NCBI GenBank assembly: GCA_000165345.1 | Contig: CM000435.1 | Span: forward strand, 1,120,001-1,184,000 | DNA: 64,000 nucleotides | Direction: 5' to 3' | Part shown: one piece after another, positions 1 through 64,000 of the stretch | How the letters are laid out: each line of letters opens with the position of its first letter | How positions within the stretch are numbered: the stretch's first letter is position 1 | Position numbers and translations under genes: made by a program | Notes under the pieces: generated by a model | Told to the model about the DNA's origin: nothing | Databases searched by the model: none | The model's input: the letters and a program-made list of their open reading frames with translations, nothing else

Positions 1-31
1 TAAACTTTGTTCTGGAACTTTATATAAGATC

Positions 32-1132
32 ATGAACAATGAAAAAGACTATGAAGAATTAGTTTCAAAAAATGATTTGAATAACAAATGTTCTATTCAA
101 ATAGAGTATAATAAAGTGAAAGATCTGTTTTGTAAGAAAATGAATATGGTTCAAAATGATGGTGGATTAAATTACTTTAAATTGTTGTCAAAGCTATCAA
201 GATCAAAGGATTGTATATATCCTTTTGGATTTAAGCCTATATTGAATGAAATAGTAAATAGACACAAAGCATTGAAGTTTTTAGTAAAAGACGAAATATT
301 TAAAGAACTGTATATTGAGACAATAATCTCCAGAATATATTATGAATTGGATATATTAGAAATACGAAAATTAAGATTTAAAGATTTTAAAAATACTGAT
401 TTGGTAGATATATTAATAAATATGAAAGGTAATGAATCATTTGATGATTTAATAAATTACTTTAATTACCAACACTTTTATGTTTTGTATAGCCGTTTTG
501 TTGAGTTAGATAGTGATGAAGATCGTTATTTAACATTGGATGATTTTAAGAAGCATGATTCTGGATCATTAACTATGAACGCCTTGACAAGAATATGGGA
601 ATGTAATATATGTGAGAAAAAAGAGTTATTTGAGGATGAATTGAACAGAAATAGAAGGATGAGCTATCATGATTTTATTTATTTTTACATTAGTGATGAA
701 GATAAGACGACAGAAAGAAGTATTAGGTATTGGTTTGAGATTATTGACTTTGATTGTGACGGATGGATAAGTTTTAGTGAGATTGACTATTTTTTTAGAG
801 AACAGAAGAGCAGATGTAACGATTTAAATTATTTTATTCCAGAATTGAATAATATTTCTTGCATGATGAACGATTTACTTATGCCAGGAATACAAGGAAG
901 ATACAGGTTGGATGATTTTCTTAGAAATAAATTAATTGCTGGCCATTTTTTCAATGTTTTAGTTAATACAAAAAAGTGTCTAACTTCAATGTTTATGGAT
1001 GCAGAATTAAATTCAATACAAGCAGTGATTCTTCCTAAATTAGGTTATAAATCTCCTTCTCCATGGGAGTTACATTGCCAATATCAATATCAGATTATCC
1101 AAGACTCAAGAAACGATCAAAATATAGAATAA
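32..1132 (+). CDS. Protein phosphatase 2A regulatory subunit B'' (PR72/PR70-like), EF-hand containing; probably 5'-partial because the frame stays open to position 2
   Basis: Translation has the B''/PR72 family block ...NYFNYQHFYVLYSRFVELDSDEDRYLTLDDF...RMSYHDFIYFYISDEDK...IRYWFEIIDFDCDGWISFSEIDYFF with a canonical EF-hand loop DFDCDGWISFSE. No in-frame stop lies between window position 2 and the ATG at 32, so the true start may be upstream of the window. Confidence 0.8.
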   Translation: MNNEKDYEELVSKNDLNNKCSIQIEYNKVKDLFCKKMNMVQNDGGLNYFKLLSKLSRSKDCIYPFGFKPILNEIVNRHKALKFLVKDEIFKELYIETIISRIYYELDILEIRKLRFKDFKNTDLVDILINMKGNESFDDLINYFNYQHFYVLYSRFVELDSDEDRYLTLDDFKKHDSGSLTMNALTRIWECNICEKKELFEDELNRNRRMSYHDFIYFYISDEDKTTERSIRYWFEIIDFDCDGWISFSEIDYFFREQKSRCNDLNYFIPELNNISCMMNDLLMPGIQGRYRLDDFLRNKLIAGHFFNVLVNTKKCLTSMFMDAELNSIQAVILPKLGYKSPSPWELHCQYQYQIIQDSRNDQNIE

Positions 1133-1416
1133 CAAGAATGGAAGAAAAGTAAAGAAAACTGCAATAAATATTAGTAATACTGGCAATTTTTTTAATAATC
1201 TACTCAGATTTAGCATTTGTAGGCTCCACTTTACATGCATGCATGCAAAATAACACGTAATATCATAAGAAAATTATTAATAGGAAAAAAAGAATTATTA
1301 CTTTTAGATTGCTTTAAACACCTACTATTATAAAAATGATAATGTATATATAATTGTATCGTATTATTTCTTTCGAAAAATAATGAGTAAAATTCTTACT
1401 ATAAAGACTTATAACC

Positions 1417-1430
1417 TTTTTTTTTTTTTT
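1417..1430. repeat. T14 homopolymer followed by a CT-rich stretch
   Basis: Direct read: ttttttttttttttactcctcccctcctctgcctcttc. Confidence 0.9.
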
Positions 1431-1477
1431 ACTCCTCCCCTCCTCTGCCTCTTCATTTATTTTTTCCATTATTACTA

Positions 1478-1690
1478 TTAGTTATTCACTCTTTGTATCC
1501 AATTATTGTAAAATGGATCAAATATAAATTGATTTGAATCTAAAAATAAGTAATCTGTTATCAATACAAAAACTGCAACACCCAATCCTACTGAAGCTGC
1601 AAAAAAGTATTGGTCATATGAGATAAAAACAGCCAATAAGAGAATTAGTACTAATGACCACTCAAATCCTTGTCTAATTTTTCCTGACAT
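1478..1690 (-). CDS. Possible small two-pass membrane protein (70 aa)
   Basis: The ORF encodes two hydrophobic helices (SLVLILLLAVFISY and AASVGLGVAVFVLITDYLF). Its size and topology resemble small ER membrane subunits, but no diagnostic motif is present and it could be a chance ORF. Confidence 0.3.
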   Translation of the reverse strand: MSGKIRQGFEWSLVLILLLAVFISYDQYFFAASVGLGVAVFVLITDYLFLDSNQFIFDPFYNNWIQRVNN

Positions 1691-1920
1691 TATTTTGTTG
1701 CAAAGTTGTAATATTTATCTTGTATATATTCTTATCTATGTATGCTTGAATAAAGAATTTCTAGCCAAAAACCACTTGAATATTTCTTTTCAATACTGGC
1801 TTTATATTTTTCTTAAAGATAATATATATTATAATAGAAGAAAAAAGTTAAACTATTTATTTGGTATAAATTATTTTATTTTCGTATTTTAATATTTAAA
1901 TTTATATTTGTAAATTAAAT

Positions 1921-1938
1921 ATATATATATATATATAT
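1921..1938. repeat. (AT)9 dinucleotide microsatellite
   Basis: Direct read: atatatatatatatatat. Confidence 0.9.
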
Positions 1939-2017
1939 TGTATATATATTTTTATTGTTTATATATGTATTATATATATAAACAAAAATATAGTTGAATA
2001 TTTATTGATAAAAGTTG

Positions 2018-2030
2018 TGGCGGGAAATCC
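2018..2030 (+). promoter_or_regulatory. E2F-like site GTGGCGGGAAATCC about 450 nt upstream of 5S copy 1
   Basis: GGCGGGAAA matches the E2F/DP consensus TTTSGCGGGAAA. The same GGCGGGAAATCC core recurs at 3408-3422, with related sites at 2757-2766, 2836-2843 and 4639-4647. Confidence 0.4.
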
Positions 2031-2478
2031 GAGCCATTTGTTTTAATAACCAAATTACGTAATTTGTGTAAAAAAAAAAGAAAAATAAGGAAAAAGCAAT
2101 TAAAAATTTGAAAATATTGGAATAAACAATTGAATATTATATGAAAATTTGACTTGAGCTGTATTTTCCTGTATTTATTTTTAAAATTTAAAATTTTCTT
2201 TCAAATGTTATTTAAAAATTTAGTATTTCTAATTAAATTTACTTACATGTAAATACTGAATTCTGGTATTAAATTATATAAATCTATTAATGTATTTTCC
2301 AGTTTATACAATAAATCCATTTAGTTTATACCTAATTAATAAAAACTATGTCATTAATGATATAGTTTGGAGAAACTAAATATTATTTTATTTATTTGTT
2401 TTTTTTTAATGTTAAATATAATTTTAATGAAAAAAAATTATAAAATAGATATGATAATGTAATTTGTAGTTACCATCA

Positions 2479-2598
2479 GCAATCGGCCATACTACATCGA
2501 ATATACCGGATCCCATCAGAACTCCGAAGTCAAGCGGTGTAAGGTTCGGTTAGTACTAGGGTGGGGGACCACCTGGGAAGACCAGAATGTCGATCGCC
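2479..2598 (+). rRNA. 5S ribosomal RNA gene, copy 1 of 3
   Basis: A 120-nt element carries the 5S hallmarks GGCCATAC...GATCCCATCAGAACTCCGAAGTCAAGCGGTGTAAGGTTCGGTTAGTACTAGGGTGGGGGACCACCTGGGAAGACC. The 5' GCAATCGGC pairs with the 3' GTCGATCGC as helix I (8 of 9 pairs), and a T5 Pol III terminator follows. Confidence 0.92.
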
Positions 2599-3149
2599 TC
2601 CTTTTTAAAATTTTGTTAATAACTAATATTTAATCTTAATTAAAAGAACTTATTGTTTGATTGGCAAAATGAATTATTTCAATAAGTTATATTTACAATT
2701 TCATCGTTTTATTTTTGTTTAGTTTTTTAGATTAAATTCCATTTTAAATATATAAAGTGGCGGGCTAAATAAAACCGTTATCCATTTTTATTTACAATTG
2801 ATTCATGAAAAAAATATTTTAATAATTTTAAAAAGGCGGGAAGTTTGCATTGGGAGTATTTTAAACTAGAAACCAATTTTACATGTAAGAATATTTATAT
2901 ATAAGGAAAAAGCGTACTAAAAGCAACTTTTACTTTTAAATAAATAGTAGGCTTAAATAATTGAAAATAACAGCAAATTGATTTAAAAGTTATTTAAACA
3001 TACTTCAATCATTCTCTACTCTTTAGTTTTTTTTTTTAACAACCAATATTAAGTATCTAGGATCCCTAATATTAATATTTTTGATATATTTAATTAATAA
3101 AAAAAAAATGAAAAAATTAATATAGTAATGCAATTTGTAGTTACCACCA

Positions 3150-3269
3150 GCAATCGGCCATACTACATCGAATATACCGGATCCCATCAGAACTCCGAAG
3201 TCAAGCGGTGTAAGGTTCGGTTAGTACTAGGGTGGGGGACCACCTGGGAAGACCAGAATGTCGATCGCC
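3150..3269 (+). rRNA. 5S ribosomal RNA gene, copy 2 of 3
   Basis: Near-identical 120-nt copy in the same orientation, followed by TTTTT. The listed ORF 3128-3340 is an artefact of this RNA gene. Confidence 0.92.
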
Positions 3270-3407
3270 TCCTTTTTAAAATTTTTTTTCTTTTGAATAA
3301 CAATTCTTTTTATTTAACAAAGATGAGATACAATTCTTAATTGATAATAGTAATTTTTATTTAGTAATGATGAATACTTTTTAAATAATTATCTTTTAAT
3401 AAATTAG

Positions 3408-3422
3408 TTGGCGGGGAAATCC
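3408..3422 (+). promoter_or_regulatory. E2F-like site TTGGCGGGGAAATCC in the 5S spacer
   Basis: Direct read. It has the same GGCGGGAAATCC core as the site at 2018. Confidence 0.4.
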
Positions 3423-4060
3423 TTCAATTTCTTCTAATTATACAATAATAATATTTTCCCAAATATAAGAAGGAAAGGGAGGGGGTTGAAAGAAATTTGA
3501 ATTTTAGCAATATTTAAAATTTGCATGCACGTATATTTGCGAGTTATATTTATTATCAAAAAAATATTTTTTTTTTTCGTTATGGAAAGTGCTACCAGAT
3601 TGGTCTTACTCCATGAAACTCTAAAGTAATATAATTTGTTTGTAAGTTTCTCAATTTACAAAACAAAAATATCTATATTTAAAAAAAAGTTATTATTTTT
3701 AACCTAATCATTTTTTTTTAAAACTCGTACTAATCTATATTTTAATTCAAATGTATTACAAAAAGTCAAATGCGCGCCATTTGTGTGCATTAAATATTTA
3801 TTTATTAAAATAAAAGTGATCAAATAACATAATTGTCTGTAAATAGTAAAATTGTTAGTAGATACACAATACAAGCTTAAAATTTTTAATTATTTTAATA
3901 CTATTTTTATCTTTTAATTATTATTTTTATATAGTATTACGTTATTACTAATAGTTACCAATAAATAGTTTGTTTATACAATAGTCAACTGCTTATTTCA
4001 ACAATATAATACAAAAGAATAAAAACATTGATATGATAATGTAATTTGTAGTTGCCATCA

Positions 4061-4180
4061 GCAATCGGCCATACTACATCGAATATACCGGATCCCATCA
4101 GAACTCCGAAGTCAAGCGGTGTAAGGTTCGGTTAGTACTAGGGTGGGGGACCACCTGGGAAGACCAGAATGTCGATCGCC
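4061..4180 (+). rRNA. 5S ribosomal RNA gene, copy 3 of 3
   Basis: Near-identical 120-nt copy followed by CTTTTT. The three copies share a conserved roughly 30-nt 5' flank (ATGATAATGTAATTTGTAGTTRCCAYCAGC) but otherwise have unrelated spacers of 551 and 791 nt. Confidence 0.92.
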
Positions 4181-4713
4181 TCCCTTTTTAATTTCTTATT
4201 TTTTGATACATTAATTTATTCTGGATGATAAAAACCCTCAAATACAATCTTTATTTTTTCTAGAAAGCTTGGAAAGACAAATGTTGGCAAATACCTAACC
4301 TTGTAGATATACTGAATGTTATTCTTATTACTATTTTTTCTATATATTTATCTATTTATTTGATTTCTTTCCCCCACCCCCCTTTCATCCATCTAATTTC
4401 CATTTTTCTATATATTTCTATTCCTAATTTTATTTTTAACCTACTTGTTCATTTCCAACTTTCCTAATTTCTTTTACAAATAAAATAATTATATGTATAA
4501 AATGATAAAACAACAAAATTGTTCTTGTAAAATTTCTTAAAATTAGTCATTTTTTACCCCTCAAAAAAAAAAATACTTTAATGTTTTATTATATTCTGAT
4601 TTAGTAAAATTAAACCATAATTTACATGTGGGGTGCATGGCGGGAAAGTTTAGGAAGTATAATTATATAGATTAATTTAGGGAGCATAAAAATATAAGAA
4701 ATAAAACAAATAC

Positions 4714-4754
4714 AAAATAAATAAATAAATAAATAAATAAATATATATATATAA
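4714..4754. repeat. (AAAT)n followed by (AT)n microsatellite
   Basis: Direct read: aaataaataaataaataaataaatatatatatata. Confidence 0.9.
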
Positions 4755-4879
4755 TAGTGAAAGAGCTGTTGATTACAGCAACCATTGAGAGAGAAAGTTC
4801 TTGTCAAGTAAACTTTAAAATCTTCATGCTTTTATTATTGGTTGTTGAAAAGAAATTGGAAACTTCTCGACTTTAAGTT

Positions 4880-7800
4880 ATGCAGGTAGGATCTTTGGGA
4901 AAAGATGATAGGTCATTATCATTCAAGGAAGTTTATGGAGAGAAGTTAGGATTATTCCTTGAAGCAAAGGAAACTTGTTATAAATCTTGGAACCGATCAG
5001 ATTCTCCAGAAAAATTTTGGAAACTATTACAAGAGGAAAAAGAAAACTATCTAAGCTTATTAGTCTCAACTGGATTAAGATTTTCTGAAGAAGTTCAAAA
5101 TGAAGTAGATTGGAAAAATATGTTGGATTTACTTGAAAAAAGTGAATTATCTTTTGAATATCCATTTTCTCTCCCATTTAAATCAACCTATGAATCTAAT
5201 TTTGACTCCTCAACTTCTAATACTACTCCATTAATATGTAACCAATTCTCACCAAAATGGGGTATTCATGCAGGAAAAAGTGCTAAAACTAAAATTGATC
5301 CAAGAAGAGTTAGTGAAAAGTCTTCAAAGAAAGTCCCTTTTGAAATGGATGAAAGACAATGGAAATTTGCTGGATATGAAGTTGTTCTATTATCTATTGA
5401 CTTTATAAGACGTAATATTGGAGAATTAAAATTACAAATTACTAGATTAGAAGAAAGTAAGATGAAGATCGATCGTTTAGAAGAACAATATAAAGCAACC
5501 ACTGGAGGAAATAGAATTAGTGGATCAGGAATACAAACCAAATCTTCTAATATACCAGAAGAAAAAAATCAACATTATAATTTCTCCAAAATATGTACGG
5601 AACAAGGTATAGCTTATGAAAAATTACAAAGTCTTCATTCTAAACTTACTAGAGATTGTGATAATTTAATCTCCATCTACAAATCATTAATGATGTTTTC
5701 TGAAATGGTTAGAATCAAATTTGCTATTGATTCTTCCACTGAATATATTATTTGTTCATTATTAAGTAAATTTGATTCTGGTGGAATGGGTTTCTTTACT
5801 TCTCAAGATATACATCCTCTTGAAACTAGATATAGAGTACTATTATTATTAGAAAGTTGGTCAAAGTCTGATTTACTTACTTGTAATTATTCTACATGGG
5901 ATCATGGAAAAATGAGAATTAAACCAGGAGGAGCTCCAAGAATTATACCTGAAATTACTCATTCTAAAGTACTTAAAGATGAACCAGAATTCAGATCATG
6001 GATTCATAGACAATTACATATTATATATTCTAATCTAGCATTTAAACTTCAAAGACTTGTATTATTTATACCTCCTGGTTGGCTTCAATATCTTCCAGGA
6101 GAAATTGATCTCAGAGATATGTTAGATCTAAGAAATAAATCTTGGTCATATAGTAGTCGAAATATTGGATTAGGTATTCAAAAAGAGCTTCTATCAGAAG
6201 GAGTTCAAAAAACTCTTGGAAAAAATCCACAATATCTTTTAGAATTTACTCTTGAATCCATTACTATTCTTGATCAACTTAGAAATTTATTTGATCAAGG
6301 ATTCTGGGGTGATTCTAACTTTCTTAAAGCTCCTGAAAATCTTAATAATGGACGTGATCTTCTAAATAGACTTCTTCAACTTATGTCAGCTATGGAAAGA
6401 CTTGATTTGGCTATTAGAAGAGACATTTCAAACAATTCTTTAAAATCGGTACCTTCTACATTTCATATTAATTTATCATCTTATTGTATAGAAATGTCTT
6501 CTAATGATAAGAAATACTCATCATCATTCAATCTTGAACCTCAAAACAAACTTGATGGCCACGTTTATACTTCAAGTAATAGCCAACATATACATTCAAA
6601 CTCTAACTCATCCCATATAGAATCTAAAAAGCAATCAGGACATATCAATAGAAGACAATTAATATATACTAATGAATTTGTTAGAGACTCAATAGAAGAA
6701 AGACTTTTGGTTTTACCTAATTTAAGTTCTTATTGGATGCTTGAATCTCAGATATTACATATATTAATTAGAACTTTAATGTCTGTTAATGTCAATTCTA
6801 TTGATCCAAATTCTGGGATTAAAGGAATTGGATTAACTTCTATGGGTCTTCATCAATACTCTCCTTTTATATCCAGATGTATTGTATTTATTGGATATAT
6901 GTTAGAAAATGGAATCTATGTAGATGAAGATCTTAAATATATGGATAAAGTTACTATTACTAAGACTAATATTATACCAACTAGTTTGGATACCTATTCG
7001 TTATATTTGGCATCTTGTATATGGGTTTGTTATGAGAACTTTCTTTCTATTAAGAATTTAAAATCAGTTTCTGGATTAAATCTTGATTATGATCACGAAT
7101 CTCCAATAGGAATAGAAGGATCAGGATTATCTAAGATTAAAGATAAAGATCAAACAAGTATTCAAGAAGTATTTTTTTCTGTATTAGATCTTATTCTTAA
7201 AGATCTTCCTAGTTTTCTTAAATATCAAACTATTTCCAGCTTAGAACAAGAGCTTGCAAGTTCTACACAATCATTAACAAATGCTTACTTTACTATTTCT
7301 TCCCAACCCATTGATCAAAGATCTATCAATACTGGTACTTCTGAGACACTTGTATCTAAAGATACTACAAAGCAATCATCTGGATCTAATATTAGATCCA
7401 GATTTCACAGTAATAGTAGAGAACTTCTAAGAAAGATTACTAATAATAGCAAGGATGTAAAAGAAGGAGGATTATTAGTTGAGAAGTCGTCTTATATTGA
7501 AAATAAAGAAGATGAATTAGATGAAGACTTTACATATTTAAATAGATTCTATAAGATCAATTCATTTATTATTCAGATCCAAGGAAGAAAGACTAATAAT
7601 ATAAGTTCAAATTTAAGTTCAATAATTTGTCAACCAATTTTAAGACAAAATGATCAACTTTGGAAAAGTCCTGATTGGATGATTTGTCTTAGAGACGGTA
7701 TATCTAAAGGTATCAAGAATAAAAATAATAAAGAAGATACTTTAAATGATCAATTTTGGAGGATTTTTGGTATATCTTTAACAACAAGTTCAAGATCAGA

Positions 7801-10800
7801 AAGAGTATATGGAGAAATACTAATAAGAAGATTAAGTACTTTATCTTTCAGATCAAGAATTCTTTGTCTTTGTCAAAGCTTCTTTAAATTAGGAGCTCCA
7901 GGAATTCTAAGAAAGCTTTTACAGATTATAAGTAGGATGAACACGTGTATGGTATTAGAAGAAGATGATAGTTTATCATTAGTAGCTAGAAGAGCAGCAA
8001 ATATGGCTCAAATTGGTTCAGATAAAAGACTTTGGACTCGATATTGTAATTATTGTATTTTAAGATCAAATGAATTAAAGATTAGAGAGTTATTTGAGAT
8101 CCCAATGCAAATGTTAAAACTTCCAGCAACTCACTATGTTGAATTAAAGCTTAGATTGAATTCTAAAGATTTAAGAGATAGTGAGGAGAAGGAAAGAATG
8201 GAAAGATTAGCTCGTCAAGAGATTCAAGGATGTTTAGAGACATTTATAAATGCATTTAGGTTTTTAGAGGATACATTTATATCAGAAACGATCACGGGTT
8301 GGAGTAGAGTAATGTATGAAGGAGCAAGTTTGACAGCAGGAGGAGGAAGTATAAGTTTAGTAAGGGACTATGTACTAATAACAGTGAGATTACTTGAAGT
8401 ATATGCTCCATATTATATGGAAGAGTTAATGAATTCAGAATATTGGGATCTTTTAATGATTTCAAGGTCTCAATTTGAAGATCTTGTGTCAAGTATAATA
8501 GGAATAGATAAATATATGGTGATCTTAAAGAATTGGTTAGAATTTAATTTGGATTCTATTAAGATCCAGAGTAGGATAATAGATGCTCAAATGATATACA
8601 ATCAAATAAATAATGTGAGTAATGATTATAATTCCCAATTAGAGTTAAGACTGCAAGAGATGATGAGGAGACGGTATATGAATGATCATTTACAGCAGGT
8701 AACTTTGTTTAATTTATTTTCTCCACAGTTTATATTATTAATTCAGAATAGGATTAATAATATAGAGTATCTAGTATATAAAGTTTATCAGGATAATAAA
8801 GATTCAGGATCAAACTCTTGGATTAGAGGGATAAATGCTCCAGAAATTTATACATCTTCAATAATGATCGATATCGGAACAATAGTGAATACAGGAGTAG
8901 AATCTCTAGCAGAATGGTTGATTTTTCCTTTTGAAGATGAGCAATCTTTATCACTTTGTTTATCTCCAATAATGAAATTTTATAGGGACTTGACGACTTT
9001 TATTGTAAATACAATAAAGAGGGAGCTTGGTTGTAGTAAATACGAGCTGGTGGATTCTTATATACGATATATTTTGGATATTATTTCGGTACTTTGCAAG
9101 AATGGTATTGGTATTAATGGAGGGAGTTCATTTGGAAGTTCAGTAATTCAAGAACTTAAGAATCTTGTAAAGATTCACAAGATTCCCAATTTGGTTCGAA
9201 AGATCTTATCTTTTTCTTCAAATGATTTCAATACCGGTATAGGCAATACCGGTGTTGGTAATAATATGATGAATAACAATATATCATATGCTTCTTCAAA
9301 TATTGGAGGAATTAGTAATATTAGTGGGGCTGGAGAAGCTTCATTAGGTATTGGATCTGGAAATAGATCAAATAATGGAAGCTGGAATAGAAGTAAGATT
9401 AAGATATCAGAAGCGAATATGAGAGTACCGGATAGAATTTTAGTAGAAAAATTTGAAAGGGGAAGAATTTTCTTCAGTCTTTTGAGTTTGTGCTTACAAT
9501 TAGAAGATGAAGAGAGAGAAGAGATCGGAGAAGGAGCAATGACAGGAGTAGAAGAGAAAAGAAAGTTAAAAAAGAACATGAGAGATGGTTCAGGTCTTGG
9601 CGTGGAGGGATATTCAAGCATGGCCAGAAAAGGAAATACTTATGGAGACATTGGTAGTTATATGAACAATGCAAGTATTTCTAGTATTAGTGTTAGCTGT
9701 ATGAATTACGTGGATACAAAGGATCTGAAGTTTTTGGTTTCAATCCACAACTTATTCTTCTTCAAGAATATTATTTTAGAGACATCTTCTAAATTTTTTA
9801 CCCTTTTCTTTGGAGATTTCATTTCTCCTGATCAAGATCATGATCTTGAACAAGAAAGGTACCGAAATCAAGATCAGAATCTGCAAAAAATTGTTTCTTT
9901 GCCTTCTAAAAGCGAAAGAAGCAACTCCTTTTTGTCTAGCTCAGTAAAATATCAAGTGGATCACAAACAAACAGATCAACATGTAGAAGAGAGAAAGCAA
10001 TATAAATTAGCAGATGAAGTTCTTTTGAAAATGAAGAAAATGTTAGAATTCTTGAGGAGTTATGGAGCAATGGATAATGATGAGAATAAGTTATTGGCAT
10101 CAGAAACAACAACTGAACTAAATCGGCTCTTATTTTCTCAAAGTGCCAGTTCCTTAATCTCAGATCCAAAGTCTCAGGGACGTTATAGAAAGCTTTTTCT
10201 GAATCTAATAGAGGAATGTATTCAAAATATTGATTCATTGATACTTTACATTTTCAAGATGTATTGTATTAAAACAATTTCATGTACTTTTGGTCAAGAA
10301 TTCTTTTTAAGAATCTACGGTACCGGATTATTAAATGAAATTCAAAATCATACAACCAGTAATAATAATGATAATAATAATAATAATAATAGCAAAGGAA
10401 GCTATTCATACACTTCTTCTTACGAAGAAGAAACAGATCTAAGCTTAGAAAACTTGATTCCAGGATTAAACTCATGCTTCAGAAGCTTTCTGTCTCAATG
10501 TCCCAATCAAGACAAATCCTGTTACTTCAATGATCACAATGAAGATGAAAAGACAACAGGTGAAATCTTTACTCTATTAATTTCAAAAGGAATTTCAACA
10601 CAAAGCCAAATCGAAAACGAGTTTAATAAAGAATACATGAAATCATTAGAACTACTTTGGCTCTCTCATATATTTGAATTGTCCCTAAGTAAAACTGGAT
10701 CACAATCATTCTATACTGACAAGATCTCCACCACCTTTGAATACGACTTCGAAATTTTAGATGAATTAAGGAGAAGCTCCAATGTGACTGATATCTATTC

Positions 10801-11335
10801 TTCCTCCTCCTCCTCTTCTATTGCTAAAGAATCCAAACAAACCATTACAATCTCTGATATTATACTCTACTTTATTACACAATTATTACCTAACCAAAAA
10901 ATTATTCAACACAAGATCTTCAAAGATCTAACCTTGATCTCAAACTTAAACTCTGAAGATACTACTCTTTTACAACAAAAAGAAAAAAATCCTAGCCAAA
11001 ACTCCTCCAACTCTAAAAACAAACTCAAAACAAAAAATCAAACAAATATTAATGAAAGTACCCGGTACCTATTAAATCAAGATCTAGATCAAGAAAATGC
11101 GCGGGCTCCCTCGAATGGTACTAGTATAGAAAAAATTCAAGGAAATATGGGTGAATCTAATAGGAGTAAAAGTTCATTTATGAGTATGGGAGGAAGTATT
11201 CCTGGAGGTTTTGACTTTTCAACGATTTCAAAACAGTTATCTAAGGGTCCTCCTCAAATTGTTTCAAAGATTATAAAGAATTCAAACTCTGGACAGAAAA
11301 AGATTAGAAAGTTTATAAGTAGAAATTTATATTAA
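4880..11335 (+). CDS. Large conserved-looking hypothetical protein (2151 aa), function not assignable from sequence
   Basis: A 6.4-kb uninterrupted ORF in about 70% AT DNA, where stop codons are frequent by chance. It has low-complexity Ser/Asn tracts and helical-repeat-like composition, and I recognise no catalytic motif. Confidence 0.85.
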   Translation: MQVGSLGKDDRSLSFKEVYGEKLGLFLEAKETCYKSWNRSDSPEKFWKLLQEEKENYLSLLVSTGLRFSEEVQNEVDWKNMLDLLEKSELSFEYPFSLPFKSTYESNFDSSTSNTTPLICNQFSPKWGIHAGKSAKTKIDPRRVSEKSSKKVPFEMDERQWKFAGYEVVLLSIDFIRRNIGELKLQITRLEESKMKIDRLEEQYKATTGGNRISGSGIQTKSSNIPEEKNQHYNFSKICTEQGIAYEKLQSLHSKLTRDCDNLISIYKSLMMFSEMVRIKFAIDSSTEYIICSLLSKFDSGGMGFFTSQDIHPLETRYRVLLLLESWSKSDLLTCNYSTWDHGKMRIKPGGAPRIIPEITHSKVLKDEPEFRSWIHRQLHIIYSNLAFKLQRLVLFIPPGWLQYLPGEIDLRDMLDLRNKSWSYSSRNIGLGIQKELLSEGVQKTLGKNPQYLLEFTLESITILDQLRNLFDQGFWGDSNFLKAPENLNNGRDLLNRLLQLMSAMERLDLAIRRDISNNSLKSVPSTFHINLSSYCIEMSSNDKKYSSSFNLEPQNKLDGHVYTSSNSQHIHSNSNSSHIESKKQSGHINRRQLIYTNEFVRDSIEERLLVLPNLSSYWMLESQILHILIRTLMSVNVNSIDPNSGIKGIGLTSMGLHQYSPFISRCIVFIGYMLENGIYVDEDLKYMDKVTITKTNIIPTSLDTYSLYLASCIWVCYENFLSIKNLKSVSGLNLDYDHESPIGIEGSGLSKIKDKDQTSIQEVFFSVLDLILKDLPSFLKYQTISSLEQELASSTQSLTNAYFTISSQPIDQRSINTGTSETLVSKDTTKQSSGSNIRSRFHSNSRELLRKITNNSKDVKEGGLLVEKSSYIENKEDELDEDFTYLNRFYKINSFIIQIQGRKTNNISSNLSSIICQPILRQNDQLWKSPDWMICLRDGISKGIKNKNNKEDTLNDQFWRIFGISLTTSSRSERVYGEILIRRLSTLSFRSRILCLCQSFFKLGAPGILRKLLQIISRMNTCMVLEEDDSLSLVARRAANMAQIGSDKRLWTRYCNYCILRSNELKIRELFEIPMQMLKLPATHYVELKLRLNSKDLRDSEEKERMERLARQEIQGCLETFINAFRFLEDTFISETITGWSRVMYEGASLTAGGGSISLVRDYVLITVRLLEVYAPYYMEELMNSEYWDLLMISRSQFEDLVSSIIGIDKYMVILKNWLEFNLDSIKIQSRIIDAQMIYNQINNVSNDYNSQLELRLQEMMRRRYMNDHLQQVTLFNLFSPQFILLIQNRINNIEYLVYKVYQDNKDSGSNSWIRGINAPEIYTSSIMIDIGTIVNTGVESLAEWLIFPFEDEQSLSLCLSPIMKFYRDLTTFIVNTIKRELGCSKYELVDSYIRYILDIISVLCKNGIGINGGSSFGSSVIQELKNLVKIHKIPNLVRKILSFSSNDFNTGIGNTGVGNNMMNNNISYASSNIGGISNISGAGEASLGIGSGNRSNNGSWNRSKIKISEANMRVPDRILVEKFERGRIFFSLLSLCLQLEDEEREEIGEGAMTGVEEKRKLKKNMRDGSGLGVEGYSSMARKGNTYGDIGSYMNNASISSISVSCMNYVDTKDLKFLVSIHNLFFFKNIILETSSKFFTLFFGDFISPDQDHDLEQERYRNQDQNLQKIVSLPSKSERSNSFLSSSVKYQVDHKQTDQHVEERKQYKLADEVLLKMKKMLEFLRSYGAMDNDENKLLASETTTELNRLLFSQSASSLISDPKSQGRYRKLFLNLIEECIQNIDSLILYIFKMYCIKTISCTFGQEFFLRIYGTGLLNEIQNHTTSNNNDNNNNNNSKGSYSYTSSYEEETDLSLENLIPGLNSCFRSFLSQCPNQDKSCYFNDHNEDEKTTGEIFTLLISKGISTQSQIENEFNKEYMKSLELLWLSHIFELSLSKTGSQSFYTDKISTTFEYDFEILDELRRSSNVTDIYSSSSSSSIAKESKQTITISDIILYFITQLLPNQKIIQHKIFKDLTLISNLNSEDTTLLQQKEKNPSQNSSNSKNKLKTKNQTNINESTRYLLNQDLDQENARAPSNGTSIEKIQGNMGESNRSKSSFMSMGGSIPGGFDFSTISKQLSKGPPQIVSKIIKNSNSGQKKIRKFISRNLY

Positions 11336-11454
11336 TATAATATTTATATTTGTTATTTGAGGTATTTTTGGGTTATTTTCTTTGTTTTTTTCTTTTCCTA
11401 TTTTATTTATTCCTTTTAATGATTAAATTAATTCAACTTTTGCTTTTTTTAGAT

Positions 11455-14400
11455 CTAATTATCATGGGTAACGTATGCATCAAGATCTATTGCAACACAA
11501 TTATTAATTGCATAAAGTAATCTTGATCTTAAAATCTCGATACTTGAATATCTTGGTAAAGATAATCTAAATCCACAAGTTGTTGCAATAGGAAGTCTAT
11601 TATCTTGTATAGTTTCAGGGTTATCATAGTTTATTGAAAATTTCCAATCACTTGAGTTATTGTTAACTTGAGGAAGTCTACTCCTACCTGATACAAATCT
11701 AAGAAGCTTTTGTAGTTGCTCATTATTAAAAGTCTCAAGCACTTGAAATAGTTGTTCTTTAAGTTCTGGATGAGGAGAAACTGTATGATTCTTAAGTATT
11801 AATAGATCTATTTTTGATTCTCCACATATTAAATATTCAATCTTTTGATAATTAAATAACATCCTCATCCTTCCCAATGGAATAATGGTACCGAATCCTT
11901 TGAGTATATTTGTCATTATATTACTGTCATCCAACATTCTACATCTTTCTGCTAGCTGAACAAATAGATGAAGATTCTCCAATGTGACTCCCACGCTTGA
12001 TTCCATTTCTCCTCCCTCTATATTTAATAGTGAGGTTATACTTCCATTCATATTTTCTATCTGGAATGTCAAACCTTCAATTTCTGGGATACTGGTTCCT
12101 CCTCCTCGTTCCCGTCCTTCTTCTTCTCTTCCTTCTAGTTGTTTTACATCTTCTTCTCGTTTTCCTCCTCTTCCTTTTCTATGTTTTCTATTTAAACTTT
12201 CATTTTCTATGTATTTGAGAGAGTTAAGCATTTCATAAGCTATACAATCTGCATCCACAAGATCCTTAAGTGAGAGAGGAAGTCCTGAGAACTTTTTCCA
12301 GATCAAAGGATTCAGATTAATATTCATAGCACTCTTAGTTGTAACGCAAATCCCCATTAATCTTCCTAAACATTCATACATCTCACCAATCATCTCTCTA
12401 ATCTCCTTATCTTTTGGCCACTCCCATGGATCAAGCTTATGCATTATCCCTAGATCCTCTTCTATTATGTTCGGTTGTGGGGCTTCCTGCTGAGTAGTTA
12501 TTGGAGTAGGATTCGTATTATTGATAGACTCAGCATGATTAAGCTCTTCTGGAATTGATCCCATTGATACTGGCGAAGAGTTTGAAGAAGAAGAAGATGA
12601 TGATGATTGTGAATTGGAAGAAGATAAAGATATCTCTTCCAAAGCATATCTACTCTCAGTTCTTCTTAATCGAATTGTATCTTCACCATCCTCTTCATCA
12701 GTTTCTATTGAAACTACTTCCCTTTCCCTTTCTCCTTCTCTTTCCACTTCTCTTTCTCTGTTATTCTCAATTTCAATTCCATTATCATTCACATTTTCAT
12801 GATCTCCTTCTCTTCTAAAGAAGGATTGGATCTTGCTGTCTATTGTATAAGTAAGTATCTTAGAATTTCCTGAGTAACTATGGTTACATCTTAAAGAAGG
12901 AATCTTACTAACAATAGCTTTAAATATTTGGTAACCAGCTGTCTGAATCATGAATCCTCCTCCTTCTCTCATCTTAGAATCATATTCTTCAAGATCCTCA
13001 ATTCCAAAAGAAGATTCAGACGAAAAGTTCTTCTTAGTATAATAGTCTCTCTTAAACTTAGAAAGCAAGGATTCAGACTGAACATTTCCTTCCGATACCT
13101 CCTGACCAGATGATCCAAAAAGCAAAAACTCTTCACAAATATATAAGGAATTTATTGTCTTGTAATTAGAATACACAGAGTTAATAGAAACTGTATCCTG
13201 GTTGTGACCAATTGAATGAAGAGCATTGGCACAAGGAGTAAATAATCCATAGTAACGGTTCTCATTTGATAACAACGTTTGATTTGTACCCAAATCATCG
13301 GCAATTCCATTCATATAACCAACACCTCCTCCTAATCTTTGTACATCCTTTGTTGTTGTCGTCTTATCTATATTATCATTGTTCTTACTCATAATTTCAT
13401 TAGAAATCCAAGAAAGAAACTCTTGGAATGGACCCCCAAAATCAGTACTCCCTTCTCCTCTAAATACTATAAGAAATGGTCTTTCAGTAATTCTTAGCTT
13501 CTCTGGAAGCATTTGTAGAATCTGTCTTGTAGATTGTGATAGAAGAGAATACTTTAAAGGATTCCCTCCTGTTACTGCTAAATTCCTATTCAAGTGAACT
13601 GTTAACCCATTATTTGCAGTAGTATTACCATTCCCATCCCTCTTCTTTGAATATATTAACCTCTTCAATATATCATTCCATAGAGAATTCACCAAATTCA
13701 ACTTATAATATGGCTTTAATAATAAATATGAACTTATTGGAATCGGAATATCATATGGTCCCACATGAATTAAATACCTTGGTGACGAGTATATATTGTA
13801 ATATGATCCCCAACTACCAAGCAATTTACTTGATTGTAATAATAATAATGGAGTTGTCATAATAAGATCTTGAGACGTATTTTCTTCGGTACCTATATTT
13901 TGTCTCAAGATCTTATTTTTTAAAACTCCACTTTTTTTAGAATAATAACTATTGAATGCTTTAAAAATGTTCTTATTGAATTGATTTTTAGATAATTTCC
14001 AGAAAAGATCACCAAAGTAATTATTTGAGAAATAAAATGGACAAGATATTCTCAGAAAGTCTTCTTGTTCGTAATTTAATGTTGGTGAGTTAAAGACTCC
14101 AGAAATCATTGGAATTGTAAATCTGGAAATATCATTAAACTTATTCAGAAGTAGAATTCTTCCTGATAAAAATTGTTTCATTATATCCACATACCAAAAT
14201 AATGATTGTAATCTTAGTTTGAATTGATTTTTACCACCATTTCCACTGTTATTTAATTGTATTTTTGTAAATACATCAAGAGAAGTTGTATAGATGGGAA
14301 GAATATTACCAAGAAGAATTTCTATTACTTTGAAAGGAAATTCTTCTTCAGTATAGAATAAGTTATTTAAATCTATTAAAGAAGGTCCATAACTTTCACA

Positions 14401-17400
14401 ATTATTATTTTTGAATTCATCTTCTTCAAACTTTGAAAAATGAAAATCTTCGTATTGTGGATCTTGACTTGAATCTGTCTCGAGATCATTATTATGATCA
14501 CCAATTAATTTAACTTGATCATCTCTATTGAAGCAATATTTTAATACTACAAGAGAAAATAAGTTTTTGATTGAATTTGAGACATAACGAATTACATCCA
14601 AAGAGTCTGAATGAGAGATTTTTGTTCTGGTCCATATATTGGAGTCATGTTTTGGGATCATCTTTGAGATATCCAAAGATCTTATTCCAAGTAAAACCAT
14701 TGATTTATTTCTAAATTCATCTTCTTTAATAATATTTTCTTCAATATCAATTTCAAATTCTGATTTATCAGTAAAGTTTATTCGTTTTAAAAGTTCAAAT
14801 AAGACTACTCTGTATATTTGTTGTTCTCCTAATTCTATGTTTAAAAGTTGAATTAGCTTCTGATCTATAACAGTTTGACAGTGCTGATGCATTTTACATA
14901 GAATCTTCATATCAAGAGAAACTACTGGTCTTGCTAAGAACTTAAAATCCAAAAATTCTTGCTCTTCTCCAATTATACCCAACTTTGAATAACTTGAATT
15001 CTTCTTTTCTGATAAAATCGATTTCTTATATTTGTTATAACAATTCTTATCAAAAAGATCTAGATTAGGTATCCATTCAATCCAAGAGTTACATGATATA
15101 TAATCTAAATTATTATCATAATCTTTTACCAAAGAAAGGAGTTTTCTTATATTGTGAATCCAAATAAATCTTTCATGTTCCACAGTCCAATAGGGATAGT
15201 ATCCATGATGTTTATCTATAGCCTCCTCCATTTCTAATAGCTCCCAACAACACTTAACCATTTGCTCTTGAAGGAGCTTTTCATCAGCTTCTTTTACATT
15301 CCAAGAGTTTTGATCATTTTCAAGGTTTTCTCCTGATTCAGAATAATTAACTCCAGCATTTTTAGGGAAACTAATCTCTATATTTCCCATACCATGAATT
15401 CCATCTCCCATTGAACATTTTACTGTTAATACTTGAGCTATATACTTATAGGTAACATTGATAATATCCAATAATTCTTTGATGTTTCTTACTTGAGAAA
15501 GACCATTGTATATCTCCTCCATTACTTCTTGTGGGATCAAGATCTTATCTGGAGCAGTGATTACTGCTCCAAAAGCTCCTACTCCCAAAAGCGAATTGTA
15601 ATTACTTGATCTATTTTGTGATCTTACATTCCCGAGACGATTTGGTATTTGTAGTTCTGGTCCTGAGCTATTTATATCACCAGAAATATTGGTTACACTT
15701 CCTCTATGATGATAGTGATTACTACTACCAGTACTAGAAGTAATCCTATACCCAGAATTAATCCCAGAAATTTCTCCTCCTAGTGATGAGGTGTTTGATG
15801 TAGAATTAATAGATGAAGGAAGAGGTGGGGATGAAGAAGAAGTAGCAGAAGATGAAGACATTCCTGATTGGTCATATCCAAAATGATTGCTTGGAGGTCC
15901 ACTTTGTGAAACCGATACTGGTTGAGTATAATGATAATAGTTAATACTATTCACATTATACACAAAGTCATCAGTTGGTCTTCCCGTCTCAGGTTTTCTA
16001 TTAATGGACATATTTACAATACTGTTGGATGATAAGCTTGTAGAAGCAGCAATTGATCCTGAATGGCATTTGATTGATCTGATCCATCTATAAAAGAGAT
16101 ACTGAATAATATGAATATTAAGTATCTTCTTATCATAAATTCTGGCTGCAAACAAATCTTTAAAGGAAGTATTTTTTGACTTATTTCTCGAACAATTTTG
16201 AACTATCTCAAGATCTTTAGGATGAGAATTCTTTTTCTGAAGAACTCCTCCAATCTCAAGGGATTCTATTGAAATATATGTATCTGAAGAATGATCTTTT
16301 TCTAAACAAGAAGAAGGATCAAGATCAGCCATAGCCACAATTTGACAATCAGAAAATAGTCCTGGCCAAGGATACTGGTAAGGGGGGAGTAAATTGGACT
16401 TATTTTGAATATTCATATTAATAAATGACTTTTGTGATTCTTTTTCTGCATCAATCTTTTGGCTATTGCAAACTGAGAAACAGTAAAGTTTTTCATATTG
16501 TTGTGTAAACTCTGCAATATCTTCTTTTTCTGCATGGAAGGATATTTTTGGAGGAGATGGGATTATTGCCCAATCAAGCATCTTAGATCCTGTAGTTCCT
16601 GATGAAGATCCAGATCCAGATCCAGATCCAGGTCCAGATGAATTATTAAATTGCTCAGGTACACCAAGATCTGTACCATTTTCTGATTGACCAACTCCTC
16701 CCTGACTTCTATCTCTCTCTACGAATTTTTTAAGGAGTGTTCTATAAAGGGAACCAGCAAATTGATCGTGATTATTTGTAATGTATGGATTCACTCCCTT
16801 GAAAGAGAGAAGTTGAATGATATCTAGATGACCAAAAGCCAAAGCAAAGTGGTAACTAGTATTTCCTAATCTATCTTGAATATTAACATCAGAGTCATAA
16901 ACCACCATTAAGATGTATGCTATTCTAGCATTTCCACTGATTATTGAGGCCATTAATCCAGTCTGATAGAGAGAATATCCTTTAAGCTCTCCCAAAAGCA
17001 TTCCTAATCTTTCCTTCTGAATATTCTGTGCATTAAATTTTCTGTTTTCAATTTGGATTAGATATCTAAACTGATGATGATGAGAGGAGTTATTAAGATT
17101 GGAAATAGAAGAAGAAGACGAGGATGATGAAGACGAGGATGAAGAAAAGGAAGAGGAGGAAGAGTAAGAAATAGTACCAATGGAGTTGGAAATAGTATGC
17201 AGTCCTGAATTTTCTCTTTCTCTGCCTTCAATAACCATCCCATAACAACCAATATATAGAGATAAGTGATCATCAGTATCGAGAAGATTCAAAGCTCTGT
17301 TATCAACATGAACAAAATTCAAAAGATATTGAACAATTTGCTCATTTCCAATCCAACAAGCCAACCAAAATGGAGTTTCATGCTTGACAATTTTTTGGCT

Positions 17401-20400
17401 TCTTTTCTCTGAGAAGACTCTTAAAGATGAAAATGAAGTTGAAGAGGAGTTAAAAGCTTGATGATTTATCTCATCTTGATTACTCATTGAAAAGTGAGTA
17501 TTCAACAAATCCCAATTTAAAACCTGTTCTTGGATTGAAAAGAACTCCCTGGGATCTGGAAACATTACATAATCATAAATATTACTTAGAAGACTTCTGA
17601 TTGTCATCTTTGAACTTGAAATACATTTTGGAATACAATTGAGAATATTATTGTAAAGATCCTCAGTTATTAATACTTTGAATAAAAACTCTCCCTTTTC
17701 TAAATCAATCAAATACTTGGAGTATTTTGAAATCAAATGACTCATTACCAATACGTCATTCTGCAAAATTGTCATCACAAAGAGAGTTCGAACAATCCAA
17801 ATCATCTTCTCTGACAAATTCTGAGTACAATTCATTTGCTGACTAATCTCTTCAAAATGCCCACCTACTTGAGAAAATACTTCTCTTTGAGGGCAACTCT
17901 CCAAACTTAATAACAAGTTTCCACTCATCCTCTTATAAAACTCAGTAAAGTTAAATGAAAAGCTGTATTCATTATTCTTGAAAAATATTAAAGCTGGTAT
18001 ACTTGGTTGAAATTCGATAGTAATTTGATCATGTAATCCATATTTAGGTATCGATACCTTTTGAGATCTTGAATCTGAAAATTCATATGAGTCCAAATTC
18101 TCAATAATAATTTCTTGGTTAGTTGGAATTTTATACTCTTTATACAATTTACTGATCTCAAATGGTAATGGAGGGAGTGATGGAACTATAAATCTTCCAT
18201 CATTAAGCCAAATAAATCTATACATACCATCCAACCAGTCTATTCCAACTCCAAATGTCTGAGGTGATTTCTCCCCAATCTCATTAGAAATCTCATGATC
18301 ATTAAGTTTTTGTATCTTGAATGTTATGCTAAAAGATTTACAAGGGTCCAAAGACTTGAATAAACGTGATTTAATACTAATTTCCCTGTTATCATTCAAA
18401 TAGCATTCATCATCGTTATTATTTTGGATCTGAGTGTCATCCTCGATTCTATTTACTCTCCAAACTGTATTTTCTGGTAAGACCCAATTCTTCCAGTTTT
18501 TGAATAGGGCTGGACTATACAGATCTCTACTTGTATTACTACTACTACAGAAACTAACTCCACTTGGTATATTTGGATGCATGTATCCAAGAAGAGATAA
18601 GCCTTTTTTCTTACGTTTAAGTTCTGATCTTGGAGTCGAATTTTCATTTGAAATTTGATCCAAACTACCTCCTACCACTTTTCTTGAAGGAGTCTGAATC
18701 TTAAGCATTTTCAAACTTCCATTAGAATAACAATCTTTCCGATCTTGGATCTTAAATCTATGTTTGAATTCTGATGGGATCCATTTTACAGAGTCATTTT
18801 CAATTTGCAATTTATCTTGTGAATCGGAACATTCTGATATTACTGGGAGGTAATCTATTTTGGAGATGATTTGAGTATAAGGAATGAAGATATCTTCAAT
18901 ACAACTATTTAGTTGAACGTCGCAGTATATTAAGGAATTAACATCAGATTGTGTTTCCAATTCGGATGATTCTGAGCAATGCGATTTTGATGAAGAATTT
19001 TGAGAAATTGCAAGTGAAGATCTTATGGAAGTTCTCTTGTTACTTTCCAAGTAAATAATTGGAAGAATGAATCTAGCTTGAGGAGGGAGACCAGTTATTG
19101 CTACAGGAGTACCATTCACTTCCAAGATCAAAAGACGATTCTGGAATATCACAGAAATATCTAGATATTTCTGTTTACTTCTAGCTTGAATAGAAAAGCT
19201 TGAGGCAGCTCTAATTCTTGTTAGGCTTTGGGAAATCTCTTCTCCTCCAAAATTTAAGCATTTATCATCATAATAAGAATACAAAATACTACCAAGATAT
19301 CCATTATTTTGACTCAAAAGCTCACTCTTAATGTTTGTATCTCTTTTTTTTGGTTTCAGTTTCTGGAATAGTTCTCCTTGAATCCAATTAGTGTAAAATG
19401 ATGAGATTTCTATTTCACTCAATTGTCTCTCAAAAACAATTCCTCCTACCAAAATCAGCTTAATAGGATGAATACCGTTATTTTCCCCACATTCTGATAA
19501 CTTGTTAAAACGGAAGAGAGCCTTTACACTACTTGAATGCAAACCATTAACATAAAGCATATTATCAGATCTTAAACAGTAAGAAACACTCTTATGACCA
19601 GAGTTTAGAATAACTCTAAACTCATTTCTATTGATCTTCTGCTTCTCTTCAAATTGAATATCTCCATTCTCATAAGAATGTTTTATTACCTCTCTTAGTT
19701 TTATATTCTTCTGGCCAATTTCATATCCTCCATATTCATAAATTAGACCATTTATCCCAGTATTATTAATACTATATAAAATTCTCGGTACTTTATGATT
19801 TCTTTCATAATCGAACTTAAGTTTTAAAGGTTTCAGCTTAAATCCTATGAATCCTGAGTTTCGTTTATGCATCTTATTAAGTTGTGGATTGTAAGTGTTT
19901 TGATTTGGATATAAATATCCATTACTTGCCAAATTCCTTCCTTTGTTCTTTTCAATCAAACCATTTTCTAAGGAGTTTCCATAGTTAATTCTTAAAACTG
20001 AATGATATTCTTGGGAAATTGGACTTTCCCCAAGACTCAATAACATGCTTTTTGGACTAATATAGTTTAAGGTATTTTGAATGTATTTCCAAGGGAAAAG
20101 TGTATTTGGCTTAATATCATCATTAAATATCTCATCATAGATTTCATTTCTGGACAATTTTCTTTCTGATAAAGATCTTGTCTTATTGATTTCATTATTT
20201 GAAAGTATTGCAGTATCACTAGTACTTAACATTAAATGGTTTGATATTGAAATAAAACTCAAATACCTATTAAAGAATGACAGAATATGAGGAAGAGGTA
20301 ATAGAGTATATTCATTTGAAGAATCCAATATACATCTTGCTGAGCATGCCATAAAATGACATACTAATGTAGTATTAATCTTTTGTCTATTGATTGGCTT

Positions 20401-23400
20401 ATAATCTTCAGCTGAAGTAAAGTAATCCCATCCAAGTTGAGTAATTGGTACCTTTCCTAAAATGAGTTCTCTGAATACTGGAAGATTATTAACATTGACA
20501 AGAGGATTTTCCCCATCAAAATTGACTTTGCTCTCATATAAAGATAAAATACATGAAACACAATAGCATATAGAATCAAGTATTCCTTGACTTTGATCAA
20601 TAATTTCTCTTGCTTGATCATGATCATATTCTTGATCTTGAATCTCTTTATATTTACCCAAATCTGATTTCATATTTCTATGATTAGTAATCCAATAAGT
20701 CATTCTACAAGAATCAATTGCAAGCTTTGTTGGGATATGAACTCCATTAGTTAATAGAGAAAAGAGGAAATTCCATGTTAATCTGTTAACAATGGATGAT
20801 CTGATAAAACTTGGGCATAAAGGATGTCTAATAAATTGATCCATTAACCAATGAGCCACATATACAGAAGGAGATAGTGAAGAATATTTGAGTTGTTTTG
20901 GATGATTACCAGAAGATGATTGACCATTATTAGTCTCTTTGATTCTAATAGAAAAGATCTGAATCAAAGAACCAACTAAATGGAATATGATCTCAGTTTT
21001 TAAGAAATGAGTAATAGTTCTTCTCATATGACTCTTCTCTATAACCAGTTGATCCATTACTTGATCCGTATTTTCATCAATTTCTTCATCCAAGTCTATA
21101 TAACAAGATGTAACATATATAAGCCTTTGCCATGAATAGAGTTTATCAGTTAATGCACTTTCACTATCAATTCTATTAAGAATCTTTCTTGTAGAATCTT
21201 TAATAGAGATTTCAGATGTGTTGTGAATATCATTATATATGGATCTTTTAAACATAAGCCAGTAATCAGGAGAGGGAGAAAGATGATTGCTATCATCCAT
21301 ATTTTGATGTGCTGCAGGAAATACGAAATCCTCTCTACCTCTGATTATAAAGTATGTACAGATTCTCATGATTCGAATAATTTGGTAGAATCTCTCAGAA
21401 ATGGTTTTTTCATCAGGTAGTTTATTAGATAATTGTTTATCAGATTTTTGATACTCCTCTGAACTATATTTGGTATCTTGGAAAAGTAACTTATTAATGT
21501 GATCAGGTATAATTCCACAAATATTACATAAGGTATCAATAGCAGAGATCTTAATAGACCAAGTTGCTGTAGTTCCATTAGATTTTAAAACAAGTTTTTT
21601 TGCTGTGATTGGATTAGAACCTTCAAGATTGAATATTCTTTGGTTCATACTTAACATTCCATAAATAGAATTATCTAAATGTCTGACAGCTTTAATCTTT
21701 GAAGAAGAGTAATTTGAATGATTGTCTCTGTTGACAAATCCTTGTCTTAAGATCCACTTCCAAAGGACATTACAATCTTCAGTTAGTAGAATAGTTCTCA
21801 TTTGTATTTCTGGTAAGTCGTATAATTTGTTAGAAGATGATAACTCGTTTTGATTTTGATCTTGACTTTGAAGTGGATCTGAAGAGAAATTCTGATCACA
21901 ATCAATACCGGTACTTGTAATGATGTCATAAAGACTTTTTTCTTCTTTAGTTACAATGGGTTTAAACTTGTGTTGGTTTTTCTCCTGGAAGTTTCTACCT
22001 TTTTGAGAAAATATATTAAAAAGTTCAAGTTCCCTTGTTTCATTCGATGATCTTAATCCTTGATTTGCATCTCCGCAAGAATATAGAGAAAAGTTTCCAA
22101 TTAGAGAAAAGAAGCCAAATAGAATATTCTTCATCTTTTCTGAAAGTTTTGGAGCATCATTACCAGGACAAAACTCCAAGATCACTCTAGAAATTAATGA
22201 AACAATCAAGGAAGATCTTGAAATGAGTACAGAAAGTGAATCTAGAAGATGTTTCTGTAGCTCTAAAATTTTCCCCCATTTGCTTACAAACTCATCTGAT
22301 ATACAAATTTTAAGATTTTCTGTTCCCAATAAGAAGTAAAACTGGTGGATGAATTTCACCTTGAAAAGTTGATAGAATCCTTCTAAGATGAGCTCCAATT
22401 GTGAAAGTTTAAGACCAAAAAGAGATGAATAGCAAAGAACACCACTGTCTATGCTACTACTTAGCCAAGGAAGATCCCCATAAGTAATGTTTGAGCATCT
22501 TCTTCTCAATAAAAGTTCTCGTTCAAAATGAGTTTTTGGATTTTCTTTGCAACTTATGGTATCTGGATGTTTTATAGGTAGATTCATCCCTGAATCATCA
22601 TTTTCTTCTAATGGATTGAGATCTACTCCAAAGATCGTACATATTGAGCACATGAGCAAAGTCTTTTCAATAAGGGAGTCAAGTAATTGCAAAGTTATGT
22701 CTAAATCTTGGTTATCAGAAGGAAGGGACAACTCGAGAGAATCTGAGATTTCATGATCTAAAGTCTTTACAGAAAAGAAAGTCTCAAGATGTGCCTCAAA
22801 GTCAGAACTGATTGACAAAATAGTCTTGTGAATAGACTTGACTAGATTATCCTTCAGGCCAGAAAGTAAACCATGACTTGAAACCAAGATTTCCTGGAAA
22901 AGTTTGATATTCTGAATGTAAACAAGAAAACTAATATTATATAACTGTTTCTTATTATTTAAATCCAATTCTTTCATAACCAGGTTGTGAATTGAAGGAG
23001 AGGCTGAGGAAGATGATGATCCTGAGGCCAGTTGTTGAATCTGTTCTTGAGTTACAACTCTTCCACCATGTATTGATTCAAACCAAGTGCTACTTCTTCT
23101 TCTATATCTAGTTGAGAAAGGAAGTCCTTCATATAGAATAGTAAGTGGATCAAGGATCACAAAAATGACAGAAAGACGGGTATCCTCTGAGATCTGTGCT
23201 AATTCATTAAATTGAACTTCCAGAACACTTCCAATACTTTCCCCTCCAATAAAGATTTCAGACCTCAAAATAGATCCAGAAGAATTTGAGCTTACCCCAT
23301 ATCTTATATCAATCACGGTTCCTTCTGAATATGGAATTTCCAAAGCAAACATATTTTCTGGTAATTGGTAGACACCAGGATTAGAAGAAGTAGATGATGA

Positions 23401-26400
23401 AGTAGACGATGATGATGTAGGAGGTTGTGGACGAAGACCTACAACATCATTTCGTTGGAATACTTCCTCCAATGACATTGTAAGGACATTCGAGGGAGCT
23501 ACAGTTATTCCAAACCTTCCAATTCCAAGAACTCTAAAGGAAAGTATATTAGGTGGTACAGATAATCCCGTAGATTGAAGTCCTCTAAAGGTTAAAGGAG
23601 CTCTACAAATTACAATTCCACCTCCCATGGATGCTTGATCACACTGAACAATTCTTCCATCAATATTAACATTAAAGTTTTCATTTGGAAGTGCACCAAT
23701 GAAGGTAGAAGAGTGAGGATGGTTTCTGAAAGCAGAAGGGACCTCATTGCCTCCACCATTCCCTCCTATAGGATGAAGATCACCACTTCCATTTGTAGTA
23801 GACCCATTTCCTGCATTTGGTGATCCAGATCCAGATTCACCTATCGAGTTCTGATTTTTGGGACTATCTTTTGATTTAGAGTCTCCATCTTGGTTTTCTG
23901 AGTTATAATTAATGAGCTCACTAGAGATGCATTTTAAGAAAGATCTTGGGAATAAGTGAAGATCTGGTAAGGTAACTGAGAAATTACGGATATTGGCTGT
24001 GGATTCTTTATTATTTTGAGTAATTTCGTTAAGTTGAAGAATCCATTCTTGAGTTTCTTGAAAGTCAAGTGCAGTAAAATGAGATCCATAAACCTTGTTA
24101 GTGTTTGTAGATGTTTGAGAAACTTCTTTCTGGTAAATACCTGAGGATAAGTCTTTTATTGTACATTGTCTAATACATTCCGTGAGCATGACTGAGATCT
24201 TTCCTTCAATCTTTGAGTTTCTGGTCCATAAATCTTTAAGAGTATGCTTCTCACCATTATGCAGCTTCAAGAACTTTATCAAGATTGAATATGAAATATC
24301 TCCTGAATTCTGATTATTTCTCAAAAGCCTATTTCTTGTTGTCTCTTGTGAAGATTCTGTCTCAGTTCTATTAAGTTTTGCTGAGTAACATGTTAACTGT
24401 ATTGAATAAATTAAAATATTGAGAATATCTTCAACATACAATTCCAACTCTTCACATAACTCATCATTTCTTCTAAACCCATCTTCAACTTTGCTATTTG
24501 GTTCTTCTATTGACTTGAGGCTCTGGATCTTTTCTGAAATAGATGTTAAGATACTAAAAGTATAGGATATAACTCTTTCTTTAATAGTTTTCTCGCTTCC
24601 TCCTGATATTAAAGTAGTTAAGAGATAAGTCTTAAATAATATCCATCCTCTCTTTTTCAGTCTTTTAATATAGCTATTGTTGAGTATCATGCTATTAATT
24701 CGGTTCAAACTATTTAATAAGATGATTGAAGATGAGGATGATGATGATGATGAAAATGAAAAGGAAGATGCCAAATTCGATGTTGTTGATAAAGATAAAT
24801 TAACTTCAGATCTTATTGAATGAAGCTGATCACTCTGTTCTTTGGATTCAAATTCAACCTCATCTTTATTATTCAATATGAAACGATTTCCTATATTGCT
24901 GTTACTTCTACTCATAAATCCTTCTGTAATGGTTGAAGATAGCATTTCTATTTTAATCTTCTTACTATAAAGCTTAACTATGCTACAACCACATCCTTTC
25001 TCTCCATCTATTTTACTCGTATCATTAACTGTGTGGTTCAAGCTCAAATTTCTTTGTTTCTCCTCAAGATCTTTATTTGAATATTTATTGCATGCATGTA
25101 AAGGTACCAAGGATTCGAATATAAAGCCATCTTTAGAGTCAGTTGTTGTGAGGATATTATTATCTGAAGAACTTGAGCTTTCAAACAAGTCAAGGTTTTG
25201 TATTTGGAACTGATAGTAGAATGACATTTCATCATTTTCTGAAACAGGATCAAATTCATCAATATATTCTGATCTAAATACAAATATATTAGAATCTGAG
25301 TTATAATTGATTCTGTAGAAAGAATTAAACTTGCATTTGTCTGCAAATATTGGGATAGAATGAGTTGGCAAATATGAGAGTCTTTGAATAAATAAGAATA
25401 TACGGGTATGATTTTGATCTCCATTTGAACCTTGGATGACTTGTTCTATATGATATCCTTGCTCTTGGAAGATTCGAATCAAGCTCTTTTCATCTTGAGA
25501 TTTAATTTCAGCAATAATGATCCCAGTTACTGTGTCTCCAATTGTGATTTGAGTATCAAATGATGAACTTGACTCTTGTATTTGAGGTGGTGATATATCT
25601 TTTTCTGTTCCTTGATCTTGAATGAAGGGAAATATACAAGAGCTGATGTTTCTAAGTAAAGAAATCTCATCATTACTTTTTTTTGAGACAATCATAAAGT
25701 ATAATATTACTATTCTGAGGGATGAATCAAACCATAATTCATCATTTTCAGTGATATTTTGGTAGAGTTGTCTTGTTTGTAGGATTTTACTGTTAAAGAT
25801 TCGTGAAATCCATTCTTGAATATTATTCACTATTCCTCCCATATATCTAAAAGTATCTCCAGAAAGAGGTTCTCTTTTCATTTCTATTGTAGAAATAATC
25901 TGTGATAAGCTCTCCATGGATAAGGAGGGTTGCTGTTTTTTGTTTCTTTTTTCAAAACAAAGCTCCAGTAAGGATCTGAACTTGAAATCGTAGATCATAA
26001 CCAGTTGAGCAAGACGAATATATAGCCAGCCTTCATATCTCAGAAATGAATGGAGAGATACTTTAAAGTATTTATGAGATGATGTAATCTTGTAAATTTG
26101 TTCTAAAGTCATCAACTTTAGGAAGGAGGAAAATATTTCAGTCTTAACAACTTTGTTCATATCATGAATGCTTGTGGGCCCGTTCATAATAAAATGAATA
26201 TAGAGGTCCAAAACCTGACTTGAAGTCATTTCAGTATCTATTGCTCCTTCTACATTCAAATTATAAACGTGATCTTGAAGGTGATTAAGACTTGGTAAAT
26301 TCTCTCCCTTCCAATTTGAAGTGCTTAAATTACCAGAAAAAACAGAAGGATCAGAATTGTTTCTATTTAACTTTGAAGAAACAGAAACTGAGGATGATGA

Positions 26401-29400
26401 CGAGCTTGGAACTCCAAAAGATCCCATTGAAGTTATTATTGGCTGCTCAAAGCTTTGTTGAGAAGATCTTCTTCTAATACTTAACAGTTGTTTCAACATA
26501 TCTATATGATGACTGTTGCTATTAAAAATAATATTAGTGTCAGTAGCTCTTCTATTCTTTTTCTTACCTTCTAAAGGTACTCCATTCTCTGAATCTAATT
26601 GAGTAGAACCTGAAATATTCTCCTGTCCAGATTTACAATATACAGCATCAAGATTTTCGTATTCTTCCACGTGAGCGATCGTAGGATTTCTATATCTATT
26701 ACAAAGGTTAAATGGAACATTTTCAATAATCCATTTACATCTTGAAATTGTATTTTCAATAAACTTCTCTTTGATCTTAGCTTGCTCTTGGAAGTCTATA
26801 TTCTCTTGTCCATTTGAACTACATTGTGCTTGCCAGTTTGACAAGAGCTGTGAACAACAATTCTTTGAGATATTTAATGACATCTCTAATACTGCAATCT
26901 TGTTATTATCAAATTTTGAAATATTATCCACTCCAAAAAGATGCATTATTACAGAATATACAGCTAATTGAAGATTTTTATATTTTGGATGGAAAGTTCT
27001 CCAATAGTTTCCTAATAATTGTATACTTTCTGAGTCAGAGTTTATGATCTTTGTGATCAAATTTTGACCCTTTAACTCAGTTTCCATATTTTCTTCATTC
27101 CCAATGGCTTGTTCTGATAATATATTTAATAAGTTATCAATCCAATCAGATCTTGAATTCATTAGGCTAGAAATTCTAAGGTTAAAATTATCAAATCCTT
27201 TATATTCTAGCAGATTCTCTATCACATTTCTGAATATCAATGGATGAATATTAGTTGATAACTGAATTAAATTCTTCTCCTTTATAGAATTAAACAAATA
27301 GTCTCTCAATACAATGGAAATATCAATACTTGCCCAAACAAATAACTGGGATAATAACCAATTAAACTGTATATGAGACTCTACAACAGAATGCATAGAC
27401 TCTTGATTAAGAATTCCTCCTCCTACAGTCAGAAGATCATGATCAAATAAGTCTCTCGAGAAATCAGAGAATTTCTCATTAAATTTCACCATTTTCTTTA
27501 AAATTCCAAGATTTAAGTTAACTAAATTCTCATTAAGAAGGTACTGTAGTTGTCTCTTAATTCTTCCAATAATTACTGGATGAACATTTTGTATACTCTC
27601 AATACTTTCTTCTGATTTCTTTAAGTTATTCATTAATAATTCGGAACAACATAAACTATAAGAAATCACATTTCCCAAGGCTTCAGTTACTCCGTACTTA
27701 AGCATATACCCAAACCAAATAATTTCTGACGATGTATAAATACCACTTTTGTCTTTGTATACATTTTGTATTACACTTCTAATAATATCTTTGGAGTTTG
27801 AATCGAGATTTTTGATTGTATAGTCATTCAAATGATTAAAAGGTACCGGCTTATTTTCTGAACTCTTTTTTGAATCAGGAAACTGGAAAGAACAGTATTT
27901 GCTATATTTATAGTGATATTTGGTTTCAAGCCAATCTTGTGAATGTTTGACTAAGATATCAACAATCTGGTAAATCACTTCTCTCCAGAATATGATGTTC
28001 TTGTCATTCTTTAAGAAATCACGTGATGGCTTCAGATCCTTCAAAGTTTGAACTGAAAGTTCATCTTCTCTGAATTCTTCTTGATTATAAGCATTGTGAT
28101 CAAGTCTCTCTTCTATATGAAGATGATCTTGAGGAACTACAACATCTTTAACTCCTGAAATCATTGAACTACTTATTCTTCTTCTCATTTTCTCTTGATT
28201 TCCACGATCTTCATTGATTATTCCTACTTTAACTATAGGTACTGGTGATCTAGATTGATCATGATTATTATTGTTTCTATCTGACTCTTCAAGACTTTCT
28301 AAGGCCTCTTTACTATTTAGTCCGTAGTTTCTTTCTTTTTTCTTAGAATACTTAGCAAATTGGACTTCCTTTTCAAATCGATCAGAAATTAATTCAATGA
28401 TATTTGCCTGGGAAATCTTCATCCCATTTGTGACAAAAATGTTAATTAGGATGTTTAATATAATCCTATTATCACAGTTATTACGGTATATTGGGGTACG
28501 GATACTCATAATATGCTTACTTGTCTTATTCTTAAAGCTATCATAGTACTTATACATCCAATCAAGAGTAGAATAGTTTTTTCTCTCAGTCTCAATTTGA
28601 ATCTTAATCCAATCTGTTAAGTTCTGGCTTAGAGAGGAGTCTTTTGAAAGAGTATCTCCAAACTGTAAGTTTTCATTCAAGATCTCAGCTTGGTAGTTTT
28701 CACTGGATGAGAAATCTGCATTTCTTTTCAATAACTCTCTAAGTAAAATAAAGAAGCTTGAATTGGTGTTAGAATTCTCACTGTAATCATTACCACAACC
28801 TTGCTTACTCTTTAATAATCTGTTGACTATAAGACTAAAGATATTCGCTTCATCCAAGTATTTAATCAAATCAAGAATTTCGTTCACTTCACTTCTCCTT
28901 GACTTCATAATACCTCTAATGAACGCTAAAATGTTTTCTAATGAAATTGAATGGAAAATTGCCTTAATGACTTCATAATTCATTCTGGAAAGTGCATTAA
29001 TGGCAGTGATTCTACATAACCATTGGAACCCCTCCAAATCTGGGTGTAGAGTTAAGTCCATCAATCTTGAAATAATGTAAAAGAATTTCTCCACATTTGA
29101 TGAGATTTGTTCAATATTGAAATTTTCTCCAGTAATAAATGAAGAATGTTCAAGACTTTCTGATCCTTGGATATTTTTGATAATGTAATCATCTACAGAA
29201 ACATAGTTTCTGAGAATAAATACAAGATTCAGAACTAATTGAATATCAGAAAGTATCTCAGAAACTTGAAATTCTCCTTCATTCTTTTCTTCTTGACAAA
29301 AGTTTGTAATCAAATTAAGTTCATCATTCAAGATTCCAAGAAGCCTTGACAAATCATCATTTCTTATCATATTGTCACTTAGATTATGATAATGATTCGA

Positions 29401-31497
29401 ATGAAGCTCAAAGACAGCTCTTGGGTCTTTGCTTATACTACTTCTCCATAAACTGGATAAAAATATCAACAAACTACCAATTGAAGCTTTAATTTTAAAA
29501 TTGGTCTCGAAATCCTTTTCATTTGGAAGCTTATTTAAGTCTCCATTTGATCTACGAGTCTCCAAAGATATATGATCTATAATTCTATTATTTAACAAGA
29601 TATCTTTAACCAGTTTTTTTGTCAGATTCTCAGTATTTTGGATCTCAAGAGAAGTCTCATCAATCATTGTAACCTGAATTTTAAGAGTACTCGTCATTTC
29701 TTTTCCAAATCTTAGGGTATGGATAATTTCACCATTAACTAAAATAGAGAGACAACTTTGGATATTCTTTGATGCTTGGGTTTCGATATAAGTCACAAGT
29801 TCCACCAGATAATCCCCTACGAAAGATTTTTCCAATTGTTTAATTGATTTCAATTCCAAAGAAGATGTATTTCCAGGATTATTTCCTGCATAGTATGAAC
29901 CAATAATATGTTTGGATTCATATAAATTTATCTGATTGTCGCAGAATTCCAACATTAGCAAACTTCCTGAGAGTCTTGTTTCCCTTCCTCCTTTAATACA
30001 AGTATCAAATTTTCTAAGACATGGAATATCTTTAGTTTCTTTAGGAGATCTTAAATCATTGATTTCGTCCATACTGGTTGGGTAATCTATTGAAATTTCA
30101 ATTCGAGATCTAACAAGATCCTCCTGAATAACTTCATTGAAAATCCTGGAGTCTGAAATTAAATGGAATTGAACAATATTACAACCAAAAAGTGGGATAT
30201 TCTCAAATATTATATGTTTATAGAAAGGCTGTCCAAAAATATCCTCTCTTTCTCTACAAGTGTTTGAAATACTCTTGAGATTTCCCCACTTTCCATCATT
30301 CTGAGAATCATAGACTAGAAGATTAAAACTGGATAACAATTGTAAGAATTGAAGCTTGCTCCAAATAAGTGAATCAATCTCCAAAACAAACTGATCTCCT
30401 ATTAATCCTTTAAGCTTTATAAGCTCCTGCAAGATTTCCAGCAAAAATGACATATTACCCAACTTAATTATAAGTCTAAGAGACAAATTAATGATTAAGT
30501 TCATTTGCTCAGTATTAAAATATTCACGGGAAATATAACCCAAAGCACTTGAAAATATGTTTGCTAGTTTTGATGACTGGATTATTCTTTCTTCTCGTCT
30601 AACTGGGTTTGAAATCGTATCCTTTTTTAGGAATTCTGTTAAGTTTTGTATCATAGTTCTCAGTTCTGATCCAGAATCCTCCTTGAAAATTAAGCTATAC
30701 TTTTTTTCAATCAAAAAATCATCCAAACTCTTACCAAAATAAATCTCTTTTTCTTGATCTCTATTCATCATTAACCCTCTGCACTTATACCTAAGACCAT
30801 TCTTAAGGTTATTCATATCTTCTCCTTTCATAAGATTTAAATCACCAACCCGTGACAAACTCAGAACAGATTCTCTTAATTTCAACAAAGCACTTGGAAA
30901 ATTTATTACTTCAGCATTACTTAACTTTCCAGTCTCATATAATCCTTTATTTTCTGATCTTATAATCACATTCTCCTCCAACAAAATATCACTAATTCTT
31001 TTCATACTTGCTGTCTCTTCAACACTACTTGCTCTACTTAAACTCAAAAACTGATTCATTTGTTCTGCTAAATTCTTAATTATCTCCTTATCGCATTCTA
31101 CCATACTTCCATAGTGTCTTATCAGGCTTTCTTTAAGCCATTCCCCATAATCCTCGGAAATACTCCCAAAAGGGTCCATCTTTAATACTCTATTCTCATC
31201 CATTATTGCCTTATTATCTTCATAAACAACTACTTTTCCTTTACTTTTAATTACTTCATTATTACTTTCTCTTAACCTCTTAACCCTTTTAATTGAATTG
31301 GAAATCATTCTACTTACATATTCTCTTCTTCCTTCTGCGGAATCAACTCCAGAAAGCTGACCTAATCCCCCTAATATATACCTTTCCGCCAATTCTGATG
31401 GTGAAACATCCAGCTTTCTTAATTCTATAAATATTTCCATAGGATTCACACATCTTTCCTTCACTATCTTATCAAAATCATTCTTTTGTATACTCAT
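11455..31497 (-). CDS. Giant HECT-domain E3 ubiquitin-protein ligase (6680 aa) with ankyrin repeats, HUWE1/HEUL-like
   Basis: A 20,043-nt intronless ORF. The C-terminal 350 aa form a HECT domain (...LRFVSGRSRLP...LPIATTCGFRLSLPRYSSIEILRSRLLYAIN), with the catalytic Cys in TTCGF about 35 residues from the C-terminus. Mid-protein ankyrin-like repeats are present (GNTSYHFALAFGHLDIIQLL; TPFWLACWIGNEQIVQYLL), along with several poly-Ser tracts. Confidence 0.9.
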   Translation of the reverse strand: MSIQKNDFDKIVKERCVNPMEIFIELRKLDVSPSELAERYILGGLGQLSGVDSAEGRREYVSRMISNSIKRVKRLRESNNEVIKSKGKVVVYEDNKAIMDENRVLKMDPFGSISEDYGEWLKESLIRHYGSMVECDKEIIKNLAEQMNQFLSLSRASSVEETASMKRISDILLEENVIIRSENKGLYETGKLSNAEVINFPSALLKLRESVLSLSRVGDLNLMKGEDMNNLKNGLRYKCRGLMMNRDQEKEIYFGKSLDDFLIEKKYSLIFKEDSGSELRTMIQNLTEFLKKDTISNPVRREERIIQSSKLANIFSSALGYISREYFNTEQMNLIINLSLRLIIKLGNMSFLLEILQELIKLKGLIGDQFVLEIDSLIWSKLQFLQLLSSFNLLVYDSQNDGKWGNLKSISNTCREREDIFGQPFYKHIIFENIPLFGCNIVQFHLISDSRIFNEVIQEDLVRSRIEISIDYPTSMDEINDLRSPKETKDIPCLRKFDTCIKGGRETRLSGSLLMLEFCDNQINLYESKHIIGSYYAGNNPGNTSSLELKSIKQLEKSFVGDYLVELVTYIETQASKNIQSCLSILVNGEIIHTLRFGKEMTSTLKIQVTMIDETSLEIQNTENLTKKLVKDILLNNRIIDHISLETRRSNGDLNKLPNEKDFETNFKIKASIGSLLIFLSSLWRSSISKDPRAVFELHSNHYHNLSDNMIRNDDLSRLLGILNDELNLITNFCQEEKNEGEFQVSEILSDIQLVLNLVFILRNYVSVDDYIIKNIQGSESLEHSSFITGENFNIEQISSNVEKFFYIISRLMDLTLHPDLEGFQWLCRITAINALSRMNYEVIKAIFHSISLENILAFIRGIMKSRRSEVNEILDLIKYLDEANIFSLIVNRLLKSKQGCGNDYSENSNTNSSFFILLRELLKRNADFSSSENYQAEILNENLQFGDTLSKDSSLSQNLTDWIKIQIETERKNYSTLDWMYKYYDSFKNKTSKHIMSIRTPIYRNNCDNRIILNILINIFVTNGMKISQANIIELISDRFEKEVQFAKYSKKKERNYGLNSKEALESLEESDRNNNNHDQSRSPVPIVKVGIINEDRGNQEKMRRRISSSMISGVKDVVVPQDHLHIEERLDHNAYNQEEFREDELSVQTLKDLKPSRDFLKNDKNIIFWREVIYQIVDILVKHSQDWLETKYHYKYSKYCSFQFPDSKKSSENKPVPFNHLNDYTIKNLDSNSKDIIRSVIQNVYKDKSGIYTSSEIIWFGYMLKYGVTEALGNVISYSLCCSELLMNNLKKSEESIESIQNVHPVIIGRIKRQLQYLLNENLVNLNLGILKKMVKFNEKFSDFSRDLFDHDLLTVGGGILNQESMHSVVESHIQFNWLLSQLFVWASIDISIVLRDYLFNSIKEKNLIQLSTNIHPLIFRNVIENLLEYKGFDNFNLRISSLMNSRSDWIDNLLNILSEQAIGNEENMETELKGQNLITKIINSDSESIQLLGNYWRTFHPKYKNLQLAVYSVIMHLFGVDNISKFDNNKIAVLEMSLNISKNCCSQLLSNWQAQCSSNGQENIDFQEQAKIKEKFIENTISRCKWIIENVPFNLCNRYRNPTIAHVEEYENLDAVYCKSGQENISGSTQLDSENGVPLEGKKKNRRATDTNIIFNSNSHHIDMLKQLLSIRRRSSQQSFEQPIITSMGSFGVPSSSSSSVSVSSKLNRNNSDPSVFSGNLSTSNWKGENLPSLNHLQDHVYNLNVEGAIDTEMTSSQVLDLYIHFIMNGPTSIHDMNKVVKTEIFSSFLKLMTLEQIYKITSSHKYFKVSLHSFLRYEGWLYIRLAQLVMIYDFKFRSLLELCFEKRNKKQQPSLSMESLSQIISTIEMKREPLSGDTFRYMGGIVNNIQEWISRIFNSKILQTRQLYQNITENDELWFDSSLRIVILYFMIVSKKSNDEISLLRNISSCIFPFIQDQGTEKDISPPQIQESSSSFDTQITIGDTVTGIIIAEIKSQDEKSLIRIFQEQGYHIEQVIQGSNGDQNHTRIFLFIQRLSYLPTHSIPIFADKCKFNSFYRINYNSDSNIFVFRSEYIDEFDPVSENDEMSFYYQFQIQNLDLFESSSSSDNNILTTTDSKDGFIFESLVPLHACNKYSNKDLEEKQRNLSLNHTVNDTSKIDGEKGCGCSIVKLYSKKIKIEMLSSTITEGFMSRSNSNIGNRFILNNKDEVEFESKEQSDQLHSIRSEVNLSLSTTSNLASSFSFSSSSSSSSSIILLNSLNRINSMILNNSYIKRLKKRGWILFKTYLLTTLISGGSEKTIKERVISYTFSILTSISEKIQSLKSIEEPNSKVEDGFRRNDELCEELELYVEDILNILIYSIQLTCYSAKLNRTETESSQETTRNRLLRNNQNSGDISYSILIKFLKLHNGEKHTLKDLWTRNSKIEGKISVMLTECIRQCTIKDLSSGIYQKEVSQTSTNTNKVYGSHFTALDFQETQEWILQLNEITQNNKESTANIRNFSVTLPDLHLFPRSFLKCISSELINYNSENQDGDSKSKDSPKNQNSIGESGSGSPNAGNGSTTNGSGDLHPIGGNGGGNEVPSAFRNHPHSSTFIGALPNENFNVNIDGRIVQCDQASMGGGIVICRAPLTFRGLQSTGLSVPPNILSFRVLGIGRFGITVAPSNVLTMSLEEVFQRNDVVGLRPQPPTSSSSTSSSTSSNPGVYQLPENMFALEIPYSEGTVIDIRYGVSSNSSGSILRSEIFIGGESIGSVLEVQFNELAQISEDTRLSVIFVILDPLTILYEGLPFSTRYRRRSSTWFESIHGGRVVTQEQIQQLASGSSSSSASPSIHNLVMKELDLNNKKQLYNISFLVYIQNIKLFQEILVSSHGLLSGLKDNLVKSIHKTILSISSDFEAHLETFFSVKTLDHEISDSLELSLPSDNQDLDITLQLLDSLIEKTLLMCSICTIFGVDLNPLEENDDSGMNLPIKHPDTISCKENPKTHFERELLLRRRCSNITYGDLPWLSSSIDSGVLCYSSLFGLKLSQLELILEGFYQLFKVKFIHQFYFLLGTENLKICISDEFVSKWGKILELQKHLLDSLSVLISRSSLIVSLISRVILEFCPGNDAPKLSEKMKNILFGFFSLIGNFSLYSCGDANQGLRSSNETRELELFNIFSQKGRNFQEKNQHKFKPIVTKEEKSLYDIITSTGIDCDQNFSSDPLQSQDQNQNELSSSNKLYDLPEIQMRTILLTEDCNVLWKWILRQGFVNRDNHSNYSSSKIKAVRHLDNSIYGMLSMNQRIFNLEGSNPITAKKLVLKSNGTTATWSIKISAIDTLCNICGIIPDHINKLLFQDTKYSSEEYQKSDKQLSNKLPDEKTISERFYQIIRIMRICTYFIIRGREDFVFPAAHQNMDDSNHLSPSPDYWLMFKRSIYNDIHNTSEISIKDSTRKILNRIDSESALTDKLYSWQRLIYVTSCYIDLDEEIDENTDQVMDQLVIEKSHMRRTITHFLKTEIIFHLVGSLIQIFSIRIKETNNGQSSSGNHPKQLKYSSLSPSVYVAHWLMDQFIRHPLCPSFIRSSIVNRLTWNFLFSLLTNGVHIPTKLAIDSCRMTYWITNHRNMKSDLGKYKEIQDQEYDHDQAREIIDQSQGILDSICYCVSCILSLYESKVNFDGENPLVNVNNLPVFRELILGKVPITQLGWDYFTSAEDYKPINRQKINTTLVCHFMACSARCILDSSNEYTLLPLPHILSFFNRYLSFISISNHLMLSTSDTAILSNNEINKTRSLSERKLSRNEIYDEIFNDDIKPNTLFPWKYIQNTLNYISPKSMLLSLGESPISQEYHSVLRINYGNSLENGLIEKNKGRNLASNGYLYPNQNTYNPQLNKMHKRNSGFIGFKLKPLKLKFDYERNHKVPRILYSINNTGINGLIYEYGGYEIGQKNIKLREVIKHSYENGDIQFEEKQKINRNEFRVILNSGHKSVSYCLRSDNMLYVNGLHSSSVKALFRFNKLSECGENNGIHPIKLILVGGIVFERQLSEIEISSFYTNWIQGELFQKLKPKKRDTNIKSELLSQNNGYLGSILYSYYDDKCLNFGGEEISQSLTRIRAASSFSIQARSKQKYLDISVIFQNRLLILEVNGTPVAITGLPPQARFILPIIYLESNKRTSIRSSLAISQNSSSKSHCSESSELETQSDVNSLIYCDVQLNSCIEDIFIPYTQIISKIDYLPVISECSDSQDKLQIENDSVKWIPSEFKHRFKIQDRKDCYSNGSLKMLKIQTPSRKVVGGSLDQISNENSTPRSELKRKKKGLSLLGYMHPNIPSGVSFCSSSNTSRDLYSPALFKNWKNWVLPENTVWRVNRIEDDTQIQNNNDDECYLNDNREISIKSRLFKSLDPCKSFSITFKIQKLNDHEISNEIGEKSPQTFGVGIDWLDGMYRFIWLNDGRFIVPSLPPLPFEISKLYKEYKIPTNQEIIIENLDSYEFSDSRSQKVSIPKYGLHDQITIEFQPSIPALIFFKNNEYSFSFNFTEFYKRMSGNLLLSLESCPQREVFSQVGGHFEEISQQMNCTQNLSEKMIWIVRTLFVMTILQNDVLVMSHLISKYSKYLIDLEKGEFLFKVLITEDLYNNILNCIPKCISSSKMTIRSLLSNIYDYVMFPDPREFFSIQEQVLNWDLLNTHFSMSNQDEINHQAFNSSSTSFSSLRVFSEKRSQKIVKHETPFWLACWIGNEQIVQYLLNFVHVDNRALNLLDTDDHLSLYIGCYGMVIEGRERENSGLHTISNSIGTISYSSSSSFSSSSSSSSSSSSSISNLNNSSHHHQFRYLIQIENRKFNAQNIQKERLGMLLGELKGYSLYQTGLMASIISGNARIAYILMVVYDSDVNIQDRLGNTSYHFALAFGHLDIIQLLSFKGVNPYITNNHDQFAGSLYRTLLKKFVERDRSQGGVGQSENGTDLGVPEQFNNSSGPGSGSGSGSSSGTTGSKMLDWAIIPSPPKISFHAEKEDIAEFTQQYEKLYCFSVCNSQKIDAEKESQKSFINMNIQNKSNLLPPYQYPWPGLFSDCQIVAMADLDPSSCLEKDHSSDTYISIESLEIGGVLQKKNSHPKDLEIVQNCSRNKSKNTSFKDLFAARIYDKKILNIHIIQYLFYRWIRSIKCHSGSIAASTSLSSNSIVNMSINRKPETGRPTDDFVYNVNSINYYHYTQPVSVSQSGPPSNHFGYDQSGMSSSSATSSSSPPLPSSINSTSNTSSLGGEISGINSGYRITSSTGSSNHYHHRGSVTNISGDINSSGPELQIPNRLGNVRSQNRSSNYNSLLGVGAFGAVITAPDKILIPQEVMEEIYNGLSQVRNIKELLDIINVTYKYIAQVLTVKCSMGDGIHGMGNIEISFPKNAGVNYSESGENLENDQNSWNVKEADEKLLQEQMVKCCWELLEMEEAIDKHHGYYPYWTVEHERFIWIHNIRKLLSLVKDYDNNLDYISCNSWIEWIPNLDLFDKNCYNKYKKSILSEKKNSSYSKLGIIGEEQEFLDFKFLARPVVSLDMKILCKMHQHCQTVIDQKLIQLLNIELGEQQIYRVVLFELLKRINFTDKSEFEIDIEENIIKEDEFRNKSMVLLGIRSLDISKMIPKHDSNIWTRTKISHSDSLDVIRYVSNSIKNLFSLVVLKYCFNRDDQVKLIGDHNNDLETDSSQDPQYEDFHFSKFEEDEFKNNNCESYGPSLIDLNNLFYTEEEFPFKVIEILLGNILPIYTTSLDVFTKIQLNNSGNGGKNQFKLRLQSLFWYVDIMKQFLSGRILLLNKFNDISRFTIPMISGVFNSPTLNYEQEDFLRISCPFYFSNNYFGDLFWKLSKNQFNKNIFKAFNSYYSKKSGVLKNKILRQNIGTEENTSQDLIMTTPLLLLQSSKLLGSWGSYYNIYSSPRYLIHVGPYDIPIPISSYLLLKPYYKLNLVNSLWNDILKRLIYSKKRDGNGNTTANNGLTVHLNRNLAVTGGNPLKYSLLSQSTRQILQMLPEKLRITERPFLIVFRGEGSTDFGGPFQEFLSWISNEIMSKNNDNIDKTTTTKDVQRLGGGVGYMNGIADDLGTNQTLLSNENRYYGLFTPCANALHSIGHNQDTVSINSVYSNYKTINSLYICEEFLLFGSSGQEVSEGNVQSESLLSKFKRDYYTKKNFSSESSFGIEDLEEYDSKMREGGGFMIQTAGYQIFKAIVSKIPSLRCNHSYSGNSKILTYTIDSKIQSFFRREGDHENVNDNGIEIENNREREVEREGEREREVVSIETDEEDGEDTIRLRRTESRYALEEISLSSSNSQSSSSSSSSNSSPVSMGSIPEELNHAESINNTNPTPITTQQEAPQPNIIEEDLGIMHKLDPWEWPKDKEIREMIGEMYECLGRLMGICVTTKSAMNINLNPLIWKKFSGLPLSLKDLVDADCIAYEMLNSLKYIENESLNRKHRKGRGGKREEDVKQLEGREEEGRERGGGTSIPEIEGLTFQIENMNGSITSLLNIEGGEMESSVGVTLENLHLFVQLAERCRMLDDSNIMTNILKGFGTIIPLGRMRMLFNYQKIEYLICGESKIDLLILKNHTVSPHPELKEQLFQVLETFNNEQLQKLLRFVSGRSRLPQVNNNSSDWKFSINYDNPETIQDNRLPIATTCGFRLSLPRYSSIEILRSRLLYAINNCVAIDLDAYVTHDN

Positions 31498-31589
31498 TTT
31501 TCAAATTCTTTCTTAGTTTCCACGCCTAGTATTTCTCTAAATTCCGCCTATTATATTCTTTGCTATATATTTCTTAATTGATTATGGCC

Positions 31590-31625
31590 TTGCATGCAAT
31601 GCAAACTTGGAAATTTTGCATGCAG
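31590..31625. promoter_or_regulatory. Paired TGCATGCA-type palindromes in the divergent promoter between the HECT gene and V-ATPase A
   Basis: Direct read: ttgcatgcaatgcaaacttggaaattttgcatgcag. TGCATGCA is the reported binding palindrome of apicomplexan AP2 factors. Confidence 0.4.
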
Positions 31626-31950
31626 TTTCCCCACACTCCTTCAATTTACACCCAAAAATATTACGTGTCAAATTTTCTATTAATTAGAACCAGTTTGATT
31701 TTTAATTCACAAATTTTGCATGTAATTATTAAATGGTCCAACTGGTTTTCTTCTATAATTCACCTTCAAAGGTTTTTTTGTAATTTGATTCACCCTCTTT
31801 TTCTCCTTTTTTATTATTAATATTCTTCTTTCCTTCCTTTATTCTCTTTTCTTTCCTTTCCTTTACACTCTTTAATTTTCGGTCAATTTAGCTTCTAAGT
31901 CTCTCTCGCCTTTTTTTGCCTCCTTCCCCTCATCCAATCTAAATATTTAA

Positions 31951-31976
31951 TGCATGCACATTAAAAGGCGGGAAAC
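31951..31976 (+). promoter_or_regulatory. TGCATGCA plus E2F-like AGGCGGGAAA composite element
   Basis: Direct read: tgcatgcacattaaaaggcgggaaactcgc, about 690 nt upstream of the V-ATPase A start codon. Confidence 0.4.
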
Positions 31977-32658
31977 TCGCAATTATTTTAGAATTAGTAG
32001 AGAAATTTTTAAAGAAGAATTAGAGAGAAAGTGATAGGAAAGTAATAAAGAAGTAGCGAATCATAGAAGAGGAAAAGAAAGAAAAAATGTGTAAATTGTA
32101 TATATAATGATTGAATTTGTTTTCATTGTCAATTTACGTGTAAAATAAGGGTATCTTTATAAGAATAAAAAGTGTCCAAATAAAAAATATGTAGAGTTTG
32201 AGAAACAAAAGGACGTTTTAGATAATTGATTTTTGTATAAGTAAATATTCAATCAAATTACAAATCAGGTTGTCGATAATTTTTTTTCAATTAACAATTT
32301 TTTACTTTTATTAATTTCTATAATAAATTTGCTGCCTAAAATATATATATATATTATAGGATTAAGTTTGCCCGGTAGCGGGTATTTTCTAGAAAACCTT
32401 GAAAAACCTCAAATTAGTAATAAAAAAAATATGTCTATCTGTCTATTATATAGAATAAATACGGAAATTAAGAGGAAAAGAAAAAATAATAAAAGAGTTT
32501 AAAAGGAGCAAATAGGAAGAAATTAGTAAATCCTTCTTTTCATTTGCAACTTGAAAATTCATTACCAGACACTTGGAAACTAGGATAAGCCAGAATATCC
32601 AAGTATTTTAAATAATCTAGGAAGACTTGAAAGTTAGGTTTGAAGAAGAGAAATAAAA

Positions 32659-34485
32659 ATGAAGTCGGACGAAAAGAATTATGGTACAATCTATAAGGTT
32701 GCAGGACCTTTGGTTGTTGCTGAAAATATGAGTGGAACTAAGATGTATGAATTAGTACGTGTAGGTTTCCAAAAATTGGTTGGTGAAATTATCCGTCTTG
32801 AGGGAGATACTGCTTCCATTCAGGTTTATGAAGACACTTTTGGACTTACTGTTGGTGATCCTGTTATTAAAACTGGTCAACCACTTTCAGTTGAACTTGG
32901 ACCTGGTATCTTAGATAATATTTTTGATGGTATCCAAAGACCTTTAAGATTTATCTCAGAATCAACAAAAGATATGTTCATTCCAAGAGGAGTTGATGTA
33001 AAATGTTTAGACCATGATAAACTTTGGGAGTTTACTCCAAATGCAAATTTAAGAGTTGGAGATATTATTACTGGTGGTGATATCTTTGGATCAGTTTATG
33101 AAAATTCTCTATTTAAATCACATAGAATTATGTTACCACCAAATGTACAAGGTAGAGTTGTAAGACTCCCAACAGCAGGAAATTACACAATTGATGAAGA
33201 TTTAATTGAAATCGAATATGATGGTGTTGTAAAGAGTTATTCTATGTGCCATTCTTGGCCTGTTAGAGTTCCAAGACCATGCTTGGAGAAGTTACAAGGT
33301 AATACTCCTTTATTAACAGGACAAAGAATTTTGGATGCTTTGTTCCCATCAGTACAAGGAGGAACTTGTGCTATTCCAGGAGCTTTTGGTTGTGGTAAGA
33401 CATGTATTTCTCAAGCTTTGAGTAAATATAGTAACTCTGATGTTATTATTTACATTGGTTGTGGAGAAAGAGGAAATGAAATGGCAGAAGTTCTTACAGA
33501 ATTCCCTGAGCTTTATACTATGGTTGATGGAAAGAAGGAGTCAATTATGCAAAGAACTTGTTTAGTAGCTAATACATCAAATATGCCTGTCGCTGCTAGA
33601 GAAGCTTCCATCTACACTGGTATTACACTTTCTGAATACTTTAGAGATATGGGATGTAATGTTTCTATGATGGCAGATTCAACTTCTCGTTGGGCTGAAG
33701 CTCTTAGAGAAATTTCTGGTAGATTAGCTGAAATGCCTGCAGATTCGGGTTACCCAGCATATTTAGGCGCCAGACTTGCTTCATTCTATGAAAGATCAGG
33801 AAGAGTTAAATGTATGGGTTCCCCAGATAGAGAAGGTACAGTAACAATTGTTGGTGCAGTTTCTCCACCTGGTGGTGACTTTTCTGATCCAGTTACTACA
33901 GCTACAATAGGTATTGTTCAAGTCTTTTGGGGATTAGATAAGAAGCTTGCTCAGAGAAAACATTTCCCTTCAGTTAATTGGAATACATCATTCAGTAAAT
34001 ATTCAAGAGTTTTGGAGCCATACTTTGATTCAGTTGATCCAGAATTTAATGGATTAAGGCAGAAGATTTCTGAGATTTTACAGAAAGAGAATGAGCTTGC
34101 TGATATTTTACAGCTTGTTGGAAAGGATTCACTTTCTGAGGATCAGAAGATTGTTTTGGAGGTTGCTAAGATTATTAGGGAAGATTTCCTTCAACAAAAT
34201 GCTTTTTCAGACTATGATTTTACTTGTCCAATTCAAAAGACTCTTGGTATGATGAAGACAATTGGTAATTTATATGATCTTTCTCTAAAAGCTGTTAAGG
34301 ATTCATCTCAACAACAACAAAAGATTGGCTGGTCGACAATTTATAATTCAATGAGAGCTACTATTAATAAGATCACTTCAATGAAATTCTTGGACCCAAG
34401 ATTAACTGATCAAGAAATCAAGAACCACTTTTCTCAGCTTAATGAGGAGGTTTCAAACCAGTTCAGAGCTATTTCTGATAAGTAA
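32659..34485 (+). CDS. ATP6V1A: V-type proton ATPase catalytic subunit A
   Basis: Full-length 608-aa match to V-ATPase A: N-terminal [17 protein letters not shown], Walker A GAFGCGKT, and [11 protein letters not shown]...[31 protein letters not shown]. No intein or intron is needed. Confidence 0.95.
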
Positions 34486-34910
34486 AATATTAGAGAACCT
34501 CATTGAACTTCATTATCCTTTTTACATTCATTTCCTTCTCATACTTGTTAATACCACGTGTAATCATTGCTATTTTTCTTTTAATTATTAATTCTCGTCT
34601 CAAATTAGGTGTGTCCTATAAAAGATACGACTGTATGAGAAGAGGACTGACTGAGATAAAAGATTGGATATTGGGGGATTAAGAGATTTCGAGGAATAAC
34701 AGGAGACTACAAGGGAGAATGGAATTTCTCTCCACACCTTGGTCTCTAAATTATCCTGTTTGTTACTTCTTACTTTCAAAACAATAATAATATAACCACT
34801 AGAAATAGATCAAATTTTTTTTTTAAAAAAGAACATAATAATCGTAGATATTTAAGTATTTCCTATCATTTACCAGCTTTTTCTATTGTTGCCGTCTTGT
34901 TAACTCAACA

Positions 34911-35033
34911 GGGTAGGTAGGATGAGGGAGGGGGCGGAGAACGAAGAGATAGAAGAGGACGAGGAGGGAGGGGACGAGGAGAATGAAGAGGGAGAAAGAA
35001 GAAGAGAGAGACATTGAGGGAAGAAGAGAAAAG
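34911..35033 (+). repeat. GA-rich polypurine tract (about 120 nt, over 90% purine on the + strand)
   Basis: Direct read: gggtaggtaggatgagggagggggcggagaacgaagagatagaagaggacgaggagggaggggacgaggagaatgaagagggagaaagaagaagagagag. It lies in the convergent 3' intergenic region between V-ATPase A and coatomer beta'. Confidence 0.85.
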
Positions 35034-35256
35034 ATCACTACCTACTAAAACGAAAGTACATCAATTAAAATAGCAAAAGTAAAAGATACTCGTCTTAACT
35101 ATGCGATATCCAGAAGAGGAAAAGGAAAAAGGAGGAATAAACTTGCTTGTCCCAGTGTATCTCCGACTTTCAGAAGACTCGAATCACTCTCTTTTCTCCT
35201 TCCCTTTTTTTAATATCGACTCGACTAACTTATCCTAACTAAAACAAATTAGACCT

Positions 35257-38200
35257 TCAATCCTTTGGTTTTGGTTGTTTCTTTCCGTTATTCTTTTTAT
35301 ATTTGGAAGGAGGCTTTGGAGATCCCATAGAAGAAGGTTCAGCAGCGTTTGCTCCTGCTTCTTGTCCTTTTTTTCCTGTTCTTCTTCCTCCTCCTCCTCC
35401 TCCTCCTCCTCCTCCTCTACCACTTTGTTTAGGAGATGGTGATCTACTTTCTTTTCGATCACGTCTTTGTGTATTTTCTCCTTCAACTTCATTGTTATGA
35501 TGATGATAATGATGATTACCGTCTTTGTGGTTTTGATGATGATCTCTATGGTGGTAACTTTGATTATGATTATGATGCTGGTTTTGTTGATACTTCTTAT
35601 GACCAGCACCTTTCTGAGCCTCAGGTGATGAAGATTCAATACTTAATTCTGAACTCCTTCTATTAGTATTTTTCGGAGATTGCTCATCTATTTGAATTTG
35701 AGATTTTATATCCAAATTTTCACTATTTCCAGCTCCAATTCCAAATTCAGTCTCATGTGAATCTGATAATCTTGGAGATGAAAAAGCTGACATATCTTCA
35801 TCTAAATGACCAAATGTTGGACTTATTGTTGCTATTTCTCCTTCTCCTCCTTTTATAAGTAATTCATTTTCCATTATTTGTTCTTGTATTCTATTCTCTT
35901 CTTCTAATTGATCACATCTATTTCCAATATCATCATCCAAATCATTCATATTAATATCATCTCCTCCCCAGATTTGATCTTTCACATAATTAAAGCCATT
36001 ATTATGAAAATCCTCAAGTAGATCAGAATTTAATGCTTGAAAAAGTTTATCCCAAGATGCAACAGGACGATTAATCAATTCTTGATTAGATAATAATGAT
36101 TCTAATTTAAGAGATTCTTGATGAAATGGAAATAATTCCAAATTTTCATTAGGACTTGCTAAAAGTTGTTCACTTTTCTTATTAAAATCTCTCCATTTAA
36201 TAACAATTTCCTCCAATTTAGATGGATAATAACATCTAGCAAATAATGCTGCATAAGGTATTAAATCTGATTGAATTAAATCTTCAATACAAGATTCCTT
36301 ATCCTGAAGTAAAGTATGACATATAAATGCTGTATTCCATAAATTCTGTTTACTTGCCATTTTTGCTACATATTTTAATCCTTGAATATCACCTATACAT
36401 GAATAAATTAATAATAAAGAATCCAAATCCTGTACTTCCCTATAACAAGCAATTGCCATAGAAAACCTTCCTTTCTCTAAAGCTATATCACCCAAAACTT
36501 TCCATCTCTTTCTATTCACATTTGAAATATCAACCATTCCTTCTCCTTGTTTTATATCTTCTTGTACATTAGGAGTAATAGATTCCATTGTAATACTAGC
36601 ATTTTCAGCCTGATCTTTAAGTTGTATTTCCTGTAAAATAGAAATACATAACTCAAATTTACCTAAACCTAATGCTAAATCAAACTTTTGATCTTGATCA
36701 TCAGTTATTGATAAAGCTTTCTCTTTATATCCTTGTATCTCCAAAAATCTGGCAATTTTTGTATGTAGATTTGGTGGTATTCTACCCCAATAAACATTCT
36801 CAGCAGTCTCAAAATCTTTATTAATAATACAAGACTGATATTCAATATAATTTAAATCTAATGAATAACTAATACAGTTAAAATCTTTACTCATTAACAT
36901 AATTCTATGAATCTCTTTAACATATCCCAATATATGATACATAGTTTTTTCTGGAAGATATGCAACCAAATCAATAAATCCATTCATCCATATTTGTAAT
37001 CGCATCTGAGATGTAACATATACAAAACATGTAGATATCCATACTCCACTCTCAACTTTATCATTAATTTCTGATATAAAATCAAAAGCTATTTCTATAC
37101 CGTCATTATTGTCCACATGCATATTAATACCGGTATGGTGATCATTAGAAGGATATGATGGTGATGATAATATTTCTTCAACTTGATTTTTATTATATTT
37201 AAGTATATAAAATGTATCAGAAGATGTAATACATACATAATTACCAATATCATCCCAATATACATTATTAATAGGAGATGAAACATCAATTCTTCTAATA
37301 AGACGGCATTCATTCCAATCATAAAAACAGATAAATTCATTGGATTTAACACCTAATAATTGACCACCAAAAATTTCATCAACAAAAAAACTTGGAAGAA
37401 ATGAAAAGCTTTCTTTAAAGTTATTATAAATAACAATTCTACCTCCATTTTCTCGAATTGCAAAGAAATGACCATCAATTGACCATGAAAGTTCAATAGC
37501 TTTTCCAAAACATTTACTTCTTAAAGCTTGTGTAGTATAAATAACAAATTCACCATCACCACAGACTGATAAGAATCTACCATTAGGATGAAATTGAATA
37601 TCTTGTGGATATATTTCACTACATCCAAGTTCTTTATAAGGTAATATAACTCTTTCACCATCACCAAATTCAAATTCCCATTCAGTTCCTGATGAAGATT
37701 TAGTAGCAAGTGCTCTAAGATTAGTTTGACATATTTCAGTACCTTTTGCAATAAGTATCTTACCACTATTTAAAGTAGCAAGAGGTTGCTCAGAACCAAT
37801 TTTAACAACAACAGATCCTTCATCATAACCAATTCCAAGAATATTTTCACTTACTGATAAACACCAACATCTATCTAACATATAATTCAAAGTACATTCT
37901 AATCTGTAAGTAGTTGAATGCCAAATTTTGATAGTACCATCTTCACTACAAGAAAGAATAAGAGGAAGTTGATTATGATAAATAACGGATCTAACAGCTT
38001 TAGTATGTCCAGTAAGTACTTGAATACATTGTTTTGTTTGGTAATCCCAAACTCGAACAGTCTTATCATCACTTCCTGTTGCTATGTAAGGTTTTTCAGC
38101 TGAAGGAGAATAAGCCAAACAATTGATTCCACCTTCATGTCCTGTTAAACTATATTTGGGAGTATTAACAGTATTATTAACTAAAGAGCATATATTAGGC

Positions 38201-38718
38201 TGTAAACCCCAGATTTTTACAGTTCTATCCAAAGAAACAGATGCAAAAACATGAGTATCTTTTGGATTCCATTGTATCATCATTACATAATGGGAATTTC
38301 CTTGAAAAGTTTGAGCTTTAATCCAATCTCTATCCCAATCCCAAACTTTGATAGTCATATCATCAGAACATGTTAATAATAGAGGAAGTTTATTATGGAC
38401 CATAATATGACGAATAAAATCATTATGTGCTTCAAAACTTGTAACCTTATTCATTGTATTATAATTGTAGACTCTCACCTGTAAATCATCACCACATGTA
38501 ATAATCCATTGTTTCCTAGATACAAAAATTGCACATCTTATTGGATATTCAGAGACCTCTAATGATTTTAACAGACTTTGTGTCTCATAATCATGTACAG
38601 TAATTGTACCATTGTATAATCCTGAAAGAATCCATGGTTCAGATGCATGAAAATCAATACTTTTTACTCTCTCACTTGAAGTCTGTAACTTCTTTTTAAT
38701 ATCCAACCTTAATGGCAT
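35257..38718 (-). CDS. COPB2: Coatomer subunit beta' (beta-prime COP, WD40) with a non-conserved His/Asn/Gln/Gly-rich C-terminal tail
   Basis: The N-terminus MPLRLDIKKKL...SIDFHASEPWILSGLYNGTITVHDYETQ...DDMTIKVWDWDRDW...SLDRTVKIWGL is the beta'-COP signature. The full WD40 plus alpha-solenoid architecture is present. The tail has an HHNHNQSYHHRDHH segment and a poly-Gly run encoded by the CCT repeat. Confidence 0.93.
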   Translation of the reverse strand: MPLRLDIKKKLQTSSERVKSIDFHASEPWILSGLYNGTITVHDYETQSLLKSLEVSEYPIRCAIFVSRKQWIITCGDDLQVRVYNYNTMNKVTSFEAHNDFIRHIMVHNKLPLLLTCSDDMTIKVWDWDRDWIKAQTFQGNSHYVMMIQWNPKDTHVFASVSLDRTVKIWGLQPNICSLVNNTVNTPKYSLTGHEGGINCLAYSPSAEKPYIATGSDDKTVRVWDYQTKQCIQVLTGHTKAVRSVIYHNQLPLILSCSEDGTIKIWHSTTYRLECTLNYMLDRCWCLSVSENILGIGYDEGSVVVKIGSEQPLATLNSGKILIAKGTEICQTNLRALATKSSSGTEWEFEFGDGERVILPYKELGCSEIYPQDIQFHPNGRFLSVCGDGEFVIYTTQALRSKCFGKAIELSWSIDGHFFAIRENGGRIVIYNNFKESFSFLPSFFVDEIFGGQLLGVKSNEFICFYDWNECRLIRRIDVSSPINNVYWDDIGNYVCITSSDTFYILKYNKNQVEEILSSPSYPSNDHHTGINMHVDNNDGIEIAFDFISEINDKVESGVWISTCFVYVTSQMRLQIWMNGFIDLVAYLPEKTMYHILGYVKEIHRIMLMSKDFNCISYSLDLNYIEYQSCIINKDFETAENVYWGRIPPNLHTKIARFLEIQGYKEKALSITDDQDQKFDLALGLGKFELCISILQEIQLKDQAENASITMESITPNVQEDIKQGEGMVDISNVNRKRWKVLGDIALEKGRFSMAIACYREVQDLDSLLLIYSCIGDIQGLKYVAKMASKQNLWNTAFICHTLLQDKESCIEDLIQSDLIPYAALFARCYYPSKLEEIVIKWRDFNKKSEQLLASPNENLELFPFHQESLKLESLLSNQELINRPVASWDKLFQALNSDLLEDFHNNGFNYVKDQIWGGDDINMNDLDDDIGNRCDQLEEENRIQEQIMENELLIKGGEGEIATISPTFGHLDEDMSAFSSPRLSDSHETEFGIGAGNSENLDIKSQIQIDEQSPKNTNRRSSELSIESSSPEAQKGAGHKKYQQNQHHNHNQSYHHRDHHQNHKDGNHHYHHHNNEVEGENTQRRDRKESRSPSPKQSGRGGGGGGGGGGRRTGKKGQEAGANAAEPSSMGSPKPPSKYKKNNGKKQPKPKD
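35381..35417. repeat. (CCT)10 / (AGG)10 trinucleotide repeat inside the COPB2 3' coding region, encoding poly-Gly
   Basis: Direct read: cttcttcctcctcctcctcctcctcctcctcctcctc. It produces GGGGGGGGGGG in the COPB2 frame and the spurious overlapping ORFs 35235-35639 and 35303-35500. Confidence 0.9.
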
Positions 38719-39145
38719 ATTCTCTCTATATTATTATCAAAACTAGCTTCAAATAATTACTTGCCACTTTTCCTTTTTAATCAAATATAATAATTTTATT
38801 AAACTTTTAATTCTTATATTTAAATATGACGAATTTTTAATCAGGTGATCTATTACAATATTTTCTTTCTATTTTACTCTATTTTTCTCACCCAACCAAA
38901 ACTAAACATTATACAATTTTGAACCAAAATTTTAATCTTTCTTTTAATTATAATTCCTGATGAACTTGTTCATTAAAAAAAAATCTTAACTTCTGATTTC
39001 TTCATATAACTCACTTATTGACATCCTACGAAATTATTTCTTCTATTCCTCCCCTAAGTGGGGTACATTCTTCTTACCGCATTCCTTATTTCAGCATTGG
39101 CGCCTTTGAATGACTTCTTTAACATAGCTTTGTTTTTATACAATT

Positions 39146-39303
39146 TAATTAATTATTAAATAATTTCTGCTTTTATTATGATTAAAAAACTTCTTCTTAC
39201 CACACACACAACAATACCTGGTGATTAATTCTTTATATCTTTTAATACACAAACATTTCTTACTCTTTTCTCCTGATCTCATTCTTTCTAGCATTTTTTC
39301 CAT
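39146..39303 (-). CDS. Candidate 52-aa Cys-rich basic micro-protein (MEKMLERMRSGEKSKKCLCIKRYKELITRYCCVCGKKKFFNHNKSRNYLIIN)
   Basis: This small ORF is below the 60-aa track cutoff. Its ATG sits about 30 nt downstream, on the minus strand, of the GCGCC-CACGTG-GGCGCC motif cluster. It has a CxC...CCxC arrangement reminiscent of small metal-binding proteins. It may be a chance ORF. Confidence 0.2.
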
Positions 39304-39328
39304 AATCTTAATAAATAAATGTTCGAAA

Positions 39329-39351
39329 GAGCGCCACGTGTCGGCGCCAAT
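39329..39351. promoter_or_regulatory. Composite motif GAGCGCCACGTGTCGGCGCCAA: E-box/G-box CACGTG flanked by GCGCC and GGCGCC boxes
   Basis: Direct read. It lies in the 1.25-kb divergent region between COPB2 (- strand) and the ubiquilin gene (+ strand). A second TTGGCGCC box sits at 39097-39104. Confidence 0.45.
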
Positions 39352-39964
39352 ATTTCTTAAATATATATATTTATATATTATTATATAATAAATAATTGGA
39401 ATAATTATTAAATAAGTTATTTAATAAAATATAATTGGTAGTTATGATAGGATAGAAAAACCCCTCTTTATGAACAGCAATTTTGAATAAATATAGGTAA
39501 GGGTTGGTAGAATATTTGTGATATTCAATCAAGCATTTGGTTGATCCTTAAGAATTTAAGGAGTAGTATATTCAAATAACTTCTCTTTAGTATTGGAAGT
39601 TCTGAAATTGCTCATCATAGCATTGAAAATAATCAAAATCTTTTGATTAATTGGAAATCTTTGGTTTTTACTTTGAAGGAAATATTCAAAATAATAATAG
39701 TAATAATATTAAAATAATTCTTTGTATTAATCACTTTAAAATTTAATTCCGTTACTTTGTTGGAAACAATATATTTGAATAAAAGAATAATTTAAATTGC
39801 ATGTATAAATGATACAATTTAATTCTTGAAGATTTATTAGAATAACAATAATTTATATTTGAATAAATAAATAATATATATTGTAAAAATACAAATATTA
39901 ATTTGGATTTATACAATATATTGACCAATAGTTATTTTTTGATTTGAAAATTTAAGATAAAAAG

Positions 39965-41575
39965 ATGACCAATCCAAATAATGAAGAAATCAATATGAGT
40001 GTGAAATTGTTGAATGGCGATATAATTAAAGTTCCAGGAAAAATTGATGCGAAAAAAACTTCAGTATTGAAACTCAAAGAAATCATAAGTAATATTTGTA
40101 GTATTCCAGTTTTTGAAATAAGACTTGTTTGGAAGGACAAAATACTTTCAAATAATGCTTTATTAAGTAGTTATGGAATTGAAGATAATAGTACTTTAAT
40201 TCTTGCTCGTTCTCCATCACGAAGCTCAAATTCATCTTCACAAAGAACTGGAGTCAGCTCTAACTCAAGCTCTAGCATACAAGCAGATTCTGGAGGACTA
40301 TTTGGTGAATCAGATACGGATGACTTTCTTTCTTCAGCTCTTGCATCACCTTGGATGCAAAGTATACTAAATGACCCGGAAATATTTAGAGTGATGTTAG
40401 AATCGAACCCTCAGCTTAAAGCTCTAAGAGAGCAGAACCCTGAACTTAATCACATTTTTAACGATCCCCAATTCCTACAGATGTCTGTTGATGTTTTGAA
40501 GAACCCAGAACTCATGAAAGAAATGATGAGAAACTCGGATAGGGCAATTAGCAATATAGAAAGTATTCCTGGAGGATTTAGTGCACTTAAAAGAATGTAC
40601 CATACAGTTCAAGAACCGATGTGGGATGCTGCAATGTATAACCCAAACACTATTAAAGCAAACACTTATAATGAATATAATATAGATAAAAGTTCTGGAC
40701 CAAACTCGGAAGCCTTACCAAACCCTTGGAGTATTAATAGGAATTCCAGTAATAATAGTAGTAATAGCAATAATATTGGTTCCTCATCCCCAGCTGATAT
40801 ATTTGGAAGTTTTGGCCAAGACGTTTCAGGGCGAAGACAACCACCACTAAATCTATTTCCTTTCAACTTTGGGGTTGGAAATTCCACCAATAATCGTAAT
40901 GATGGTAACTCCAATAGTGATAATAACGTAAATAGCAACTTATTACTACCAGGATTTGCAGGTCTTGGAAACTTTGGTAATATCCCCAATTTTGGAAATC
41001 TAGCAAATTTGGGGATCTTGAATCCCAATATAAGCCAAAATAATGCTTCAAATTCCAATACAAGTACAGACAATAATACTACTATTAATAGTAATACTAA
41101 CAATTCCCAAACAACTCCACAGCTTCCCAATCTGATGAATTTATATTCTCCATTTGCTAATAGTAATCCAAATACAATTCAAACTGTTATTGATGCAATG
41201 AGAAATATGGACATTAATAGTAGAGATGATGCACTTCAGAACCAATTCAACGAATTTATTGGGAATGGAGGTGCAAATACCAATATTGGAAATATTTCTC
41301 AAGGAATCGGAAATGCAAATCTTGGTAACTTGCTCAATATGATTAATGCAGGAAGTCCTTCTATGCAGAATAATGACTCAGGAAACTTAAGTAATATAAA
41401 TAACCAAAATGGCGCTTCCAATAATGGAAATGATAATGGAGGGCAGAATTATAATTACCAACTTGAAGTCCTTTCCAATATGGGGTTTACTGATACTGAG
41501 GCATGCATTAAAGCCCTTACTGAATCTGATGGAAGTATTAATAGAGCGATAGATAAACTTCTCAATCAGAACTAA
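39965..41575 (+). CDS. Ubiquilin / Dsk2-like shuttle factor (N-terminal ubiquitin-like domain, STI1 repeats, C-terminal UBA)
   Basis: The UBL domain is MSVKLLNGDIIKVPGKIDAKKTSVLKLKEIIS...LVWKDKILSNNALLSSYGIEDNSTLILAR. STI1-like SPWMQSILNDPEIFRVMLESNPQLKALREQNPELNHIFNDPQFLQMS follows. The C-terminal UBA is YNYQLEVLSNMGFTDTEACIKALTESDGSINRAIDKLL. A long Asn/Ser/Gly low-complexity linker separates them. Confidence 0.9.
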   Translation: MTNPNNEEINMSVKLLNGDIIKVPGKIDAKKTSVLKLKEIISNICSIPVFEIRLVWKDKILSNNALLSSYGIEDNSTLILARSPSRSSNSSSQRTGVSSNSSSSIQADSGGLFGESDTDDFLSSALASPWMQSILNDPEIFRVMLESNPQLKALREQNPELNHIFNDPQFLQMSVDVLKNPELMKEMMRNSDRAISNIESIPGGFSALKRMYHTVQEPMWDAAMYNPNTIKANTYNEYNIDKSSGPNSEALPNPWSINRNSSNNSSNSNNIGSSSPADIFGSFGQDVSGRRQPPLNLFPFNFGVGNSTNNRNDGNSNSDNNVNSNLLLPGFAGLGNFGNIPNFGNLANLGILNPNISQNNASNSNTSTDNNTTINSNTNNSQTTPQLPNLMNLYSPFANSNPNTIQTVIDAMRNMDINSRDDALQNQFNEFIGNGGANTNIGNISQGIGNANLGNLLNMINAGSPSMQNNDSGNLSNINNQNGASNNGNDNGGQNYNYQLEVLSNMGFTDTEACIKALTESDGSINRAIDKLLNQN

Positions 41576-41770
41576 TTATTATATATTACTCTTTAATATT
41601 ACCATTTAAATCTTCTTTCTTTTCAATTATAACCCTGATTTTTGTAAGTTATACATTTTTTAACCTTAAATGCTTGCTGAACATTACATTTGTTTTATCT
41701 ACTTCTAATACTTTAATTTCCTTTCCCCCCTCCCATTTGACTTTTTACTCAAGACTTATATTAACGGTTA

Positions 41771-41823
41771 GGCATGCACAGACATGCTAGTGGCGCGCAA
41801 ATTCTGCCGCCAATGCATGCAAT
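41771..41823. promoter_or_regulatory. Motif cluster GGCATGCACAGACATGC...TGGCGCGCA...GCCGCCAATGCATGCAA about 270 nt upstream of the 42087 gene
   Basis: Direct read. It combines GCATGC-type and GGCGCG/GCCGCC boxes. Confidence 0.4.
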
Positions 41824-42086
41824 TTCCATAAATCTATTTTCTTTATGACTTAGATGAATTAATGAAGTAAAAAGGAATTTACTTGCAAATATTTATCCTG
41901 TAAATTTCTTAATTCTTTGTAATTAATGACTTAGAGTATACTAAATTTGAAGAATAGAATCTTTTTTTTGCCAACAATTTGTAACGGGTTAGAATTAATA
42001 ATAGCCACAAGGATAATTATTATTTCAAAAAAGCTTATTTCCAATAATTATTTATTCAATGAGCCCAAGAGAAGCCTAAATTTGAT

Positions 42087-43868
42087 ATGTTTCGAGAAAC
42101 AAGTGTATATTCAGACACAACTAAATATACTGTGCAGATTTGTTTTGATCAACCATATTATTACAGTTCTGAGAAAATACGATGTAGCTTAAAAGTATTT
42201 TATGAAAGATTTACCCAGCAAAATGAAGCTTTGGAAAATTATGAACTGCTTGATTATATTACCATCCAACTATTTGGCTATGCTTCATTTTCTAACGAGT
42301 TGTTAAATTTTATAAATTCTAATAACAATTTCTTTGTATCATCTACAACTTCTTCGTCTTCAATCAATCAATTCATCTCCAATATATTTAACATAACTTC
42401 AAGGCTTGACAGACTGGGAATAACTGGAAGACAAGGTAACCAAAAAAACAAACCTATATTTGTAAGTAACCCACATATATTAGTAAGCGATGTAAAAATT
42501 TCTAAATCAAAAGATGAAATTGGAACCTTCACGTATAGTTGTTTTCTTCCTCCATTTATTCCTCCAACTTTTACTGGAAAACTCATTTCTTTCAATTACA
42601 CTGCCTTAGTTAGTATAGGAATTAATAACAAGATGAAACCAGATAGGCCAAATCAATTATTTAATTTTGAATTTATTCAAACATTGGGTGGAACAAACCA
42701 AGATAAAGGAAACAAATCCTTAAAAAGCACAATTCCAACTTTTCAAAAAAAGCTTAAGTTTGATATAAAATGTTTAGGGCCGCATCCAAAATCCTCGGGA
42801 CTCATTTTCTCTCCAATAAAAAGATCTGGGACATATCATCCAATTACTGCATTAAACAATAACTTTTACCATTCAATTCCTATTGACGATATTAACTCCG
42901 TAATAACTAACTCTTCTGAAAAAATTCTATCCATTGTAACAACTACACCTTATAGTAATTTTTGTGAAGTTTCTGAGATTGAATTTCTAAGTGCATCTGG
43001 TAATAATCCAAAAATTATCTTGGATCATTTGAACAGTAAATTCCAAAGAAAATCTTTCCATTTAAAAGCAATACAATCCCAGAGTGAATTAGATATTACA
43101 AAAATGAGATTTTTTGAACTCCATGATAATATTGAAATATACTCTTATCTTAATGCATGCCCAAAATCTCTTCTTGAAGTATACTGGGAAAATGAAGTTT
43201 CCATTATTCACTCACCTGAAAACTTAAAAAATGATCAAATCATTTATTCAGCTCCTCTAGACTTTAATAACTCCAATAATAATGAAATCCTTAATATTAA
43301 TTACAAAAATGAATTAGTTGCAATATGCAGAATTTCAAATTCTAATTCATGGTCTTCTTCAAACCCAATAATTGTTCACTTTGATTTCTTCAAATCATAT
43401 TGGAAATCTCAAGAAATTCATATTACACTTAAAAGGATTGAAGTAATACGTCAAAACTCTCAAGATTCTCACGGTATACAAAATCAGGTTATTATTTATA
43501 ATTATAAGAAATGTACACTTTGGGATTTGGAATTTTCTCATCAAATTAACCCTCTTTCTTCTTTCTTAATCCAATCTTTGGATTCGGATATATTCTATGT
43601 TTATTACCAGCTCTCATTTGATTTCTTTATATATAGTACTGAAAAGAAGCTTAAAAGAATTAATTTCTTGGATGTTAATAGATTCCCAAACTTGATTAAG
43701 CTATCTTGGAACTCATCTCCAATTAATTATTATGACAAATTTCAAAAACTTCAAATCCAAAATACTGATAAAATTGACAGTTTATCAAATATAAGTTCTT
43801 ATTTTCATCCTTTGTCTTCTATTCTTCCAAGCAACAATACATGTTTAACAAAATCCATTGAATTTTAG
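42087..43868 (+). CDS. Hypothetical protein (593 aa), possibly an arrestin-fold / Rgp1-like trafficking protein
   Basis: A long ORF. The N-terminal block KYTVQICFDQPYYYSSEKIRCSLKV resembles the first beta-strands of arrestin-N-like domains (hydrophobic-x-hydrophobic-D-x-P-x-Y-Y-x-G/S-E). No catalytic motif is present. Confidence 0.75.
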   Translation: MFRETSVYSDTTKYTVQICFDQPYYYSSEKIRCSLKVFYERFTQQNEALENYELLDYITIQLFGYASFSNELLNFINSNNNFFVSSTTSSSSINQFISNIFNITSRLDRLGITGRQGNQKNKPIFVSNPHILVSDVKISKSKDEIGTFTYSCFLPPFIPPTFTGKLISFNYTALVSIGINNKMKPDRPNQLFNFEFIQTLGGTNQDKGNKSLKSTIPTFQKKLKFDIKCLGPHPKSSGLIFSPIKRSGTYHPITALNNNFYHSIPIDDINSVITNSSEKILSIVTTTPYSNFCEVSEIEFLSASGNNPKIILDHLNSKFQRKSFHLKAIQSQSELDITKMRFFELHDNIEIYSYLNACPKSLLEVYWENEVSIIHSPENLKNDQIIYSAPLDFNNSNNNEILNINYKNELVAICRISNSNSWSSSNPIIVHFDFFKSYWKSQEIHITLKRIEVIRQNSQDSHGIQNQVIIYNYKKCTLWDLEFSHQINPLSSFLIQSLDSDIFYVYYQLSFDFFIYSTEKKLKRINFLDVNRFPNLIKLSWNSSPINYYDKFQKLQIQNTDKIDSLSNISSYFHPLSSILPSNNTCLTKSIEF

Positions 43869-44125
43869 TTCGGCATATAATTGTTTAATTTATTTCTAAC
43901 TATTTAATTTATCGAAATATTGTTTTTTCTTTATTATATTGAAATATTTATTTTATTTCCATTTTTAGATTTCGTATATAATTATCAACTCGGGATACCC
44001 ACAAATTGCGGGGAATTTCTGACTATTATTTTTAAAATTGACATTTTCAAAGAATCTTATTTGTTTGAATTAATTTTCCTTAATCTTGCAAGTAATGAAG
44101 CCTAATATTTAATTTTTAACTAATA

Positions 44126-47100
44126 ATGATGAATGTTTGGTCCCTTAAACGCTTTTTCTCCTCTACAGGAAGCAATATTACTTCAAGTTCAAATAGTATC
44201 GGGTATTTTGCATATAGTATCAGTTCAAAAATAATAATATTTGATATAAACTCGATGATTGATGGGAATAATGGTAACTTTATGTTGAGATCCAATACTT
44301 TCAACAGACTTGTTATTGATATTCAAGGTGAAACCAAAAACATACGAGCCTGGAAAGACTTTAAGGTAGGTAAGCCACAAGATTATGACTTTTCAAATAT
44401 GATCTATAGGGTTGGAGTCAAATCTGTATTTGTGAATGATCTTCAATGGGGTCCATATACTCAAAATAGGTGGTCAGTTCTTTTTTCTGTTCTTAATAAT
44501 GGATTAGTTCACTTATGGCTCGTTCCAAATATTGATTCATACTCGCTTCCAGGCTACTCTCCAACACCTTGTTTTGAACTAATCGATTTATTGTATAAAA
44601 GCCTAATAAATGAGACCAATTGTGAATTTTTTGAATTTGATTTTGATACCATGGAGACTGTTAAAGGAGAAATATCTCAAAATTTTTGCCATGATCTTAT
44701 GTTGAATACAGATTCCCCAATAATTCATTCTTGTATATTATCAGTTCAAATGAGTGAATTATCTTTCAAAGACAATGGACTCATTCTTTTTACGGCTTGT
44801 TGGAATGAGTTCCTTGTTATTTATGCATTTGAGATTTCTGAAAATCCCAAAGAAAGCTGTAGAGATAGCATTAACAGAATTCTAAGCAAAGATCAGGAAG
44901 ATTTATCTGTATCATTCCCAACAGTACCGAAGGTTAGTTGCAGACCATTAATTTTGACTCGAATTCCAGGTAAAAAAGTGGATGAAATAGTAACAAGTTG
45001 CTTAATTAGTGAATTTTGGTCTTTAGGTAAAGAGTTATTCTTTGAAATTTATACCGGTTCTTCGGAAGGAAAAATCCATATATTTAAGTTTTCTCTATTA
45101 GAAGAATCTGGAGTTATTAAATGTTTGGGGTATAATTTAATAAACAAAAGCTACCCCAGCGTTCCGATTGCCAAGTTATGTTACAAATCTGTTTCAAATG
45201 TTGAAAATAAGAAAGAACACACGCTTATTGCTTCAGAAGGCACAAACTTATTCTTAGGAAAAGTTGATATTGAGAAAATGAGCTGCGAAATCCTCAAACC
45301 AAATAGTGATAGCTTCATAATCAGTCACCAAATGCCTATTAAAACTGCAAAGTACATGGAGGATATTATATATAAGGGTGAATTATTTGAGACGGCATTC
45401 TTAACTGTAGATCAAAGTGGACTTGGAATTCTGCATATTGTTGATCTAGAAAACAAATCGTTCATTTCATTCCAGGCCTTCACAATGGATAAGTTAATTA
45501 GTGCCCCATCTGTTTTCCCAAGTTTGGACCAAAGCTTAGATAGCTCTAGTTATGATATAGAAGGTGCCAGTCAAAACTCAAATAAGAGCTTTTCTTTTGA
45601 GAGTTTGCAGAACGTGCCTTCAAGTATAAAGTCAATAAAAGATTCCAATGACTTTAAATTGATTTCTTTTGAGAATCCTTTGGTACCTGGACAGTTTTAC
45701 AGCTTTAATAAAAAAAGTCTCCATAATTTCTCAATCGCTGTAATTAACTCGGCAACTTTAAATACTATTCGTCTGATTATTGTCTTCAACAATTTCTCCC
45801 CGATGGATTATATCTGTAATAGAATTTCGAACCATTTCATTCATACTGAATCTCTAATTAATACATATTCTTGTTTGGGGGACGAAAAAAGTCTGGAACC
45901 ACTTTCCAGAGCAATTTCTCAAGCATTCACTTTGAACGATATTAGACTTATCCTTACAGGCCCTCTTACAATGAACAAGATTCCTCTTTTGGAGGAGATG
46001 GATGGAAAGACATCAAGGGAACCCGAGGACTCTATTCAATCAAAGGAGATGAATAGTAATGAAAATGATGGCTCAGTAAAAAATGCTGATAAGAATATTA
46101 GTTCATTTTTGAACTTCAAGCTTGGGGAGAAACTGAGTTTGAAGGCTAAAGGCGAGAATCACTCAATGAATGAAAATTCAGACGATGTTATGGATGTATT
46201 TCTCTCATTATTCTACGAAAACACACCTTCTGAACTGATTAAAGAAGCTATTTCTTATAACTTTGTTGAAGATGAATTTCCAGATGATATTATCGGGTGT
46301 TTACATATATCCAAGCCTGTCTTTTCCAACTTAATTCTGCTTATTCTCTGTTATATTGTTGAAATTGAGCCATATATACCAAAGTCTTTGGAATATATTC
46401 CCATCAGTTGTATGGATAAAAGAAGTAGTTTTGAAATCCTTATAAAGACACTAAATCAAGCAGCATCCTTTCCCAATTTTCCTCATAAAGAGCTTAATAG
46501 CTCTAGCTTTAGCAAAAAATCCATTCTATCTCTGCTTTTCAAAATCATATACTTGATTAGAATCTTAAACTCCCTGAGATGTTTGGTACTCTTGCTATAT
46601 TCTCGTTCAAACGAAACTATTGAATCCCAAGTAATTAGACGCGAGGAACAGATTTCCAGATATTTAGTCAAGCTTCAGTATTACATTCAACTTCAAATAA
46701 CTCAAGTATATCAGTTGGGTTCCATTGAAATGCAGGGCGAATCGGTTGTTCCTGCTAGATTAAAGTATATTTGGAATTGTATAAAAGAATTTGAGCCAAT
46801 TGATTTATCTCAAATTTCCCTCTCAGACAAAAATATGGAAAAATACTTTCAAGATTTGATCAATAATTCCTGTTGTTTAGTTTCAGAGTCGCCTTACAAT
46901 TTCTACCATTGCTTAAATAATCATGAGGAATTAACGAATTCTGAGACATCGAATACTAGTAGCTCAAGTTCAAGCTCTTACCCTAACTTTAAAGATGACT
47001 GTGTATCTTCAGTCCCAATTTGTCCAATTACCTTCCTTCCGATAAATGTTTTTGCCATATACAAACATCTTTCATGCAATTTTTGCGGGAAAGTAATTTT

Positions 47101-47248
47101 TGTCCCAACAGAAATGACTAATCAAGCTCGCATGCAAGATGGAAAGGGTCTGAGTTCTTCAATTTCCATTTTTGAGAAATTATGTCTTCAAGGCGAATAC
47201 TATACATGCCAGTTTTGCTTGAATGTAACTGAACTACTAGATATTTAA
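44126..47248 (+). CDS. Hypothetical protein (1040 aa), N-terminal beta-propeller-like region and C-terminal Cys-rich cluster
   Basis: A 3.1-kb ORF. The C-terminus reads CPITFLPINVFAIYKHLSCNFCGKV...YTCQFCLNV, a zinc-finger-like arrangement. The N-terminal VNDLQWGPYTQNRWSVLFSVLNNGLVHLWLVP is WD-like. The architecture resembles TFIIIC delta-N plus zf-TFIIIC subunits, but this is unverified. Confidence 0.8.
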   Translation: MMNVWSLKRFFSSTGSNITSSSNSIGYFAYSISSKIIIFDINSMIDGNNGNFMLRSNTFNRLVIDIQGETKNIRAWKDFKVGKPQDYDFSNMIYRVGVKSVFVNDLQWGPYTQNRWSVLFSVLNNGLVHLWLVPNIDSYSLPGYSPTPCFELIDLLYKSLINETNCEFFEFDFDTMETVKGEISQNFCHDLMLNTDSPIIHSCILSVQMSELSFKDNGLILFTACWNEFLVIYAFEISENPKESCRDSINRILSKDQEDLSVSFPTVPKVSCRPLILTRIPGKKVDEIVTSCLISEFWSLGKELFFEIYTGSSEGKIHIFKFSLLEESGVIKCLGYNLINKSYPSVPIAKLCYKSVSNVENKKEHTLIASEGTNLFLGKVDIEKMSCEILKPNSDSFIISHQMPIKTAKYMEDIIYKGELFETAFLTVDQSGLGILHIVDLENKSFISFQAFTMDKLISAPSVFPSLDQSLDSSSYDIEGASQNSNKSFSFESLQNVPSSIKSIKDSNDFKLISFENPLVPGQFYSFNKKSLHNFSIAVINSATLNTIRLIIVFNNFSPMDYICNRISNHFIHTESLINTYSCLGDEKSLEPLSRAISQAFTLNDIRLILTGPLTMNKIPLLEEMDGKTSREPEDSIQSKEMNSNENDGSVKNADKNISSFLNFKLGEKLSLKAKGENHSMNENSDDVMDVFLSLFYENTPSELIKEAISYNFVEDEFPDDIIGCLHISKPVFSNLILLILCYIVEIEPYIPKSLEYIPISCMDKRSSFEILIKTLNQAASFPNFPHKELNSSSFSKKSILSLLFKIIYLIRILNSLRCLVLLLYSRSNETIESQVIRREEQISRYLVKLQYYIQLQITQVYQLGSIEMQGESVVPARLKYIWNCIKEFEPIDLSQISLSDKNMEKYFQDLINNSCCLVSESPYNFYHCLNNHEELTNSETSNTSSSSSSSYPNFKDDCVSSVPICPITFLPINVFAIYKHLSCNFCGKVIFVPTEMTNQARMQDGKGLSSSISIFEKLCLQGEYYTCQFCLNVTELLDI

Positions 47249-47411
47249 TTTGAGGAATTTGTGTCTGGATATGAAACATTTTTTACGAAAATTTATATTA
47301 TTGTTACTTCTGCCATACTCTCGCATTTTGTAATTTTCATATATTTTATAATTTATTTTCTTTTCCATCAAATTTCTTTTTTCCCCAGAGTTCTGCATTG
47401 TTGATAAATTC

Positions 47412-47460
47412 CATGCATGCATACATGTGGACATGCAAATTCTGACATTTTGCATGTGGA
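47412..47460. promoter_or_regulatory. CATGCATGCATACATGTGGACATGCAAATTCTGACATTTTGCATGTGG motif cluster about 390 nt upstream of the NEK gene
   Basis: Direct read. It contains multiple GCATGC/TGCATG half-palindromes. Confidence 0.35.
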
Positions 47461-47833
47461 TAGGCCGGTATATAAAATTAGTCAAACAAAAAAAAATTAT
47501 TGCCAAAATTAATTGCAAATTAATAAGGTTTAGATTAATTAAATTATTAAAAATAATATTTCAATTTAATTAAATAAAAGTATTTATACAAAGATAAATT
47601 ATTTATATTATTGAAATTAAAAAGGCTATTGAGAAGATTGACGAATGAGGTTTTAAAGTGATATCAGAACTAAATTAATGAGTTTTACAAGTGTGTAGAG
47701 GAGAGAAAAGAAGGGAACGAGGAAGAAATAGATAAGCAGTTTCTTAAAGGATTCCAATTGAAGGCATTCAGAGGTGAAGACAGTAGCTCATGCAATTTAT
47801 GTAAAAAAAAATTAGGTAAATACCTGGGAATTA

Positions 47834-50800
47834 ATGAAACTTACAATCCCATTTCTACCACGAAATTCCTCTTTTGATTTTTTGCACAAAAACTACAGAA
47901 TCATCGAATATGTGGGAAAAGGACAGTTTGGTAATACATACAAAGTGGAGAACACTATTGATTATAAGATATGGCTAGCAAAATGTATTGATCTTTCACA
48001 GATGGACGAAGATGATAAAAAGAGGAGCCTACAAGAAGCTGAAATAATGAAGAGCATTAACCATCCTTATGTAATAAAGTGTCATGAATCATTTATACAC
48101 GACGATGTTTATTTAGTCATTATTATGGAATACTGTGAGGGGGGAGATATTGGGGCTGTAATTGACTCTTGTATATCAAAAGGTACTTATTTGCCAGAAG
48201 AAAAAATCTTATATTGGTGTGCACAGTTAGCAGCAGGGCTTTACTATTTACATAATGAATGCAGAATTATTCACAGAGACATAAAACCCTCCAATATTTT
48301 CATCAGGGAAAATGGAGACCTTGTAATTGGTGATTTTGGCATAAGCAGGATTATGCTCAGTGTAACAATGCCTTTTACTTTGACCTCAATAGGTACTCCT
48401 CAGTATATGTCACCAGAAATGTGTGAGAATAAGCCATATACATATAAGAGCGATATATGGTCATTTGGATGCGTTTTATATGAATTAACATGTCTTAAGC
48501 CACCATTTTCTGGAGATTCACTGTTATCTCTGGCTTGGAAGATCTCATTTCAAGAAATAGAGCCATTACCAAGCTGTTATTCATCAAACTTATTTAAATT
48601 AATACAAAGCTTATTATCTAGGGATCCAATTCTCCGTCCAGATCCATTGGAGATTTTGAATAACGAGTCTTTTTTAGAATTTAATCATTTATCAAAATTT
48701 TTACCAAATAAAATAGGAAATGACTTGAAAGAAGGGACAGTTGAGAAAGTAGAAGGAACTTTTAATGCTCTTTTCCAAGATAATTTGAACCAAAATAACA
48801 AGAATCAGCTTGAAATAAATTCTACAAATGACTGCAATGCTAGTCAGTTGAATACAAGGCCAAGTTCAGGTTTTAGTGCTGGAAATAATGACTCATTTAG
48901 CTTTTCTAAAGAGAGTTATTCTTTATATGAAGGAGAAGATAAGCAAAAGCGTAGTGAAGTCAATTTAATTGGTCAAAATAATATTCATAATAATTTAATC
49001 GATGGATATGAATGCTCTAAAAATTCAATTTTGCATTCAACCTCTGTCAACATTGTTACTAATTGCTCTCCAAATGAGAATTATATCCCCGAAAAAGAAA
49101 ATATTAGGGAATGTTGTGGAATCTTGACCAACTATGAGCATCAATACTTTAGTGTATTAGTCGGAAGAATACAACATCATATCTTAAGATATACAGAAAA
49201 AATGAACTTTTTATTCTGCTCAGAACAAGATGATATACTAACTGTGTTTAAAAAATGTTTCAAATCTTGTCAAAGTGACTTATACTCTTTAGACGGCTAT
49301 TTGACGCAGGAATGGTTCTCTGAGTTTGTTAATGAGCTTAACGTGGGGCTATCCGAAAATGAAGCTTCATTCTTCCTTTCATATATTGGTTATTTTATTT
49401 ACTCTGAAAACAAAGATCCCTTCTCAGAATGTAAAAAAAATGAGTCCAAGAAAAACAAAAGCAGTTATAAAATAAGACATACAAAATCTTCCGGTAGTCT
49501 GCTTTCACTGGATGTATCTAAAACTATGAGGAACATTGATTCAAAAAGTAAAGATGTTTTCCTTGGAACTGTTGAATTTAGTGAAGATACAAAACATCCA
49601 ATTCAAAACAAAGAAAACATTAAACCTAAGATTCCAAAAATATACGAATTTATTGAGAAAATTTATTCTTGGAATAAAATAAAATTAAATAAGTTTCAAG
49701 AACAAGGCGTTTTAGAGTCTACTGAAACTACAAATCTGAGATTTGAAAAGGGACCTAGCCCCTTTCCAATAAGTCCAATAATAAATTACAATAATTATAA
49801 GCAGAATATACATTCTATTAAACCTTGCTTCTATCTTTTTATTACAGACTGGATTCAGACTATATTAACTCCAATTTTAGCCATCAATAATATTACATAT
49901 AACTCAAATCAGTCTGTAAGTAGGGGAAAGAAAATTACATTAAGGCAAGGATTTCATCTTTTTGATCAGAGGACTCAGGGAACTTTATCTAGACAACATT
50001 TCAGGACTGTTTTATACTTGATTTTGCCAAAGCTAACTTCAGTACAGCTTGATTGGCTTTACGCTCTCGCACCAAAAGATTTATTTGGAAATGTCAAGTA
50101 TGAACAGTTTCTAGATTTCATTGATAATATTCAAAATTCTGGTAAAACCGTAACTGCTAATGAAAATATGAACAGAGAACATGCTTTGAATGTACCCAGG
50201 AGAAGAGATAAATCTGAGGACCTAACCAAGAAATTTAGCTTTTTTGAGAATATAGAGATTCAAATAGATAAGGAAGAGAATGATGAAAATTTGGAGAATA
50301 AAGGACAAGATCATGCTTATATAAAGGAAAAAAACACCAATAATATTCTTAATAAAATTCAATTTCAAGGAGAAAAGTTTCAAACTAACTCTGAAACTAA
50401 ATTGAAAAATAAGATAAAAAACTATATAGATGAATCAGAAAATGAGAGATTACAACATTTTGGAGAGACTGAAATAACTAATAATGGATATAATAACATT
50501 CCTATTATGCAACAAGAACTATATAGCTTTGGAATACAGGATGTCGTATTGCTTCATTACAATAGTCAAGCTTGTATGAGAAGGCCTTCTCCTTCTCCTC
50601 AACTATTATCAAGAGCAAGGAATGCTTCATTTATAAGGAGTTCCAGAAGAGGCTGTGAGCCTGAGGTAGATGGAGATAATAAAGAGAATGATTCAAAGCT
50701 TAATTTGGCAGCTAGTGAAATAGAAGTTAAACAAAAGTTTGAGAAACTCCAAAAGCAGAGCTCGGTTTCAACAGATAGTACAGGCGAACAATATCTAAAG

Positions 50801-52021
50801 ATAAGTCATATCAAGAATCAAGAGGTTAATGAAAAACAAGATTTAAATGTAAATAATGATAAAATCAGCACTTATAACTTGTGCTTAAACATTTCAAAGA
50901 GTCTGGTTGGAAGTTTAATCAAAGAACTGGAATGCTTAATTCAAAAATTACAGGTTGAAAGAATATACACGTGCTGGATTACAGCAAAAGCTTCGGAAAG
51001 TCAAAAAGAGTTGTTTGGCGAGGTATTTGAAAAACTAACAAATATTAGGCTAGATACTAGTTTGGCTTTGGATTTATTGATTTCAAATCTGGACATGATG
51101 AAAAATCCTAATCAATTCGAGTCTATTATCGAACTCGATGGTATATTAGCGATATTAAAAGAGGAGCTTCCATTACAAAGGGATGCAGTTGATTGTATAT
51201 TAAGAGTGATAGATCATATGGAACTTTCATCTGAACAAGAATCCAAGACAATTGTCGAAAGTCAACTTATCAATTCAGATGCCTCAAAGGTTTATAAGCA
51301 AATTATGAAACAAGCAATTACAAACAACATCGTATTGCCAATTTCGACTAAAAGCAAGTACAAATCTAGCAGAAGTCATGAAGGAGAAGTAGCTTCTACT
51401 CCAGTAAGATCTATAAATAGCATTAAGGAAACAGATTTTTGTAAATCCCAGCTTGATTCTAACTCAAAAGTTTTTGATTGGACTGGAAAGTTTCTAGCAT
51501 CCTTCGAATTTTTTGGAGAAGCCACAGTAAATCTAATCCAATGTGGGATAAATATATTGGAAAGCATGAGAAACTTTAGACAAGATTTTCAACTACAGGA
51601 AACAAGTCTTAAAGACTTCTCAAAACTGAACCTTCTCATAGAAAACTACAGACAATGGTCGCACTTAAAAGAGCACGTGTCTAGAGAGTGTGCCTTTGTT
51701 GCATCAATTGGAGCTAATCATGACCTAAAGAATGATATTGAGACTGCAAGAATCTTCCTAGAATTACTTGGGGCGAGAAGATTCCAAGTAAACGTTACTT
51801 GGCAGCAACAAAGTAGCACAGAAAAACAGCTATTCAGAAAATTGTTTCTTCTCGAAGAGTCTCTTTGGAATAGCCAAAGCTATCTTTCTTTAGGAGAAGA
51901 TATGCTCTCATCTAAAAAAGAGAGTGACTCTGAACTTTGGCTAATTTGTGGCGAACAAACTTGTGGAGCACTACACAGTACTTGCAACAAATTTATTAGC
52001 GAAATTCAATCACTGCTATAA
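47834..52021 (+). CDS. NIMA-related (NEK family) serine/threonine protein kinase with a roughly 1100-aa C-terminal extension
   Basis: The N-terminal kinase domain has YRIIEYVGKGQFGNTYKV, the ATP-binding Lys in WLAKCID, HRDIKPSNIFI, DFGISR and GTPQYMSPE...SDIWSFGCVLYEL. This matches the NEK subfamily. The remainder is low-complexity and coiled-coil-like. Confidence 0.9.
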   Translation: MKLTIPFLPRNSSFDFLHKNYRIIEYVGKGQFGNTYKVENTIDYKIWLAKCIDLSQMDEDDKKRSLQEAEIMKSINHPYVIKCHESFIHDDVYLVIIMEYCEGGDIGAVIDSCISKGTYLPEEKILYWCAQLAAGLYYLHNECRIIHRDIKPSNIFIRENGDLVIGDFGISRIMLSVTMPFTLTSIGTPQYMSPEMCENKPYTYKSDIWSFGCVLYELTCLKPPFSGDSLLSLAWKISFQEIEPLPSCYSSNLFKLIQSLLSRDPILRPDPLEILNNESFLEFNHLSKFLPNKIGNDLKEGTVEKVEGTFNALFQDNLNQNNKNQLEINSTNDCNASQLNTRPSSGFSAGNNDSFSFSKESYSLYEGEDKQKRSEVNLIGQNNIHNNLIDGYECSKNSILHSTSVNIVTNCSPNENYIPEKENIRECCGILTNYEHQYFSVLVGRIQHHILRYTEKMNFLFCSEQDDILTVFKKCFKSCQSDLYSLDGYLTQEWFSEFVNELNVGLSENEASFFLSYIGYFIYSENKDPFSECKKNESKKNKSSYKIRHTKSSGSLLSLDVSKTMRNIDSKSKDVFLGTVEFSEDTKHPIQNKENIKPKIPKIYEFIEKIYSWNKIKLNKFQEQGVLESTETTNLRFEKGPSPFPISPIINYNNYKQNIHSIKPCFYLFITDWIQTILTPILAINNITYNSNQSVSRGKKITLRQGFHLFDQRTQGTLSRQHFRTVLYLILPKLTSVQLDWLYALAPKDLFGNVKYEQFLDFIDNIQNSGKTVTANENMNREHALNVPRRRDKSEDLTKKFSFFENIEIQIDKEENDENLENKGQDHAYIKEKNTNNILNKIQFQGEKFQTNSETKLKNKIKNYIDESENERLQHFGETEITNNGYNNIPIMQQELYSFGIQDVVLLHYNSQACMRRPSPSPQLLSRARNASFIRSSRRGCEPEVDGDNKENDSKLNLAASEIEVKQKFEKLQKQSSVSTDSTGEQYLKISHIKNQEVNEKQDLNVNNDKISTYNLCLNISKSLVGSLIKELECLIQKLQVERIYTCWITAKASESQKELFGEVFEKLTNIRLDTSLALDLLISNLDMMKNPNQFESIIELDGILAILKEELPLQRDAVDCILRVIDHMELSSEQESKTIVESQLINSDASKVYKQIMKQAITNNIVLPISTKSKYKSSRSHEGEVASTPVRSINSIKETDFCKSQLDSNSKVFDWTGKFLASFEFFGEATVNLIQCGINILESMRNFRQDFQLQETSLKDFSKLNLLIENYRQWSHLKEHVSRECAFVASIGANHDLKNDIETARIFLELLGARRFQVNVTWQQQSSTEKQLFRKLFLLEESLWNSQSYLSLGEDMLSSKKESDSELWLICGEQTCGALHSTCNKFISEIQSLL

Positions 52022-52100
52022 TCATTAGCAAAAATAAAATTCTATTTTGCTTTTTTAATCCAAGTTAGAATATTTACCTTGAAGAAAAAAATACACGTTA

Positions 52101-52110
52101 GGCGCCAAAG
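52101..52110. promoter_or_regulatory. GGCGCCAAAG E2F-like box plus nearby ATACCGGTAT palindrome (52131-52142), about 300 nt upstream of RPS20
   Basis: Direct read: acacgttaggcgccaaagcttttaaaaaaataccggtatttttt. Confidence 0.4.
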
Positions 52111-52418
52111 CTTTTAAAAAAATACCGGTATTTTTTCTTAAATATTTATTAATAAAAAGGTATCGGTGAGACGGGATCATAATAATAATATTAATAAATA
52201 AATTAATAAATAATAAATAAAAATAAACTGGTAATTAAAAATTAATAAATTTCTATTATTAAAGGCCTGCCGCTGAAGAAATTCAAAGATTAATTATAAG
52301 TCTTGTTTTGGGATTAATACTACCAAAGAGTTTATTTTATAAATAGACGATATTTATATATACTCAAAGACAGGATTCGTTATTAGTAAGATAAAACAGA
52401 GAAAGGAGTCAGTCAAAA

Positions 52419-52802
52419 ATGTCAGCAGCTGTAATGAAGCCAACAGACAAACAATTTGGTCAGTTTAATGGAGAGCAACAACAGGCACCATTACACAAGA
52501 TCAGAATTACTCTCTCAAGTAAGAATTTGAAATCAATTGAGCGTGTATGTGCTGATTTGATCCAAAGTGCTAAACAAAAGGACTTAAAAGTAACTGGTCC
52601 AGTTAGAATGCCAGTTAAGACCTTGAGAATCACTACCAGAAAATCCCCATGTGGTGAGGGATCTAAGACCTGGGATAGATATGAAATGCGTATCTACAAG
52701 AGAGTTATCGACTTGTATTCATCAAGTGATGTTGTAAAGCAAATCACTTCAATTAACATTGATGCAGGAGTTGAGGTTGAGGTAACTATTTCTGACATTT
52801 AA
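52419..52802 (+). CDS. RPS20: 40S ribosomal protein S20 (uS10)
   Basis: The 127-aa protein has [99 protein letters not shown], nearly colinear with eukaryotic RPS20. Confidence 0.95.
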
Positions 52803-53537
52803 GTGAGTTTAGCCTGGAAAAGAAGGTACTATTGACTTGGAGTATAATGATTAATTTTGTAATGGTATCTCTCCTTAATTTATTAAACCAAATATCCTGA
52901 TAAGAATTTTGGTTTGTCTTTTTTTGTATCTTTTACATCAGAAGAGTAATGATATATAAATACCTTAATTTATTGGTAATATATGTTTCCCCTTCTTTTC
53001 AACAGTAACCTTACTAGAGGAAAGGAGGGTATTACTTAACTATTCTGAGCTGAAAGTCAATAAAGTTTCCAATTGAGAGATAGCTTCTTTTATTCCTAGA
53101 ATTTGGTTCTTTTACTATTATTATATTTTAGAGCTATGGATCTGAGTACTATACATTCTTGGGTTAATATATTCCGGTTATATATTTATGTATTAACTAT
53201 ACATAAGTTTAAGCAATACCAAGATGGTAGCCTTTTACGTGTTCGGATCCCAGATCTATGTATATATATATATGTAGAGAGTTAATTTCGAGTCTACACT
53301 TGCTATAATATTAGAATGATTACGATAGAGAAATACATTTCTAAGAGGTAATAATCATTAGTAAACAATATATTTGTTCTTTTTTTGATGTTTTCCTTGT
53401 TTTGTTTGTTTCTTATGTCTTTTTTTTTTTTTCTCTTTGTTAGGTATCGGATATTTCACCTTGAGTCTTGAGGCGTTTTGGAGGGAAAATCTTAAAATTC
53501 TCTTTTAATTTGTTGGGATGAAAATTCATTTTCTAGT

Positions 53538-53669
53538 ATGGAAAACTCAAACCCAATAATCTACTTTAAACCAGTAGATGAAAATAGCATAGAGGAGGTT
53601 GATGCCAATTCCCTTTTTTATTGCGAAAATAGAGAATTAAATAATACAATAAATCAAGTAACAAAAAAT
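53538..53669 (+). CDS. MIP18/FAM96 (DUF59, CIA2-like Fe-S assembly) family protein, exon 1 of 2
   Basis: An ATG at 53538 opens 44 codons (MENSNPIIYFKPVDENSIEEVDANSLFYCENRELNNTINQVTKN) ending just before a GTAAGT donor at 53670. The ORF track missed this gene because it is split. Confidence 0.75.
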
Positions 53670-53763
53670 GTAAGTACCTAGCATATAATATAGAATACGG
53701 TTCTTATTCTTAACAATTTCTATTAAACAATCATTTTTTTTTCTTTCTCATACCAATTTTTAG
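53670..53763 (+). other. Spliceosomal intron (94 nt, GTAAGT...TTTTTAG), phase 0
   Basis: The canonical GT-AG boundaries are an AT-rich 94-nt intron with a polypyrimidine tract (tttttttttctttctcataccaatttttag). Splicing joins exon 1 in frame to DVYECIKDIIDPEYPLTLEQLNVV. Confidence 0.75.
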
Positions 53764-54150
53764 GACGTTTACGAATGCATTAAAGATATTATTGACCCAG
53801 AATACCCTTTAACTCTTGAACAACTAAACGTTGTTTCCCTTGAAAACATTATAATCAACCATGAAGAACAAATCATATTCGTTTTCTTCAAGCCCACAGT
53901 AACTAGCTGCTCCCAAGCAAGCCTTATTGGACTATCGCTATACTATAAACTACACACCGTTTTTAATAAAAACTTTAAAATCATTATCAAAGTAGTTAAG
54001 GGTACACACGATCTTGAAGATTCGATCAATAAACAACTCAAAGACAAAGAGAGGGTACACGCTGCACTAGAAAATCCTCAAATATATAAAACTATCACAA
54101 AAGGACTCGCAAACTCCGATGTTTGGGAAGACCAATCTTTATTATACTAA
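53764..54150 (+). CDS. MIP18/FAM96 (DUF59, CIA2-like) family protein, exon 2 of 2 (128 codons plus stop; total protein 172 aa)
   Basis: DVYECIKDIIDPEYPLTLEQLNVVSLENIIINHEEQIIFVFFKPTVTSCSQASLIGLSLYYKLHTVFNKNFKIIIKVVKGTHDLEDSINKQLKDKERVHAALENPQIYKTITKGL aligns block-for-block with MIP18/FAM96B (DPEHPLTLEELNVV...FTPT.PHCS.ATLIGL...I.PGTH.SE.AVNKQL.DKERVAAALEN). Exon 2 has no Met, so no ORF was listed. Confidence 0.8.
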   Translation, partial: DVYECIKDIIDPEYPLTLEQLNVVSLENIIINHEEQIIFVFFKPTVTSCSQASLIGLSLYYKLHTVFNKNFKIIIKVVKGTHDLEDSINKQLKDKERVHAALENPQIYKTITKGLANSDVWEDQSLLY

Positions 54151-54175
54151 TTTAATCATTTTTTTTCTCCACATA

Positions 54176-54226
54176 AAATTCCCGCCTAGAATCGGCTTTC
54201 TTTCAAGGTATAATTCCCGCCTAAAC
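54176..54226. promoter_or_regulatory. Two direct copies of AATTCCCGCCTA (reverse-strand E2F-like GGCGGGAATT) 33 nt apart
   Basis: Direct read: aaattcccgcctagaatcggctttctttcaaggtataattcccgcctaaac. They lie in the short convergent region between the MIP18 gene 3' end and the 54438-56459 gene 3' end. Confidence 0.35.
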
Positions 54227-54437
54227 ATGCAAAATTAGAAAAATTATAAGAAAATCTAGGTAAAGCGAGGATGAGTAAGGAATTATTTATTTATTTTTTT
54301 AAAAGTTAGTTTCTCAATAAGAGTATACTATTTTAATAAGTTGTCCATTTCCTACAACATTGATTGGAGGAAGACCTTCTTTGCTTTATTAGGTTTGAGT
54401 TGATATTTTAATCAAATGATAAAGCGCGCCAGTGGGG

Positions 54438-56459
54438 CTAGTCAGACTTGGACTTTTCATTGCCGAAGCTTGGATAATTAAAGTTTCTAAGAGAGAGTTT
54501 TAATAAAACAAAAAAGATACATATTGCTGGGGTGAAGATGTACATAAACTGGAAGATGTTGAGTGTATGCCAGTAGCAAAGGATAATGAAAAGAGAAATT
54601 GCCAAAGAAATGAAGGTTGCTACTTTAATGAAAGGGACGTTATTTATGAAAGTGAAGAATCCTTGGTCAATCTTGGACAACTTATTCCAAATAGGAATAA
54701 TTTTGAATAGTGATAGTAAAATTAGGATAGAGAAGCCATAAGGGAGAAGAGGTCCAGGTAGTTTTCTTGGTTCTTTAAATTTATATGAGATTTCTTCTTT
54801 TGGATAGAAATCGGCAATCTTGGGGTGGATCTTGTATGGACAAAGTTTACTAAGAGCTGATGTATCATTACGTTCATCATTAATCATAATTGAAAGTATC
54901 TCTTGATTGGAATTTGAGGAATTGGATGATTCATTTTTCAATGGATTTCCAATAATAATTCTTATGGAAAATTCTAGAGAAGAGCAAATAAAGTCATTAT
55001 TTGTAAGATCTAAATAGAGTTTTAGATTATTCTTCTCAATAATTGCTGGAATAAGTTTGATTGTTCGGGTACCAATAGTTTTATAAGGAGTCAAAGCTTT
55101 AATTTCAAAAGCAGTAAAATATTGATATACTGTTTCAAAGTTTAATATCTCCAAGCTTGTTTGTAGTTCCAGAGAAAATTGGAAACTATCTAATGTCTTC
55201 ATATAGTGAGTATTAATATCCTTAACTTGAGATTTTCCCAATGTTAACTTCTCACCAAAGTAAATAGTGGCTTTTGTGATCTCAAAATTGGAGCTTTTCT
55301 TATTAAGAATTGGAATATTGGCTTCTCTAGCAAGGACTGATCTACTAGAGATTTTTAGCTTTGGAATAGATTTAGACAAATCATTCTTCACTTTCTCAAG
55401 ATTAAATGGTTCGGTTTGATTTGCAATATTATAAAAAAGTTGATACTCGCAAGTATTTGGTATACCTACAAGTTTAAAAGTATTAGTATTTGATAAATCC
55501 AAAGATAAATTTTCAATTGGTGATCCATCTAATCTACAAAATATAACTGTAGCTAAATTCTCATCAATATTTTTGGGATTAGTATTTTGGAAACCTTGTA
55601 TCAAATAAATACCAGAATCAATAAACAGTCTTCTAGTGACAATATATTCATTCAAAACTGTTAAACTTTTTATATCTCTAAGTTTAATTCTTGAAATACT
55701 ATAGGCCATTTGCTGTAAGGAAAGTGGGATATCTTCAAAATCAACGGGTCTTCTTAAGAAGAAGTACGCTTTAGATAAAAGTGAGAAGTTGAGGACAAAG
55801 GTATCTAAGTCTACAATAGGATAAAACTTGAGATTCTTATTTTGCAATTCCAAGATTGTATTCATCATTTTAAGATGTTGTACATTTCTAGATCCTAATC
55901 GAATTAACTGAGAAATTGATCCAAATAAAAATGAGATTTCTTCATAATCTAATATTTGATTACTTGAAATTTGTTTCTTGATAATACTTAACTTATCATT
56001 AATAATCTCATTTGAGTCTTCTATTATATCGTCTCTTCCTAAAACTGAACTAATTTCCTGTGGTAAATTGGATAGTATAGTTGTTAAGTAATATAGCTCT
56101 TTTAAGGTTGGCTTAGTTGATTTCATAAAATATTGTCTTAAGATTTCAGAACTAGTAATTGCTAATTTGAGATCACATTGAACTAGTATCGAACCAAATA
56201 TTGAGCAATTTAAATCATTTAATGGAGTATCTATCCTTTGAATCTTATTTCTGAAAATGTTACAAAGTGAGTTAGTTTCTGATTTTGGGACATAATTTGT
56301 TGCTAGTAATTTTAATAATAATGCATCACATGTACCTATTTCTTGCGTGATATCACTCGGTACCTCTGGTAAAATATTAACGAATTGGGTTTGTACCTTA
56401 TTTATTAAGGCAAAAACAAATAATATTAAAGAAACAAGTATTTTTCCCATATTTCTCAC
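54438..56459 (-). CDS. Secreted/membrane hypothetical protein (673 aa): N-terminal signal peptide, large lumenal/extracellular domain, three C-terminal transmembrane helices
   Basis: The signal peptide is MRNMGKILVSLILFVFALINKVQTQ. C-terminal hydrophobic segments are LLPYGFSILILLSLFKIIPIW, FIKVATFISLAISLFIILCYW and FMYIFTPAICIFFVLLKLSL. I recognise no catalytic motif. The topology resembles ER type-I complex subunits such as ribophorin II, which is speculative. Confidence 0.8.
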   Translation of the reverse strand: MRNMGKILVSLILFVFALINKVQTQFVNILPEVPSDITQEIGTCDALLLKLLATNYVPKSETNSLCNIFRNKIQRIDTPLNDLNCSIFGSILVQCDLKLAITSSEILRQYFMKSTKPTLKELYYLTTILSNLPQEISSVLGRDDIIEDSNEIINDKLSIIKKQISSNQILDYEEISFLFGSISQLIRLGSRNVQHLKMMNTILELQNKNLKFYPIVDLDTFVLNFSLLSKAYFFLRRPVDFEDIPLSLQQMAYSISRIKLRDIKSLTVLNEYIVTRRLFIDSGIYLIQGFQNTNPKNIDENLATVIFCRLDGSPIENLSLDLSNTNTFKLVGIPNTCEYQLFYNIANQTEPFNLEKVKNDLSKSIPKLKISSRSVLAREANIPILNKKSSNFEITKATIYFGEKLTLGKSQVKDINTHYMKTLDSFQFSLELQTSLEILNFETVYQYFTAFEIKALTPYKTIGTRTIKLIPAIIEKNNLKLYLDLTNNDFICSSLEFSIRIIIGNPLKNESSNSSNSNQEILSIMINDERNDTSALSKLCPYKIHPKIADFYPKEEISYKFKEPRKLPGPLLPYGFSILILLSLFKIIPIWNKLSKIDQGFFTFINNVPFIKVATFISLAISLFIILCYWHTLNIFQFMYIFTPAICIFFVLLKLSLRNFNYPSFGNEKSKSD

Positions 56460-57176
56460 AATTTTCTATATTACCTTATATTAATTATGCAAGCCAGTAA
56501 ATTATAAGTAACTGAATTTAAATGATCTTGTATTATATTATCTTTGAGAATTCCAAGCAATTAGCTTCCAAACTCCACAATTATAACTTCCTACTTAAAT
56601 AATACCTAGTATTGAAAGTAAAAACTTGGTTTATAAAGACAAAAAATTTATTTATTTATTGTGAATGCTTTCAAGTTAATTCTAAGAATTATTATTGAAT
56701 ATTTTGGCAGCTTAAATAAGAATTTTTTCCCGCCTCAGTAACTTTTTAAAAATTTTCAGTAATTATCATTTTTTGATTATAGAACAGAGAATTTGGGGAG
56801 ACGAGTGGGATTATGAAGGAAAAAGGAGAGCTTTAGAGATTTGGAAATAAAGTGATAAGTTAAGGGGTAGAAATATTGTAAGAAAATGAGAGGAAGAGAG
56901 AGATAAAAAAATACTAGTTTAAGTAAAACCTCAATTCTGCCAGTAACTTTTGCTCTTCAATTAGTTTCAAAAGTTGCATATACAGAAGAATATCAACTAA
57001 ATTTTGTAATTTTTATATTTTTAGATTGTTCAAGTAATTTAATACATAATTTTTAGAATTTCTCATTATTTATAAATTCTAACAAATCGTAACAAAATTA
57101 GAAACCTCTCCCCCCCCTCCCTGATTTGTGCATGCATAATTTGTTGACAATTATTAATTCTTATCCACTTAAAATA

Positions 57177-57188
57177 CCCCCCCCCCCC
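57177..57188. repeat. C12 homopolymer (G12 on the other strand), with a second C-rich run at 57110-57120
   Basis: Direct read: aaaataccccccccccccacatgg and ctctccccccccctccctg. Such runs are unusual in a roughly 28% GC context. Confidence 0.9.
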
Positions 57189-57204
57189 ACATGGCATTTT
57201 AGCT

Positions 57205-57243
57205 ATACCGGTATTGACAGTGGCGCCAAGTGTGTGCATGCAA
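57205..57243. promoter_or_regulatory. ATACCGGTAT palindrome plus TGGCGCCAAG E2F-like box plus GTGCATGCAA
   Basis: Direct read: ataccggtattgacagtggcgccaagtgtgtgcatgcaaaaatg. It lies in the intergenic region that is 3' of SMYD and 5' of the 56459 membrane-protein gene. Confidence 0.4.
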
Positions 57244-57481
57244 AAATGAATTAGTATAAAAATAACTAGATAAATTAAATGAATATAATATAGTGATATT
57301 GGAACAACCATAAAAGGAATAGGAGAGGGAATTAAATTTTAGGTGTAAAGGATTCCTATTCTAATAGATCCTTTGCTTGTATTCCTCTTCTCCGATAGAA
57401 GAAATAAAATAAAATAAACAAAGTGAAAGTTAAACGTTTTAAACAAAAGGTTACTATATACATGCACATTAAAATTAATTT

Positions 57482-59212
57482 TTAAGCGGCATCTTTATGC
57501 CCAATTAGAGAATTCACTGAAGATATATTATATGGGTAAGAGAAATTTCTGGAGCAAATTTGTCTGATTTTAAGACATTTATTCCATTCTGTATTGGATT
57601 CTGAAACATGTCCTAGGTGAGATAAAGCAATAGCTTTAGTGGAGTATAGATTGGAGATTTCTAAATTATATTGGTTCTGAAATAATAATAAATGAGAGTT
57701 GATCATTTTTGAAACATAATAATTAACAGAATTCCAGTCTTTAACAATAACATTCCAAAAAGTGAGTAACTTATAACATCTATAGAGTAAATGGTTTAAT
57801 GGATGAGGTAACAGTGATTTAGAGTCAGGAAGATGATATTTTTGAATTAAGCTTGATATTAGATTAATTGCTCCTTGGAGATCATATTTTTGAATATTCA
57901 TATTCTCAGCTTCTTGTATGGTATCAAGAAATTCATTTTGAATACTGGTAACTTCAGATCCGTAATAAATTTCACCACATGAATTACAGTGATATGATTC
58001 AGTTAATTGGGAGATTAGATAGTCTTGATCATCAATAATAGACATAATATTCTCTGGTTGATTTAAGTTAGAAACAGATTCTGATTGGATTATTGGAATA
58101 TTATTACTTTTATAGTCAAAATCATTAATGTTGAAGCATTTTGAACAACAAAATCCTTGGATATATGAGTCATTACAATTAAGAAAAGATGTTGTGCATC
58201 TTTCACAATGGCATATAAAATGTTTGGTTTTAAGTAGATTTTTAATTCGATTTCTCCTAGTATCATAAATCTCAACATAATTAATTGTAATTTCTTCATC
58301 CTTTTGAATCTTCCTATTAGCTATTAAATTAATTGTTACAGAGGATTGATTAGGAATAGGATTTACTCCAATGAAGTCACAATTTGGATCACAGCTATGG
58401 TTAAACAGGCTAGAATATGAAAAAAGTCCCCATCCAAGAATGCTTGGGTTTAATAAAGAGTTAGACAACTCTAAAGAAGAATTTGGAGCTTTTTGTCGTG
58501 GATTCACTAATTCTGATACTGAATCTCCATTTACATTGCATTTCAAAGGGAATTTAGGGATTCCAAAACTATTACTATCTATAATGCATGAAATCTTAAC
58601 CAATAACTTATCTGTAATAATATCACTTTCCAATTTATCAATTTCTGCTTTCAGTTTTGGAATTTTGAGAATCTCGAGTGCTAATTCTTGATAAACATCC
58701 TTAATGCTCTGTAAAAACTTTTCTTGATTGTCAACTAAAGAATTAATTTGGTTTAAATTTGATATTAAGTAACTATTATTCTGCTCTCTTTGGCTCTTAT
58801 TTTTATCATTAAGCTCAAGTATTAATTTAATAACAAATCTCGTTAAAAGTCTAGATCTATCAAAAGAAACTCCTACTTTATTAGAAATCATTTGCAAAAT
58901 ATCCAACTTTAGTATTCCACATTCAAAATGATGAATTGTTTTAGACTCCTCCATACATTTCTTTGAACAAAACTTGATTTTCTTGCATTCCTGACATTCT
59001 AGAATGCATTCAGAATAAGAGCCTTCCGATCTCAAATAATTAAAGCATGTATCACAAATTTCTTCTATATTATCACTAAATAATATTCTACAATACGGTT
59101 CTTCCATTAATATGCTTTCTCCAATCTGTATTTCCTCCTTTGCTATGATACTCCTCCCTTTCCTCTCATCTTCTTTTATTTCAATTTTTTCTGGTAAATT
59201 CCACATTTGCAA
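57482..59212 (-). CDS. SET and MYND domain-containing (SMYD-family) protein lysine methyltransferase
   Basis: The MYND zinc finger is CDTCFNYL...CQECKKIKFCSKKCMEESKTIHHFEC (C-x2-C...C-x2-C...C...H...C). It is inserted in a split SET domain whose C-terminal part carries the SET signature FNHSCDPNC. A Cys-rich post-SET region follows (FICHCERC...CCSKC). Confidence 0.88.
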   Translation of the reverse strand: MQMWNLPEKIEIKEDERKGRSIIAKEEIQIGESILMEEPYCRILFSDNIEEICDTCFNYLRSEGSYSECILECQECKKIKFCSKKCMEESKTIHHFECGILKLDILQMISNKVGVSFDRSRLLTRFVIKLILELNDKNKSQREQNNSYLISNLNQINSLVDNQEKFLQSIKDVYQELALEILKIPKLKAEIDKLESDIITDKLLVKISCIIDSNSFGIPKFPLKCNVNGDSVSELVNPRQKAPNSSLELSNSLLNPSILGWGLFSYSSLFNHSCDPNCDFIGVNPIPNQSSVTINLIANRKIQKDEEITINYVEIYDTRRNRIKNLLKTKHFICHCERCTTSFLNCNDSYIQGFCCSKCFNINDFDYKSNNIPIIQSESVSNLNQPENIMSIIDDQDYLISQLTESYHCNSCGEIYYGSEVTSIQNEFLDTIQEAENMNIQKYDLQGAINLISSLIQKYHLPDSKSLLPHPLNHLLYRCYKLLTFWNVIVKDWNSVNYYVSKMINSHLLLFQNQYNLEISNLYSTKAIALSHLGHVSESNTEWNKCLKIRQICSRNFSYPYNISSVNSLIGHKDAA

Positions 59213-59285
59213 ATCATATAAATCATCAATTATTATTAAAAATTTTTAACTATAAAAATTTTCTAAGCTAAATCTAAATTATATG

Positions 59286-59297
59286 TTTTGGCGCCAA
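59286..59297. promoter_or_regulatory. TTTTGGCGCCAA palindromic E2F-like box about 75 nt upstream of the SMYD start codon; AATACCGGTAAAA at 59338-59350
   Basis: Direct read. Confidence 0.45.
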
Positions 59298-59440
59298 CAT
59301 TCGAAATTATTATATTCGGTACCCGTGATTTCATGCAATACCGGTAAAAAAATAATAATAAAAATTTAAGTAAACTAAAATAAATTGTATAAATCGCTTA
59401 TCTAATTAATTTCTAAAATTCATTAATTCAGATTTACTAA

Positions 59441-61111
59441 TTATAATTCGTCATGTTTGATAGATTTTTCCACCGCTTCAATTTGCTCTTGTGTGGGGAA
59501 TTCATCACTAAACTGTTCAAAGTCTGAGAAAATCGTAACAACAAGATCAGTAGCATTTGCTGGATCTATGAATGAAATCTCATTAGAATCAATACTTGTT
59601 GAGTTCATCATGTAATCCTTAATATTTATGTAACTAATTTCTTCTGCATTAAAGTGAATGGGATTACCTGAATCCTTTCTATTAAAGAAAATTATGGATG
59701 GAATAGAACTGGAGTAGAACTCATCCTTAGGAAGGTCATTTTCACTGATATCAAAGGACCCAAACTTTATTTTTGATTCAGAATTCCCAAAAGAAATCGC
59801 ATCATGTAATTTTCTAATAATCTCTTCTGTATCTATGCAAGGTTGGCAAAATGGAGTAACTAAAACAACTAGCCAGTCATTCTTTTTATCCTCTAAAACC
59901 ATTGAATTAAAGTTACTTCCAACCAGCTTGAATACTGTGTCATTATCATAATAGACAGGTATTGGCTCAGATCTTAATTTTGGCTCAACCTTATTTAATT
60001 CAATATCTTGAAGAAATTTCTTTATTGTTAAATACTCTATTGGAGTATTTGGTGGTAACAGATAAGGTCTAGATTTAGCTACAGCTACTGTTGGAAGCAT
60101 CTCAGGTTCTACTAACAAAACTGTATTTAAATGAGAAGAATGTTCTGAGGTATCTAACCATACTACTCTGTAGTTATCTGCGAATTCTTGTGAAATTTGA
60201 GTAAATAATGCAACATATGGTTTAATACTTTCTTCTCCTTTACCAGGTTCCATTGGAACAAGAAGCCAAATTAAATCATATTCTACCTCTGAATATTTTA
60301 CATAATTTCTAGATGAAATCTCACCAAATAATGGAATCTGATTAGCTTTCACAAAATCCCAAACTTCTTTTCTTTGTTTAGAAGAACCATGGAAAGGTAT
60401 TGCATTTTCATATCTCCTTAAGCAAACAATCCAAGGATCAAAACTGTTTTTCTTTAAATCATTTTTTATTGAATCTAACTCTATTCCAGATTGAAAGACA
60501 TTGATAAAGCTTTCTTTAGATAAACCAAATCCTAAGTCATCCTTTGATATTTGGTAGAATTTCCCAGAGGCTCTATTATAGTTTGCTACATCATTAAATA
60601 TACTTCTCTCAATTCCGTTCTTATCACCATAAAAGATATATAAAACATCATTCTTAAGTAATAAATTCTCAAGCTTTTCCTTATTAATCATATTCTTCTC
60701 TAATTCCAAAACAGGAAATGCTACTTGTTCCTTTAACCATTCTAATATTTCATTTTCTTCTCTTCCTCCATAATATTCTTCTGCTACCTTATTTCTAAAA
60801 AACTTCATTGTAGGATAATCATTTATTTGGTATTCTTCCAATATCTTTATATTCCTCTCTCCATTGATTTTTGCCACATTAACTTTAATATTTCCTATTT
60901 CTTCATTCAACTTTTCCAATCTTTCTATTATTGTCACACATGCTGCACAATCATCAGTATAAAAGATTACTAAACAATGTTCATTCTTAGTAATAAATTC
61001 TTGAAAGCTATCTTTATTTAACTCAGTTAAATTCCCACCTTTAACTATTGAGAAATATAAAAAAAATAAAACTGTTTGTAATGTTAGTAATATCCTCCAA
61101 CTTATTTTCAT
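59441..61111 (-). CDS. ER-resident thioredoxin-fold / protein disulfide-isomerase-like protein with HDEL retention signal and non-canonical CxxC motifs
   Basis: The signal peptide is MKISWRILLTLQTVLFFLYFSIVKG. Two thioredoxin-like segments carry CAAC (FYTDDCAACVTI) and CQPC (VTPFCQPCIDT) in place of the classical CGHC. The C-terminus ends in KHDEL. Confidence 0.85.
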   Translation of the reverse strand: MKISWRILLTLQTVLFFLYFSIVKGGNLTELNKDSFQEFITKNEHCLVIFYTDDCAACVTIIERLEKLNEEIGNIKVNVAKINGERNIKILEEYQINDYPTMKFFRNKVAEEYYGGREENEILEWLKEQVAFPVLELEKNMINKEKLENLLLKNDVLYIFYGDKNGIERSIFNDVANYNRASGKFYQISKDDLGFGLSKESFINVFQSGIELDSIKNDLKKNSFDPWIVCLRRYENAIPFHGSSKQRKEVWDFVKANQIPLFGEISSRNYVKYSEVEYDLIWLLVPMEPGKGEESIKPYVALFTQISQEFADNYRVVWLDTSEHSSHLNTVLLVEPEMLPTVAVAKSRPYLLPPNTPIEYLTIKKFLQDIELNKVEPKLRSEPIPVYYDNDTVFKLVGSNFNSMVLEDKKNDWLVVLVTPFCQPCIDTEEIIRKLHDAISFGNSESKIKFGSFDISENDLPKDEFYSSSIPSIIFFNRKDSGNPIHFNAEEISYINIKDYMMNSTSIDSNEISFIDPANATDLVVTIFSDFEQFSDEFPTQEQIEAVEKSIKHDEL

Positions 61112-61303
61112 TCTTTAAAATTACTAATTTATTCTACTTTTTCCGAATATTGTGCTTTTGCACTATATTGAAATCTTATTAAATTGTATTTTATTTTCAA
61201 ACCTTCACCCTCTTTAAACTTTACTATTAATTTTTAAAAAAATAACTTTTATTTTCACACAATTAATTATTTATTTCCCATCTTAATAAATTCAACTTAT
61301 GCA

Positions 61304-61455
61304 TTTGGCGCCCAAATAAAACGGTACCTGCACCCCACCGTTCCAATCACGAGGCGCCACATTACGGGCGGAGAACCGTGATGTTGATTTGGATTGGCGC
61401 CAAGTGCGCGACCGCCATATTTATAACAGAACGCCGGTTTGAGATGACTTGGCGG
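61304..61455. promoter_or_regulatory. 150-nt GC-rich island densely packed with GGCGCC / GCGCG / GGCGG boxes
   Basis: Direct read: TTTGGCGCCCAAA, GAGGCGCCAC, GGGCGGAG, TTGGCGCCAAGTGCGCGACCGCC, ACGCCGG, TTGGCGG. It begins about 190 nt upstream of the PDI-like gene start and is the highest local GC in the window. Confidence 0.5.
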
Positions 61456-62499
61456 TAAACTTGAGTAAGAACAACTAAATAAAATTTAAATGATAATAAA
61501 GGTAAAATTGAGAATAAAAAAAAACGGATAAAAAAAAATGAGCGAAATTAGAGTAGTCTGAATTGAGTTCGTTAATACATGATCCAACGTCTCGAGAATT
61601 GGACTTAATTAGATACAAAAATGATCCGAAAATACATTTTCGTTCCACGTGCCGGCCAACCATTTTCAAGTTGAAATAAAAAATTTCAACGAATTTCTGT
61701 TAGGTGGCGTTAGTTATCTCAACTAATACTTCTAAGAATACATTCAAAAGAATGTAGAGGCATCTCAGACCTTCCCATCCATTTATGAAAAATGTAGTTA
61801 AGTAATATTTCATATAAATAAAATATTAGCAAAACCCACTTTATTGTCTATGGAGAATCTCGAGCTTGATCTCGCCCATAGCCACTTTTTTTAAATAAAA
61901 AAAAACTCAAGTTACGAATAGTATAATATATAGTTAAATTCCATGTAAATTTAAATTTAGAAATATCAATCAAAAGCTTTATCTCGATTTTGTTACTATA
62001 TATATATATAAGCAAAAGCCGTTTGTCTGTCCCTTTTGAAGAATAAAAAGATCTATTTAAAGTTAAACATCTTCTCAAAAAGTGTTTTAAATTAGTTGAT
62101 ATAGTACTCTTTTTCTCTATCAATTGAAATAAATATAGCTCCATTGGAATATATTGAATTCCTCTAAATTAAATGTAGGTATATAATATTATTATACCAA
62201 GTATGTAGAACCCTGTGATTGACATAAACTCTACGGTAATAAAAGAGCAATGGCACCCGAGATTCGTTACTTTTCGATGAAGTTTGATCCAATAAAATAG
62301 TAAAAATATCCCAAATATTGGTCTTCGGTATCATCGGTATATCTTGAAGATATAGAGTAAACCATTGTATATATCTAAATAATAGAGGAATTTACGTTAT
62401 ATTATAAGTATCAATTAAACAGTATGATCCAATTTTCTTCTTTTATATGAATATTAAGTTATCTTGATTAATAATATTTCATCATCTGATATCCAATAC

Positions 62500-62523
62500 A
62501 TATATATATATATATATATATAT
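62500..62523. repeat. (AT)12 microsatellite
   Basis: Direct read: tatatatatatatatatatatatatg. Confidence 0.9.
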
Positions 62524-63636
62524 GATATTAATGTTTATACAAGTGGATTAAAAAAAAACTTTAAATATCCAAAATGAAAGAATCCAATTTAATAGCAAAT
62601 GCAAATACACGTTATATATGATTAGTATTAATCCAAGTATAAAGAAAATCGTCAGGTTTGCAGACATAGAGTTTCTCCACATAGATAGATTCAGTGGATT
62701 GACAGATTATTTTGCACGCTTAACTACTTAAAAAGTAGAAGATCATCATTCATTTCCAATATACCATCAATAAATATACAAATCCATATAACGTGGAATA
62801 AATGCTATAAAATGGAGTAATTAACATAGAAATAATGCTCAGTACCGCTTTGAAAATAGTAACTCTTAAGAGACCAATTTCCAAAACGATAAAAAACTCT
62901 TTTTCTACACTAAGTTTCAGTGGAAGGAGAAGAATAGAGTTGGTTAATCTTCATTGCAATATTCCAATTATACCAGATGAATAACTATGTATTTACGTAT
63001 ATTTTTAAAGTTCTTTTCCATTTAATTGCGACAAATAATATAACGTATTTAAATATATCCATTTATAAAAGGCTTAAAATATTCCCATATTTCAATACTT
63101 AATAGAGAAAAGAAGAATACCAATAACTAAAAATATCCGACTTACCTCGTATTCATAAGATATCTTTCAAACTATATGTAACAATTATTGATGGGATGAA
63201 TAAAGTAATATGTCTTATAGTTTAACAGATTTTAAGGTCTCAATTCTTTCCATGACCTCCCTTGTAATAGATGAATTCTTTTTTCTTCTTCTGCAAATAA
63301 TAGAAAGAAAACCGTTTAAAAGTCGTTCCCTCAGAGTTAAAAAGCTCGATATTATTTAATATTCTCGTCATAATAATCTGAATTGGATTTCAAAATCATC
63401 ATTGGGATAAATATTAAAGATTTAACTTTTTCTTTATATACGAATTCTTATTCACTTAGTCTATATATAAGGAGTTTCCATTTTGTATCCCATTGTAGAT
63501 TACTGAAATAAAATCCACTAATACAAAACTGAGATACAAAATGTAAAAACTGAAAATCTTTGTCCGTTTTTTCCTCAAATTCCTCAAATCTCTTAATTGA
63601 TTATTTCATTTATTTGATTATTATTTACTATTTCTC

Positions 63637-63672
<36 letters not shown>

Positions 63673-63680
63673 CCTCTAGA

Positions 63681-63730
63681 CAAACCGCCAAAATTTCGTC
63701 TCATTTTCGGGCGGGCAATTAGGGCGGTAA
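63681..63730. promoter_or_regulatory. Cluster of E2F-like boxes: CAAACCGCCAAAA ... TTTCGGGCGGGCAATTAGGGCGGTAAC
   Basis: Direct read, about 80 nt upstream of an ATG at about 63810 (MDSSHFAVVCLKKPILFSG then stop). It may be the promoter of a gene that is spliced or lies mostly beyond the window end. Confidence 0.3.
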
Positions 63731-64000
63731 CTCCATTTATTATAATATTTAGATATTAAAATTGAAATAAGCTTCTTAAGACTTGATGAAAGGGTTGGAA
63801 GCAACAGATCATGGATTCATCGCATTTTGCTGTGGTTTGTTTGAAAAAACCTATTTTGTTTTCTGGGTAGTTTAGGTTGCAGATCGTAGTGTTTGAACAG
63901 AATTCCGGGATTGAGTCCATACTGCTAGAACAAATTTCTGAGAGGTGGTCCCTGATTCCTTGAATATAGTTTTCAACGGTTGACTTTATATTATTAATTG

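What the first reader, a model, noticed from the sequence alone, without database searches (positions are those of the whole stretch)
2440..4200. Three tandem 5S rRNA genes embedded in non-homogenised spacers
Three near-identical 120-nt 5S rRNA genes sit head-to-tail at 2479, 3150 and 4061. Their spacers, 551 and 791 nt long, share essentially no sequence with each other. The shared elements are a roughly 30-nt AT-rich 5' flank (ATGATAATGTAATTTGTAGTTRCCAYCAGC), a T5 terminator and scattered GGCGGGAAATCC boxes. Typical eukaryotic 5S arrays are long, homogenised unit repeats. A three-copy dispersed-spacer cluster is reminiscent of the three tandem 5S genes reported in Cryptosporidium parvum and is a useful taxonomic anchor. 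The conserved 5' flank is a candidate upstream Pol III promoter element (TATA-like at about -25), as required in some protists and fungi. The spacer E2F-like boxes are unexpected next to Pol III genes.
Basis: partly seen in the sequence, partly recalled or inferred. Interest (0 to 1): 0.6.

Follow-up and report, generated by a model that had tools for sequence, protein, structure and literature searches.

The report
Cryptosporidium parvum three-gene 5S rRNA cluster
The window holds the already described cluster of three identical 5S ribosomal RNA genes of the parasite Cryptosporidium parvum, an ordinary housekeeping locus whose only mildly new feature is that each spacer keeps a conserved E2F-type promoter box.

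Summary
Rfam finds three full-length 5S rRNA genes at 2479-2598, 3150-3269 and 4061-4180 (+ strand, 102.5 bits each). They are 100% identical and separated by spacers of 551 and 791 nt. The spacers resemble each other only at their ends.

The window is Cryptosporidium parvum: the neighbouring protein is 100% identical to XP_628641.1. It is probably the chromosome 7 cluster. The locus has been known since 1994 (Taghi-Kilani et al., Gene 142:253). A second three-gene cluster is reported on chromosome 3.

Comparison with eight other Cryptosporidium assemblies shows three things:
- The cluster is syntenic across the genus, with 1-3 copies assembled.
- Genes plus about 35-50 nt of upstream flank evolve in concert, while the spacers drift.

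An A-rich tract (-48 to -33), a TATA-like TATGATAAT (-29 to -21), CA at -2/-1 and a T5 run fit a Pol III unit with an upstream element. This is untested.

The E2F-like boxes are the commonest C. parvum intergenic motif, so they are not exotic. Even so, every 5S-5S spacer keeps one 141-248 nt after the preceding gene, including in species whose spacers no longer align. Their role is unknown.

Verdict: already known, low interest.

The parts
2479..2598 (+). 5S rRNA gene, copy 1
   Evidence: Rfam RF00001, 102.5 bits, E=2.6e-21, model positions 1-120. Identical to copies 2 and 3.
3150..3269 (+). 5S rRNA gene, copy 2
   Evidence: Rfam RF00001, 102.5 bits.
4061..4180 (+). 5S rRNA gene, copy 3
   Evidence: Rfam RF00001, 102.5 bits.
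2431..2478 (+). Upstream flank of copy 1: A-rich tract (-48 to -33), TATA-like TATGATAAT at 2450-2458 (-29 to -21) and CA at -2/-1. Candidate Pol III upstream element and part of the homogenised tract.
3102..3149 (+). Upstream flank of copy 2: TATAGTAAT at 3121-3129 and CA at -2/-1.
4013..4060 (+). Upstream flank of copy 3: TATGATAAT at 4032-4040 and CA at -2/-1.
2599..2606 (+). TCC + T5 run after copy 1. Pol III terminator (inferred).
   Evidence: Sequence. A T4-T7 run follows all 20 copies compared across species.
3270..3277 (+). TCC + T5 run after copy 2.
4181..4189 (+). TCCC + T5 run after copy 3.
2599..3149 (.). Spacer 1 (551 nt, 20% GC). It is unique sequence, orthologous to spacer 1 of C. 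hominis, C. meleagridis and chipmunk genotype I. No ORF of 60 aa or more lies within it (the 70-aa ORF at 3128-3340 and the 54-aa ORF at 3023-3187 run into 5S copy 2), and there is no Rfam hit.
3270..4060 (.). Spacer 2 (791 nt, 21% GC). It is unique sequence, orthologous to spacer 2 of C. hominis and C. meleagridis.
2759..2764 (+). E2F-like core GGCGGG, 161 nt after copy 1.
   Evidence: Kept in C. hominis and C. meleagridis; C. canis has a core at +157.
2835..2853 (+). E2F-like box plus TGCAT: GGCGGGAAGTTTGCATTGG, 237 nt after copy 1.
   Evidence: The same composite is kept in C. meleagridis, chipmunk genotype I and C. canis (GGCGGGAAATGTTGCATG).
3410..3422 (+). E2F-like box GGCGGGGAAATCC, 141 nt after copy 2.
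   Evidence: C. canis has one at +144.
3771..3779 (.). Palindromic E2F-like box TGCGCGCCA, 504 nt after copy 2 and 288 nt before copy 3.
   Evidence: Identical in C. hominis and C. meleagridis.
2019..2030 (+). E2F-like box GGCGGGAAATCC, 460 nt before copy 1 and 329 nt upstream of the ATG of the minus-strand 70-aa ORF. Probably that gene's promoter, or possibly the box of the first 5S unit.
   Evidence: Kept in all species except the bovis/ryanae clade.
4625..4647 (+). Composite promoter TGTGGGG-TGCATG-GGCGGGAAA, 241 nt before the ATG of the 2151-aa ORF. It marks the downstream border of the cluster and is not part of the 5S units.

Best explanation
This is one of the two 5S rRNA gene clusters of Cryptosporidium parvum, probably the chromosome 7 one. 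It consists of three head-to-tail, sequence-identical 120-nt genes.

Each gene is an independent RNA polymerase III unit. It uses the internal control region within the gene. It is probably helped by an upstream A-rich tract and a TATA-like element at about -29 to -21 (inferred). It ends at a T5 run 3-4 nt after the gene (inferred from established Pol III biology).

The triplication predates the split of C. parvum, C. hominis and C. meleagridis, and probably that of C. canis. Since then the genes and about 35-50 nt of 5' flank plus 10-20 nt of 3' flank have been kept alike. Purifying selection and short-tract gene conversion (concerted evolution) account for this. The spacers have diverged as ordinary single-copy intergenic DNA, which is why they are not homogenised.

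Each spacer retains one or two E2F-type boxes, one of them paired with TGCAT. These are most likely Pol II-type regulatory modules under selection. Whether they drive unannotated transcripts or keep chromatin open around the 5S genes is not known.
For: Identity
- Three RF00001 hits of 102.5 bits.
- 95% of pair cells are canonical on the Rfam structure across 8 distinct Cryptosporidium 5S sequences. The structure beats all slid registers (95% against 22-47%). There is one double compensatory pair (17:61, U-A to C-G) and several one-step changes that keep pairing.

Organism
- The flanking PP2A-B'' ORF is 100% identical to C. parvum XP_628641.1 / CPATCC_003718.
- The window differs at 5 of 11,132 nt from CP029786.1.

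Known locus
- Taghi-Kilani et al. 1994 (reference quoted in PMC7708651).
- Six 5S genes in two clusters of three, on chromosomes 3 and 7 (PMC10888889).

Synteny
- The order PP2A-B'' gene, 70-aa ORF, 5S cluster, ~2000-aa gene holds in the eight assemblies whose contig spans the region, with 1-3 assembled 5S copies. The C. ubiquitum (L008) and L016 contigs end just after the PP2A-B'' gene.

Old duplication with orthologous spacers
- The whole intergenic region aligns colinearly at 93.5% (C. hominis) and 79.7% (C. meleagridis), with the 5S genes at 100%.
- Chipmunk genotype I spacer 1 matches C. parvum spacer 1 at 67% over 300 nt.

Concerted evolution
- Species-specific substitutions in the gene are shared by all paralogues of a species.
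- The C. meleagridis upstream flanks match each other at 33-37 of 40 nt, but match C. parvum orthologues at only 28-31 of 40.

Upstream element
- The consensus of 20 copies is A-rich from -48 to -33, then ATATGATAAT from -30 to -21, then CA at -2/-1.
- In C. canis (45% GC) positions -45 to -33 are still 95% A/T.

Boxes
- All six 5S-5S spacers examined have an E2F-like core at +141 to +248.
- The probability of this in shuffles is 0.002-0.11 per spacer.
Against: - No expression, 5'-end or chromatin data were available here. The promoter and terminator roles rest on sequence and on general Pol III knowledge.
- The minimum-free-energy fold of a single copy is not better than shuffles (z = -0.85). 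This is common for 5S and does not weigh against the covariance-model match.
- Between C. parvum and C. meleagridis the upstream flanks are no better conserved (75-82%) than the spacers on average. C. hominis copy 3 differs from C. parvum copy 3 at 10 of 40 flank positions. Most of the 30-nt flank is therefore not tightly constrained.
- The bovis/ryanae-clade loci have 5S genes but no E2F-like box nearby. The boxes are therefore not universally needed for 5S expression.
- Copy numbers of 1-2 in some draft assemblies may be assembly compressions (PMC10888889).
Confidence: 0.95

Rival explanations
1. The shared ~30-nt upstream flank has no promoter role. It is alike among the copies only because gene-conversion tracts that homogenise the 5S genes spill over into it.
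For: - Paralogues cluster by species in the flank: C. meleagridis copies match at 33-37 of 40 nt among themselves against 28-31 of 40 to C. parvum.
- Between species the flank is no more conserved than the spacer average.
- C. hominis copy 3 differs at 10 of 40 positions from C. parvum copy 3.
Against: - A/T-only blocks at -48 to -33, TATGATA at -29 to -23 and CA at -2/-1 recur in lineages whose flanks are otherwise unalignable.
- This includes C. canis, where the surrounding DNA is 45% GC but -45 to -33 is 95% A/T.
- From my own knowledge, upstream TATA-like elements are required for 5S transcription in several fungi, plants and insects.
Confidence: 0.3
2. The E2F-like boxes in the spacers are promoters of unannotated Pol II transcripts (short non-coding RNAs) that lie between the 5S genes. 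They have nothing to do with 5S expression.
For: - E2F-like motifs mark nearly every Pol II promoter and open-chromatin peak in C. parvum (PMC3734150; bioRxiv 10.1101/2025.01.17.633476). They also lie upstream of many lncRNAs (PMC7840661).
- Of 22 cores in the window, 21 are intergenic, typically 200-300 nt before an ATG.
- The spacer 1 box is a typical E2F + TGCAT composite, conserved as far as C. canis.
Against: - No ORF of 60 aa or more and no Rfam family lies within the spacers.
- Apart from the boxes, the spacers show no strongly conserved block between C. parvum and C. meleagridis.
- Six spacer and 5S 12-mers are absent from the poly(A)+ lncRNA catalogue of PMC7840661, while a positive control was found. 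The stored file is truncated, so this is weak evidence.
Confidence: 0.4
3. The E2F-like boxes act on the 5S genes themselves. Bound E2F/DP keeps a nucleosome-free boundary about one nucleosome length downstream of each gene, or enhances Pol III loading on the next gene.
For: - The first box lies at a constant distance after the preceding 5S gene (+141 to +172 in 9 of 10 spacers). This holds across species whose spacers no longer align.
- There is one box-bearing region before each of the three genes, including the first (-460, -391/-315, -651/-288).
- GGCGGG boxes also lie 57-71 nt upstream of a tRNA gene in L001, and are kept in three other species.
Against: - The bovis/ryanae-clade loci have 5S genes without such boxes.
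- There is no box at +150 after the last copy.
- The distance to the next gene's start is variable (288-651 nt).
- No precedent was tested here.
Confidence: 0.2
4. The cluster is an assembly artefact or a set of pseudogenes.
For: Short-read assemblies of relatives show 1-2 copies. Compression at 5S regions has been reported (PMC10888889).
Against: - Three copies with the same unique spacers are present in independent assemblies of C. parvum, C. hominis, C. meleagridis and C. canis.
- The genes are intact, identical and score far above the Rfam threshold.
Confidence: 0.01

Closest known systems
Cryptosporidium parvum 5S rRNA gene cluster (Taghi-Kilani, Remacha-Moreno and Wenman 1994, Gene 142:253-258; chromosome 3 and 7 clusters in PMC10888889)
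   Same: Same organism, with three tandemly repeated 5S genes. The genome papers report two clusters of three. The contig size (1.32 Mb) and the accession order fit chromosome 7.
   Different: Nothing is known to differ. The 1994 paper is not held in the library. I could therefore not check whether its clone is this cluster or the chromosome 3 one, nor what it says about the spacers.
Plasmodium falciparum / P. berghei 5S rRNA locus (Shippen-Lentz and Vezza 1988, cited in PMC12235521)
   Same: A single locus with three head-to-tail 5S genes in an A/T-rich apicomplexan genome, unlinked to the 18S-5.8S-28S units.
   Different: In Plasmodium the locus is flanked by other Pol III genes (tRNA-Pro and SRP RNA). 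Here the neighbours are protein-coding genes. E2F/DP factors and their boxes are absent from Plasmodium (PMC3734150).
Classical eukaryotic 5S rDNA arrays (hundreds to thousands of homogenised gene + spacer units)
   Same: The same gene, head-to-tail orientation, T-run terminators and concerted evolution of the coding part.
   Different: There are only three copies. Homogenisation stops about 50 nt upstream and about 20 nt downstream of the gene. The spacers are unique and of unequal length.
5S genes with upstream TATA-like promoter elements (fission yeast, Neurospora, Arabidopsis, insects; from my own knowledge, not checked in the library)
   Same: A TATA-like element centred near -25, and a C/A just before the start.
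   Different: Function has not been tested in Cryptosporidium. The element here is TATGATAAT rather than a canonical TATAAA, and it is preceded by a 16-nt A-rich tract.
E2F/DP promoter motifs of C. parvum (motif 4 TTTGGCGGGAAV and motif 3 DTTGSCGCCH of PMC3734150)
   Same: The same core and flanks (GGCGGGAA, TGCGCGCCA), an intergenic location, and pairing with TGCAT.
   Different: Here they lie in spacers between Pol III genes, with no annotated Pol II gene to serve.

Membership tests
5S rRNA (Rfam RF00001) | Covariance-model score above the curated gathering score over the full model | tested here: met
   102.5 bits against a gathering score of 38, model positions 1-120 of 120, for all three copies.
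5S rRNA (Rfam RF00001) | Three-way junction with helices I-V supported by pairing across relatives | tested here: met
   34 pairs, with 95.2% of cells canonical across 8 distinct Cryptosporidium sequences. Slid registers give 22-47%. Pair 17:61 changes on both sides. Covariation is thin because the sequences are 97% alike.
5S rRNA (Rfam RF00001) | Transcribed as a ~120-nt RNA and incorporated into the large ribosomal subunit | not testable with these tools
   No RNA or ribosome data were available.
Pol III type 1 gene unit | Run of four or more T shortly after the gene | tested here: met
   T5 runs at 2602-2606, 3273-3277 and 4185-4189. T4-T7 runs follow all 20 copies in 9 assemblies.
Pol III type 1 gene unit | Internal control region (box A, intermediate element, box C) bound by TFIIIA | not tested
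   The box C region (positions 80-97, AGGGTGGGGGACCACCTG) is nearly invariant across the species compared. No binding test or TFIIIA search was done.
5S genes with an upstream TATA-like promoter element | A/T-rich TATA-like element at about -30 to -20, conserved among relatives | tested here: met
   TATGATAAT or TATAGTAAT at -29 to -21 in the window. The consensus ATATGATAAT comes from 20 copies in 9 assemblies.
5S genes with an upstream TATA-like promoter element | Transcription depends on the element | not testable with these tools
   Needs mutagenesis or in vitro transcription.
Homogenised tandem 5S rDNA array | Whole repeat unit (gene + spacer) nearly identical between neighbours | tested here: not met
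   Apart from one 32-nt A/T-rich match, the spacers match only over their last 48 nt and first 19 nt. The unit of similarity is 188 nt.
C. parvum 5S cluster as published (1994) and annotated (chromosomes 3 and 7) | [quoted passage not shown] | tested here: met
C. parvum 5S cluster as published (1994) and annotated (chromosomes 3 and 7) | Sequence identity with the published clone, and chromosome assignment | not testable with these tools
   The paper and GenBank entry are not held.
E2F/DP binding site | Core GGCGGG or SGCGCS with T-rich and A-rich flanks | tested here: met
   Cores at 2759, 2835, 3410 and 3773. They match motifs 3 and 4 of PMC3734150.
E2F/DP binding site | Bound by E2F/DP in the cell | not testable with these tools
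   Needs ChIP or CUT&RUN.

The most novel reading that the evidence does not exclude
E2F-type promoter modules (one of them an E2F + TGCAT composite) have been kept by selection inside every 5S-5S spacer. They lie about one nucleosome length downstream of each 5S gene, from the C. parvum group to C. canis and a more distant species. This would mean either that a Pol II-type transcription factor takes part in organising or activating Pol III 5S genes in Cryptosporidium, or that conserved, still unannotated Pol II transcription units are interleaved with the 5S genes.
Probability: 0.3. Interest if true: 0.4.

Novelty: already known. Interest (0 to 1): 0.15.

Why it matters
- The cluster fixes the origin of the window (Cryptosporidium parvum, probably chromosome 7). 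It also gives a clean reference annotation for genes that have been mislabelled as 5.8S in some Cryptosporidium assemblies (PMC10888889).
- It is a compact example of concerted evolution limited to about 190 nt around each gene while the spacers diverge freely.
- If the conserved E2F-type boxes in the spacers prove functional, they would link the parasite's dominant Pol II regulator to a Pol III locus.
- Beyond that the locus is ordinary housekeeping DNA.

Tried and rejected
1. Hidden genes in the spacers. A permissive Rfam scan of 1100-4900 found only the three 5S genes and two sub-threshold chance hits. ARAGORN found no tRNA in the window. No ORF of 60 aa or more lies within the spacers. The 70-aa ORF at 3128-3340 and the MGSGIF... 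ORFs are artefacts of reading through 5S.

2. The bacterial promoter/terminator scan is irrelevant here and not above shuffles.

3. Single-sequence folding gave z = -0.85, which is not informative.

4. A search for spacer or 5S 12-mers in the lncRNA catalogue of PMC7840661 found none. A positive control was found, but the stored file is truncated.

5. Attempts to reach the second (chromosome 3) cluster as an independent replicate failed:
   - An exact 60-mer scan of JGI metagenomes gave 0 hits.
   - A protein search with the ORF that overlaps 5S found no candidates.

6. The 1994 paper could not be read.

7. Rejected ideas:
   - Boxes arising by chance composition.
   - Boxes enriched beyond the general intergenic density. 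There are 4 cores in 1342 nt against 1.4 per kb, which by my own Poisson estimate gives P of about 0.12, not significant.
   - Pseudogenes or an assembly artefact.
Full report
**What is in the sequence**

Rfam's 5S_rRNA model matches the window at 2479-2598, 3150-3269 and 4061-4180. All three hits are on the + strand, score 102.5 bits (gathering score 38) and cover model positions 1-120. The three 120-nt sequences are identical.

They are separated by 551 nt (2599-3149) and 791 nt (3270-4060). The repeat finder gives a 188-nt family (2430-2617, 3101-3288, 4012-4199; 93-95% identity) and nothing else shared.

Sensitive blastn between the two spacers finds their last 48 nt (81%) and their first 19 nt (95%). 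The only other match is a 32-nt A/T-rich stretch (81%). These two end regions are the 5' flank of the next gene and the terminator region of the previous one.

Each gene is followed by TCC(C) and a T5 run.

**Where the window comes from**

The ORF at 32-1132 is 100% identical to a C. parvum protein phosphatase 2A regulatory subunit (XP_628641.1 / EAK90460.1 / CPATCC_003718). The window differs at only 5 of 11,132 positions from a 1.32-Mb C. parvum contig, CP029786.1.

The three tandem 5S genes of C. parvum were cloned in 1994 (Taghi-Kilani, Remacha-Moreno and Wenman, Gene 142:253-258). The reference is quoted in PMC7708651, but the paper itself is not held.

A recent assembly paper states that C. 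meleagridis and C. parvum have six 5S genes in two clusters of three, on chromosomes 3 and 7. It also notes that some had been mislabelled as 5.8S (PMC10888889). Contig size and accession order suggest this window is the chromosome 7 cluster; this is an inference.

P. falciparum and P. berghei likewise have one locus with three head-to-tail 5S genes (PMC12235521).

**Comparative anatomy**

I fetched the orthologous region from these assemblies:
- C. parvum (L001), C. hominis (L014) and C. meleagridis (L013)
- chipmunk genotype I (L007), C. canis (L009) and C. ryanae (L012)
- an unnamed more distant species (L010) and two bovis-group assemblies (L011, L015)
- C. ubiquitum (L008) and an unnamed Logan contig (L016), both of which end just after the PP2A-B'' gene and so do not reach the cluster.

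Where the contig spans the region (all but L008 and L016), gene order is the same: PP2A-B'' gene, a conserved 70-aa minus-strand ORF, the 5S genes, then a ~2000-aa gene. Rfam finds the following copy numbers:

| Assembly | 5S copies |
|---|---|
| C. parvum, C. hominis, C. meleagridis, C. canis | 3 |
| L007, L010, L015 | 2 |
| L011, L012 | 1 |

The low numbers may be real or may be assembly compressions, which are reported for exactly these regions.

**Why the spacers are not homogenised**

The whole 3.7-kb intergenic region aligns colinearly between species. Identity is 93.5% to C. hominis and 79.7% to C. meleagridis, with the 5S genes at 100% and the spacers mostly at 65-90%. Chipmunk genotype I spacer 1 still matches C. 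parvum spacer 1 at 67% over 300 nt.

Each spacer therefore has its own orthologue in other species. The triplication is older than these species, and the spacers behave as single-copy intergenic DNA.

The genes themselves evolve in concert. Every substitution that separates species is shared by all paralogues of a species, with single-copy exceptions only in C. hominis copy 1, C. meleagridis copy 3 and C. canis copy 1.

The same holds for the upstream flank. The C. meleagridis copies match each other at 33-37 of 40 positions but match their C. parvum orthologues at only 28-31.

The simplest mechanism is short-tract gene conversion, roughly -50 to +140, combined with purifying selection on the RNA. 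This is inferred, not shown.

**RNA structure**

On eight distinct Cryptosporidium 5S sequences, 95.2% of pair cells of the Rfam structure are canonical, against 22-47% when partners are slid. Pair 17:61 switches between U-A and C-G. Pairs 8:112, 2:118, 25:52, 67:108 and 68:107 change by one step and stay paired.

Columns 16/62 and 80/96 also change together (A/U to G/C), although the Rfam consensus leaves them unpaired. C. parvum carries an A:C mismatch at 3:117 where more distant species have A-U. A single-sequence fold is not better than shuffles (z = -0.85), which does not matter given the model score.

**Promoter and terminator**

Anchoring 20 copies from nine assemblies at +1 gives three recurring features:
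- an A-rich tract from -48 to -33
- ATATGATAAT from -30 to -21
- CA at -2/-1.

In C. canis, whose intergenic DNA is 45% GC, -45 to -33 is still 95% A/T. TATGATA is kept in two of its three copies.

However, the flank as a whole is no better conserved between species than the spacers. C. hominis copy 3 differs at 10 of 40 positions from C. parvum copy 3. Only a few positions can be constrained, and most of the within-species identity reflects homogenisation.

Function is untested. The T4-T7 run after every copy fits Pol III termination, going by established Pol III biology.

**The E2F-like boxes**

GGCGGGAA occurs 7 times in the window against 0.16 expected. E2F-like cores (GGCGGG or SGCGCS) occur 22 times, 21 of them outside long ORFs, which is 1.4 per kb of non-coding DNA.

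This is the known situation in C. parvum. E2F-like motifs (TTTGGCGGGAAV, DTTGSCGCCH) are the most over-represented upstream motifs (PMC3734150). They also dominate open-chromatin peaks (bioRxiv 10.1101/2025.01.17.633476).

The two spacers carry four cores in 1342 nt. This is not significantly more than the intergenic average; my own Poisson estimate gives P of about 0.12.

Two boxes belong to neighbouring genes:
- The box at 2019 lies 329 nt upstream of the ATG of the conserved 70-aa minus-strand ORF.
- The box at 4639 is part of a fully conserved TGTGGGG-TGCATG-GGCGGGAAA module, 241 nt before the 2151-aa ORF.

What is not ordinary is that every 5S-5S spacer examined keeps a core 141-248 nt after the preceding gene:

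| Spacer | Core positions after the preceding gene |
|---|---|
| C. parvum | +161/+237 and +141 |
| C. hominis | +171/+247 and +156 |
| C. meleagridis | +172/+248 and +160 |
| chipmunk genotype I | +243 |
| C. canis | +157/+188 and +144/+168 |
| L010 | +153 |

The C. canis and L010 spacers no longer align with those of C. parvum. In dinucleotide shuffles the chance of a core in +130 to +260 is 0.002-0.11 per spacer.

The second box of spacer 1 is an E2F + TGCAT composite in C. parvum, C. meleagridis and C. canis.

Against a role in 5S expression, the bovis/ryanae-clade loci have no such boxes, and the motif is rare throughout those loci.

I found no ORF, Rfam family or catalogued poly(A)+ lncRNA in the spacers. 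The boxes are therefore probably functional, but their target is unknown. It could be unannotated Pol II transcripts, or chromatin organisation around the 5S genes.

**Verdict**

The finding is accurate and correctly interpreted, but the locus is already described and annotated. The comparative points are modest additions:
- an old triplication
- homogenisation confined to about 190 nt around each gene
- an A-tract plus TATA-like upstream element
- positionally conserved E2F-type boxes in the spacers.

I could not reach the chromosome 3 cluster, which would be the natural independent test.

Noticed in passing
window 61547-61806 (-): Nuclear RNase P RNA gene (Rfam RF00009, 58.1 bits, full model). 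Three GGCGCC boxes lie 151-240 nt downstream of it. They sit 196-285 nt upstream of the ATG of the next minus-strand ORF (59441-61111).
   Followed up: partly
window 63326-63407 (-): C/D-box snoRNA matching Rfam SNORD36 (43.2 bits against a gathering score of 30).
   Followed up: no
window 1478-1690 (-): A 70-aa ORF with two hydrophobic stretches. It is conserved at 70-80% nucleotide identity in every fetched Cryptosporidium locus that spans the region, and at 95-97% between C. parvum and C. meleagridis. It has a weak Pfam Ost4 (oligosaccharyltransferase subunit 4) match, E = 0.05, below the cut-off. It is probably a real small membrane-protein gene.
   Followed up: partly
window 4625-4647 (+): Composite promoter module TGTGGGG-TGCATG-GGCGGGAAA, 241 nt upstream of the 2151-aa ORF. 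It is essentially invariant in C. parvum, C. hominis, C. meleagridis, chipmunk genotype I and C. canis, and recognisable in L010.
   Followed up: partly
window 2869-3138: All five differences between the window and the C. parvum contig CP029786.1 over 11.1 kb fall in this 270-nt stretch (positions 2869, 2881, 3002, 3049, 3138). This covers spacer 1 and the upstream flank of 5S copy 2. It may be a local polymorphism hotspot, a conversion tract or an assembly difference.
   Followed up: no
L014 14287-14326 (C. hominis, upstream flank of 5S copy 3): This flank differs from its C. parvum orthologue at 10 of 40 positions, although the surrounding intergenic region is 93.5% identical. One possibility is conversion from another copy, perhaps in the chromosome 3 cluster.
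   Followed up: no
L001 6093-6166 (-) and 6223-6242 (outside the window, about 4 kb upstream of it): A tRNA gene with two GGCGGG boxes 57 and 71 nt upstream of it. Equivalent boxes are kept in C. meleagridis, C. canis and L016. This is a second case of E2F-like boxes beside a Pol III gene.
   Followed up: partly
window 52022-54437: A 2.4-kb stretch without long ORFs between two convergent genes. It carries E2F-like cores at 52101, 54181, 54216 and 54425, and may hold unannotated small genes or non-coding transcripts.
   Followed up: no
L011, L012, L015 (whole loci): The bovis/ryanae-clade loci have only 3 E2F-like cores per 21 kb, against 10-14 in the C. parvum group and L010 (21 in GC-richer C. 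canis, 12 in the 12-kb L016). None lies near their 5S genes or before the orthologue of the 2151-aa gene. The motif may be used less, or differ, in that clade.
   Followed up: partly
window 11455-31497 (-): A single 6680-aa ORF. Its orthologues carry HECT and faint ankyrin Pfam hits. It is one of the very large genes of this compact genome.
   Followed up: no

Follow-up and report, generated by a model that had tools for sequence, protein, structure and literature searches.

Giant ubiquitin ligases that combine ankyrin repeats with a HECT domain include PfHECT1 of Plasmodium falciparum (PF3D7_0628100/PFF1365c), which exceeds 10,000 aa, is PP1-regulated and has been linked to heclin-sensitive egress (PMC7363832, PMC10993292). 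Three ankyrin repeats and a HECT domain have been reported for this protein (PMC10993292), and its deletion leads to slow growth. In the survey of Ponts et al. (2008; PMC2408969), the Cryptosporidium parvum gene cgd7_4990 appears among the HECT E3s and is paired with PFF1365c. Across the HECT superfamily, class I, to which HERC1/2, HECTD3 and KIAA0614/HECTD4 belong, is the only class with SPRY domains, while ankyrin repeats have been gained convergently in several classes (Grau-Bove et al., PMC3673628).

We analyzed a 64-kb stretch of C. parvum DNA (the window) that carries cgd7_4990. The gene is already known, and its annotation as a HECT ubiquitin ligase dates from the publication of the C. 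parvum genome. The finding of a giant open reading frame (ORF) is thus correct yet ordinary, and the domain details are incremental. Our analysis adds conserved modules that keep their order in Cryptosporidium, Babesia and Eimeria, a candidate SPRY-like domain, a split HECT N-lobe and an affinity to HECTD3 rather than HUWE1, in a protein class for which otherwise only ankyrin repeats and a HECT domain are described. Very probably, cgd7_4990 is a real single-exon gene that encodes a catalytically competent giant HECT E3 of a pan-apicomplexan, ankyrin-containing family that includes PfHECT1.

The cgd7_4990 reading frame and its orthologs

The complete, single-exon coding sequence occupies 11455..31497 on the minus strand, as do all protein features below. 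It starts with an ATG and runs for 6680 codons, with the terminal stop as its only stop. At 20,043 nt it takes up 31.3% of the window and has a GC content of 31.9% (∼68% AT) and a GC3 of 24.9%, in agreement with the ∼31% and ∼70% AT of a previous sequence-only reading. That reading had also held, without stating the strand, that a single frame of this length is no product of chance. At the base composition of the window the stop probability per codon is p = 0.078, giving P ∼1e-235 for 6680 codons without a stop. Each of the five remaining frames over 11455..31497 contains 352–800 stops, and the longest open run among them is 133 codons. An in-frame stop is found 4 codons 5′ of the ATG, and the start Met is identical in 7/7 aligned Cryptosporidium proteins. 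The neighbors of the ORF match two genes of C. parvum chromosome 7 exactly, 7g4980 and V-ATPase A, and the ORF is through this position identified as cgd7_4990/CPATCC_003724 on chromosome 7. The 1161 bp between the divergent cgd7_4990 and V-ATPase A genes (31498..32658) form a putative promoter region; inspection of its sequence revealed three TGCATGCA palindromes 94–461 bp upstream of the cgd7_4990 ATG.

Full-length collinear orthologs exist in at least seven Cryptosporidium species (40–89% sequence identity). Six of them are collinear with 100% query coverage at this identity, and C. andersoni (6215 aa) is additional. The orthologs, which include those of C. meleagridis, chipmunk genotype I, C. 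ubiquitum, C. felis, C. bovis and C. andersoni, are 6215–6637 aa long. Conservation among them runs along the whole protein and the frame is never disrupted, which bears out the earlier proposal of a single uninterrupted gene. The same collinearity backs the proposed lack of introns, and cgd7_4990 is probably expressed as a single transcript. A scan of the 6680-aa protein for transmembrane-like hydrophobic windows gave none above 1.8.

The C-terminal HECT domain

The proposal of a C-terminal HECT ligase is upheld by a Pfam HECT match (PF00632) at residues 6358–6667 of 6680 (11497..12426), with E = 1.1e-43 and 150.5 bits compared to a gathering cut-off of 23.9. This Pfam-detected part covers the C-lobe and the remaining part of the N-lobe, and is also recovered when the family profile is compared with the PDB. 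The motif quoted previously, LPIATTCGFRLSLPRY, is present, and its Cys is residue 6641, located 39 residues from the C-terminus (codon 11575..11577; motif LPIATTCGF). Cys6641 aligns with the catalytic Cys (TC motif) of the solved HECT domains of HECTD3 and WWP2, and is invariant in every aligned family member, including those of Eimeria, Babesia, and Theileria. The final 180 residues have 89–96% identity to C. bovis.

Further upstream, profile search defined the segment M6 (residues 5902–6127; 13117..13794), which covers a highly conserved stretch ahead of the HECT domain together with the first part of the N-lobe. Its profile gave 16 matches, all to HECT ligases, and aligned with the N-lobe start of WWP1, WWP2, SMURF, and ITCH (E 3e-5). 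The motif FRGEGSTDFGGPFQEF at about residues 6012–6027 in M6 belongs to this N-lobe start. Judged by sequence, the HECT domain is complete and bilobal, with an N-lobe that begins at about residue 5980.

An insert of some 300 residues splits the N-lobe, with conserved N-lobe elements on both sides. According to the ortholog alignment the main low-complexity part is Ser/Glu-rich and spans residues 6108–6365 (12403..13176). It measures 230–273 aa in 7/7 aligned Cryptosporidium proteins and is poorly conserved in sequence. The insertion site is occupied family-wide by inserts of variable length, with those of Cryptosporidium being the longest. Variable length of this kind is what a tolerated surface loop would show.

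When the family HECT profile was compared with the PDB, HECTD3 (PDB 9r85) scored 134 bits and all other solved HECT domains 98.6 bits or less, with 84.6 bits for HUWE1, 78 for HACE1 and 75.1 for TOM1. By profile score the catalytic domain is therefore closest to HECTD3 among solved HECT domains, ∼35 bits ahead of the others.

Modules of the non-catalytic body

Apart from ankyrin repeats, the first 6000 aa have no Pfam match at E ≤ 0.1, so that the earlier description of an N-terminal part otherwise devoid of assigned domains still holds. The ankyrin repeats and the many poly-Ser tracts noted at the same time were both located. Pfam Ank and Ank_2 match at residues 4707–4731 and 4843–4907, within an array of at least three repeats (residues 4707–4907; 16777..17379; Pfam Ank/Ank_2/Ank_4), which is broken by a low-complexity insert of ∼100 aa with a run of 13 Ser. 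Poly-Ser tracts are found at residues 1698, 2107, 2249, 2827, 4779, 4785, and 6298. Pfam searches at E ≤ 10 on segments 470–650, 1990–2140, 3870–4190, and 4320–4570 returned no meaningful family, nor did searches at the same threshold with all members of the alignments A2 (SPRY-like), A3 (M4) and A6.

The most conserved non-catalytic module is block C, or M2 (residues 2584–2803; 23089..23748), with 76–84% identity to C. bovis, exceeded only by the catalytic lobe. A Ser-rich loop at ∼2690–2715 is specific to Cryptosporidium, and the block is detected by local hmmsearch in other apicomplexan giant HECT proteins with iE values of 1e-22 to 1e-38. The predicted model of block C is a bent β-sandwich that can be superposed on solved SPRY domains. 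Foldseek matches with this single model, on which the SPRY call is based, were marginal (E about 1e-3, TM 0.35–0.46) and mixed legume lectins with SPRY domains. No Pfam SPRY match was obtained in block C at E ≤ 10 with the C. parvum sequence or with 14 homologs, and the block C profile had no match among PDB sequences (best E 0.63). The predicted fold suggests that block C is a previously unrecognized, cryptic SPRY-like domain, which may bind substrates or partners. Our literature searches returned no earlier mention of SPRY together with apicomplexan HECT ligases. The sequence-only reading had guessed at SPRY, DOC or armadillo-like segments; the first finds a counterpart in the predicted fold of residues 2584–2803, while Pfam gave no match for DOC in the protein and no support for N-terminal armadillo/HEAT repeats. 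A series of SPRY repeats was considered and rejected, since no second copy of block C, and thus no internal duplication, was detected either by BLASTP of five β-looking segments against the whole protein or by sliding hhalign of the ortholog alignment against the block C profile.

Four other modules were delineated by local hmmsearch. M1 (residues 1478–1600; 26698..27066), a conserved and helical-looking block, has 58% identity to C. bovis and weak matches in Babesia (B. bovis iE 4e-7) and Rhytidocystis. M3 (residues 3226–3397; 21307..21822) is common to the Rhytidocystis-like relatives P0034 and P0036. M4 (residues 3434–3616; 20650..21198), also supported by the exhaustive profile search described below, is helical and has at its core an invariant D-x3-RHP, followed by a nearly invariant [LC]-C (motif WLMDQFIRHPLCP), and is found in Eimeria, Babesia, Theileria, and environmental relatives as well. 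Its profile had no match in Pfam or in the PDB (best E 0.08, IsdB noise). M5 (residues 4377–4529; 17911..18369) is β-looking and common to Eimeria and two coccidian-like contigs, and its profile likewise had no match in Pfam or the PDB (E about 1). By eye M5 may appear SPRY-like; by hhalign it is unrelated to block C.

An AlphaFold2 (AF2) prediction for residues 2560–3759, made from a 7-sequence, Cryptosporidium-only MSA, had a mean pLDDT of 36.8. The stretch ∼2845–3759 looked helical in its secondary-structure pattern at low confidence, and the description of this region as a helical scaffold is weak because of the low pLDDT. The profile of residues 2560–3759 gave nothing or noise against PDB sequences. 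An exhaustive search of this profile against 1.84e9 representatives gave 21 matches, of which all named ones are apicomplexan and most are giant HECT proteins or fragments of these. The named matches come from Eimeria, four Babesia species, Theileria, and Rhytidocystis, and include a HECT fragment of P. ovale. No homology to residues 2560–3759 was detectable outside Apicomplexa among the representatives.

The order M2, M4, (M5), M6, HECT is kept in Eimeria stiedai and Theileria orientalis, in four Babesia species and in the environmental relative P0034. The ankyrin repeats of B. bovis (residues 3530–3607) lie between M4 and M6, the same relative place as in C. parvum (4707–4907). Neither PfHECT1 in full length nor the giant HECT protein of T. 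gondii was among the matches of the exhaustive search. What ties cgd7_4990 to PfHECT1 is hence the ankyrin and HECT architecture, the 2008 similarity table and the P. ovale fragment, a 922-aa 'HECT-domain (ubiquitin-transferase), putative, partial' that carries block C and has the product name of PF3D7_0628100. By its modules and their order, cgd7_4990 very probably belongs to the pan-apicomplexan PfHECT1-type ANK-HECT giants and not to the HUWE1/HEUL family.

An RVxF motif near the HECT domain is a reported property of PfHECT1 and not a definition of the family. Five RVxF-like matches occur in the 6680 aa of cgd7_4990 (5.8 ± 2.6 expected by chance), and none of the five (0/5) is kept as a PP1-docking motif in all six orthologs. 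PP1 regulation as seen for PfHECT1 is thus not transferable to cgd7_4990.

Alternative readings and comparison with known systems

That the long ORF is an artifact of mis-assembly or neighbor-gene fusion, or a decaying pseudogene, is extremely improbable. The C. canis annotation, in which three or more models on separate contigs make up the ortholog, could be taken in favor of this, as could the absence of the exact 6680-aa sequence from the protein collection searched and a missense difference within cgd7_4990 between IOWA II assemblies (PMC12179316). The contigs at the C. canis split, however, are short (7.7 and 18 kb), and the end-to-end conservation of the 6215–6637 aa orthologs over 100% of the query, the stops in the other frames and the identical module order in other apicomplexan genera all argue for one functional gene. 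We also consider it highly unlikely that this gene encodes mainly a structural scaffold with a HECT domain crippled by its insert. The N-lobe inserts are far larger than in any solved HECT domain, and the insert is of low complexity and poorly conserved, but the N-lobe elements that flank it are conserved and an insert of variable length sits at the same site throughout the family. Moreover, hardly any change separates C. parvum from C. bovis at Cys6641 and in the C-lobe around it, the Cys is kept in Eimeria, Babesia, and Theileria, and heclin-sensitive HECT activity has been implicated for PfHECT1 (PMC7363832).

The sequence-only reading had compared the protein with HUWE1 and the HEUL giants. 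This comparison holds for size alone. The position of the HECT domain at the extreme C-terminus and the long unassigned N-terminal body would also fit, yet it is very improbable that the protein is the Cryptosporidium ortholog of HUWE1, TOM1 or PfHEUL. DUF908, DUF913, UBA, WWE, and DUF4414 are all without a Pfam match at E ≤ 0.1 over the 6680 residues, the family HECT profile scores ∼85 bits against HUWE1 and 75 against TOM1 compared to 134 for HECTD3, and the internal modules are common to the ANK-HECT giants of Babesia, Theileria, and Eimeria. In addition, Ponts et al. give 'none' in the C. parvum column opposite MAL8P1.23/HEUL (PMC2408969). For block C, we find a lectin-like, carbohydrate-binding ConA fold or another jelly-roll (such as DOC/APC10) in place of a protein-binding SPRY domain unlikely.

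With cgd7_4990 taken as a competent ligase of the PfHECT1-type family, its activity can be outlined by analogy with HECT ligases of solved structure. E2~ubiquitin would bind the N-lobe (start ∼5980, split by the ∼300-residue insert), and Cys6641 of the C-lobe would take over the ubiquitin in a thioester bond before passing it to lysines of the substrates that the non-catalytic body holds. This body would be a long unassigned scaffold bearing the near-invariant SPRY-like sandwich (2584–2803), the ankyrin array (4707–4907) and at least three further conserved modules (M1, M4, and M5), with the SPRY-like and ankyrin modules as the most likely docking sites for substrates or partners. Through its orthology to PfHECT1, cgd7_4990 may have a late-stage or egress role. 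We tentatively suggest, as a possibility short of a probable one, that the cgd7_4990/PfHECT1 family is a lineage-specific offshoot of class I (HECTD3/HECTD4-like) in which the SPRY-like module receives the substrates of a conserved ubiquitination pathway of late stages or egress, together with the Apicomplexa-only module that carries the RHPLCP motif. If true, the SPRY-like and RHPLCP modules, which have no detectable sequence relatives outside the phylum, would offer parasite-specific handles on an E3 whose ortholog in Plasmodium is required to grow normally. Since PfHECT1 is tied to PP1-controlled egress and to slow growth on deletion, a candidate binding domain could be useful to experimenters, who could express, mutate or use as bait a SPRY-like fragment of ∼220 residues instead of a 0.75-MDa protein.

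HUWE1, TOM1, and PfHEUL resemble cgd7_4990 in their megadalton-scale size and in the catalytic domain at the extreme C-terminus. Human HECTD3 shares the C-terminal signature NCVAID-x-D with cgd7_4990, but is only 861 aa long and has a DOC/APC10 domain and neither ankyrin repeats, SPRY nor an N-lobe insert, while the sandwich of cgd7_4990, which has no DOC match, appears to fit SPRY rather than DOC. The SPRY trait of class I is present in cgd7_4990 at the level of the predicted fold only. HERC1 and KIAA0614/HECTD4 are giant class I HECT proteins with SPRY domains, and differ from cgd7_4990, which by Pfam is without RLD or WD40. HACE1 and HECTD1 also combine ankyrin repeats with a C-terminal HECT domain; however, HACE1 has ∼900 aa, N-terminal ankyrin repeats and the lower HECT score given above, and the Sad1/UNC and MIB-HERC2 domains of HECTD1 were not found in cgd7_4990 with Pfam. 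PfHECT1 and the giants of Babesia, Theileria, and Eimeria have the giant size, the C-terminal HECT domain and the upstream ankyrin repeats in common with cgd7_4990, and the giants of the latter three genera also share the collinear SPRY-like block, M4 and M6. Sizes vary within this group, from 4464–5270 aa in piroplasms and 6680 aa in C. parvum to more than 10,000 aa in P. falciparum. Compared to these ANK-HECT relatives, the poly-Ser loops in the SPRY-like and ankyrin modules and the longest of the N-lobe inserts are specific to Cryptosporidium.

The giant gene and its surroundings

The giant open reading frame lies on the minus strand at 11455–31497 and spans 20,043 nt (31.3% of the window; GC 31.9%, GC3 24.9%). 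According to the ORF listing and translation it has an ATG start, 6680 codons and one terminal stop, and an in-frame stop is found 4 codons upstream of the ATG. Given the base composition of the window, stops are expected at p 0.078 per codon, which makes the chance of 6680 consecutive non-stop codons ~1e-235. In the other five frames of this stretch there are 352–800 stops, with a longest open run of 133 codons, so the uninterrupted frame is indeed beyond chance. The motif LPIATTCGFRLSLPRY was found as well; its Cys is residue 6641 and lies 39 residues before the C-terminus. Ser is the commonest residue of the protein (807/6680), with several poly-Ser runs. Every detail that the sequence-only reading gave of the frame, the motif and the poly-Ser runs holds; it had omitted only the strand.

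A homology search with residues 1–4999 returned six proteins, all from Cryptosporidium (6359–6637 aa), with 100% query coverage and identities ranging from 89% (C. meleagridis) to 40% (C. bovis). C. andersoni has a further orthologue of 6215 aa. Global alignment showed conservation from end to end, with an identical start Met in all aligned Cryptosporidium species. This full-length conservation supports the earlier claim of a single gene, and collinearity with the orthologues argues for a gene without introns. Public models of the orthologue are imperfect in two species. The C. canis orthologue is spread over at least three gene models (P0007, P0008, and P0033), and as these sit on short separate contigs the split points to a draft-assembly problem. 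The C. meleagridis model (P0001) is without the 17-aa stretch FYQIIRIMRICTYFIIR (approximately residues 3372–3388), which is kept in all other species; this looks like a spurious intron or a gap.

Exact-sequence look-ups of ORFs near the giant ORF placed the window on Cryptosporidium parvum chromosome 7. The giant ORF is flanked by exact matches to a 2151-aa protein (QOY40824/CPATCC_003723; 4880–11335, plus strand; orthologues tagged 7g4980) and V-ATPase subunit A (QOY40826/CPATCC_003725; 32659–34485, plus strand), and from this gene order we infer that it is CPATCC_003724, that is cgd7_4990. Ponts et al. (2008; PMC2408969) counted cgd7_4990 as one of the HECT ligases of C. parvum and paired it with P. 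falciparum PFF1365c, and the orthologues already carry annotations such as “ubiquitin ligase with a HECT domain at the C-terminus.” That this gene encodes a HECT ligase is thus known already, from annotation and from the literature.

The look-ups also identified coatomer beta-prime (35257–38718, minus strand) and, as an exact match, a ubiquilin-like/ubiquitin-family protein (QOY40828; 39965–41575, plus strand). About 8.5 kb separate the latter gene from that of the HECT ligase, and the nearness of these two ubiquitin-pathway genes is probably coincidental. The convergent neighbor cgd7_4980 (4880–11335) encodes the 2151-aa “large uncharacterized low complexity protein,” for which Pfam gave no match at E ≤ 0.001. 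Only 119 bp separate its stop from that of the giant ORF, so the 3′ ends of the two genes must almost touch or overlap. The four other long ORFs of the window code, by Pfam, for ordinary housekeeping or regulatory proteins and are intron-free, as usual in the compact C. parvum genome: an EF-hand protein (32–1132, plus strand), a protein kinase with an EF-hand-like tail (47834–52021, plus strand), a SET-domain protein (57482–59212, minus strand) and a thioredoxin/PDI-like protein with an OST3/OST6-like region (59441–61111, minus strand).

The window contains 11 copies of the palindrome TGCATGCA, where 0.43 would be expected (0/100 shuffles reach 11), and 10 of these 11 are intergenic. Three copies (31591–31598, 31617–31624, and 31951–31958) lie 94–461 bp upstream of the giant-ORF ATG, in the divergent region common with the V-ATPase A gene, while the others are at 1236, 1240, 3522, 25089, 41814, 47414, 57129, and 57235. 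We take the palindrome to resemble a known apicomplexan AP2-type promoter element.

Relatives and conserved modules

At E ≤ 0.1, Pfam found only HECT (residues 6358–6667, E 1.1e-43, 150.5 bits) and ankyrin repeats (residues 4707–4731 and 4843–4907) in the whole protein, as had been claimed, and no DUF908, DUF913, WWE, UBA, SPRY, APC10, or ARM. A low-complexity insert of ≈100 residues, 13 consecutive Ser among them, breaks up the ankyrin array.

An exhaustive HMMER search with a profile of residues 2560–3759 against 1.84 billion representative proteins (E ≤ 1e-3) gave 21 matches. Cryptosporidium aside, those with a name come from Eimeria stiedai (7626 aa), Theileria orientalis (5270 aa), Rhytidocystis pertsovi, and Babesia bovis, B. 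ovis, B. gibsoni and another Babesia (4464–4857 aa, annotated as HECT or HECT/ankyrin), together with a 922-aa Plasmodium ovale fragment annotated “HECT-domain (ubiquitin-transferase), putative, partial.” Neither Plasmodium nor Toxoplasma contributed a full-length protein to the 21 matches, which may reflect a length limit, a composition filter or absence from the library.

A local search of the relatives with the full-length Cryptosporidium profile revealed collinear shared modules: M1 (residues 1478–1600, weak), M2 or block C (2584–2803, common to nearly all non-Cryptosporidium matches), M3 (3226–3397), M4 (3434–3616; window 20650–21198, minus strand), M5 (4377–4529), M6 (5902–6127), and HECT (6369–6680). 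Block C is also present in the P. ovale fragment and in a Plasmodium-like one of 322 aa. In B. bovis, as in C. parvum, the ankyrin repeats come after M4 and before M6. Taken together, this speaks well for a single pan-apicomplexan family of giant ANK-HECT ligases. The D-x3-RHP core of M4 is invariant from Cryptosporidium to Babesia, Theileria, and Eimeria, and the [LC]-C after it nearly so; M4 has no relative in PDB or Pfam and is an Apicomplexa-restricted module. M5 seems SPRY-like by eye (FGVGIDW...WLNDGRF), a likeness for which sequence-level support was not found. A failed 1200-aa model weakly suggests that residues 2845–3759 may be mainly helical.

Block C, with 76–84% identity between C. 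parvum and C. bovis, is the most conserved internal block, and its phylum-wide motifs include GRFG-TVAP, F-RNDVVG, and SIGSVLEV. Across 14 homologs Pfam gave no match to it, even with the cutoff relaxed to E ≤ 10, and it had none among PDB sequences. AlphaFold2 with a diverse 14-sequence alignment predicted a confident β-sandwich (mean pLDDT 80.6, pTM 0.79), the low-confidence loops falling on the Cryptosporidium-specific Ser-rich insert. Foldseek matches to this model were marginal (E ~1e-3, TM 0.35–0.46), with legume lectins interleaved with SPRY domains. As the two kinds of domain share the concanavalin-A-like sandwich class, we term block C SPRY-like with moderate confidence. Neither BLAST nor profile–profile comparison found a second copy in the protein, and the block is single-copy. 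The suggestion of SPRY or DOC-like segments thus stands for SPRY at the level of predicted fold and not by Pfam, which gave no DOC (APC10) match either.

The split HECT domain and comparison with known ligases

The canonical HECT N-lobe start, FRGEGSTDFGGPFQEF, is found near residue 6012, ≈340 residues upstream of the Pfam HECT match. Once the suspected insert is removed in silico, residues 5984–6037 align with WWP2 chain residues 32–82, and a family-wide profile of residues 5902–6127 hits the beginning of the N-lobe in WWP1, WWP2, SMURF, and ITCH (best E 3e-5; all 16 matches are HECT ligases). The N-lobe-start segment and the part covered by the catalytic profile are ≈28 residues apart in WWP1, whereas ≈335 residues separate them in C. 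parvum. The main insert (residues 6108–6365) is rich in Ser and Glu and measures 230–273 aa in 7/7 aligned Cryptosporidium proteins; Babesia, Eimeria, and Theileria have shorter gaps at this site. Within Cryptosporidium there is hardly any variation in the catalytic Cys or the last 56 residues, and the Cys is also invariant in the other three genera.

The protein combines a complete conserved HECT domain and its catalytic Cys with SPRY-like and ANK interaction modules and at least three other conserved modules. By the established HECT mechanism, E2~Ub would dock on the N-lobe and ubiquitin would pass to Cys6641 as a thioester before transfer to substrates bound by the protein body, for which the SPRY-like and ANK modules would be the likeliest receptors. 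The sequence-only finding was correct and its interpretation essentially right; what the analysis adds, namely the SPRY-like domain, the split N-lobe, the module map and the affinity to HECTD3, is useful but incremental.

PfHECT1 (PF3D7_0628100) is described as the largest P. falciparum protein, combining a HECT domain with three ankyrin repeats (PMC10993292). Among PP1-dependent phosphoproteins it ranks first at egress, which is heclin-sensitive (PMC7363832), and its deletion leads to slow growth. The link to PfHECT1 is indirect because full-length Plasmodium proteins are absent from the HMMER matches. Orthology might, more tentatively, suggest a phosphorylation-controlled role in late-stage development or egress. 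A conserved RVxF motif was not found in the giant protein, and direct PP1 docking should therefore not be assumed.

With the family-wide catalytic-region profile HECTD3 ranked first (134 bits, E 7e-38), by a clear margin over E6AP (98.6 bits), WWP1 (97), UBR5 (93.8), TRIP12 (92.8), HUWE1 (84.6), HACE1 (77.9), and TOM1 (75.1). The earlier likening to HUWE1 and HEUL thus fits in size but not in HECT similarity. HECTD3 and the giant protein also have the C-terminal signature NCVAID-x-D in common. As HECTD3 is in class I, SPRY domains are exclusive to this class and the class I family KIAA0614/HECTD4 has alveolate members (Grau-Bove et al.; PMC3673628), a class I affiliation of the giant HECT is plausible.

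What the first reader, a model, noticed from the sequence alone, without database searches (positions are those of the whole stretch)
53538..54150. Spliced MIP18/FAM96 (CIA2-like Fe-S assembly) gene invisible to the ORF track
Between RPS20 and the 54438 gene the ORF track shows nothing. Reading through it reveals a two-exon gene. Exon 1 runs 53538-53669 and ends exactly at a GTAAGT donor. A 94-nt AT-rich intron ends in TTTTTAG. Exon 2 runs 53764-54150 and has no Met, hence no listed ORF. The translation has the MIP18/DUF59 hallmarks DPEYPLTLEQLNVV, FKPTVTSCSQASLIGL, KGTHDLEDSINKQLKDKERVHAALEN. It is the only intron I could find in 64 kb, consistent with an intron-poor genome. It is a cytosolic iron-sulfur assembly (CIA targeting complex) component, relevant in a parasite with a reduced mitosome.
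Basis: partly seen in the sequence, partly recalled or inferred. Interest (0 to 1): 0.6.

Follow-up and report, generated by a model that had tools for sequence, protein, structure and literature searches.

The report
Spliced CIA2 iron-sulfur gene, already annotated

Summary
Exon 1 (53538-53669) and exon 2 (53764-54150) are joined across a 94-nt, 23% G+C GTAAGT...TTTTTAG intron in phase 0, giving a 172-aa protein. Exon 2 has no in-frame ATG, GTG or TTG and is preceded by a TAG, so it needs an upstream exon. The protein is identical over its whole length to four deposited C. parvum proteins, including QOY40833.1 (CPATCC_0011010) and CPHLJ_7g5070. A 2015 reannotation already compared cgd7_5070 at 0.983 identity, which equals 169/172. 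The 2004 annotation held only exon 2 ("small conserved protein, partial").

The intron sits at the same codon position in C. ubiquitum, C. canis, C. ryanae and C. muris. Its length varies (96, 75, 54, 61 nt) and its GT and AG ends are invariant.

The protein matches solved CIAO2B (E 5e-28) and FAM96A (E 5e-25). Its AlphaFold model superposes on CIAO2B of the CIA targeting complex. The reactive cysteine (C93) and the family motifs are invariant. Pfam PF01883 is only sub-threshold (15.5 bits against a cut-off of 23.5).

Verdict: a correct call of a known gene, the CIA2 orthologue of C. parvum. It is already known and of low interest. No junction reads could be examined here.

The parts
53538..53669 (+). 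Exon 1: ATG plus 43 codons. It encodes the N-terminal tail MENSNPIIYF... with the ENxNP motif shared with CIA2 homologues.
   Evidence: N3 and P6 are at least 90% conserved across 17 homologues. Exon 1 is 80% identical to C. ubiquitum, against 62% for the intron.
53670..53763 (+). Spliceosomal intron: 94 nt, phase 0, GTAAGT donor, T-rich tract, TTTTTAG acceptor, 23% G+C, three in-frame stops.
   Evidence: The position is the same in five species, with lengths 94/95, 96, 75, 54 and 61 nt. GT and AG are invariant. A T9/T10 length polymorphism between C. parvum assemblies leaves the protein unchanged.
53764..54150 (+). Exon 2: 128 codons plus TAA. It holds the whole MIP18/DUF59 domain and a C-terminal tail specific to Cryptosporidium and gregarines.
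   Evidence: There is no in-frame start codon. It equals XP_628650.1, 'small conserved protein, partial'. Against C. ubiquitum, 52 of 60 substitutions fall at third codon positions.
53908..53910 (+). Codon for Cys93, the conserved reactive cysteine of the PTxxxCS motif (here PTVTSCS).
   Evidence: C93 is invariant in the 17-sequence alignment. The importance of this cysteine was shown for T. gondii CIA2 C524 in PMC12674569. The coordinates were read.
52419..52802 (+). Upstream neighbour: ribosomal protein S20 (S10 family), 127 aa, with its own stop codon. It is not part of the gene, although one C. hominis annotation fuses it to exon 2.
   Evidence: PF00338; P0023, the 249-aa chimera. The same kinase / RPS20 / MIP18 / 670-aa gene order is found in five species.
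54438..56459 (-). Downstream convergent neighbour: a membrane protein of about 670 aa resembling ribophorin II. It is not part of the gene.
   Evidence: Its orthologues carry a weak PF25147 Ribophorin_II_C hit.

Best explanation
This is the Cryptosporidium parvum chromosome-7 gene cgd7_5070 (CPATCC_0011010). It is a two-exon, protein-coding gene for the single CIA2 (CIAO2B / FAM96B / MIP18 / yeast Cia2 / plant AE7) orthologue of this parasite.

The pre-mRNA is spliced by the ordinary U2-type spliceosome. The 94-nt GT-AG intron at 53670-53763 is removed, and codon 44 is joined to codon 45.

The 172-aa product has three parts:
- a disordered N-terminal tail with an ENxNP motif;
- a compact DUF59/MIP18 alpha-beta domain (residues about 41-160);
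- a short C-terminal tail specific to the lineage.

By homology, it most likely binds the WD40 protein CIA1 (and MMS19, if the parasite has one) to form the CIA targeting complex. That complex would receive [4Fe-4S] clusters from Nar1, with Cys93 taking part in cluster binding or transfer. It would then hand the clusters to cytosolic and nuclear client proteins such as ABCE1/Rli1 and DNA-metabolism enzymes.

Shown here: the gene structure, conservation of the intron position, purifying selection, family membership by sequence and by predicted fold, and the conserved cysteine. Inferred: actual splicing in vivo (taken from a published annotation statement), complex formation, and Fe-S transfer.
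For: Gene model:
- The 172-aa product is identical to QOY40833.1, WKS79200.1, WRK33690.1 and KAL5367828.1.
- The annotated span is 613-614 nt in two C. parvum assemblies.
- Window 50538-57150 is identical to CP141124.1.

Intron:
- Phase-0 introns at the same codon position in C. ubiquitum, C. ryanae and C. muris reproduce their deposited proteins.
- The donor G-T-A-x-G-T and the acceptor A-G are invariant in all six aligned sequences, including C. canis.
- Length is not constrained to multiples of 3, and C. parvum assemblies differ by a 1-nt T-run indel.
- Intron size and G+C (94 nt, 23%) match the genome averages of 99 nt and 22% given in Table 1 of PMC4637869.

Selection:
- Exons are more conserved than the intron and the flanks.
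- Against C. ubiquitum, 52 of 60 exon-2 substitutions are at third codon positions.
- dN/dS between C. parvum and C. hominis is 0.105, and the identity of 0.983 equals 169/172.

Family:
- PDB phmmer gives E 5e-28 for galla-2/CIAO2B and E 5e-25 for FAM96A, and the CIAO2B alignments run across the exon junction.
- The AlphaFold model has pLDDT of about 78-91 (mostly 84-91) over residues 41-160.
- The top Foldseek hits are CIAO2B in 6tc0, 6tbn, 6tbl and 9uky (rmsd 1.4 A over 118 columns for 9uky). FAM96A and then bacterial DUF59 (3lno) follow.
- D55, P56, E57, T61-L65, P88, T89, C93, N133-Q135, D138-R141 and E147-N148 are invariant.
Against: - A scan for the exon-exon junction 30-mer in JGI metagenome contigs found nothing, which is uninformative.
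- Pfam PF01883 scores below its gathering cut-off (15.5 against 23.5 bits).
- The His that usually precedes the reactive Cys (PHCS) is Ser here (PTVTSCS).
- Other annotators have drawn this locus differently: a 168-aa model in C. tyzzeri, a 249-aa RPS20 fusion in C. hominis, and a 197-aa read-through in C. canis.
- No biochemical work on the Cryptosporidium protein was found.
Confidence: 0.93

Rival explanations
1. The gene is the same, but the donor lies 12 nt upstream (GTAACA at 53658). The intron is then 106 nt and the protein 168 aa, lacking VTKN. C. tyzzeri TRY50509.1 is annotated this way.
For: This donor is formally in frame and gives an open 168-aa product. One deposited C. tyzzeri model uses the equivalent join.
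Against: - GTAACA is a poorer donor than the GTAAGT 12 nt downstream.
- The GT at that place is absent in C. ubiquitum, C. canis, C. ryanae and C. muris, whereas the GTA(A/T)GT donor is invariant.
- The four codons it would remove align with conserved (I/V/L)T-x-x residues in every orthologue.
- Four C. parvum depositions and those of C. hominis, C. meleagridis and C. ubiquitum use the 172-aa join.
Confidence: 0.04
2. Exon 2 is the 3' exon of the upstream RPS20 gene. A 982-nt intron from 52782 to 53763 gives the 249-aa 'ribosomal protein S10' of C. hominis OLQ18173.1.
For: This join is open in frame and has been deposited.
Against: - RPS20 has its own stop codon, and a complete 127-aa S10-family product is annotated as a separate gene in five species.
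- The join needs an intron about ten times the genome mean and uses a weak GTAACT donor.
- It discards exon 1, which is conserved, under purifying selection, and carries the family's N-terminal ENxNP motif.
- It ignores the conserved GTAAGT donor at 53670.
Confidence: 0.01
3. There is no intron. The region is a decaying pseudogene or a chance open frame, or only the 128-aa exon-2 fragment is made, as in the 2004 annotation XP_628650.1.
For: Exon 2 alone was the original deposited model. A stop-free run of this length is expected about 0.3 times per window by chance.
Against: - There is no possible start codon in exon 2.
- Homology to CIAO2B is E 5e-28.
- The third-position substitution bias and a dN/dS of 0.105 show purifying selection.
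- Read without splicing, the frame hits TAG three codons into the intron, with two more in-frame stops.
- CIA2 is a core CIA component and was shown to be essential in Toxoplasma (PMC12674569).
Confidence: 0.01

Closest known systems
CIAO2B / FAM96B / MIP18 (Drosophila galla-2, yeast Cia2, plant AE7, T. gondii CIA2): subunit of the CIA targeting complex
   Same: - About 38-44% identity over the whole DUF59/MIP18 domain.
- Same predicted fold.
- Invariant reactive Cys, DPE(H/Y)PLTLEQL, PT...CS and NKQLxDKERVxAAxEN motifs.
- N-terminal ENxNP motif.
- Small single-domain size (172 aa, against about 155-165 aa).
   Different: - Ser replaces the His that precedes the reactive Cys in most homologues.
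- There is a Cryptosporidium/gregarine-type C-terminal tail ending in an aromatic residue (...NSDVWEDQSLLY).
- It is far shorter than T. gondii CIA2, whose reactive Cys is residue 524.
- Its function has not been tested in Cryptosporidium.
CIAO2A / FAM96A (the metazoan paralogue, specialised for IRP1 maturation)
   Same: Same domain and fold (E 5e-25; Foldseek E 1.6e-10).
   Different: - It matches slightly less well than CIAO2B.
- The FAM96A alignments begin at query residues 43-44, so exon 1 is not matched.
- From general knowledge, the A/B duplication is a metazoan event, so the Cryptosporidium gene is best called plain CIA2.
Bacterial DUF59 / SufT-type proteins (Pfam PF01883 FeS_assembly_P; PDB 3lno, 5ird)
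   Same: The core alpha-beta fold and the position of the conserved Cys-containing loop (E 2e-3 and weaker).
   Different: - Only 17-20% identity.
- The Pfam model scores below its cut-off.
- The bacterial proteins lack the eukaryotic C-terminal helices with the NKQLxDKERV motif and lack the N-terminal tail.
Typical Cryptosporidium spliceosomal introns
   Same: GT-AG ends, 94 nt and 23% G+C, against a genome mean of 99 nt and 22% G+C. About 10.8% of genes carry introns (PMC4637869).
   Different: Nothing unusual was seen.

Membership tests
MIP18 / CIA2 (CIAO2A/B) family | Significant full-domain sequence similarity to characterised family members | tested here: met
   phmmer against PDB gives galla-2/CIAO2B at E 5.1e-28 (query 29-159) and FAM96A at E 4.6e-25. 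Deposited orthologues are named 'MIP18 family-like domain-containing protein'.
MIP18 / CIA2 (CIAO2A/B) family | DUF59-type alpha-beta fold with C-terminal helices | tested here: met
   The AlphaFold2 model has pLDDT of about 78-91 (mostly 84-91) for residues 41-160. The top Foldseek hits are CIAO2B in 6tc0, 6tbn, 6tbl and 9uky (TM 0.76-0.85 normalised by target; rmsd 1.4 A over 118 columns for 9uky), followed by FAM96A.
MIP18 / CIA2 (CIAO2A/B) family | Conserved reactive cysteine in the PT-x-x-x-C-S loop | tested here: met
   P88, T89 and C93 are invariant and S94 is at least 90% conserved in 17 homologues. The functional relevance of this Cys is described in PMC12674569. The preceding His is Ser here.
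MIP18 / CIA2 (CIAO2A/B) family | DPE(H/Y)P-LTLEQL and NKQL-x-DKERV-x-AA-x-EN motifs | tested here: met
   D55, P56, E57, T61-L65, N133-Q135, D138-R141, A144, A145, E147 and N148 are invariant.
MIP18 / CIA2 (CIAO2A/B) family | Forms the CIA targeting complex with CIA1 (and MMS19) and transfers [4Fe-4S] clusters to clients | not testable with these tools
   A C. parvum CIA1 sequence exists and is discussed in PMC12674569. No interaction or activity data for the Cryptosporidium protein were found.
Pfam PF01883 FeS_assembly_P (DUF59) | Score at or above Pfam's gathering threshold (23.5 bits) | tested here: not met
   The score is 15.5 bits, E 0.021, over residues 44-103. The C. muris and C. serpentis orthologues do carry precomputed PF01883 hits. 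The C. parvum sequence is therefore a divergent member by transitivity and by fold, but it does not pass the curated cut-off itself.
U2-type (GT-AG) spliceosomal intron | Consensus 5' GT and 3' AG with a pyrimidine-rich 3' region, at a frame-preserving position | tested here: met
   GTAAGT...TTTTTTTTTCTTTCTCATACCAATTTTTAG, in phase 0.
U2-type (GT-AG) spliceosomal intron | Position conserved in orthologues while the sequence and length drift freely | tested here: met
   The position is the same in five species. Lengths are 94/95, 96, 75, 54 and 61 nt. In-frame stops are present in four of the five. Intron identity is 47-62%, against 62-84% for the exons.
U2-type (GT-AG) spliceosomal intron | Spliced junction observed in RNA | not testable with these tools
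   The evidence is only indirect. The identical model belongs to the CPATCC annotation, whose introns are stated to be 100% supported by RNA-seq (PMC8744675). The junction 30-mer is absent from JGI metagenome contigs.

The most novel reading that the evidence does not exclude
The most novel reading left open concerns the conserved apicomplexan-type C-terminal tail. It reads ...NSD(I/V)W(E/D)DQSLLY in intestinal Cryptosporidium...TVIY in C. muris and ...AVMF in Gregarina, and always ends in an aromatic residue. It might act in cis as a mimic of the C-terminal client-recognition peptide that the CIAO1-CIAO2B pocket binds (compare PDB 9uky). That would make CIA2 autoinhibited or self-docking in a parasite whose CIA pathway is otherwise reduced. 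A second minor possibility is regulated intron retention. The C. canis intron is in frame and free of stops, so read-through would give an insertion isoform. Nothing here tests either idea. The tail is predicted to be disordered (pLDDT below 50).
Probability: 0.04. Interest if true: 0.4.

Novelty: already known. Interest (0 to 1): 0.08.

Why it matters
The finding matters little beyond quality control. It shows that the first-stage reader can recover a spliced eukaryotic gene from raw sequence with exact boundaries. It also shows that a prokaryote-style ORF track misses such genes.

Biologically, the gene is the expected single CIA2 subunit of the cytosolic Fe-S assembly pathway. That pathway is a core eukaryotic function retained even in parasites with mitosomes, and the gene is already in CryptoDB and NCBI annotations.

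The practical by-product is a short list of probably wrong deposited models at this locus in other species:
- C. parvum Iowa II XP_628650.1, which is exon 2 only;
- C. hominis OLQ18173.1, the RPS20 fusion;
- C. tyzzeri TRY50509.1, which uses the alternative donor;
- C. canis OJ253_803, which retains the intron.

Tried and rejected
- **Exon 1 alone against PDB.** The 44-aa peptide at E up to 10 gave only chance hits. Support for exon 1 comes instead from the family alignment (ENxNP motif) and from cross-species conservation.
- **Pfam scan.** PF01883 was sub-threshold and exon 1 matched nothing. I did not take this as refutation, because PDB homologues and the fold match strongly.
- **Alternative gene models.** I enumerated every ATG...GT/AG...stop model within 1.3 kb upstream. 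Many are formally open. Only the 53669|53764 join uses a consensus donor that is conserved across species.
- **Direct transcript evidence.** The exact 172-aa product occurs only on four annotated NCBI chromosomes, with no cDNA-like contig. The junction 30-mer is absent from JGI metagenome contigs.
- **Literature.** 'cgd7_5070' occurs in no searchable main text. It appears only in a supplementary table of Isaza et al. 2015. No supplements were held for Baptista et al. 2022. The C. parvum mitosome Fe-S paper does not name CIA2.
- **Chance ORF or pseudogene.** Rejected on homology and purifying selection.
- **Searches not run.** I did not use the large representative-protein search or further homology searches, because the answer was already unambiguous.

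Full report
**1. What is in the sequence**

The window is 30.4% G+C. The stretch 50538-57150 is base-for-base identical to Cryptosporidium parvum chromosome record CP141124.1 (assembly GCA_035232765.1).

The gene structure at the reported coordinates is as follows.
- An ATG at 53538 opens a 44-codon frame.
- That frame is followed directly by GTAAGT at 53670.
- A 94-nt stretch of 23.4% G+C ends in a T-rich tract and TTTTTAG at 53763.
- From 53764 a different frame is open for 128 codons, up to TAA at 54148-54150.
- Exon lengths are 132 and 387 nt, so the intron is in phase 0.

Exon 2 has no in-frame ATG, GTG or TTG, and the codon before it is TAG. This is why the mechanical ORF list shows only the 47-aa ORF 53538-53681, which is exon 1 running into the intron.

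A stop-free run of this length is expected about 0.3 times per window by composition alone. The open frame on its own would not be convincing.

**2. The same model is already deposited**

The 172-aa translation is found, by exact look-up, as QOY40833.1 (CPATCC_0011010), WKS79200.1, WRK33690.1 and KAL5367828.1 (CPHLJ_7g5070). All four are from C. parvum. The annotated gene spans 613-614 nt in two assemblies.

Orthologues of 171-177 aa are deposited for C. hominis, C. meleagridis, chipmunk genotype I, C. ubiquitum, C. ryanae, C. xiaoi, C. muris and C. serpentis. Several are named 'MIP18 family-like domain-containing protein'.

The original 2004 Iowa II annotation (XP_628650.1, 'small conserved protein, partial', 128 aa) is exactly exon 2.

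The supplementary table of Isaza et al. 2015 (PMC4637869) lists cgd7_5070 against CHUDEA7_5070 at identity 0.983 and dN/dS 0.105. The two 172-aa proteins differ at 3 residues, and 169/172 = 0.983. Exon 2 alone would give 127/128 = 0.992. The two-exon model was therefore already in use in 2015.

Baptista et al. [quoted passage not shown]

**3. Independent evidence for the intron**

I fetched the orthologous loci of C. ubiquitum, C. canis, C. ryanae and C. muris. The gene order kinase / RPS20 / MIP18 / convergent 650-670-aa membrane protein is conserved in all of them.

- In C. ubiquitum, C. ryanae and C. muris, a single phase-0 intron at the same codon position is the only way to reproduce the deposited protein. 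Its length is 96, 54 or 61 nt, with GTAAGT or GTATGT at the 5' end and AG at the 3' end.
- In the DNA alignment, the donor G-T-A-x-G-T and the acceptor A-G are invariant in all six sequences.
- C. canis is deposited as a 197-aa read-through product. It has GTAAGT and CAG at the homologous places, bounding a 75-nt in-frame, stop-free segment that does not align with any orthologue. This is most likely an unrecognised intron.
- Two C. parvum assemblies differ by one T in the intron's T-run (T9 against T10) yet encode the identical protein.
- Intron identity to C. parvum is 47-62%, similar to the flanks (50-65%). Exon 1 is 62-80% identical and exon 2 is 62-84% identical.
- Against C. ubiquitum, 52 of 60 exon-2 substitutions fall at third codon positions. 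Exon 1 is less constrained (9, 6 and 12 substitutions at positions 1, 2 and 3).
- The intron's size and composition match the genome averages of 99 nt and 22% G+C.

**4. Alternative models**

I enumerated every ATG...GT/AG join that gives an open product ending at 54150. Three of them correspond to deposited models.

- *Upstream donor, 168 aa.* The GTAACA donor 12 nt upstream is used in C. tyzzeri TRY50509.1. Its GT is not conserved in the four other species aligned, C. ubiquitum, C. canis, C. ryanae and C. muris, and it would delete residues that are conserved in the orthologues.
- *RPS20 fusion, 249 aa.* C. hominis OLQ18173.1 is drawn this way. It needs a 982-nt intron and a weak donor. It ignores RPS20's own stop codon and discards the conserved exon 1.
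- *Exon 2 only.* This model has no start codon.

I rate these at 0.04, 0.01 and 0.01.

**5. What the protein is**

- phmmer against PDB sequences gives Drosophila galla-2 (CIAO2B) at E 5e-28 and human FAM96A (CIAO2A) at E 5e-25. The CIAO2B alignments run across the exon junction (query 29-159).
- A 17-sequence alignment shows that the DPE(Y/H)PLTLEQL block, P88, T89, C93, NKQ, DKER, AA and EN are invariant. N3 and P6 of the N-terminal ENxNP motif, encoded by exon 1, are at least 90% conserved.
- An AlphaFold2 model built on that alignment is confident for residues 41-160 (block means about 78-91). It is disordered for residues 9-37 and 161-172.
- The best Foldseek matches in the PDB are CIAO2B chains of the MMS19-CIAO1-CIAO2B complexes 6tc0, 6tbl and 6tbn, and of 9uky (rmsd 1.4 A over 118 columns). 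FAM96A follows, and then bacterial DUF59 (3lno).
The C. parvum sequence therefore does not pass that model on its own, although the C. muris and C. serpentis orthologues have recorded hits.

**6. Mechanism**

By homology, the protein is the CIA2 subunit of the CIA targeting complex. The roles of that complex are as summarised in PMC12674569 and PMC6857552. With CIA1 and MMS19, it receives [4Fe-4S] clusters from Nar1 and passes them to cytosolic and nuclear clients.

The reactive cysteine is essential in T. gondii (C524A) and corresponds to C93 here. A C. parvum CIA1 exists. Complex formation and cluster transfer in Cryptosporidium are inferred and were not tested.

**7. Differences worth recording**

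- Ser replaces the usual His before the reactive Cys.
- A conserved C-terminal tail (...NSDVWEDQSLLY) is shared, in type, with gregarines.

Neither feature is evidence of a new function.

**8. Verdict**

The claim that this is the only intron in the window agrees with the deposited annotation. All other complete protein genes across the window are single-exon.

Interest is low. The by-products are a set of probably incorrect deposited models in other species and a few non-coding RNA genes noticed elsewhere in the window.

Noticed in passing
window 2479-2598, 3150-3269, 4061-4180 (+): Three tandem 5S rRNA genes (Rfam RF00001, 102.5 bits each) fill the ORF-free gap 1132-4880. The window and assembly GCA_035232765.1 differ by a few small indels somewhere in the first 17 kb.
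   Followed up: partly
window 61547-61806 (-): A nuclear RNase P RNA gene (RF00009, 58 bits, full-length model match). It lies in a 2.6-kb stretch with no annotated protein gene.
   Followed up: no
window 63326-63407 (-): A C/D-box snoRNA matching SNORD36 (RF00049, 43 bits against a gathering score of 30).
   Followed up: no
window 54179-54186 and 54214-54221 (+); also 2019, 2835, 4639, 31967 (-) and 56727 (+): The octamer TTCCCGCC (reverse complement GGCGGGAA, E2F-like) occurs 7 times, against 0.13 expected. Two copies lie 35 nt apart within AATTCCCGCCTA repeats. They sit in the 3' intergenic region between the convergent MIP18 gene and the 54438-56459 gene, which is an odd place for a promoter element. 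They might drive an antisense or non-coding transcript.
   Followed up: partly
L004 2133-2207 (C. canis, GCA_027243985.1): The deposited C. canis protein OJ253_803 (197 aa) reads through a 75-nt, 55% G+C segment bounded by GTAAGT and CAG, at the conserved intron position. The 25 extra residues align with no orthologue. It is probably an unspliced mis-annotation.
   Followed up: partly
window 52419-52781 joined to 53764-54150: C. hominis OLQ18173.1/PPA65932.1, 'ribosomal protein S10' (249 aa), is a chimera of RPS20 and MIP18 exon 2. C. tyzzeri TRY50509.1 (168 aa) uses a non-conserved donor 12 nt upstream.
   Followed up: yes
window 53735-53743 (intron T-run): There is a length polymorphism between C. 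parvum assemblies: T9 in the window and in GCA_035232765.1, T10 in GCA_048859185.1.
   Followed up: yes
window 54100-54147 (protein residues about 157-172): The C-terminal tail ...NSD(I/V)W(E/D)DQSLLY is conserved within Cryptosporidium. An aromatic C-terminus is also present in C. muris (TVIY) and Gregarina (AVMF) but absent from the other homologues. It is predicted to be disordered. Its function is unknown.
   Followed up: no
window 54438-56459 (-): The mechanical ORF starts at a GTG (673 aa), whereas the deposited product is 670 aa. Its orthologues carry a weak Ribophorin_II_C (PF25147) hit, so this is probably the OST subunit ribophorin II/Swp1.
   Followed up: no

Follow-up and report, generated by a model that had tools for sequence, protein, structure and literature searches.

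A dense cluster of predicted E2F-like sites forms a GC-rich island in the probable promoter of a Cryptosporidium parvum PDI gene

Homotypic clusters, in which sites of the same type occur side by side, are known from animal and yeast promoters and enhancers, and classical E2F promoters carry tandem or palindromic TTTSSCGC sites. E2F-like motifs upstream of Cryptosporidium genes were reportedly noted by Bankier in 2003 and by Mullapudi in 2007. Two E2F-like motifs of C. parvum have been published, motif 3 (DTTGSCGCCH, or TGGCGCCA) and motif 4 (TTTGGCGGGAAV) (Oberstaller 2013, PMC3734150). The E2F-like family (TGGCGCCA/GGCGGG) is the most abundant upstream motif, with 2,379 genes, and cell redox homeostasis is among its gene-ontology terms (PMC3734150). 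In sporozoite ATAC-seq peaks, E2F1/E2F6 is the top motif, typically present once per peak (Xiao et al., bioRxiv 10.1101/2025.01.17.633476). According to the literature, C. parvum has two E2F and two DP proteins, and no pRB/pocket-protein partner is known in Cryptosporidium (PMC3734150). Among apicomplexan genera, E2F/DP genes are found only in Cryptosporidium, and they are functionally unvalidated, motif binding included (PMC12246861).

The locus considered here lies in a 64-kb stretch of C. parvum chromosome 7 (hereafter, the window), which has a GC content of 30.4% and belongs to a compact, intron-poor genome. An open reading frame of 556 aa on the minus strand (59441-61111 in the ORF list) encodes a protein disulfide isomerase (PDI) of the thioredoxin fold, as judged from its homologues and its Pfam thioredoxin domains; an N-terminal signal sequence is present, and the C-terminal KHDEL is an ER-retention signal. 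The protein is identical to C. parvum EAK90467.1/CPATCC_003736 and 95% identical to its C. meleagridis orthologue, and the 1389 nt upstream of the gene are identical between the window and four C. parvum assemblies. A literature search on the gene by name with a cgd7 identifier returned proteomics papers only. A GC-rich island had been predicted upstream of this ER PDI-like gene, and it is indeed located there, 193-348 nt from the PDI ATG at 61111 (approximately CP141124.1:1,222,431-1,222,586, a derived position).

The island is non-coding and is contained in the 435-nt spacer (61112-61546) between PDI and the gene for RNase P RNA. The 3' end of the latter faces the island at a distance of ~90 nt, and two T9 runs come after it (61530-61538 and 61516-61524, minus strand). 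With this gene and its T-run terminators so close to the island, the PDI promoter must be within 61112-61546, of which the island is the sole motif-rich part; PDI is the presumed target of the island. The island and the PDI ATG are separated by an AT-rich block that is 84-100% identical to its counterparts in C. hominis, C. tyzzeri, C. meleagridis and chipmunk genotype I, which is above the identity of the island, and which we infer to be the PDI core promoter and 5'UTR. Also ~45 nt upstream of the ATG is a near-palindrome, AATATTGTGCTTTTGCACTATATT (61146-61169), which is conserved out to chipmunk genotype I; it could be an element of the core promoter or form a hairpin in the 5'UTR. The features of the spacer and its upstream border are the following, with the strand given where one is assigned.

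61112-61303, minus strand: conserved AT-rich block between the island and the PDI ATG
61304-61459: the island, a cluster of E2F-like boxes of the same type, 55% GC, 6 cores per 160 nt
61304-61316: Box 1, near-palindromic and E2F-like, TTTGGCGCCCAAA, with TGCAT just before it (61300-61304)
61320-61342: inverted repeat AACGGTACC-N8-CACCGTT, with Myb-like AACGG cores and a GGTACC
61351-61359: Box 2, GAGGCGCCA, which reads TGGCGCC on the minus strand (61352-61359)
61366-61371: Box 3, GGGCGG, a weak core of the GGCGG type, part of which is deleted in C. tyzzeri
61394-61403: Box 4, TTGGCGCCAA, a perfect 10-bp palindrome, E2F-like
61406-61417: Boxes 5 and 6, GCGCG (61406) and CCGCCA (61412), Box 6 reading TGGCGG on the minus strand
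61449-61459: Box 7, TTGGCGGTAAA, the distal box, resembling TTTGGCGGGAAV
61547-61806, minus strand: RNase P RNA gene (Rfam RF00009, 58.1 bits, E = 4e-14)

Among the 150-nt stretches of the 64-kb window, the one at 61306-61455 ranks first in GC content (55.3%, with 15 CpG), confirming the predicted GC-rich island of ~150 nt. Genes for 5S rRNA are among the next most GC-rich stretches, and CpG is depleted in the window as a whole (582 observed versus 1478 expected). The island had been described as containing at least six E2F-like or CG-rich boxes, including two perfect or near-perfect palindromes, and this was borne out, TTGGCGCCAA being perfect and TTTGGCGCCCAAA near-perfect; GGCGCC itself is found at 61307, 61353 and 61396. 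The resemblance extends to the published C. parvum motifs: TTTGGCGCCC (61304-61313) and ATTGGCGCCA (61393-61402) both fit DTTGSCGCCH, and CTTGGCGGTAAA (61448-61459) matches motif 4 at 10 of 12 positions. The island also holds a CGCCGGT element. In addition, the ATACCGGTAT palindrome and the AACGGTACC...ACCGTT repeat are candidate sites of a second factor, for example a Myb protein.

For comparison with chance expectation, merged E2F-like cores (SGCGCS and GGCGG/CCGCC) were counted per 160 nt. The island contains 6 cores per 160 nt and any other 160-nt stretch of the 64-kb window at most 3, in line with the proposal that its box density is above that of any other promoter here. First-order Markov simulations of the window yielded a maximum of 2 cores per 160 nt, with none of 200 reaching the observed density. 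Dinucleotide shuffles of the island itself contained 1.24 +/- 0.94 cores, and among 5,000 of them none reached 6 cores and none had three GGCGCC. Because the island's own dinucleotide shuffles fall short, the box excess is not a by-product of GC content. When at most 1 mismatch is allowed, TTGGCGCCAA has 6 matches in the window, against 0.26 expected.

The boxes are not confined to the island. Nearly all E2F-like cores of the window (29 of 31) lie outside open reading frames of at least 120 aa, that is, in 23% of the window sequence, and the same boxes occur in ~ten other non-coding regions, several of which are directly upstream of ORFs. Other promoters of the window have 1-2 cores at ~80-320 nt from the ATG, so that the distance of the island, 193-348 nt, is typical. 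E2F-like boxes of the form GGCGGGAA(A/G) are also present between and around the 5S genes, at 2019, 2759, 2835, 3410 and 4639. In three other non-coding regions (52124, 57207 and 59340), a ATACCGGTA(T) palindrome is found within 15-50 nt of GGCGCC; this motif is absent from the motif tables of PMC3734150 and from PMC4117751, and a partner site of the E2F-like box is one possible interpretation of it. CCGGTA-type elements recur in the orthologous islands of C. hominis, C. ubiquitum and C. canis. The sites in question are listed below.

39099/39343, 41792/41807, 52101, 56730, 57222, 59290 and 31544/31967: other sites of the boxes in the window
2479, 3150 and 4061, plus strand: three identical 5S rRNA genes

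The orthologous locus was compared in C. hominis, C. tyzzeri, C. meleagridis, chipmunk genotype I and C. ubiquitum, and further in a species represented by Logan data (SRR31860986; hereafter, the Logan species), C. canis, C. ryanae, C. bovis and C. andersoni. RNase P RNA is encoded directly upstream of PDI in every species compared. The RNase P-to-PDI spacer contains 6 cores in C. parvum, 5 in C. hominis, 5 in C. tyzzeri and 4 in C. meleagridis; 6 in chipmunk genotype I, 4 in C. ubiquitum, 5 in the Logan species and 5-6 in C. canis; and 1 in C. ryanae (a classical GGCGGGAAA), 1 in C. bovis and 0 in C. andersoni. The densest 160 nt of the spacer exceeds its own shuffles in C. hominis, C. tyzzeri, C. 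meleagridis, chipmunk genotype I, C. ubiquitum and the Logan species (P <= 0.011), bringing the genomes of the clade with a significant core excess to seven, C. parvum included. In C. canis, which has a GC-rich background, the core excess over shuffles does not reach significance (P = 0.28). The genus has undergone strong shifts in base composition, and this renders the motif-excess tests weaker in C. canis and the Logan species; the GC content of the intergenic region is 50% in C. canis, 43% in Logan SRR31860986 and ~31% in the C. parvum group. Thus, the multi-box state is limited to the clade extending from C. parvum to C. ubiquitum, possibly with the addition of C. canis, and the single core of C. 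ryanae and C. bovis and the lack of any in C. andersoni imply that the cluster is dispensable for PDI expression in the genus.

The orthologous islands resemble each other in composition and layout. The GC content within the densest 160 nt of the spacer is 0.43-0.56 in the significant orthologues, and C. meleagridis, chipmunk genotype I and C. ubiquitum display 120-nt GC peaks of 0.52-0.56 at the same distance from the ATG. The common order of elements is a proximal (A/T)TGGCGCC, a GGTAC element, a second SGCGCS box and a distal TGGCGG(T/G)AA. At the proximal end, C. parvum, C. hominis, C. tyzzeri and C. meleagridis have an invariant TGGCGCC core in Box 1, and the counterpart of this box, ATGGCGCCA, is the proximal one in chipmunk genotype I and C. 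ubiquitum. The inverted repeat at 61320-61342 is likewise invariant in the former four species, despite the fast evolution of the island, and is replaced by other GGTA(C/T)C-containing repeats in the latter two. At the distal end, Box 7 is retained in the four close species, with TGGCGG(T/G)AA being the most distal box in chipmunk genotype I and C. ubiquitum. Of the boxes in between, Box 2 is intact in C. tyzzeri and C. meleagridis and reads GGCGCT in C. hominis, Boxes 5 and 6 differ between C. parvum and C. hominis, and Box 4 falls within a 57-nt stretch that is absent from C. meleagridis. In the comparison with orthologous promoters, which the original prediction had proposed as a check, the content, position and order of the boxes are kept in the clade, but the sequence itself is poorly conserved.

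Among the explanations offered by the original prediction, we favour an E2F/DP-type promoter, on the strength of the match to published motifs, the distance from the ATG and the persistence of the cluster in relatives. The island is probably the distal part of the PDI promoter, composed of clustered sites of predicted E2F/DP type. There are likely four strong and approximately three weaker predicted sites, of the TTGGCGCC(A)A and GGCGG types, accompanied by the AACGGTACC...ACCGTT repeat and the CGCCGGT element.

The pace of sequence change bears directly on this reading. In 50-nt windows across the 3-kb upstream region, the island has the lowest identity, 84-96% to C. hominis and 4-78% to C. 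meleagridis, and the latter species is without 57 nt of the island, the perfect palindrome among them. Furthermore, box cores and the spacers between them do not differ significantly in conservation among C. parvum, C. hominis and C. tyzzeri (88% versus 84% invariant; Fisher p = 0.48). Such a pattern, in which the sequence turns over fast while the GC content stays and the cores are no better conserved than the spacers in close species, would also be expected of a GC-rich patch that has a different promoter role or none, whether it is maintained by GC-biased gene conversion at a recombination hotspot or acts as a nucleosome-free boundary, a roadblock or an origin. The E2F-like boxes would then be incidental or would serve another factor. 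The location of the island, exactly between the terminator of a Pol III gene and a Pol II gene, would suit a patch of this kind, and binding by E2F/DP is unvalidated in the genus (PMC12246861). However, the box excess survives the dinucleotide control in C. parvum and six other species, which a purely compositional process does not predict, and the same boxes occur singly at ordinary promoters of the window that lack GC islands. We therefore regard this explanation as unlikely. A role as an origin or as a nucleosome-excluding element is not needed to account for the data, and we know of no sequence-level definition of either for Cryptosporidium. The argument for constraint rests instead on the retained motif content, the retained order and the presence of a 55% GC patch in intergenic DNA of ~20% GC; its retention of a high GC content through changes of sequence speaks for selection on content. 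It appears that the number of sites, rather than their exact positions, is under selection, and GC-richness, box type and box order outlast fast sequence turnover in the intestinal Cryptosporidium clade.

A more elaborate scenario, to which we assign little probability, starts from the same phylogenetic distribution. The island would be a lineage-specific E2F 'super-cluster', perhaps doubling as a barrier. One ancestral GGCGGGAAA-type site, which C. ryanae and C. bovis still have, would have expanded to 4-7 in the intestinal C. parvum clade. Selection would keep the number of sites and the GC content while the sequence evolves faster than neighbouring non-coding DNA. In a genome prone to read-through (polycistronic) transcription, the protein-bound cluster would keep the Pol II promoter of PDI apart from the Pol III-transcribed RNase P gene and from the host transcript of the snoRNAs.

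The region on the other side of the island, at 61.5-64 kb, had been taken to be apparently empty. This is incorrect: the region encodes RNase P RNA and SNORD36 and includes conserved snoRNA-like blocks, the latter being at least 92% conserved in a six-species alignment. RNase P RNA and SNORD36 are present in C. parvum in one copy each (PMC9465071), and the two genes of the window are those single copies. The elements beyond the RNase P gene are as follows.

61811-61878, minus strand: conserved block directly upstream of the Rfam RNase P match, with a CTATGG...CCATAG inverted repeat
62203-62333, minus strand: H/ACA-like block with weak H/ACA-type Rfam matches
62643-62757, minus strand: C/D-box candidate with a TGATGA...CTGA pattern
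62887-62974, minus strand: further conserved candidate block from the six-species alignment
63326-63407, minus strand: SNORD36 (Rfam)

The block at 61811-61878 is conserved like RNase P RNA itself, C. andersoni included; the 5' end of RNase P RNA probably lies ~70 nt upstream of where the Rfam alignment puts it, unless the block is a conserved Pol III promoter element. The annotation of GCA_035232765.1 has a spliced gene model of 71 aa on the minus strand at ~61848-63156, which is probably the snoRNA host transcript and not a protein gene. Farther upstream, at 63685-63730, there is a second, smaller E2F-like cluster that reads GTTACCGCC, CCCGCC and TTGGCGG on the minus strand. It starts ~26 nt past the upstream 456-aa gene, whose stop codon is at 63756-63758, and SNORD36 follows ~280 nt downstream of it; its box cores are kept in six species, and it is a candidate for the promoter of the snoRNA host transcript. 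The same region has (AT)n and (ATT)n microsatellites at 62504-62524 and 63636-63668, the (ATT)n run of C. parvum exceeding that of C. hominis and C. tyzzeri by 15 nt; short-read C. parvum Logan contigs are genomic and break exactly at these repeats.

These elements also bear on the suggestion that the island is a bidirectional promoter serving a transcript in the 61.5-64 kb region, for which we found no support. The RNase P and snoRNA cluster reads on the minus strand, towards the island, rather than away from it. A bidirectional promoter that also drives a spliced or non-coding plus-strand transcript into this region would be in keeping with the orientation-free nature of palindromic E2F boxes and with the annotation of over half of the regulatory ATAC peaks of C. 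parvum as bidirectional promoters (bioRxiv 10.1101/2025.01.17.633476), and antisense lncRNAs are reportedly common in C. parvum (PMC7840661). Nevertheless, all conserved elements of the 61.5-63.7 kb interval, namely, RNase P, the H/ACA-like and C/D-box blocks and SNORD36, are on the minus strand, as is the spliced gene model of one public annotation. Transcription from the island along the plus strand would yield an RNA antisense to RNase P RNA. Moreover, the snoRNA cluster has a conserved E2F-like trio of its own, on the correct upstream side. A bidirectional role of the island is thus very improbable.

Given this neighbourhood of non-coding RNA genes, the island might itself be an unannotated structured RNA gene, whether snoRNA-like, MRP-like or specific to the lineage, with two of the GGCGCC palindromes forming a terminal stem. 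RNA genes typically show high GC content in AT-rich genomes, and the predicted fold of the plus strand of the island (-59.5 kcal/mol, z = -3.46) was not equalled by any of 200 shuffles, the minus strand giving z = -1.06. The good fold may, however, be a consequence of repeated palindromic boxes that are complementary by construction, the terminal stem being Box 1 paired with Box 4. In contrast to the RNase P and snoRNA blocks, which are 92-100% conserved, the island is the least conserved 150 nt, and the 57 nt absent from C. meleagridis remove the 3' half of the terminal stem and the entire 3' hairpin. Covariation is lacking across four species: shuffles matched or beat the alignment in 379 of 500 cases for paired cells, 415 of 500 for double changes and 354 of 500 for the covariation score, and the predicted structure has 1 double change, most substitutions disrupting pairs. 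An Rfam search of the whole window at the gathering score gave no match in the island, a search of the island at E <= 10 gave an HDV-like best match (17.9 bits versus a gathering score of 44, E = 0.55), a tRNA/tmRNA scan was negative and no T-run terminator closely follows the island on either strand. We therefore reject the RNA-gene reading, which we consider exceedingly unlikely. Two further candidates were discarded: HDV-ribozyme-like and CRISPR-repeat-like Rfam matches are sub-threshold and were judged to be due to chance, and an MRP-RNA suggested by the GAGAA loop of a hairpin at 61360-61387 was dropped because C. hominis, C. tyzzeri and C. meleagridis have a different loop there.

Returning to the promoter reading, we envisage that E2F/DP dimers would bind the palindromic and half-palindromic boxes and that their occupancy would open the chromatin over the island. 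Pol II would then initiate within the AT-rich block at 61112-61303 to produce PDI mRNA. Multiple sites might provide higher occupancy or robustness, with site number setting occupancy or output, and selection on the number and kind of sites, not on their exact positions, would permit the rapid turnover of single sites seen among the orthologues.

Among the transcription-factor systems of Cryptosporidium, E2F/DP is regarded as the dominant one, and its binding sites have not been functionally validated so far. The PDI promoter, being compact, well bounded and the richest in boxes in the window, is a convenient case for testing E2F function and the relation between site number and expression. 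It also provides a small and clear example of binding-site turnover under conserved motif content across ~ten sequenced Cryptosporidium species. The island leaves our knowledge of this kind of element unchanged, as it is an extreme local instance of an ordinary kind.

Collectively, the island can be set against three described systems. With the RNA genes of the adjacent cluster (RNase P RNA and SNORD36) it shares a 2.6-kb gene-free gap, a GC content above background and a stable predicted fold of the plus strand, but unlike them it is without sequence conservation, covariation, a family match and a terminator. With the published Cryptosporidium E2F-like motifs it has in common the cores, the organism and a position a few hundred nt from the ATG; the published picture is one E2F motif per open-chromatin peak, whereas the island has 6-7 boxes in 156 nt at 55% GC. 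Like homotypic clusters, it contains several copies of a motif within ~150 bp, and the number and order of sites are kept while individual sites and spacers turn over. In contrast to classical E2F promoters, the presumed target here is an ER oxidoreductase rather than a classical S-phase gene. Thus, the island belongs to a known class of elements and is unusual only in its density and in forming a GC island.
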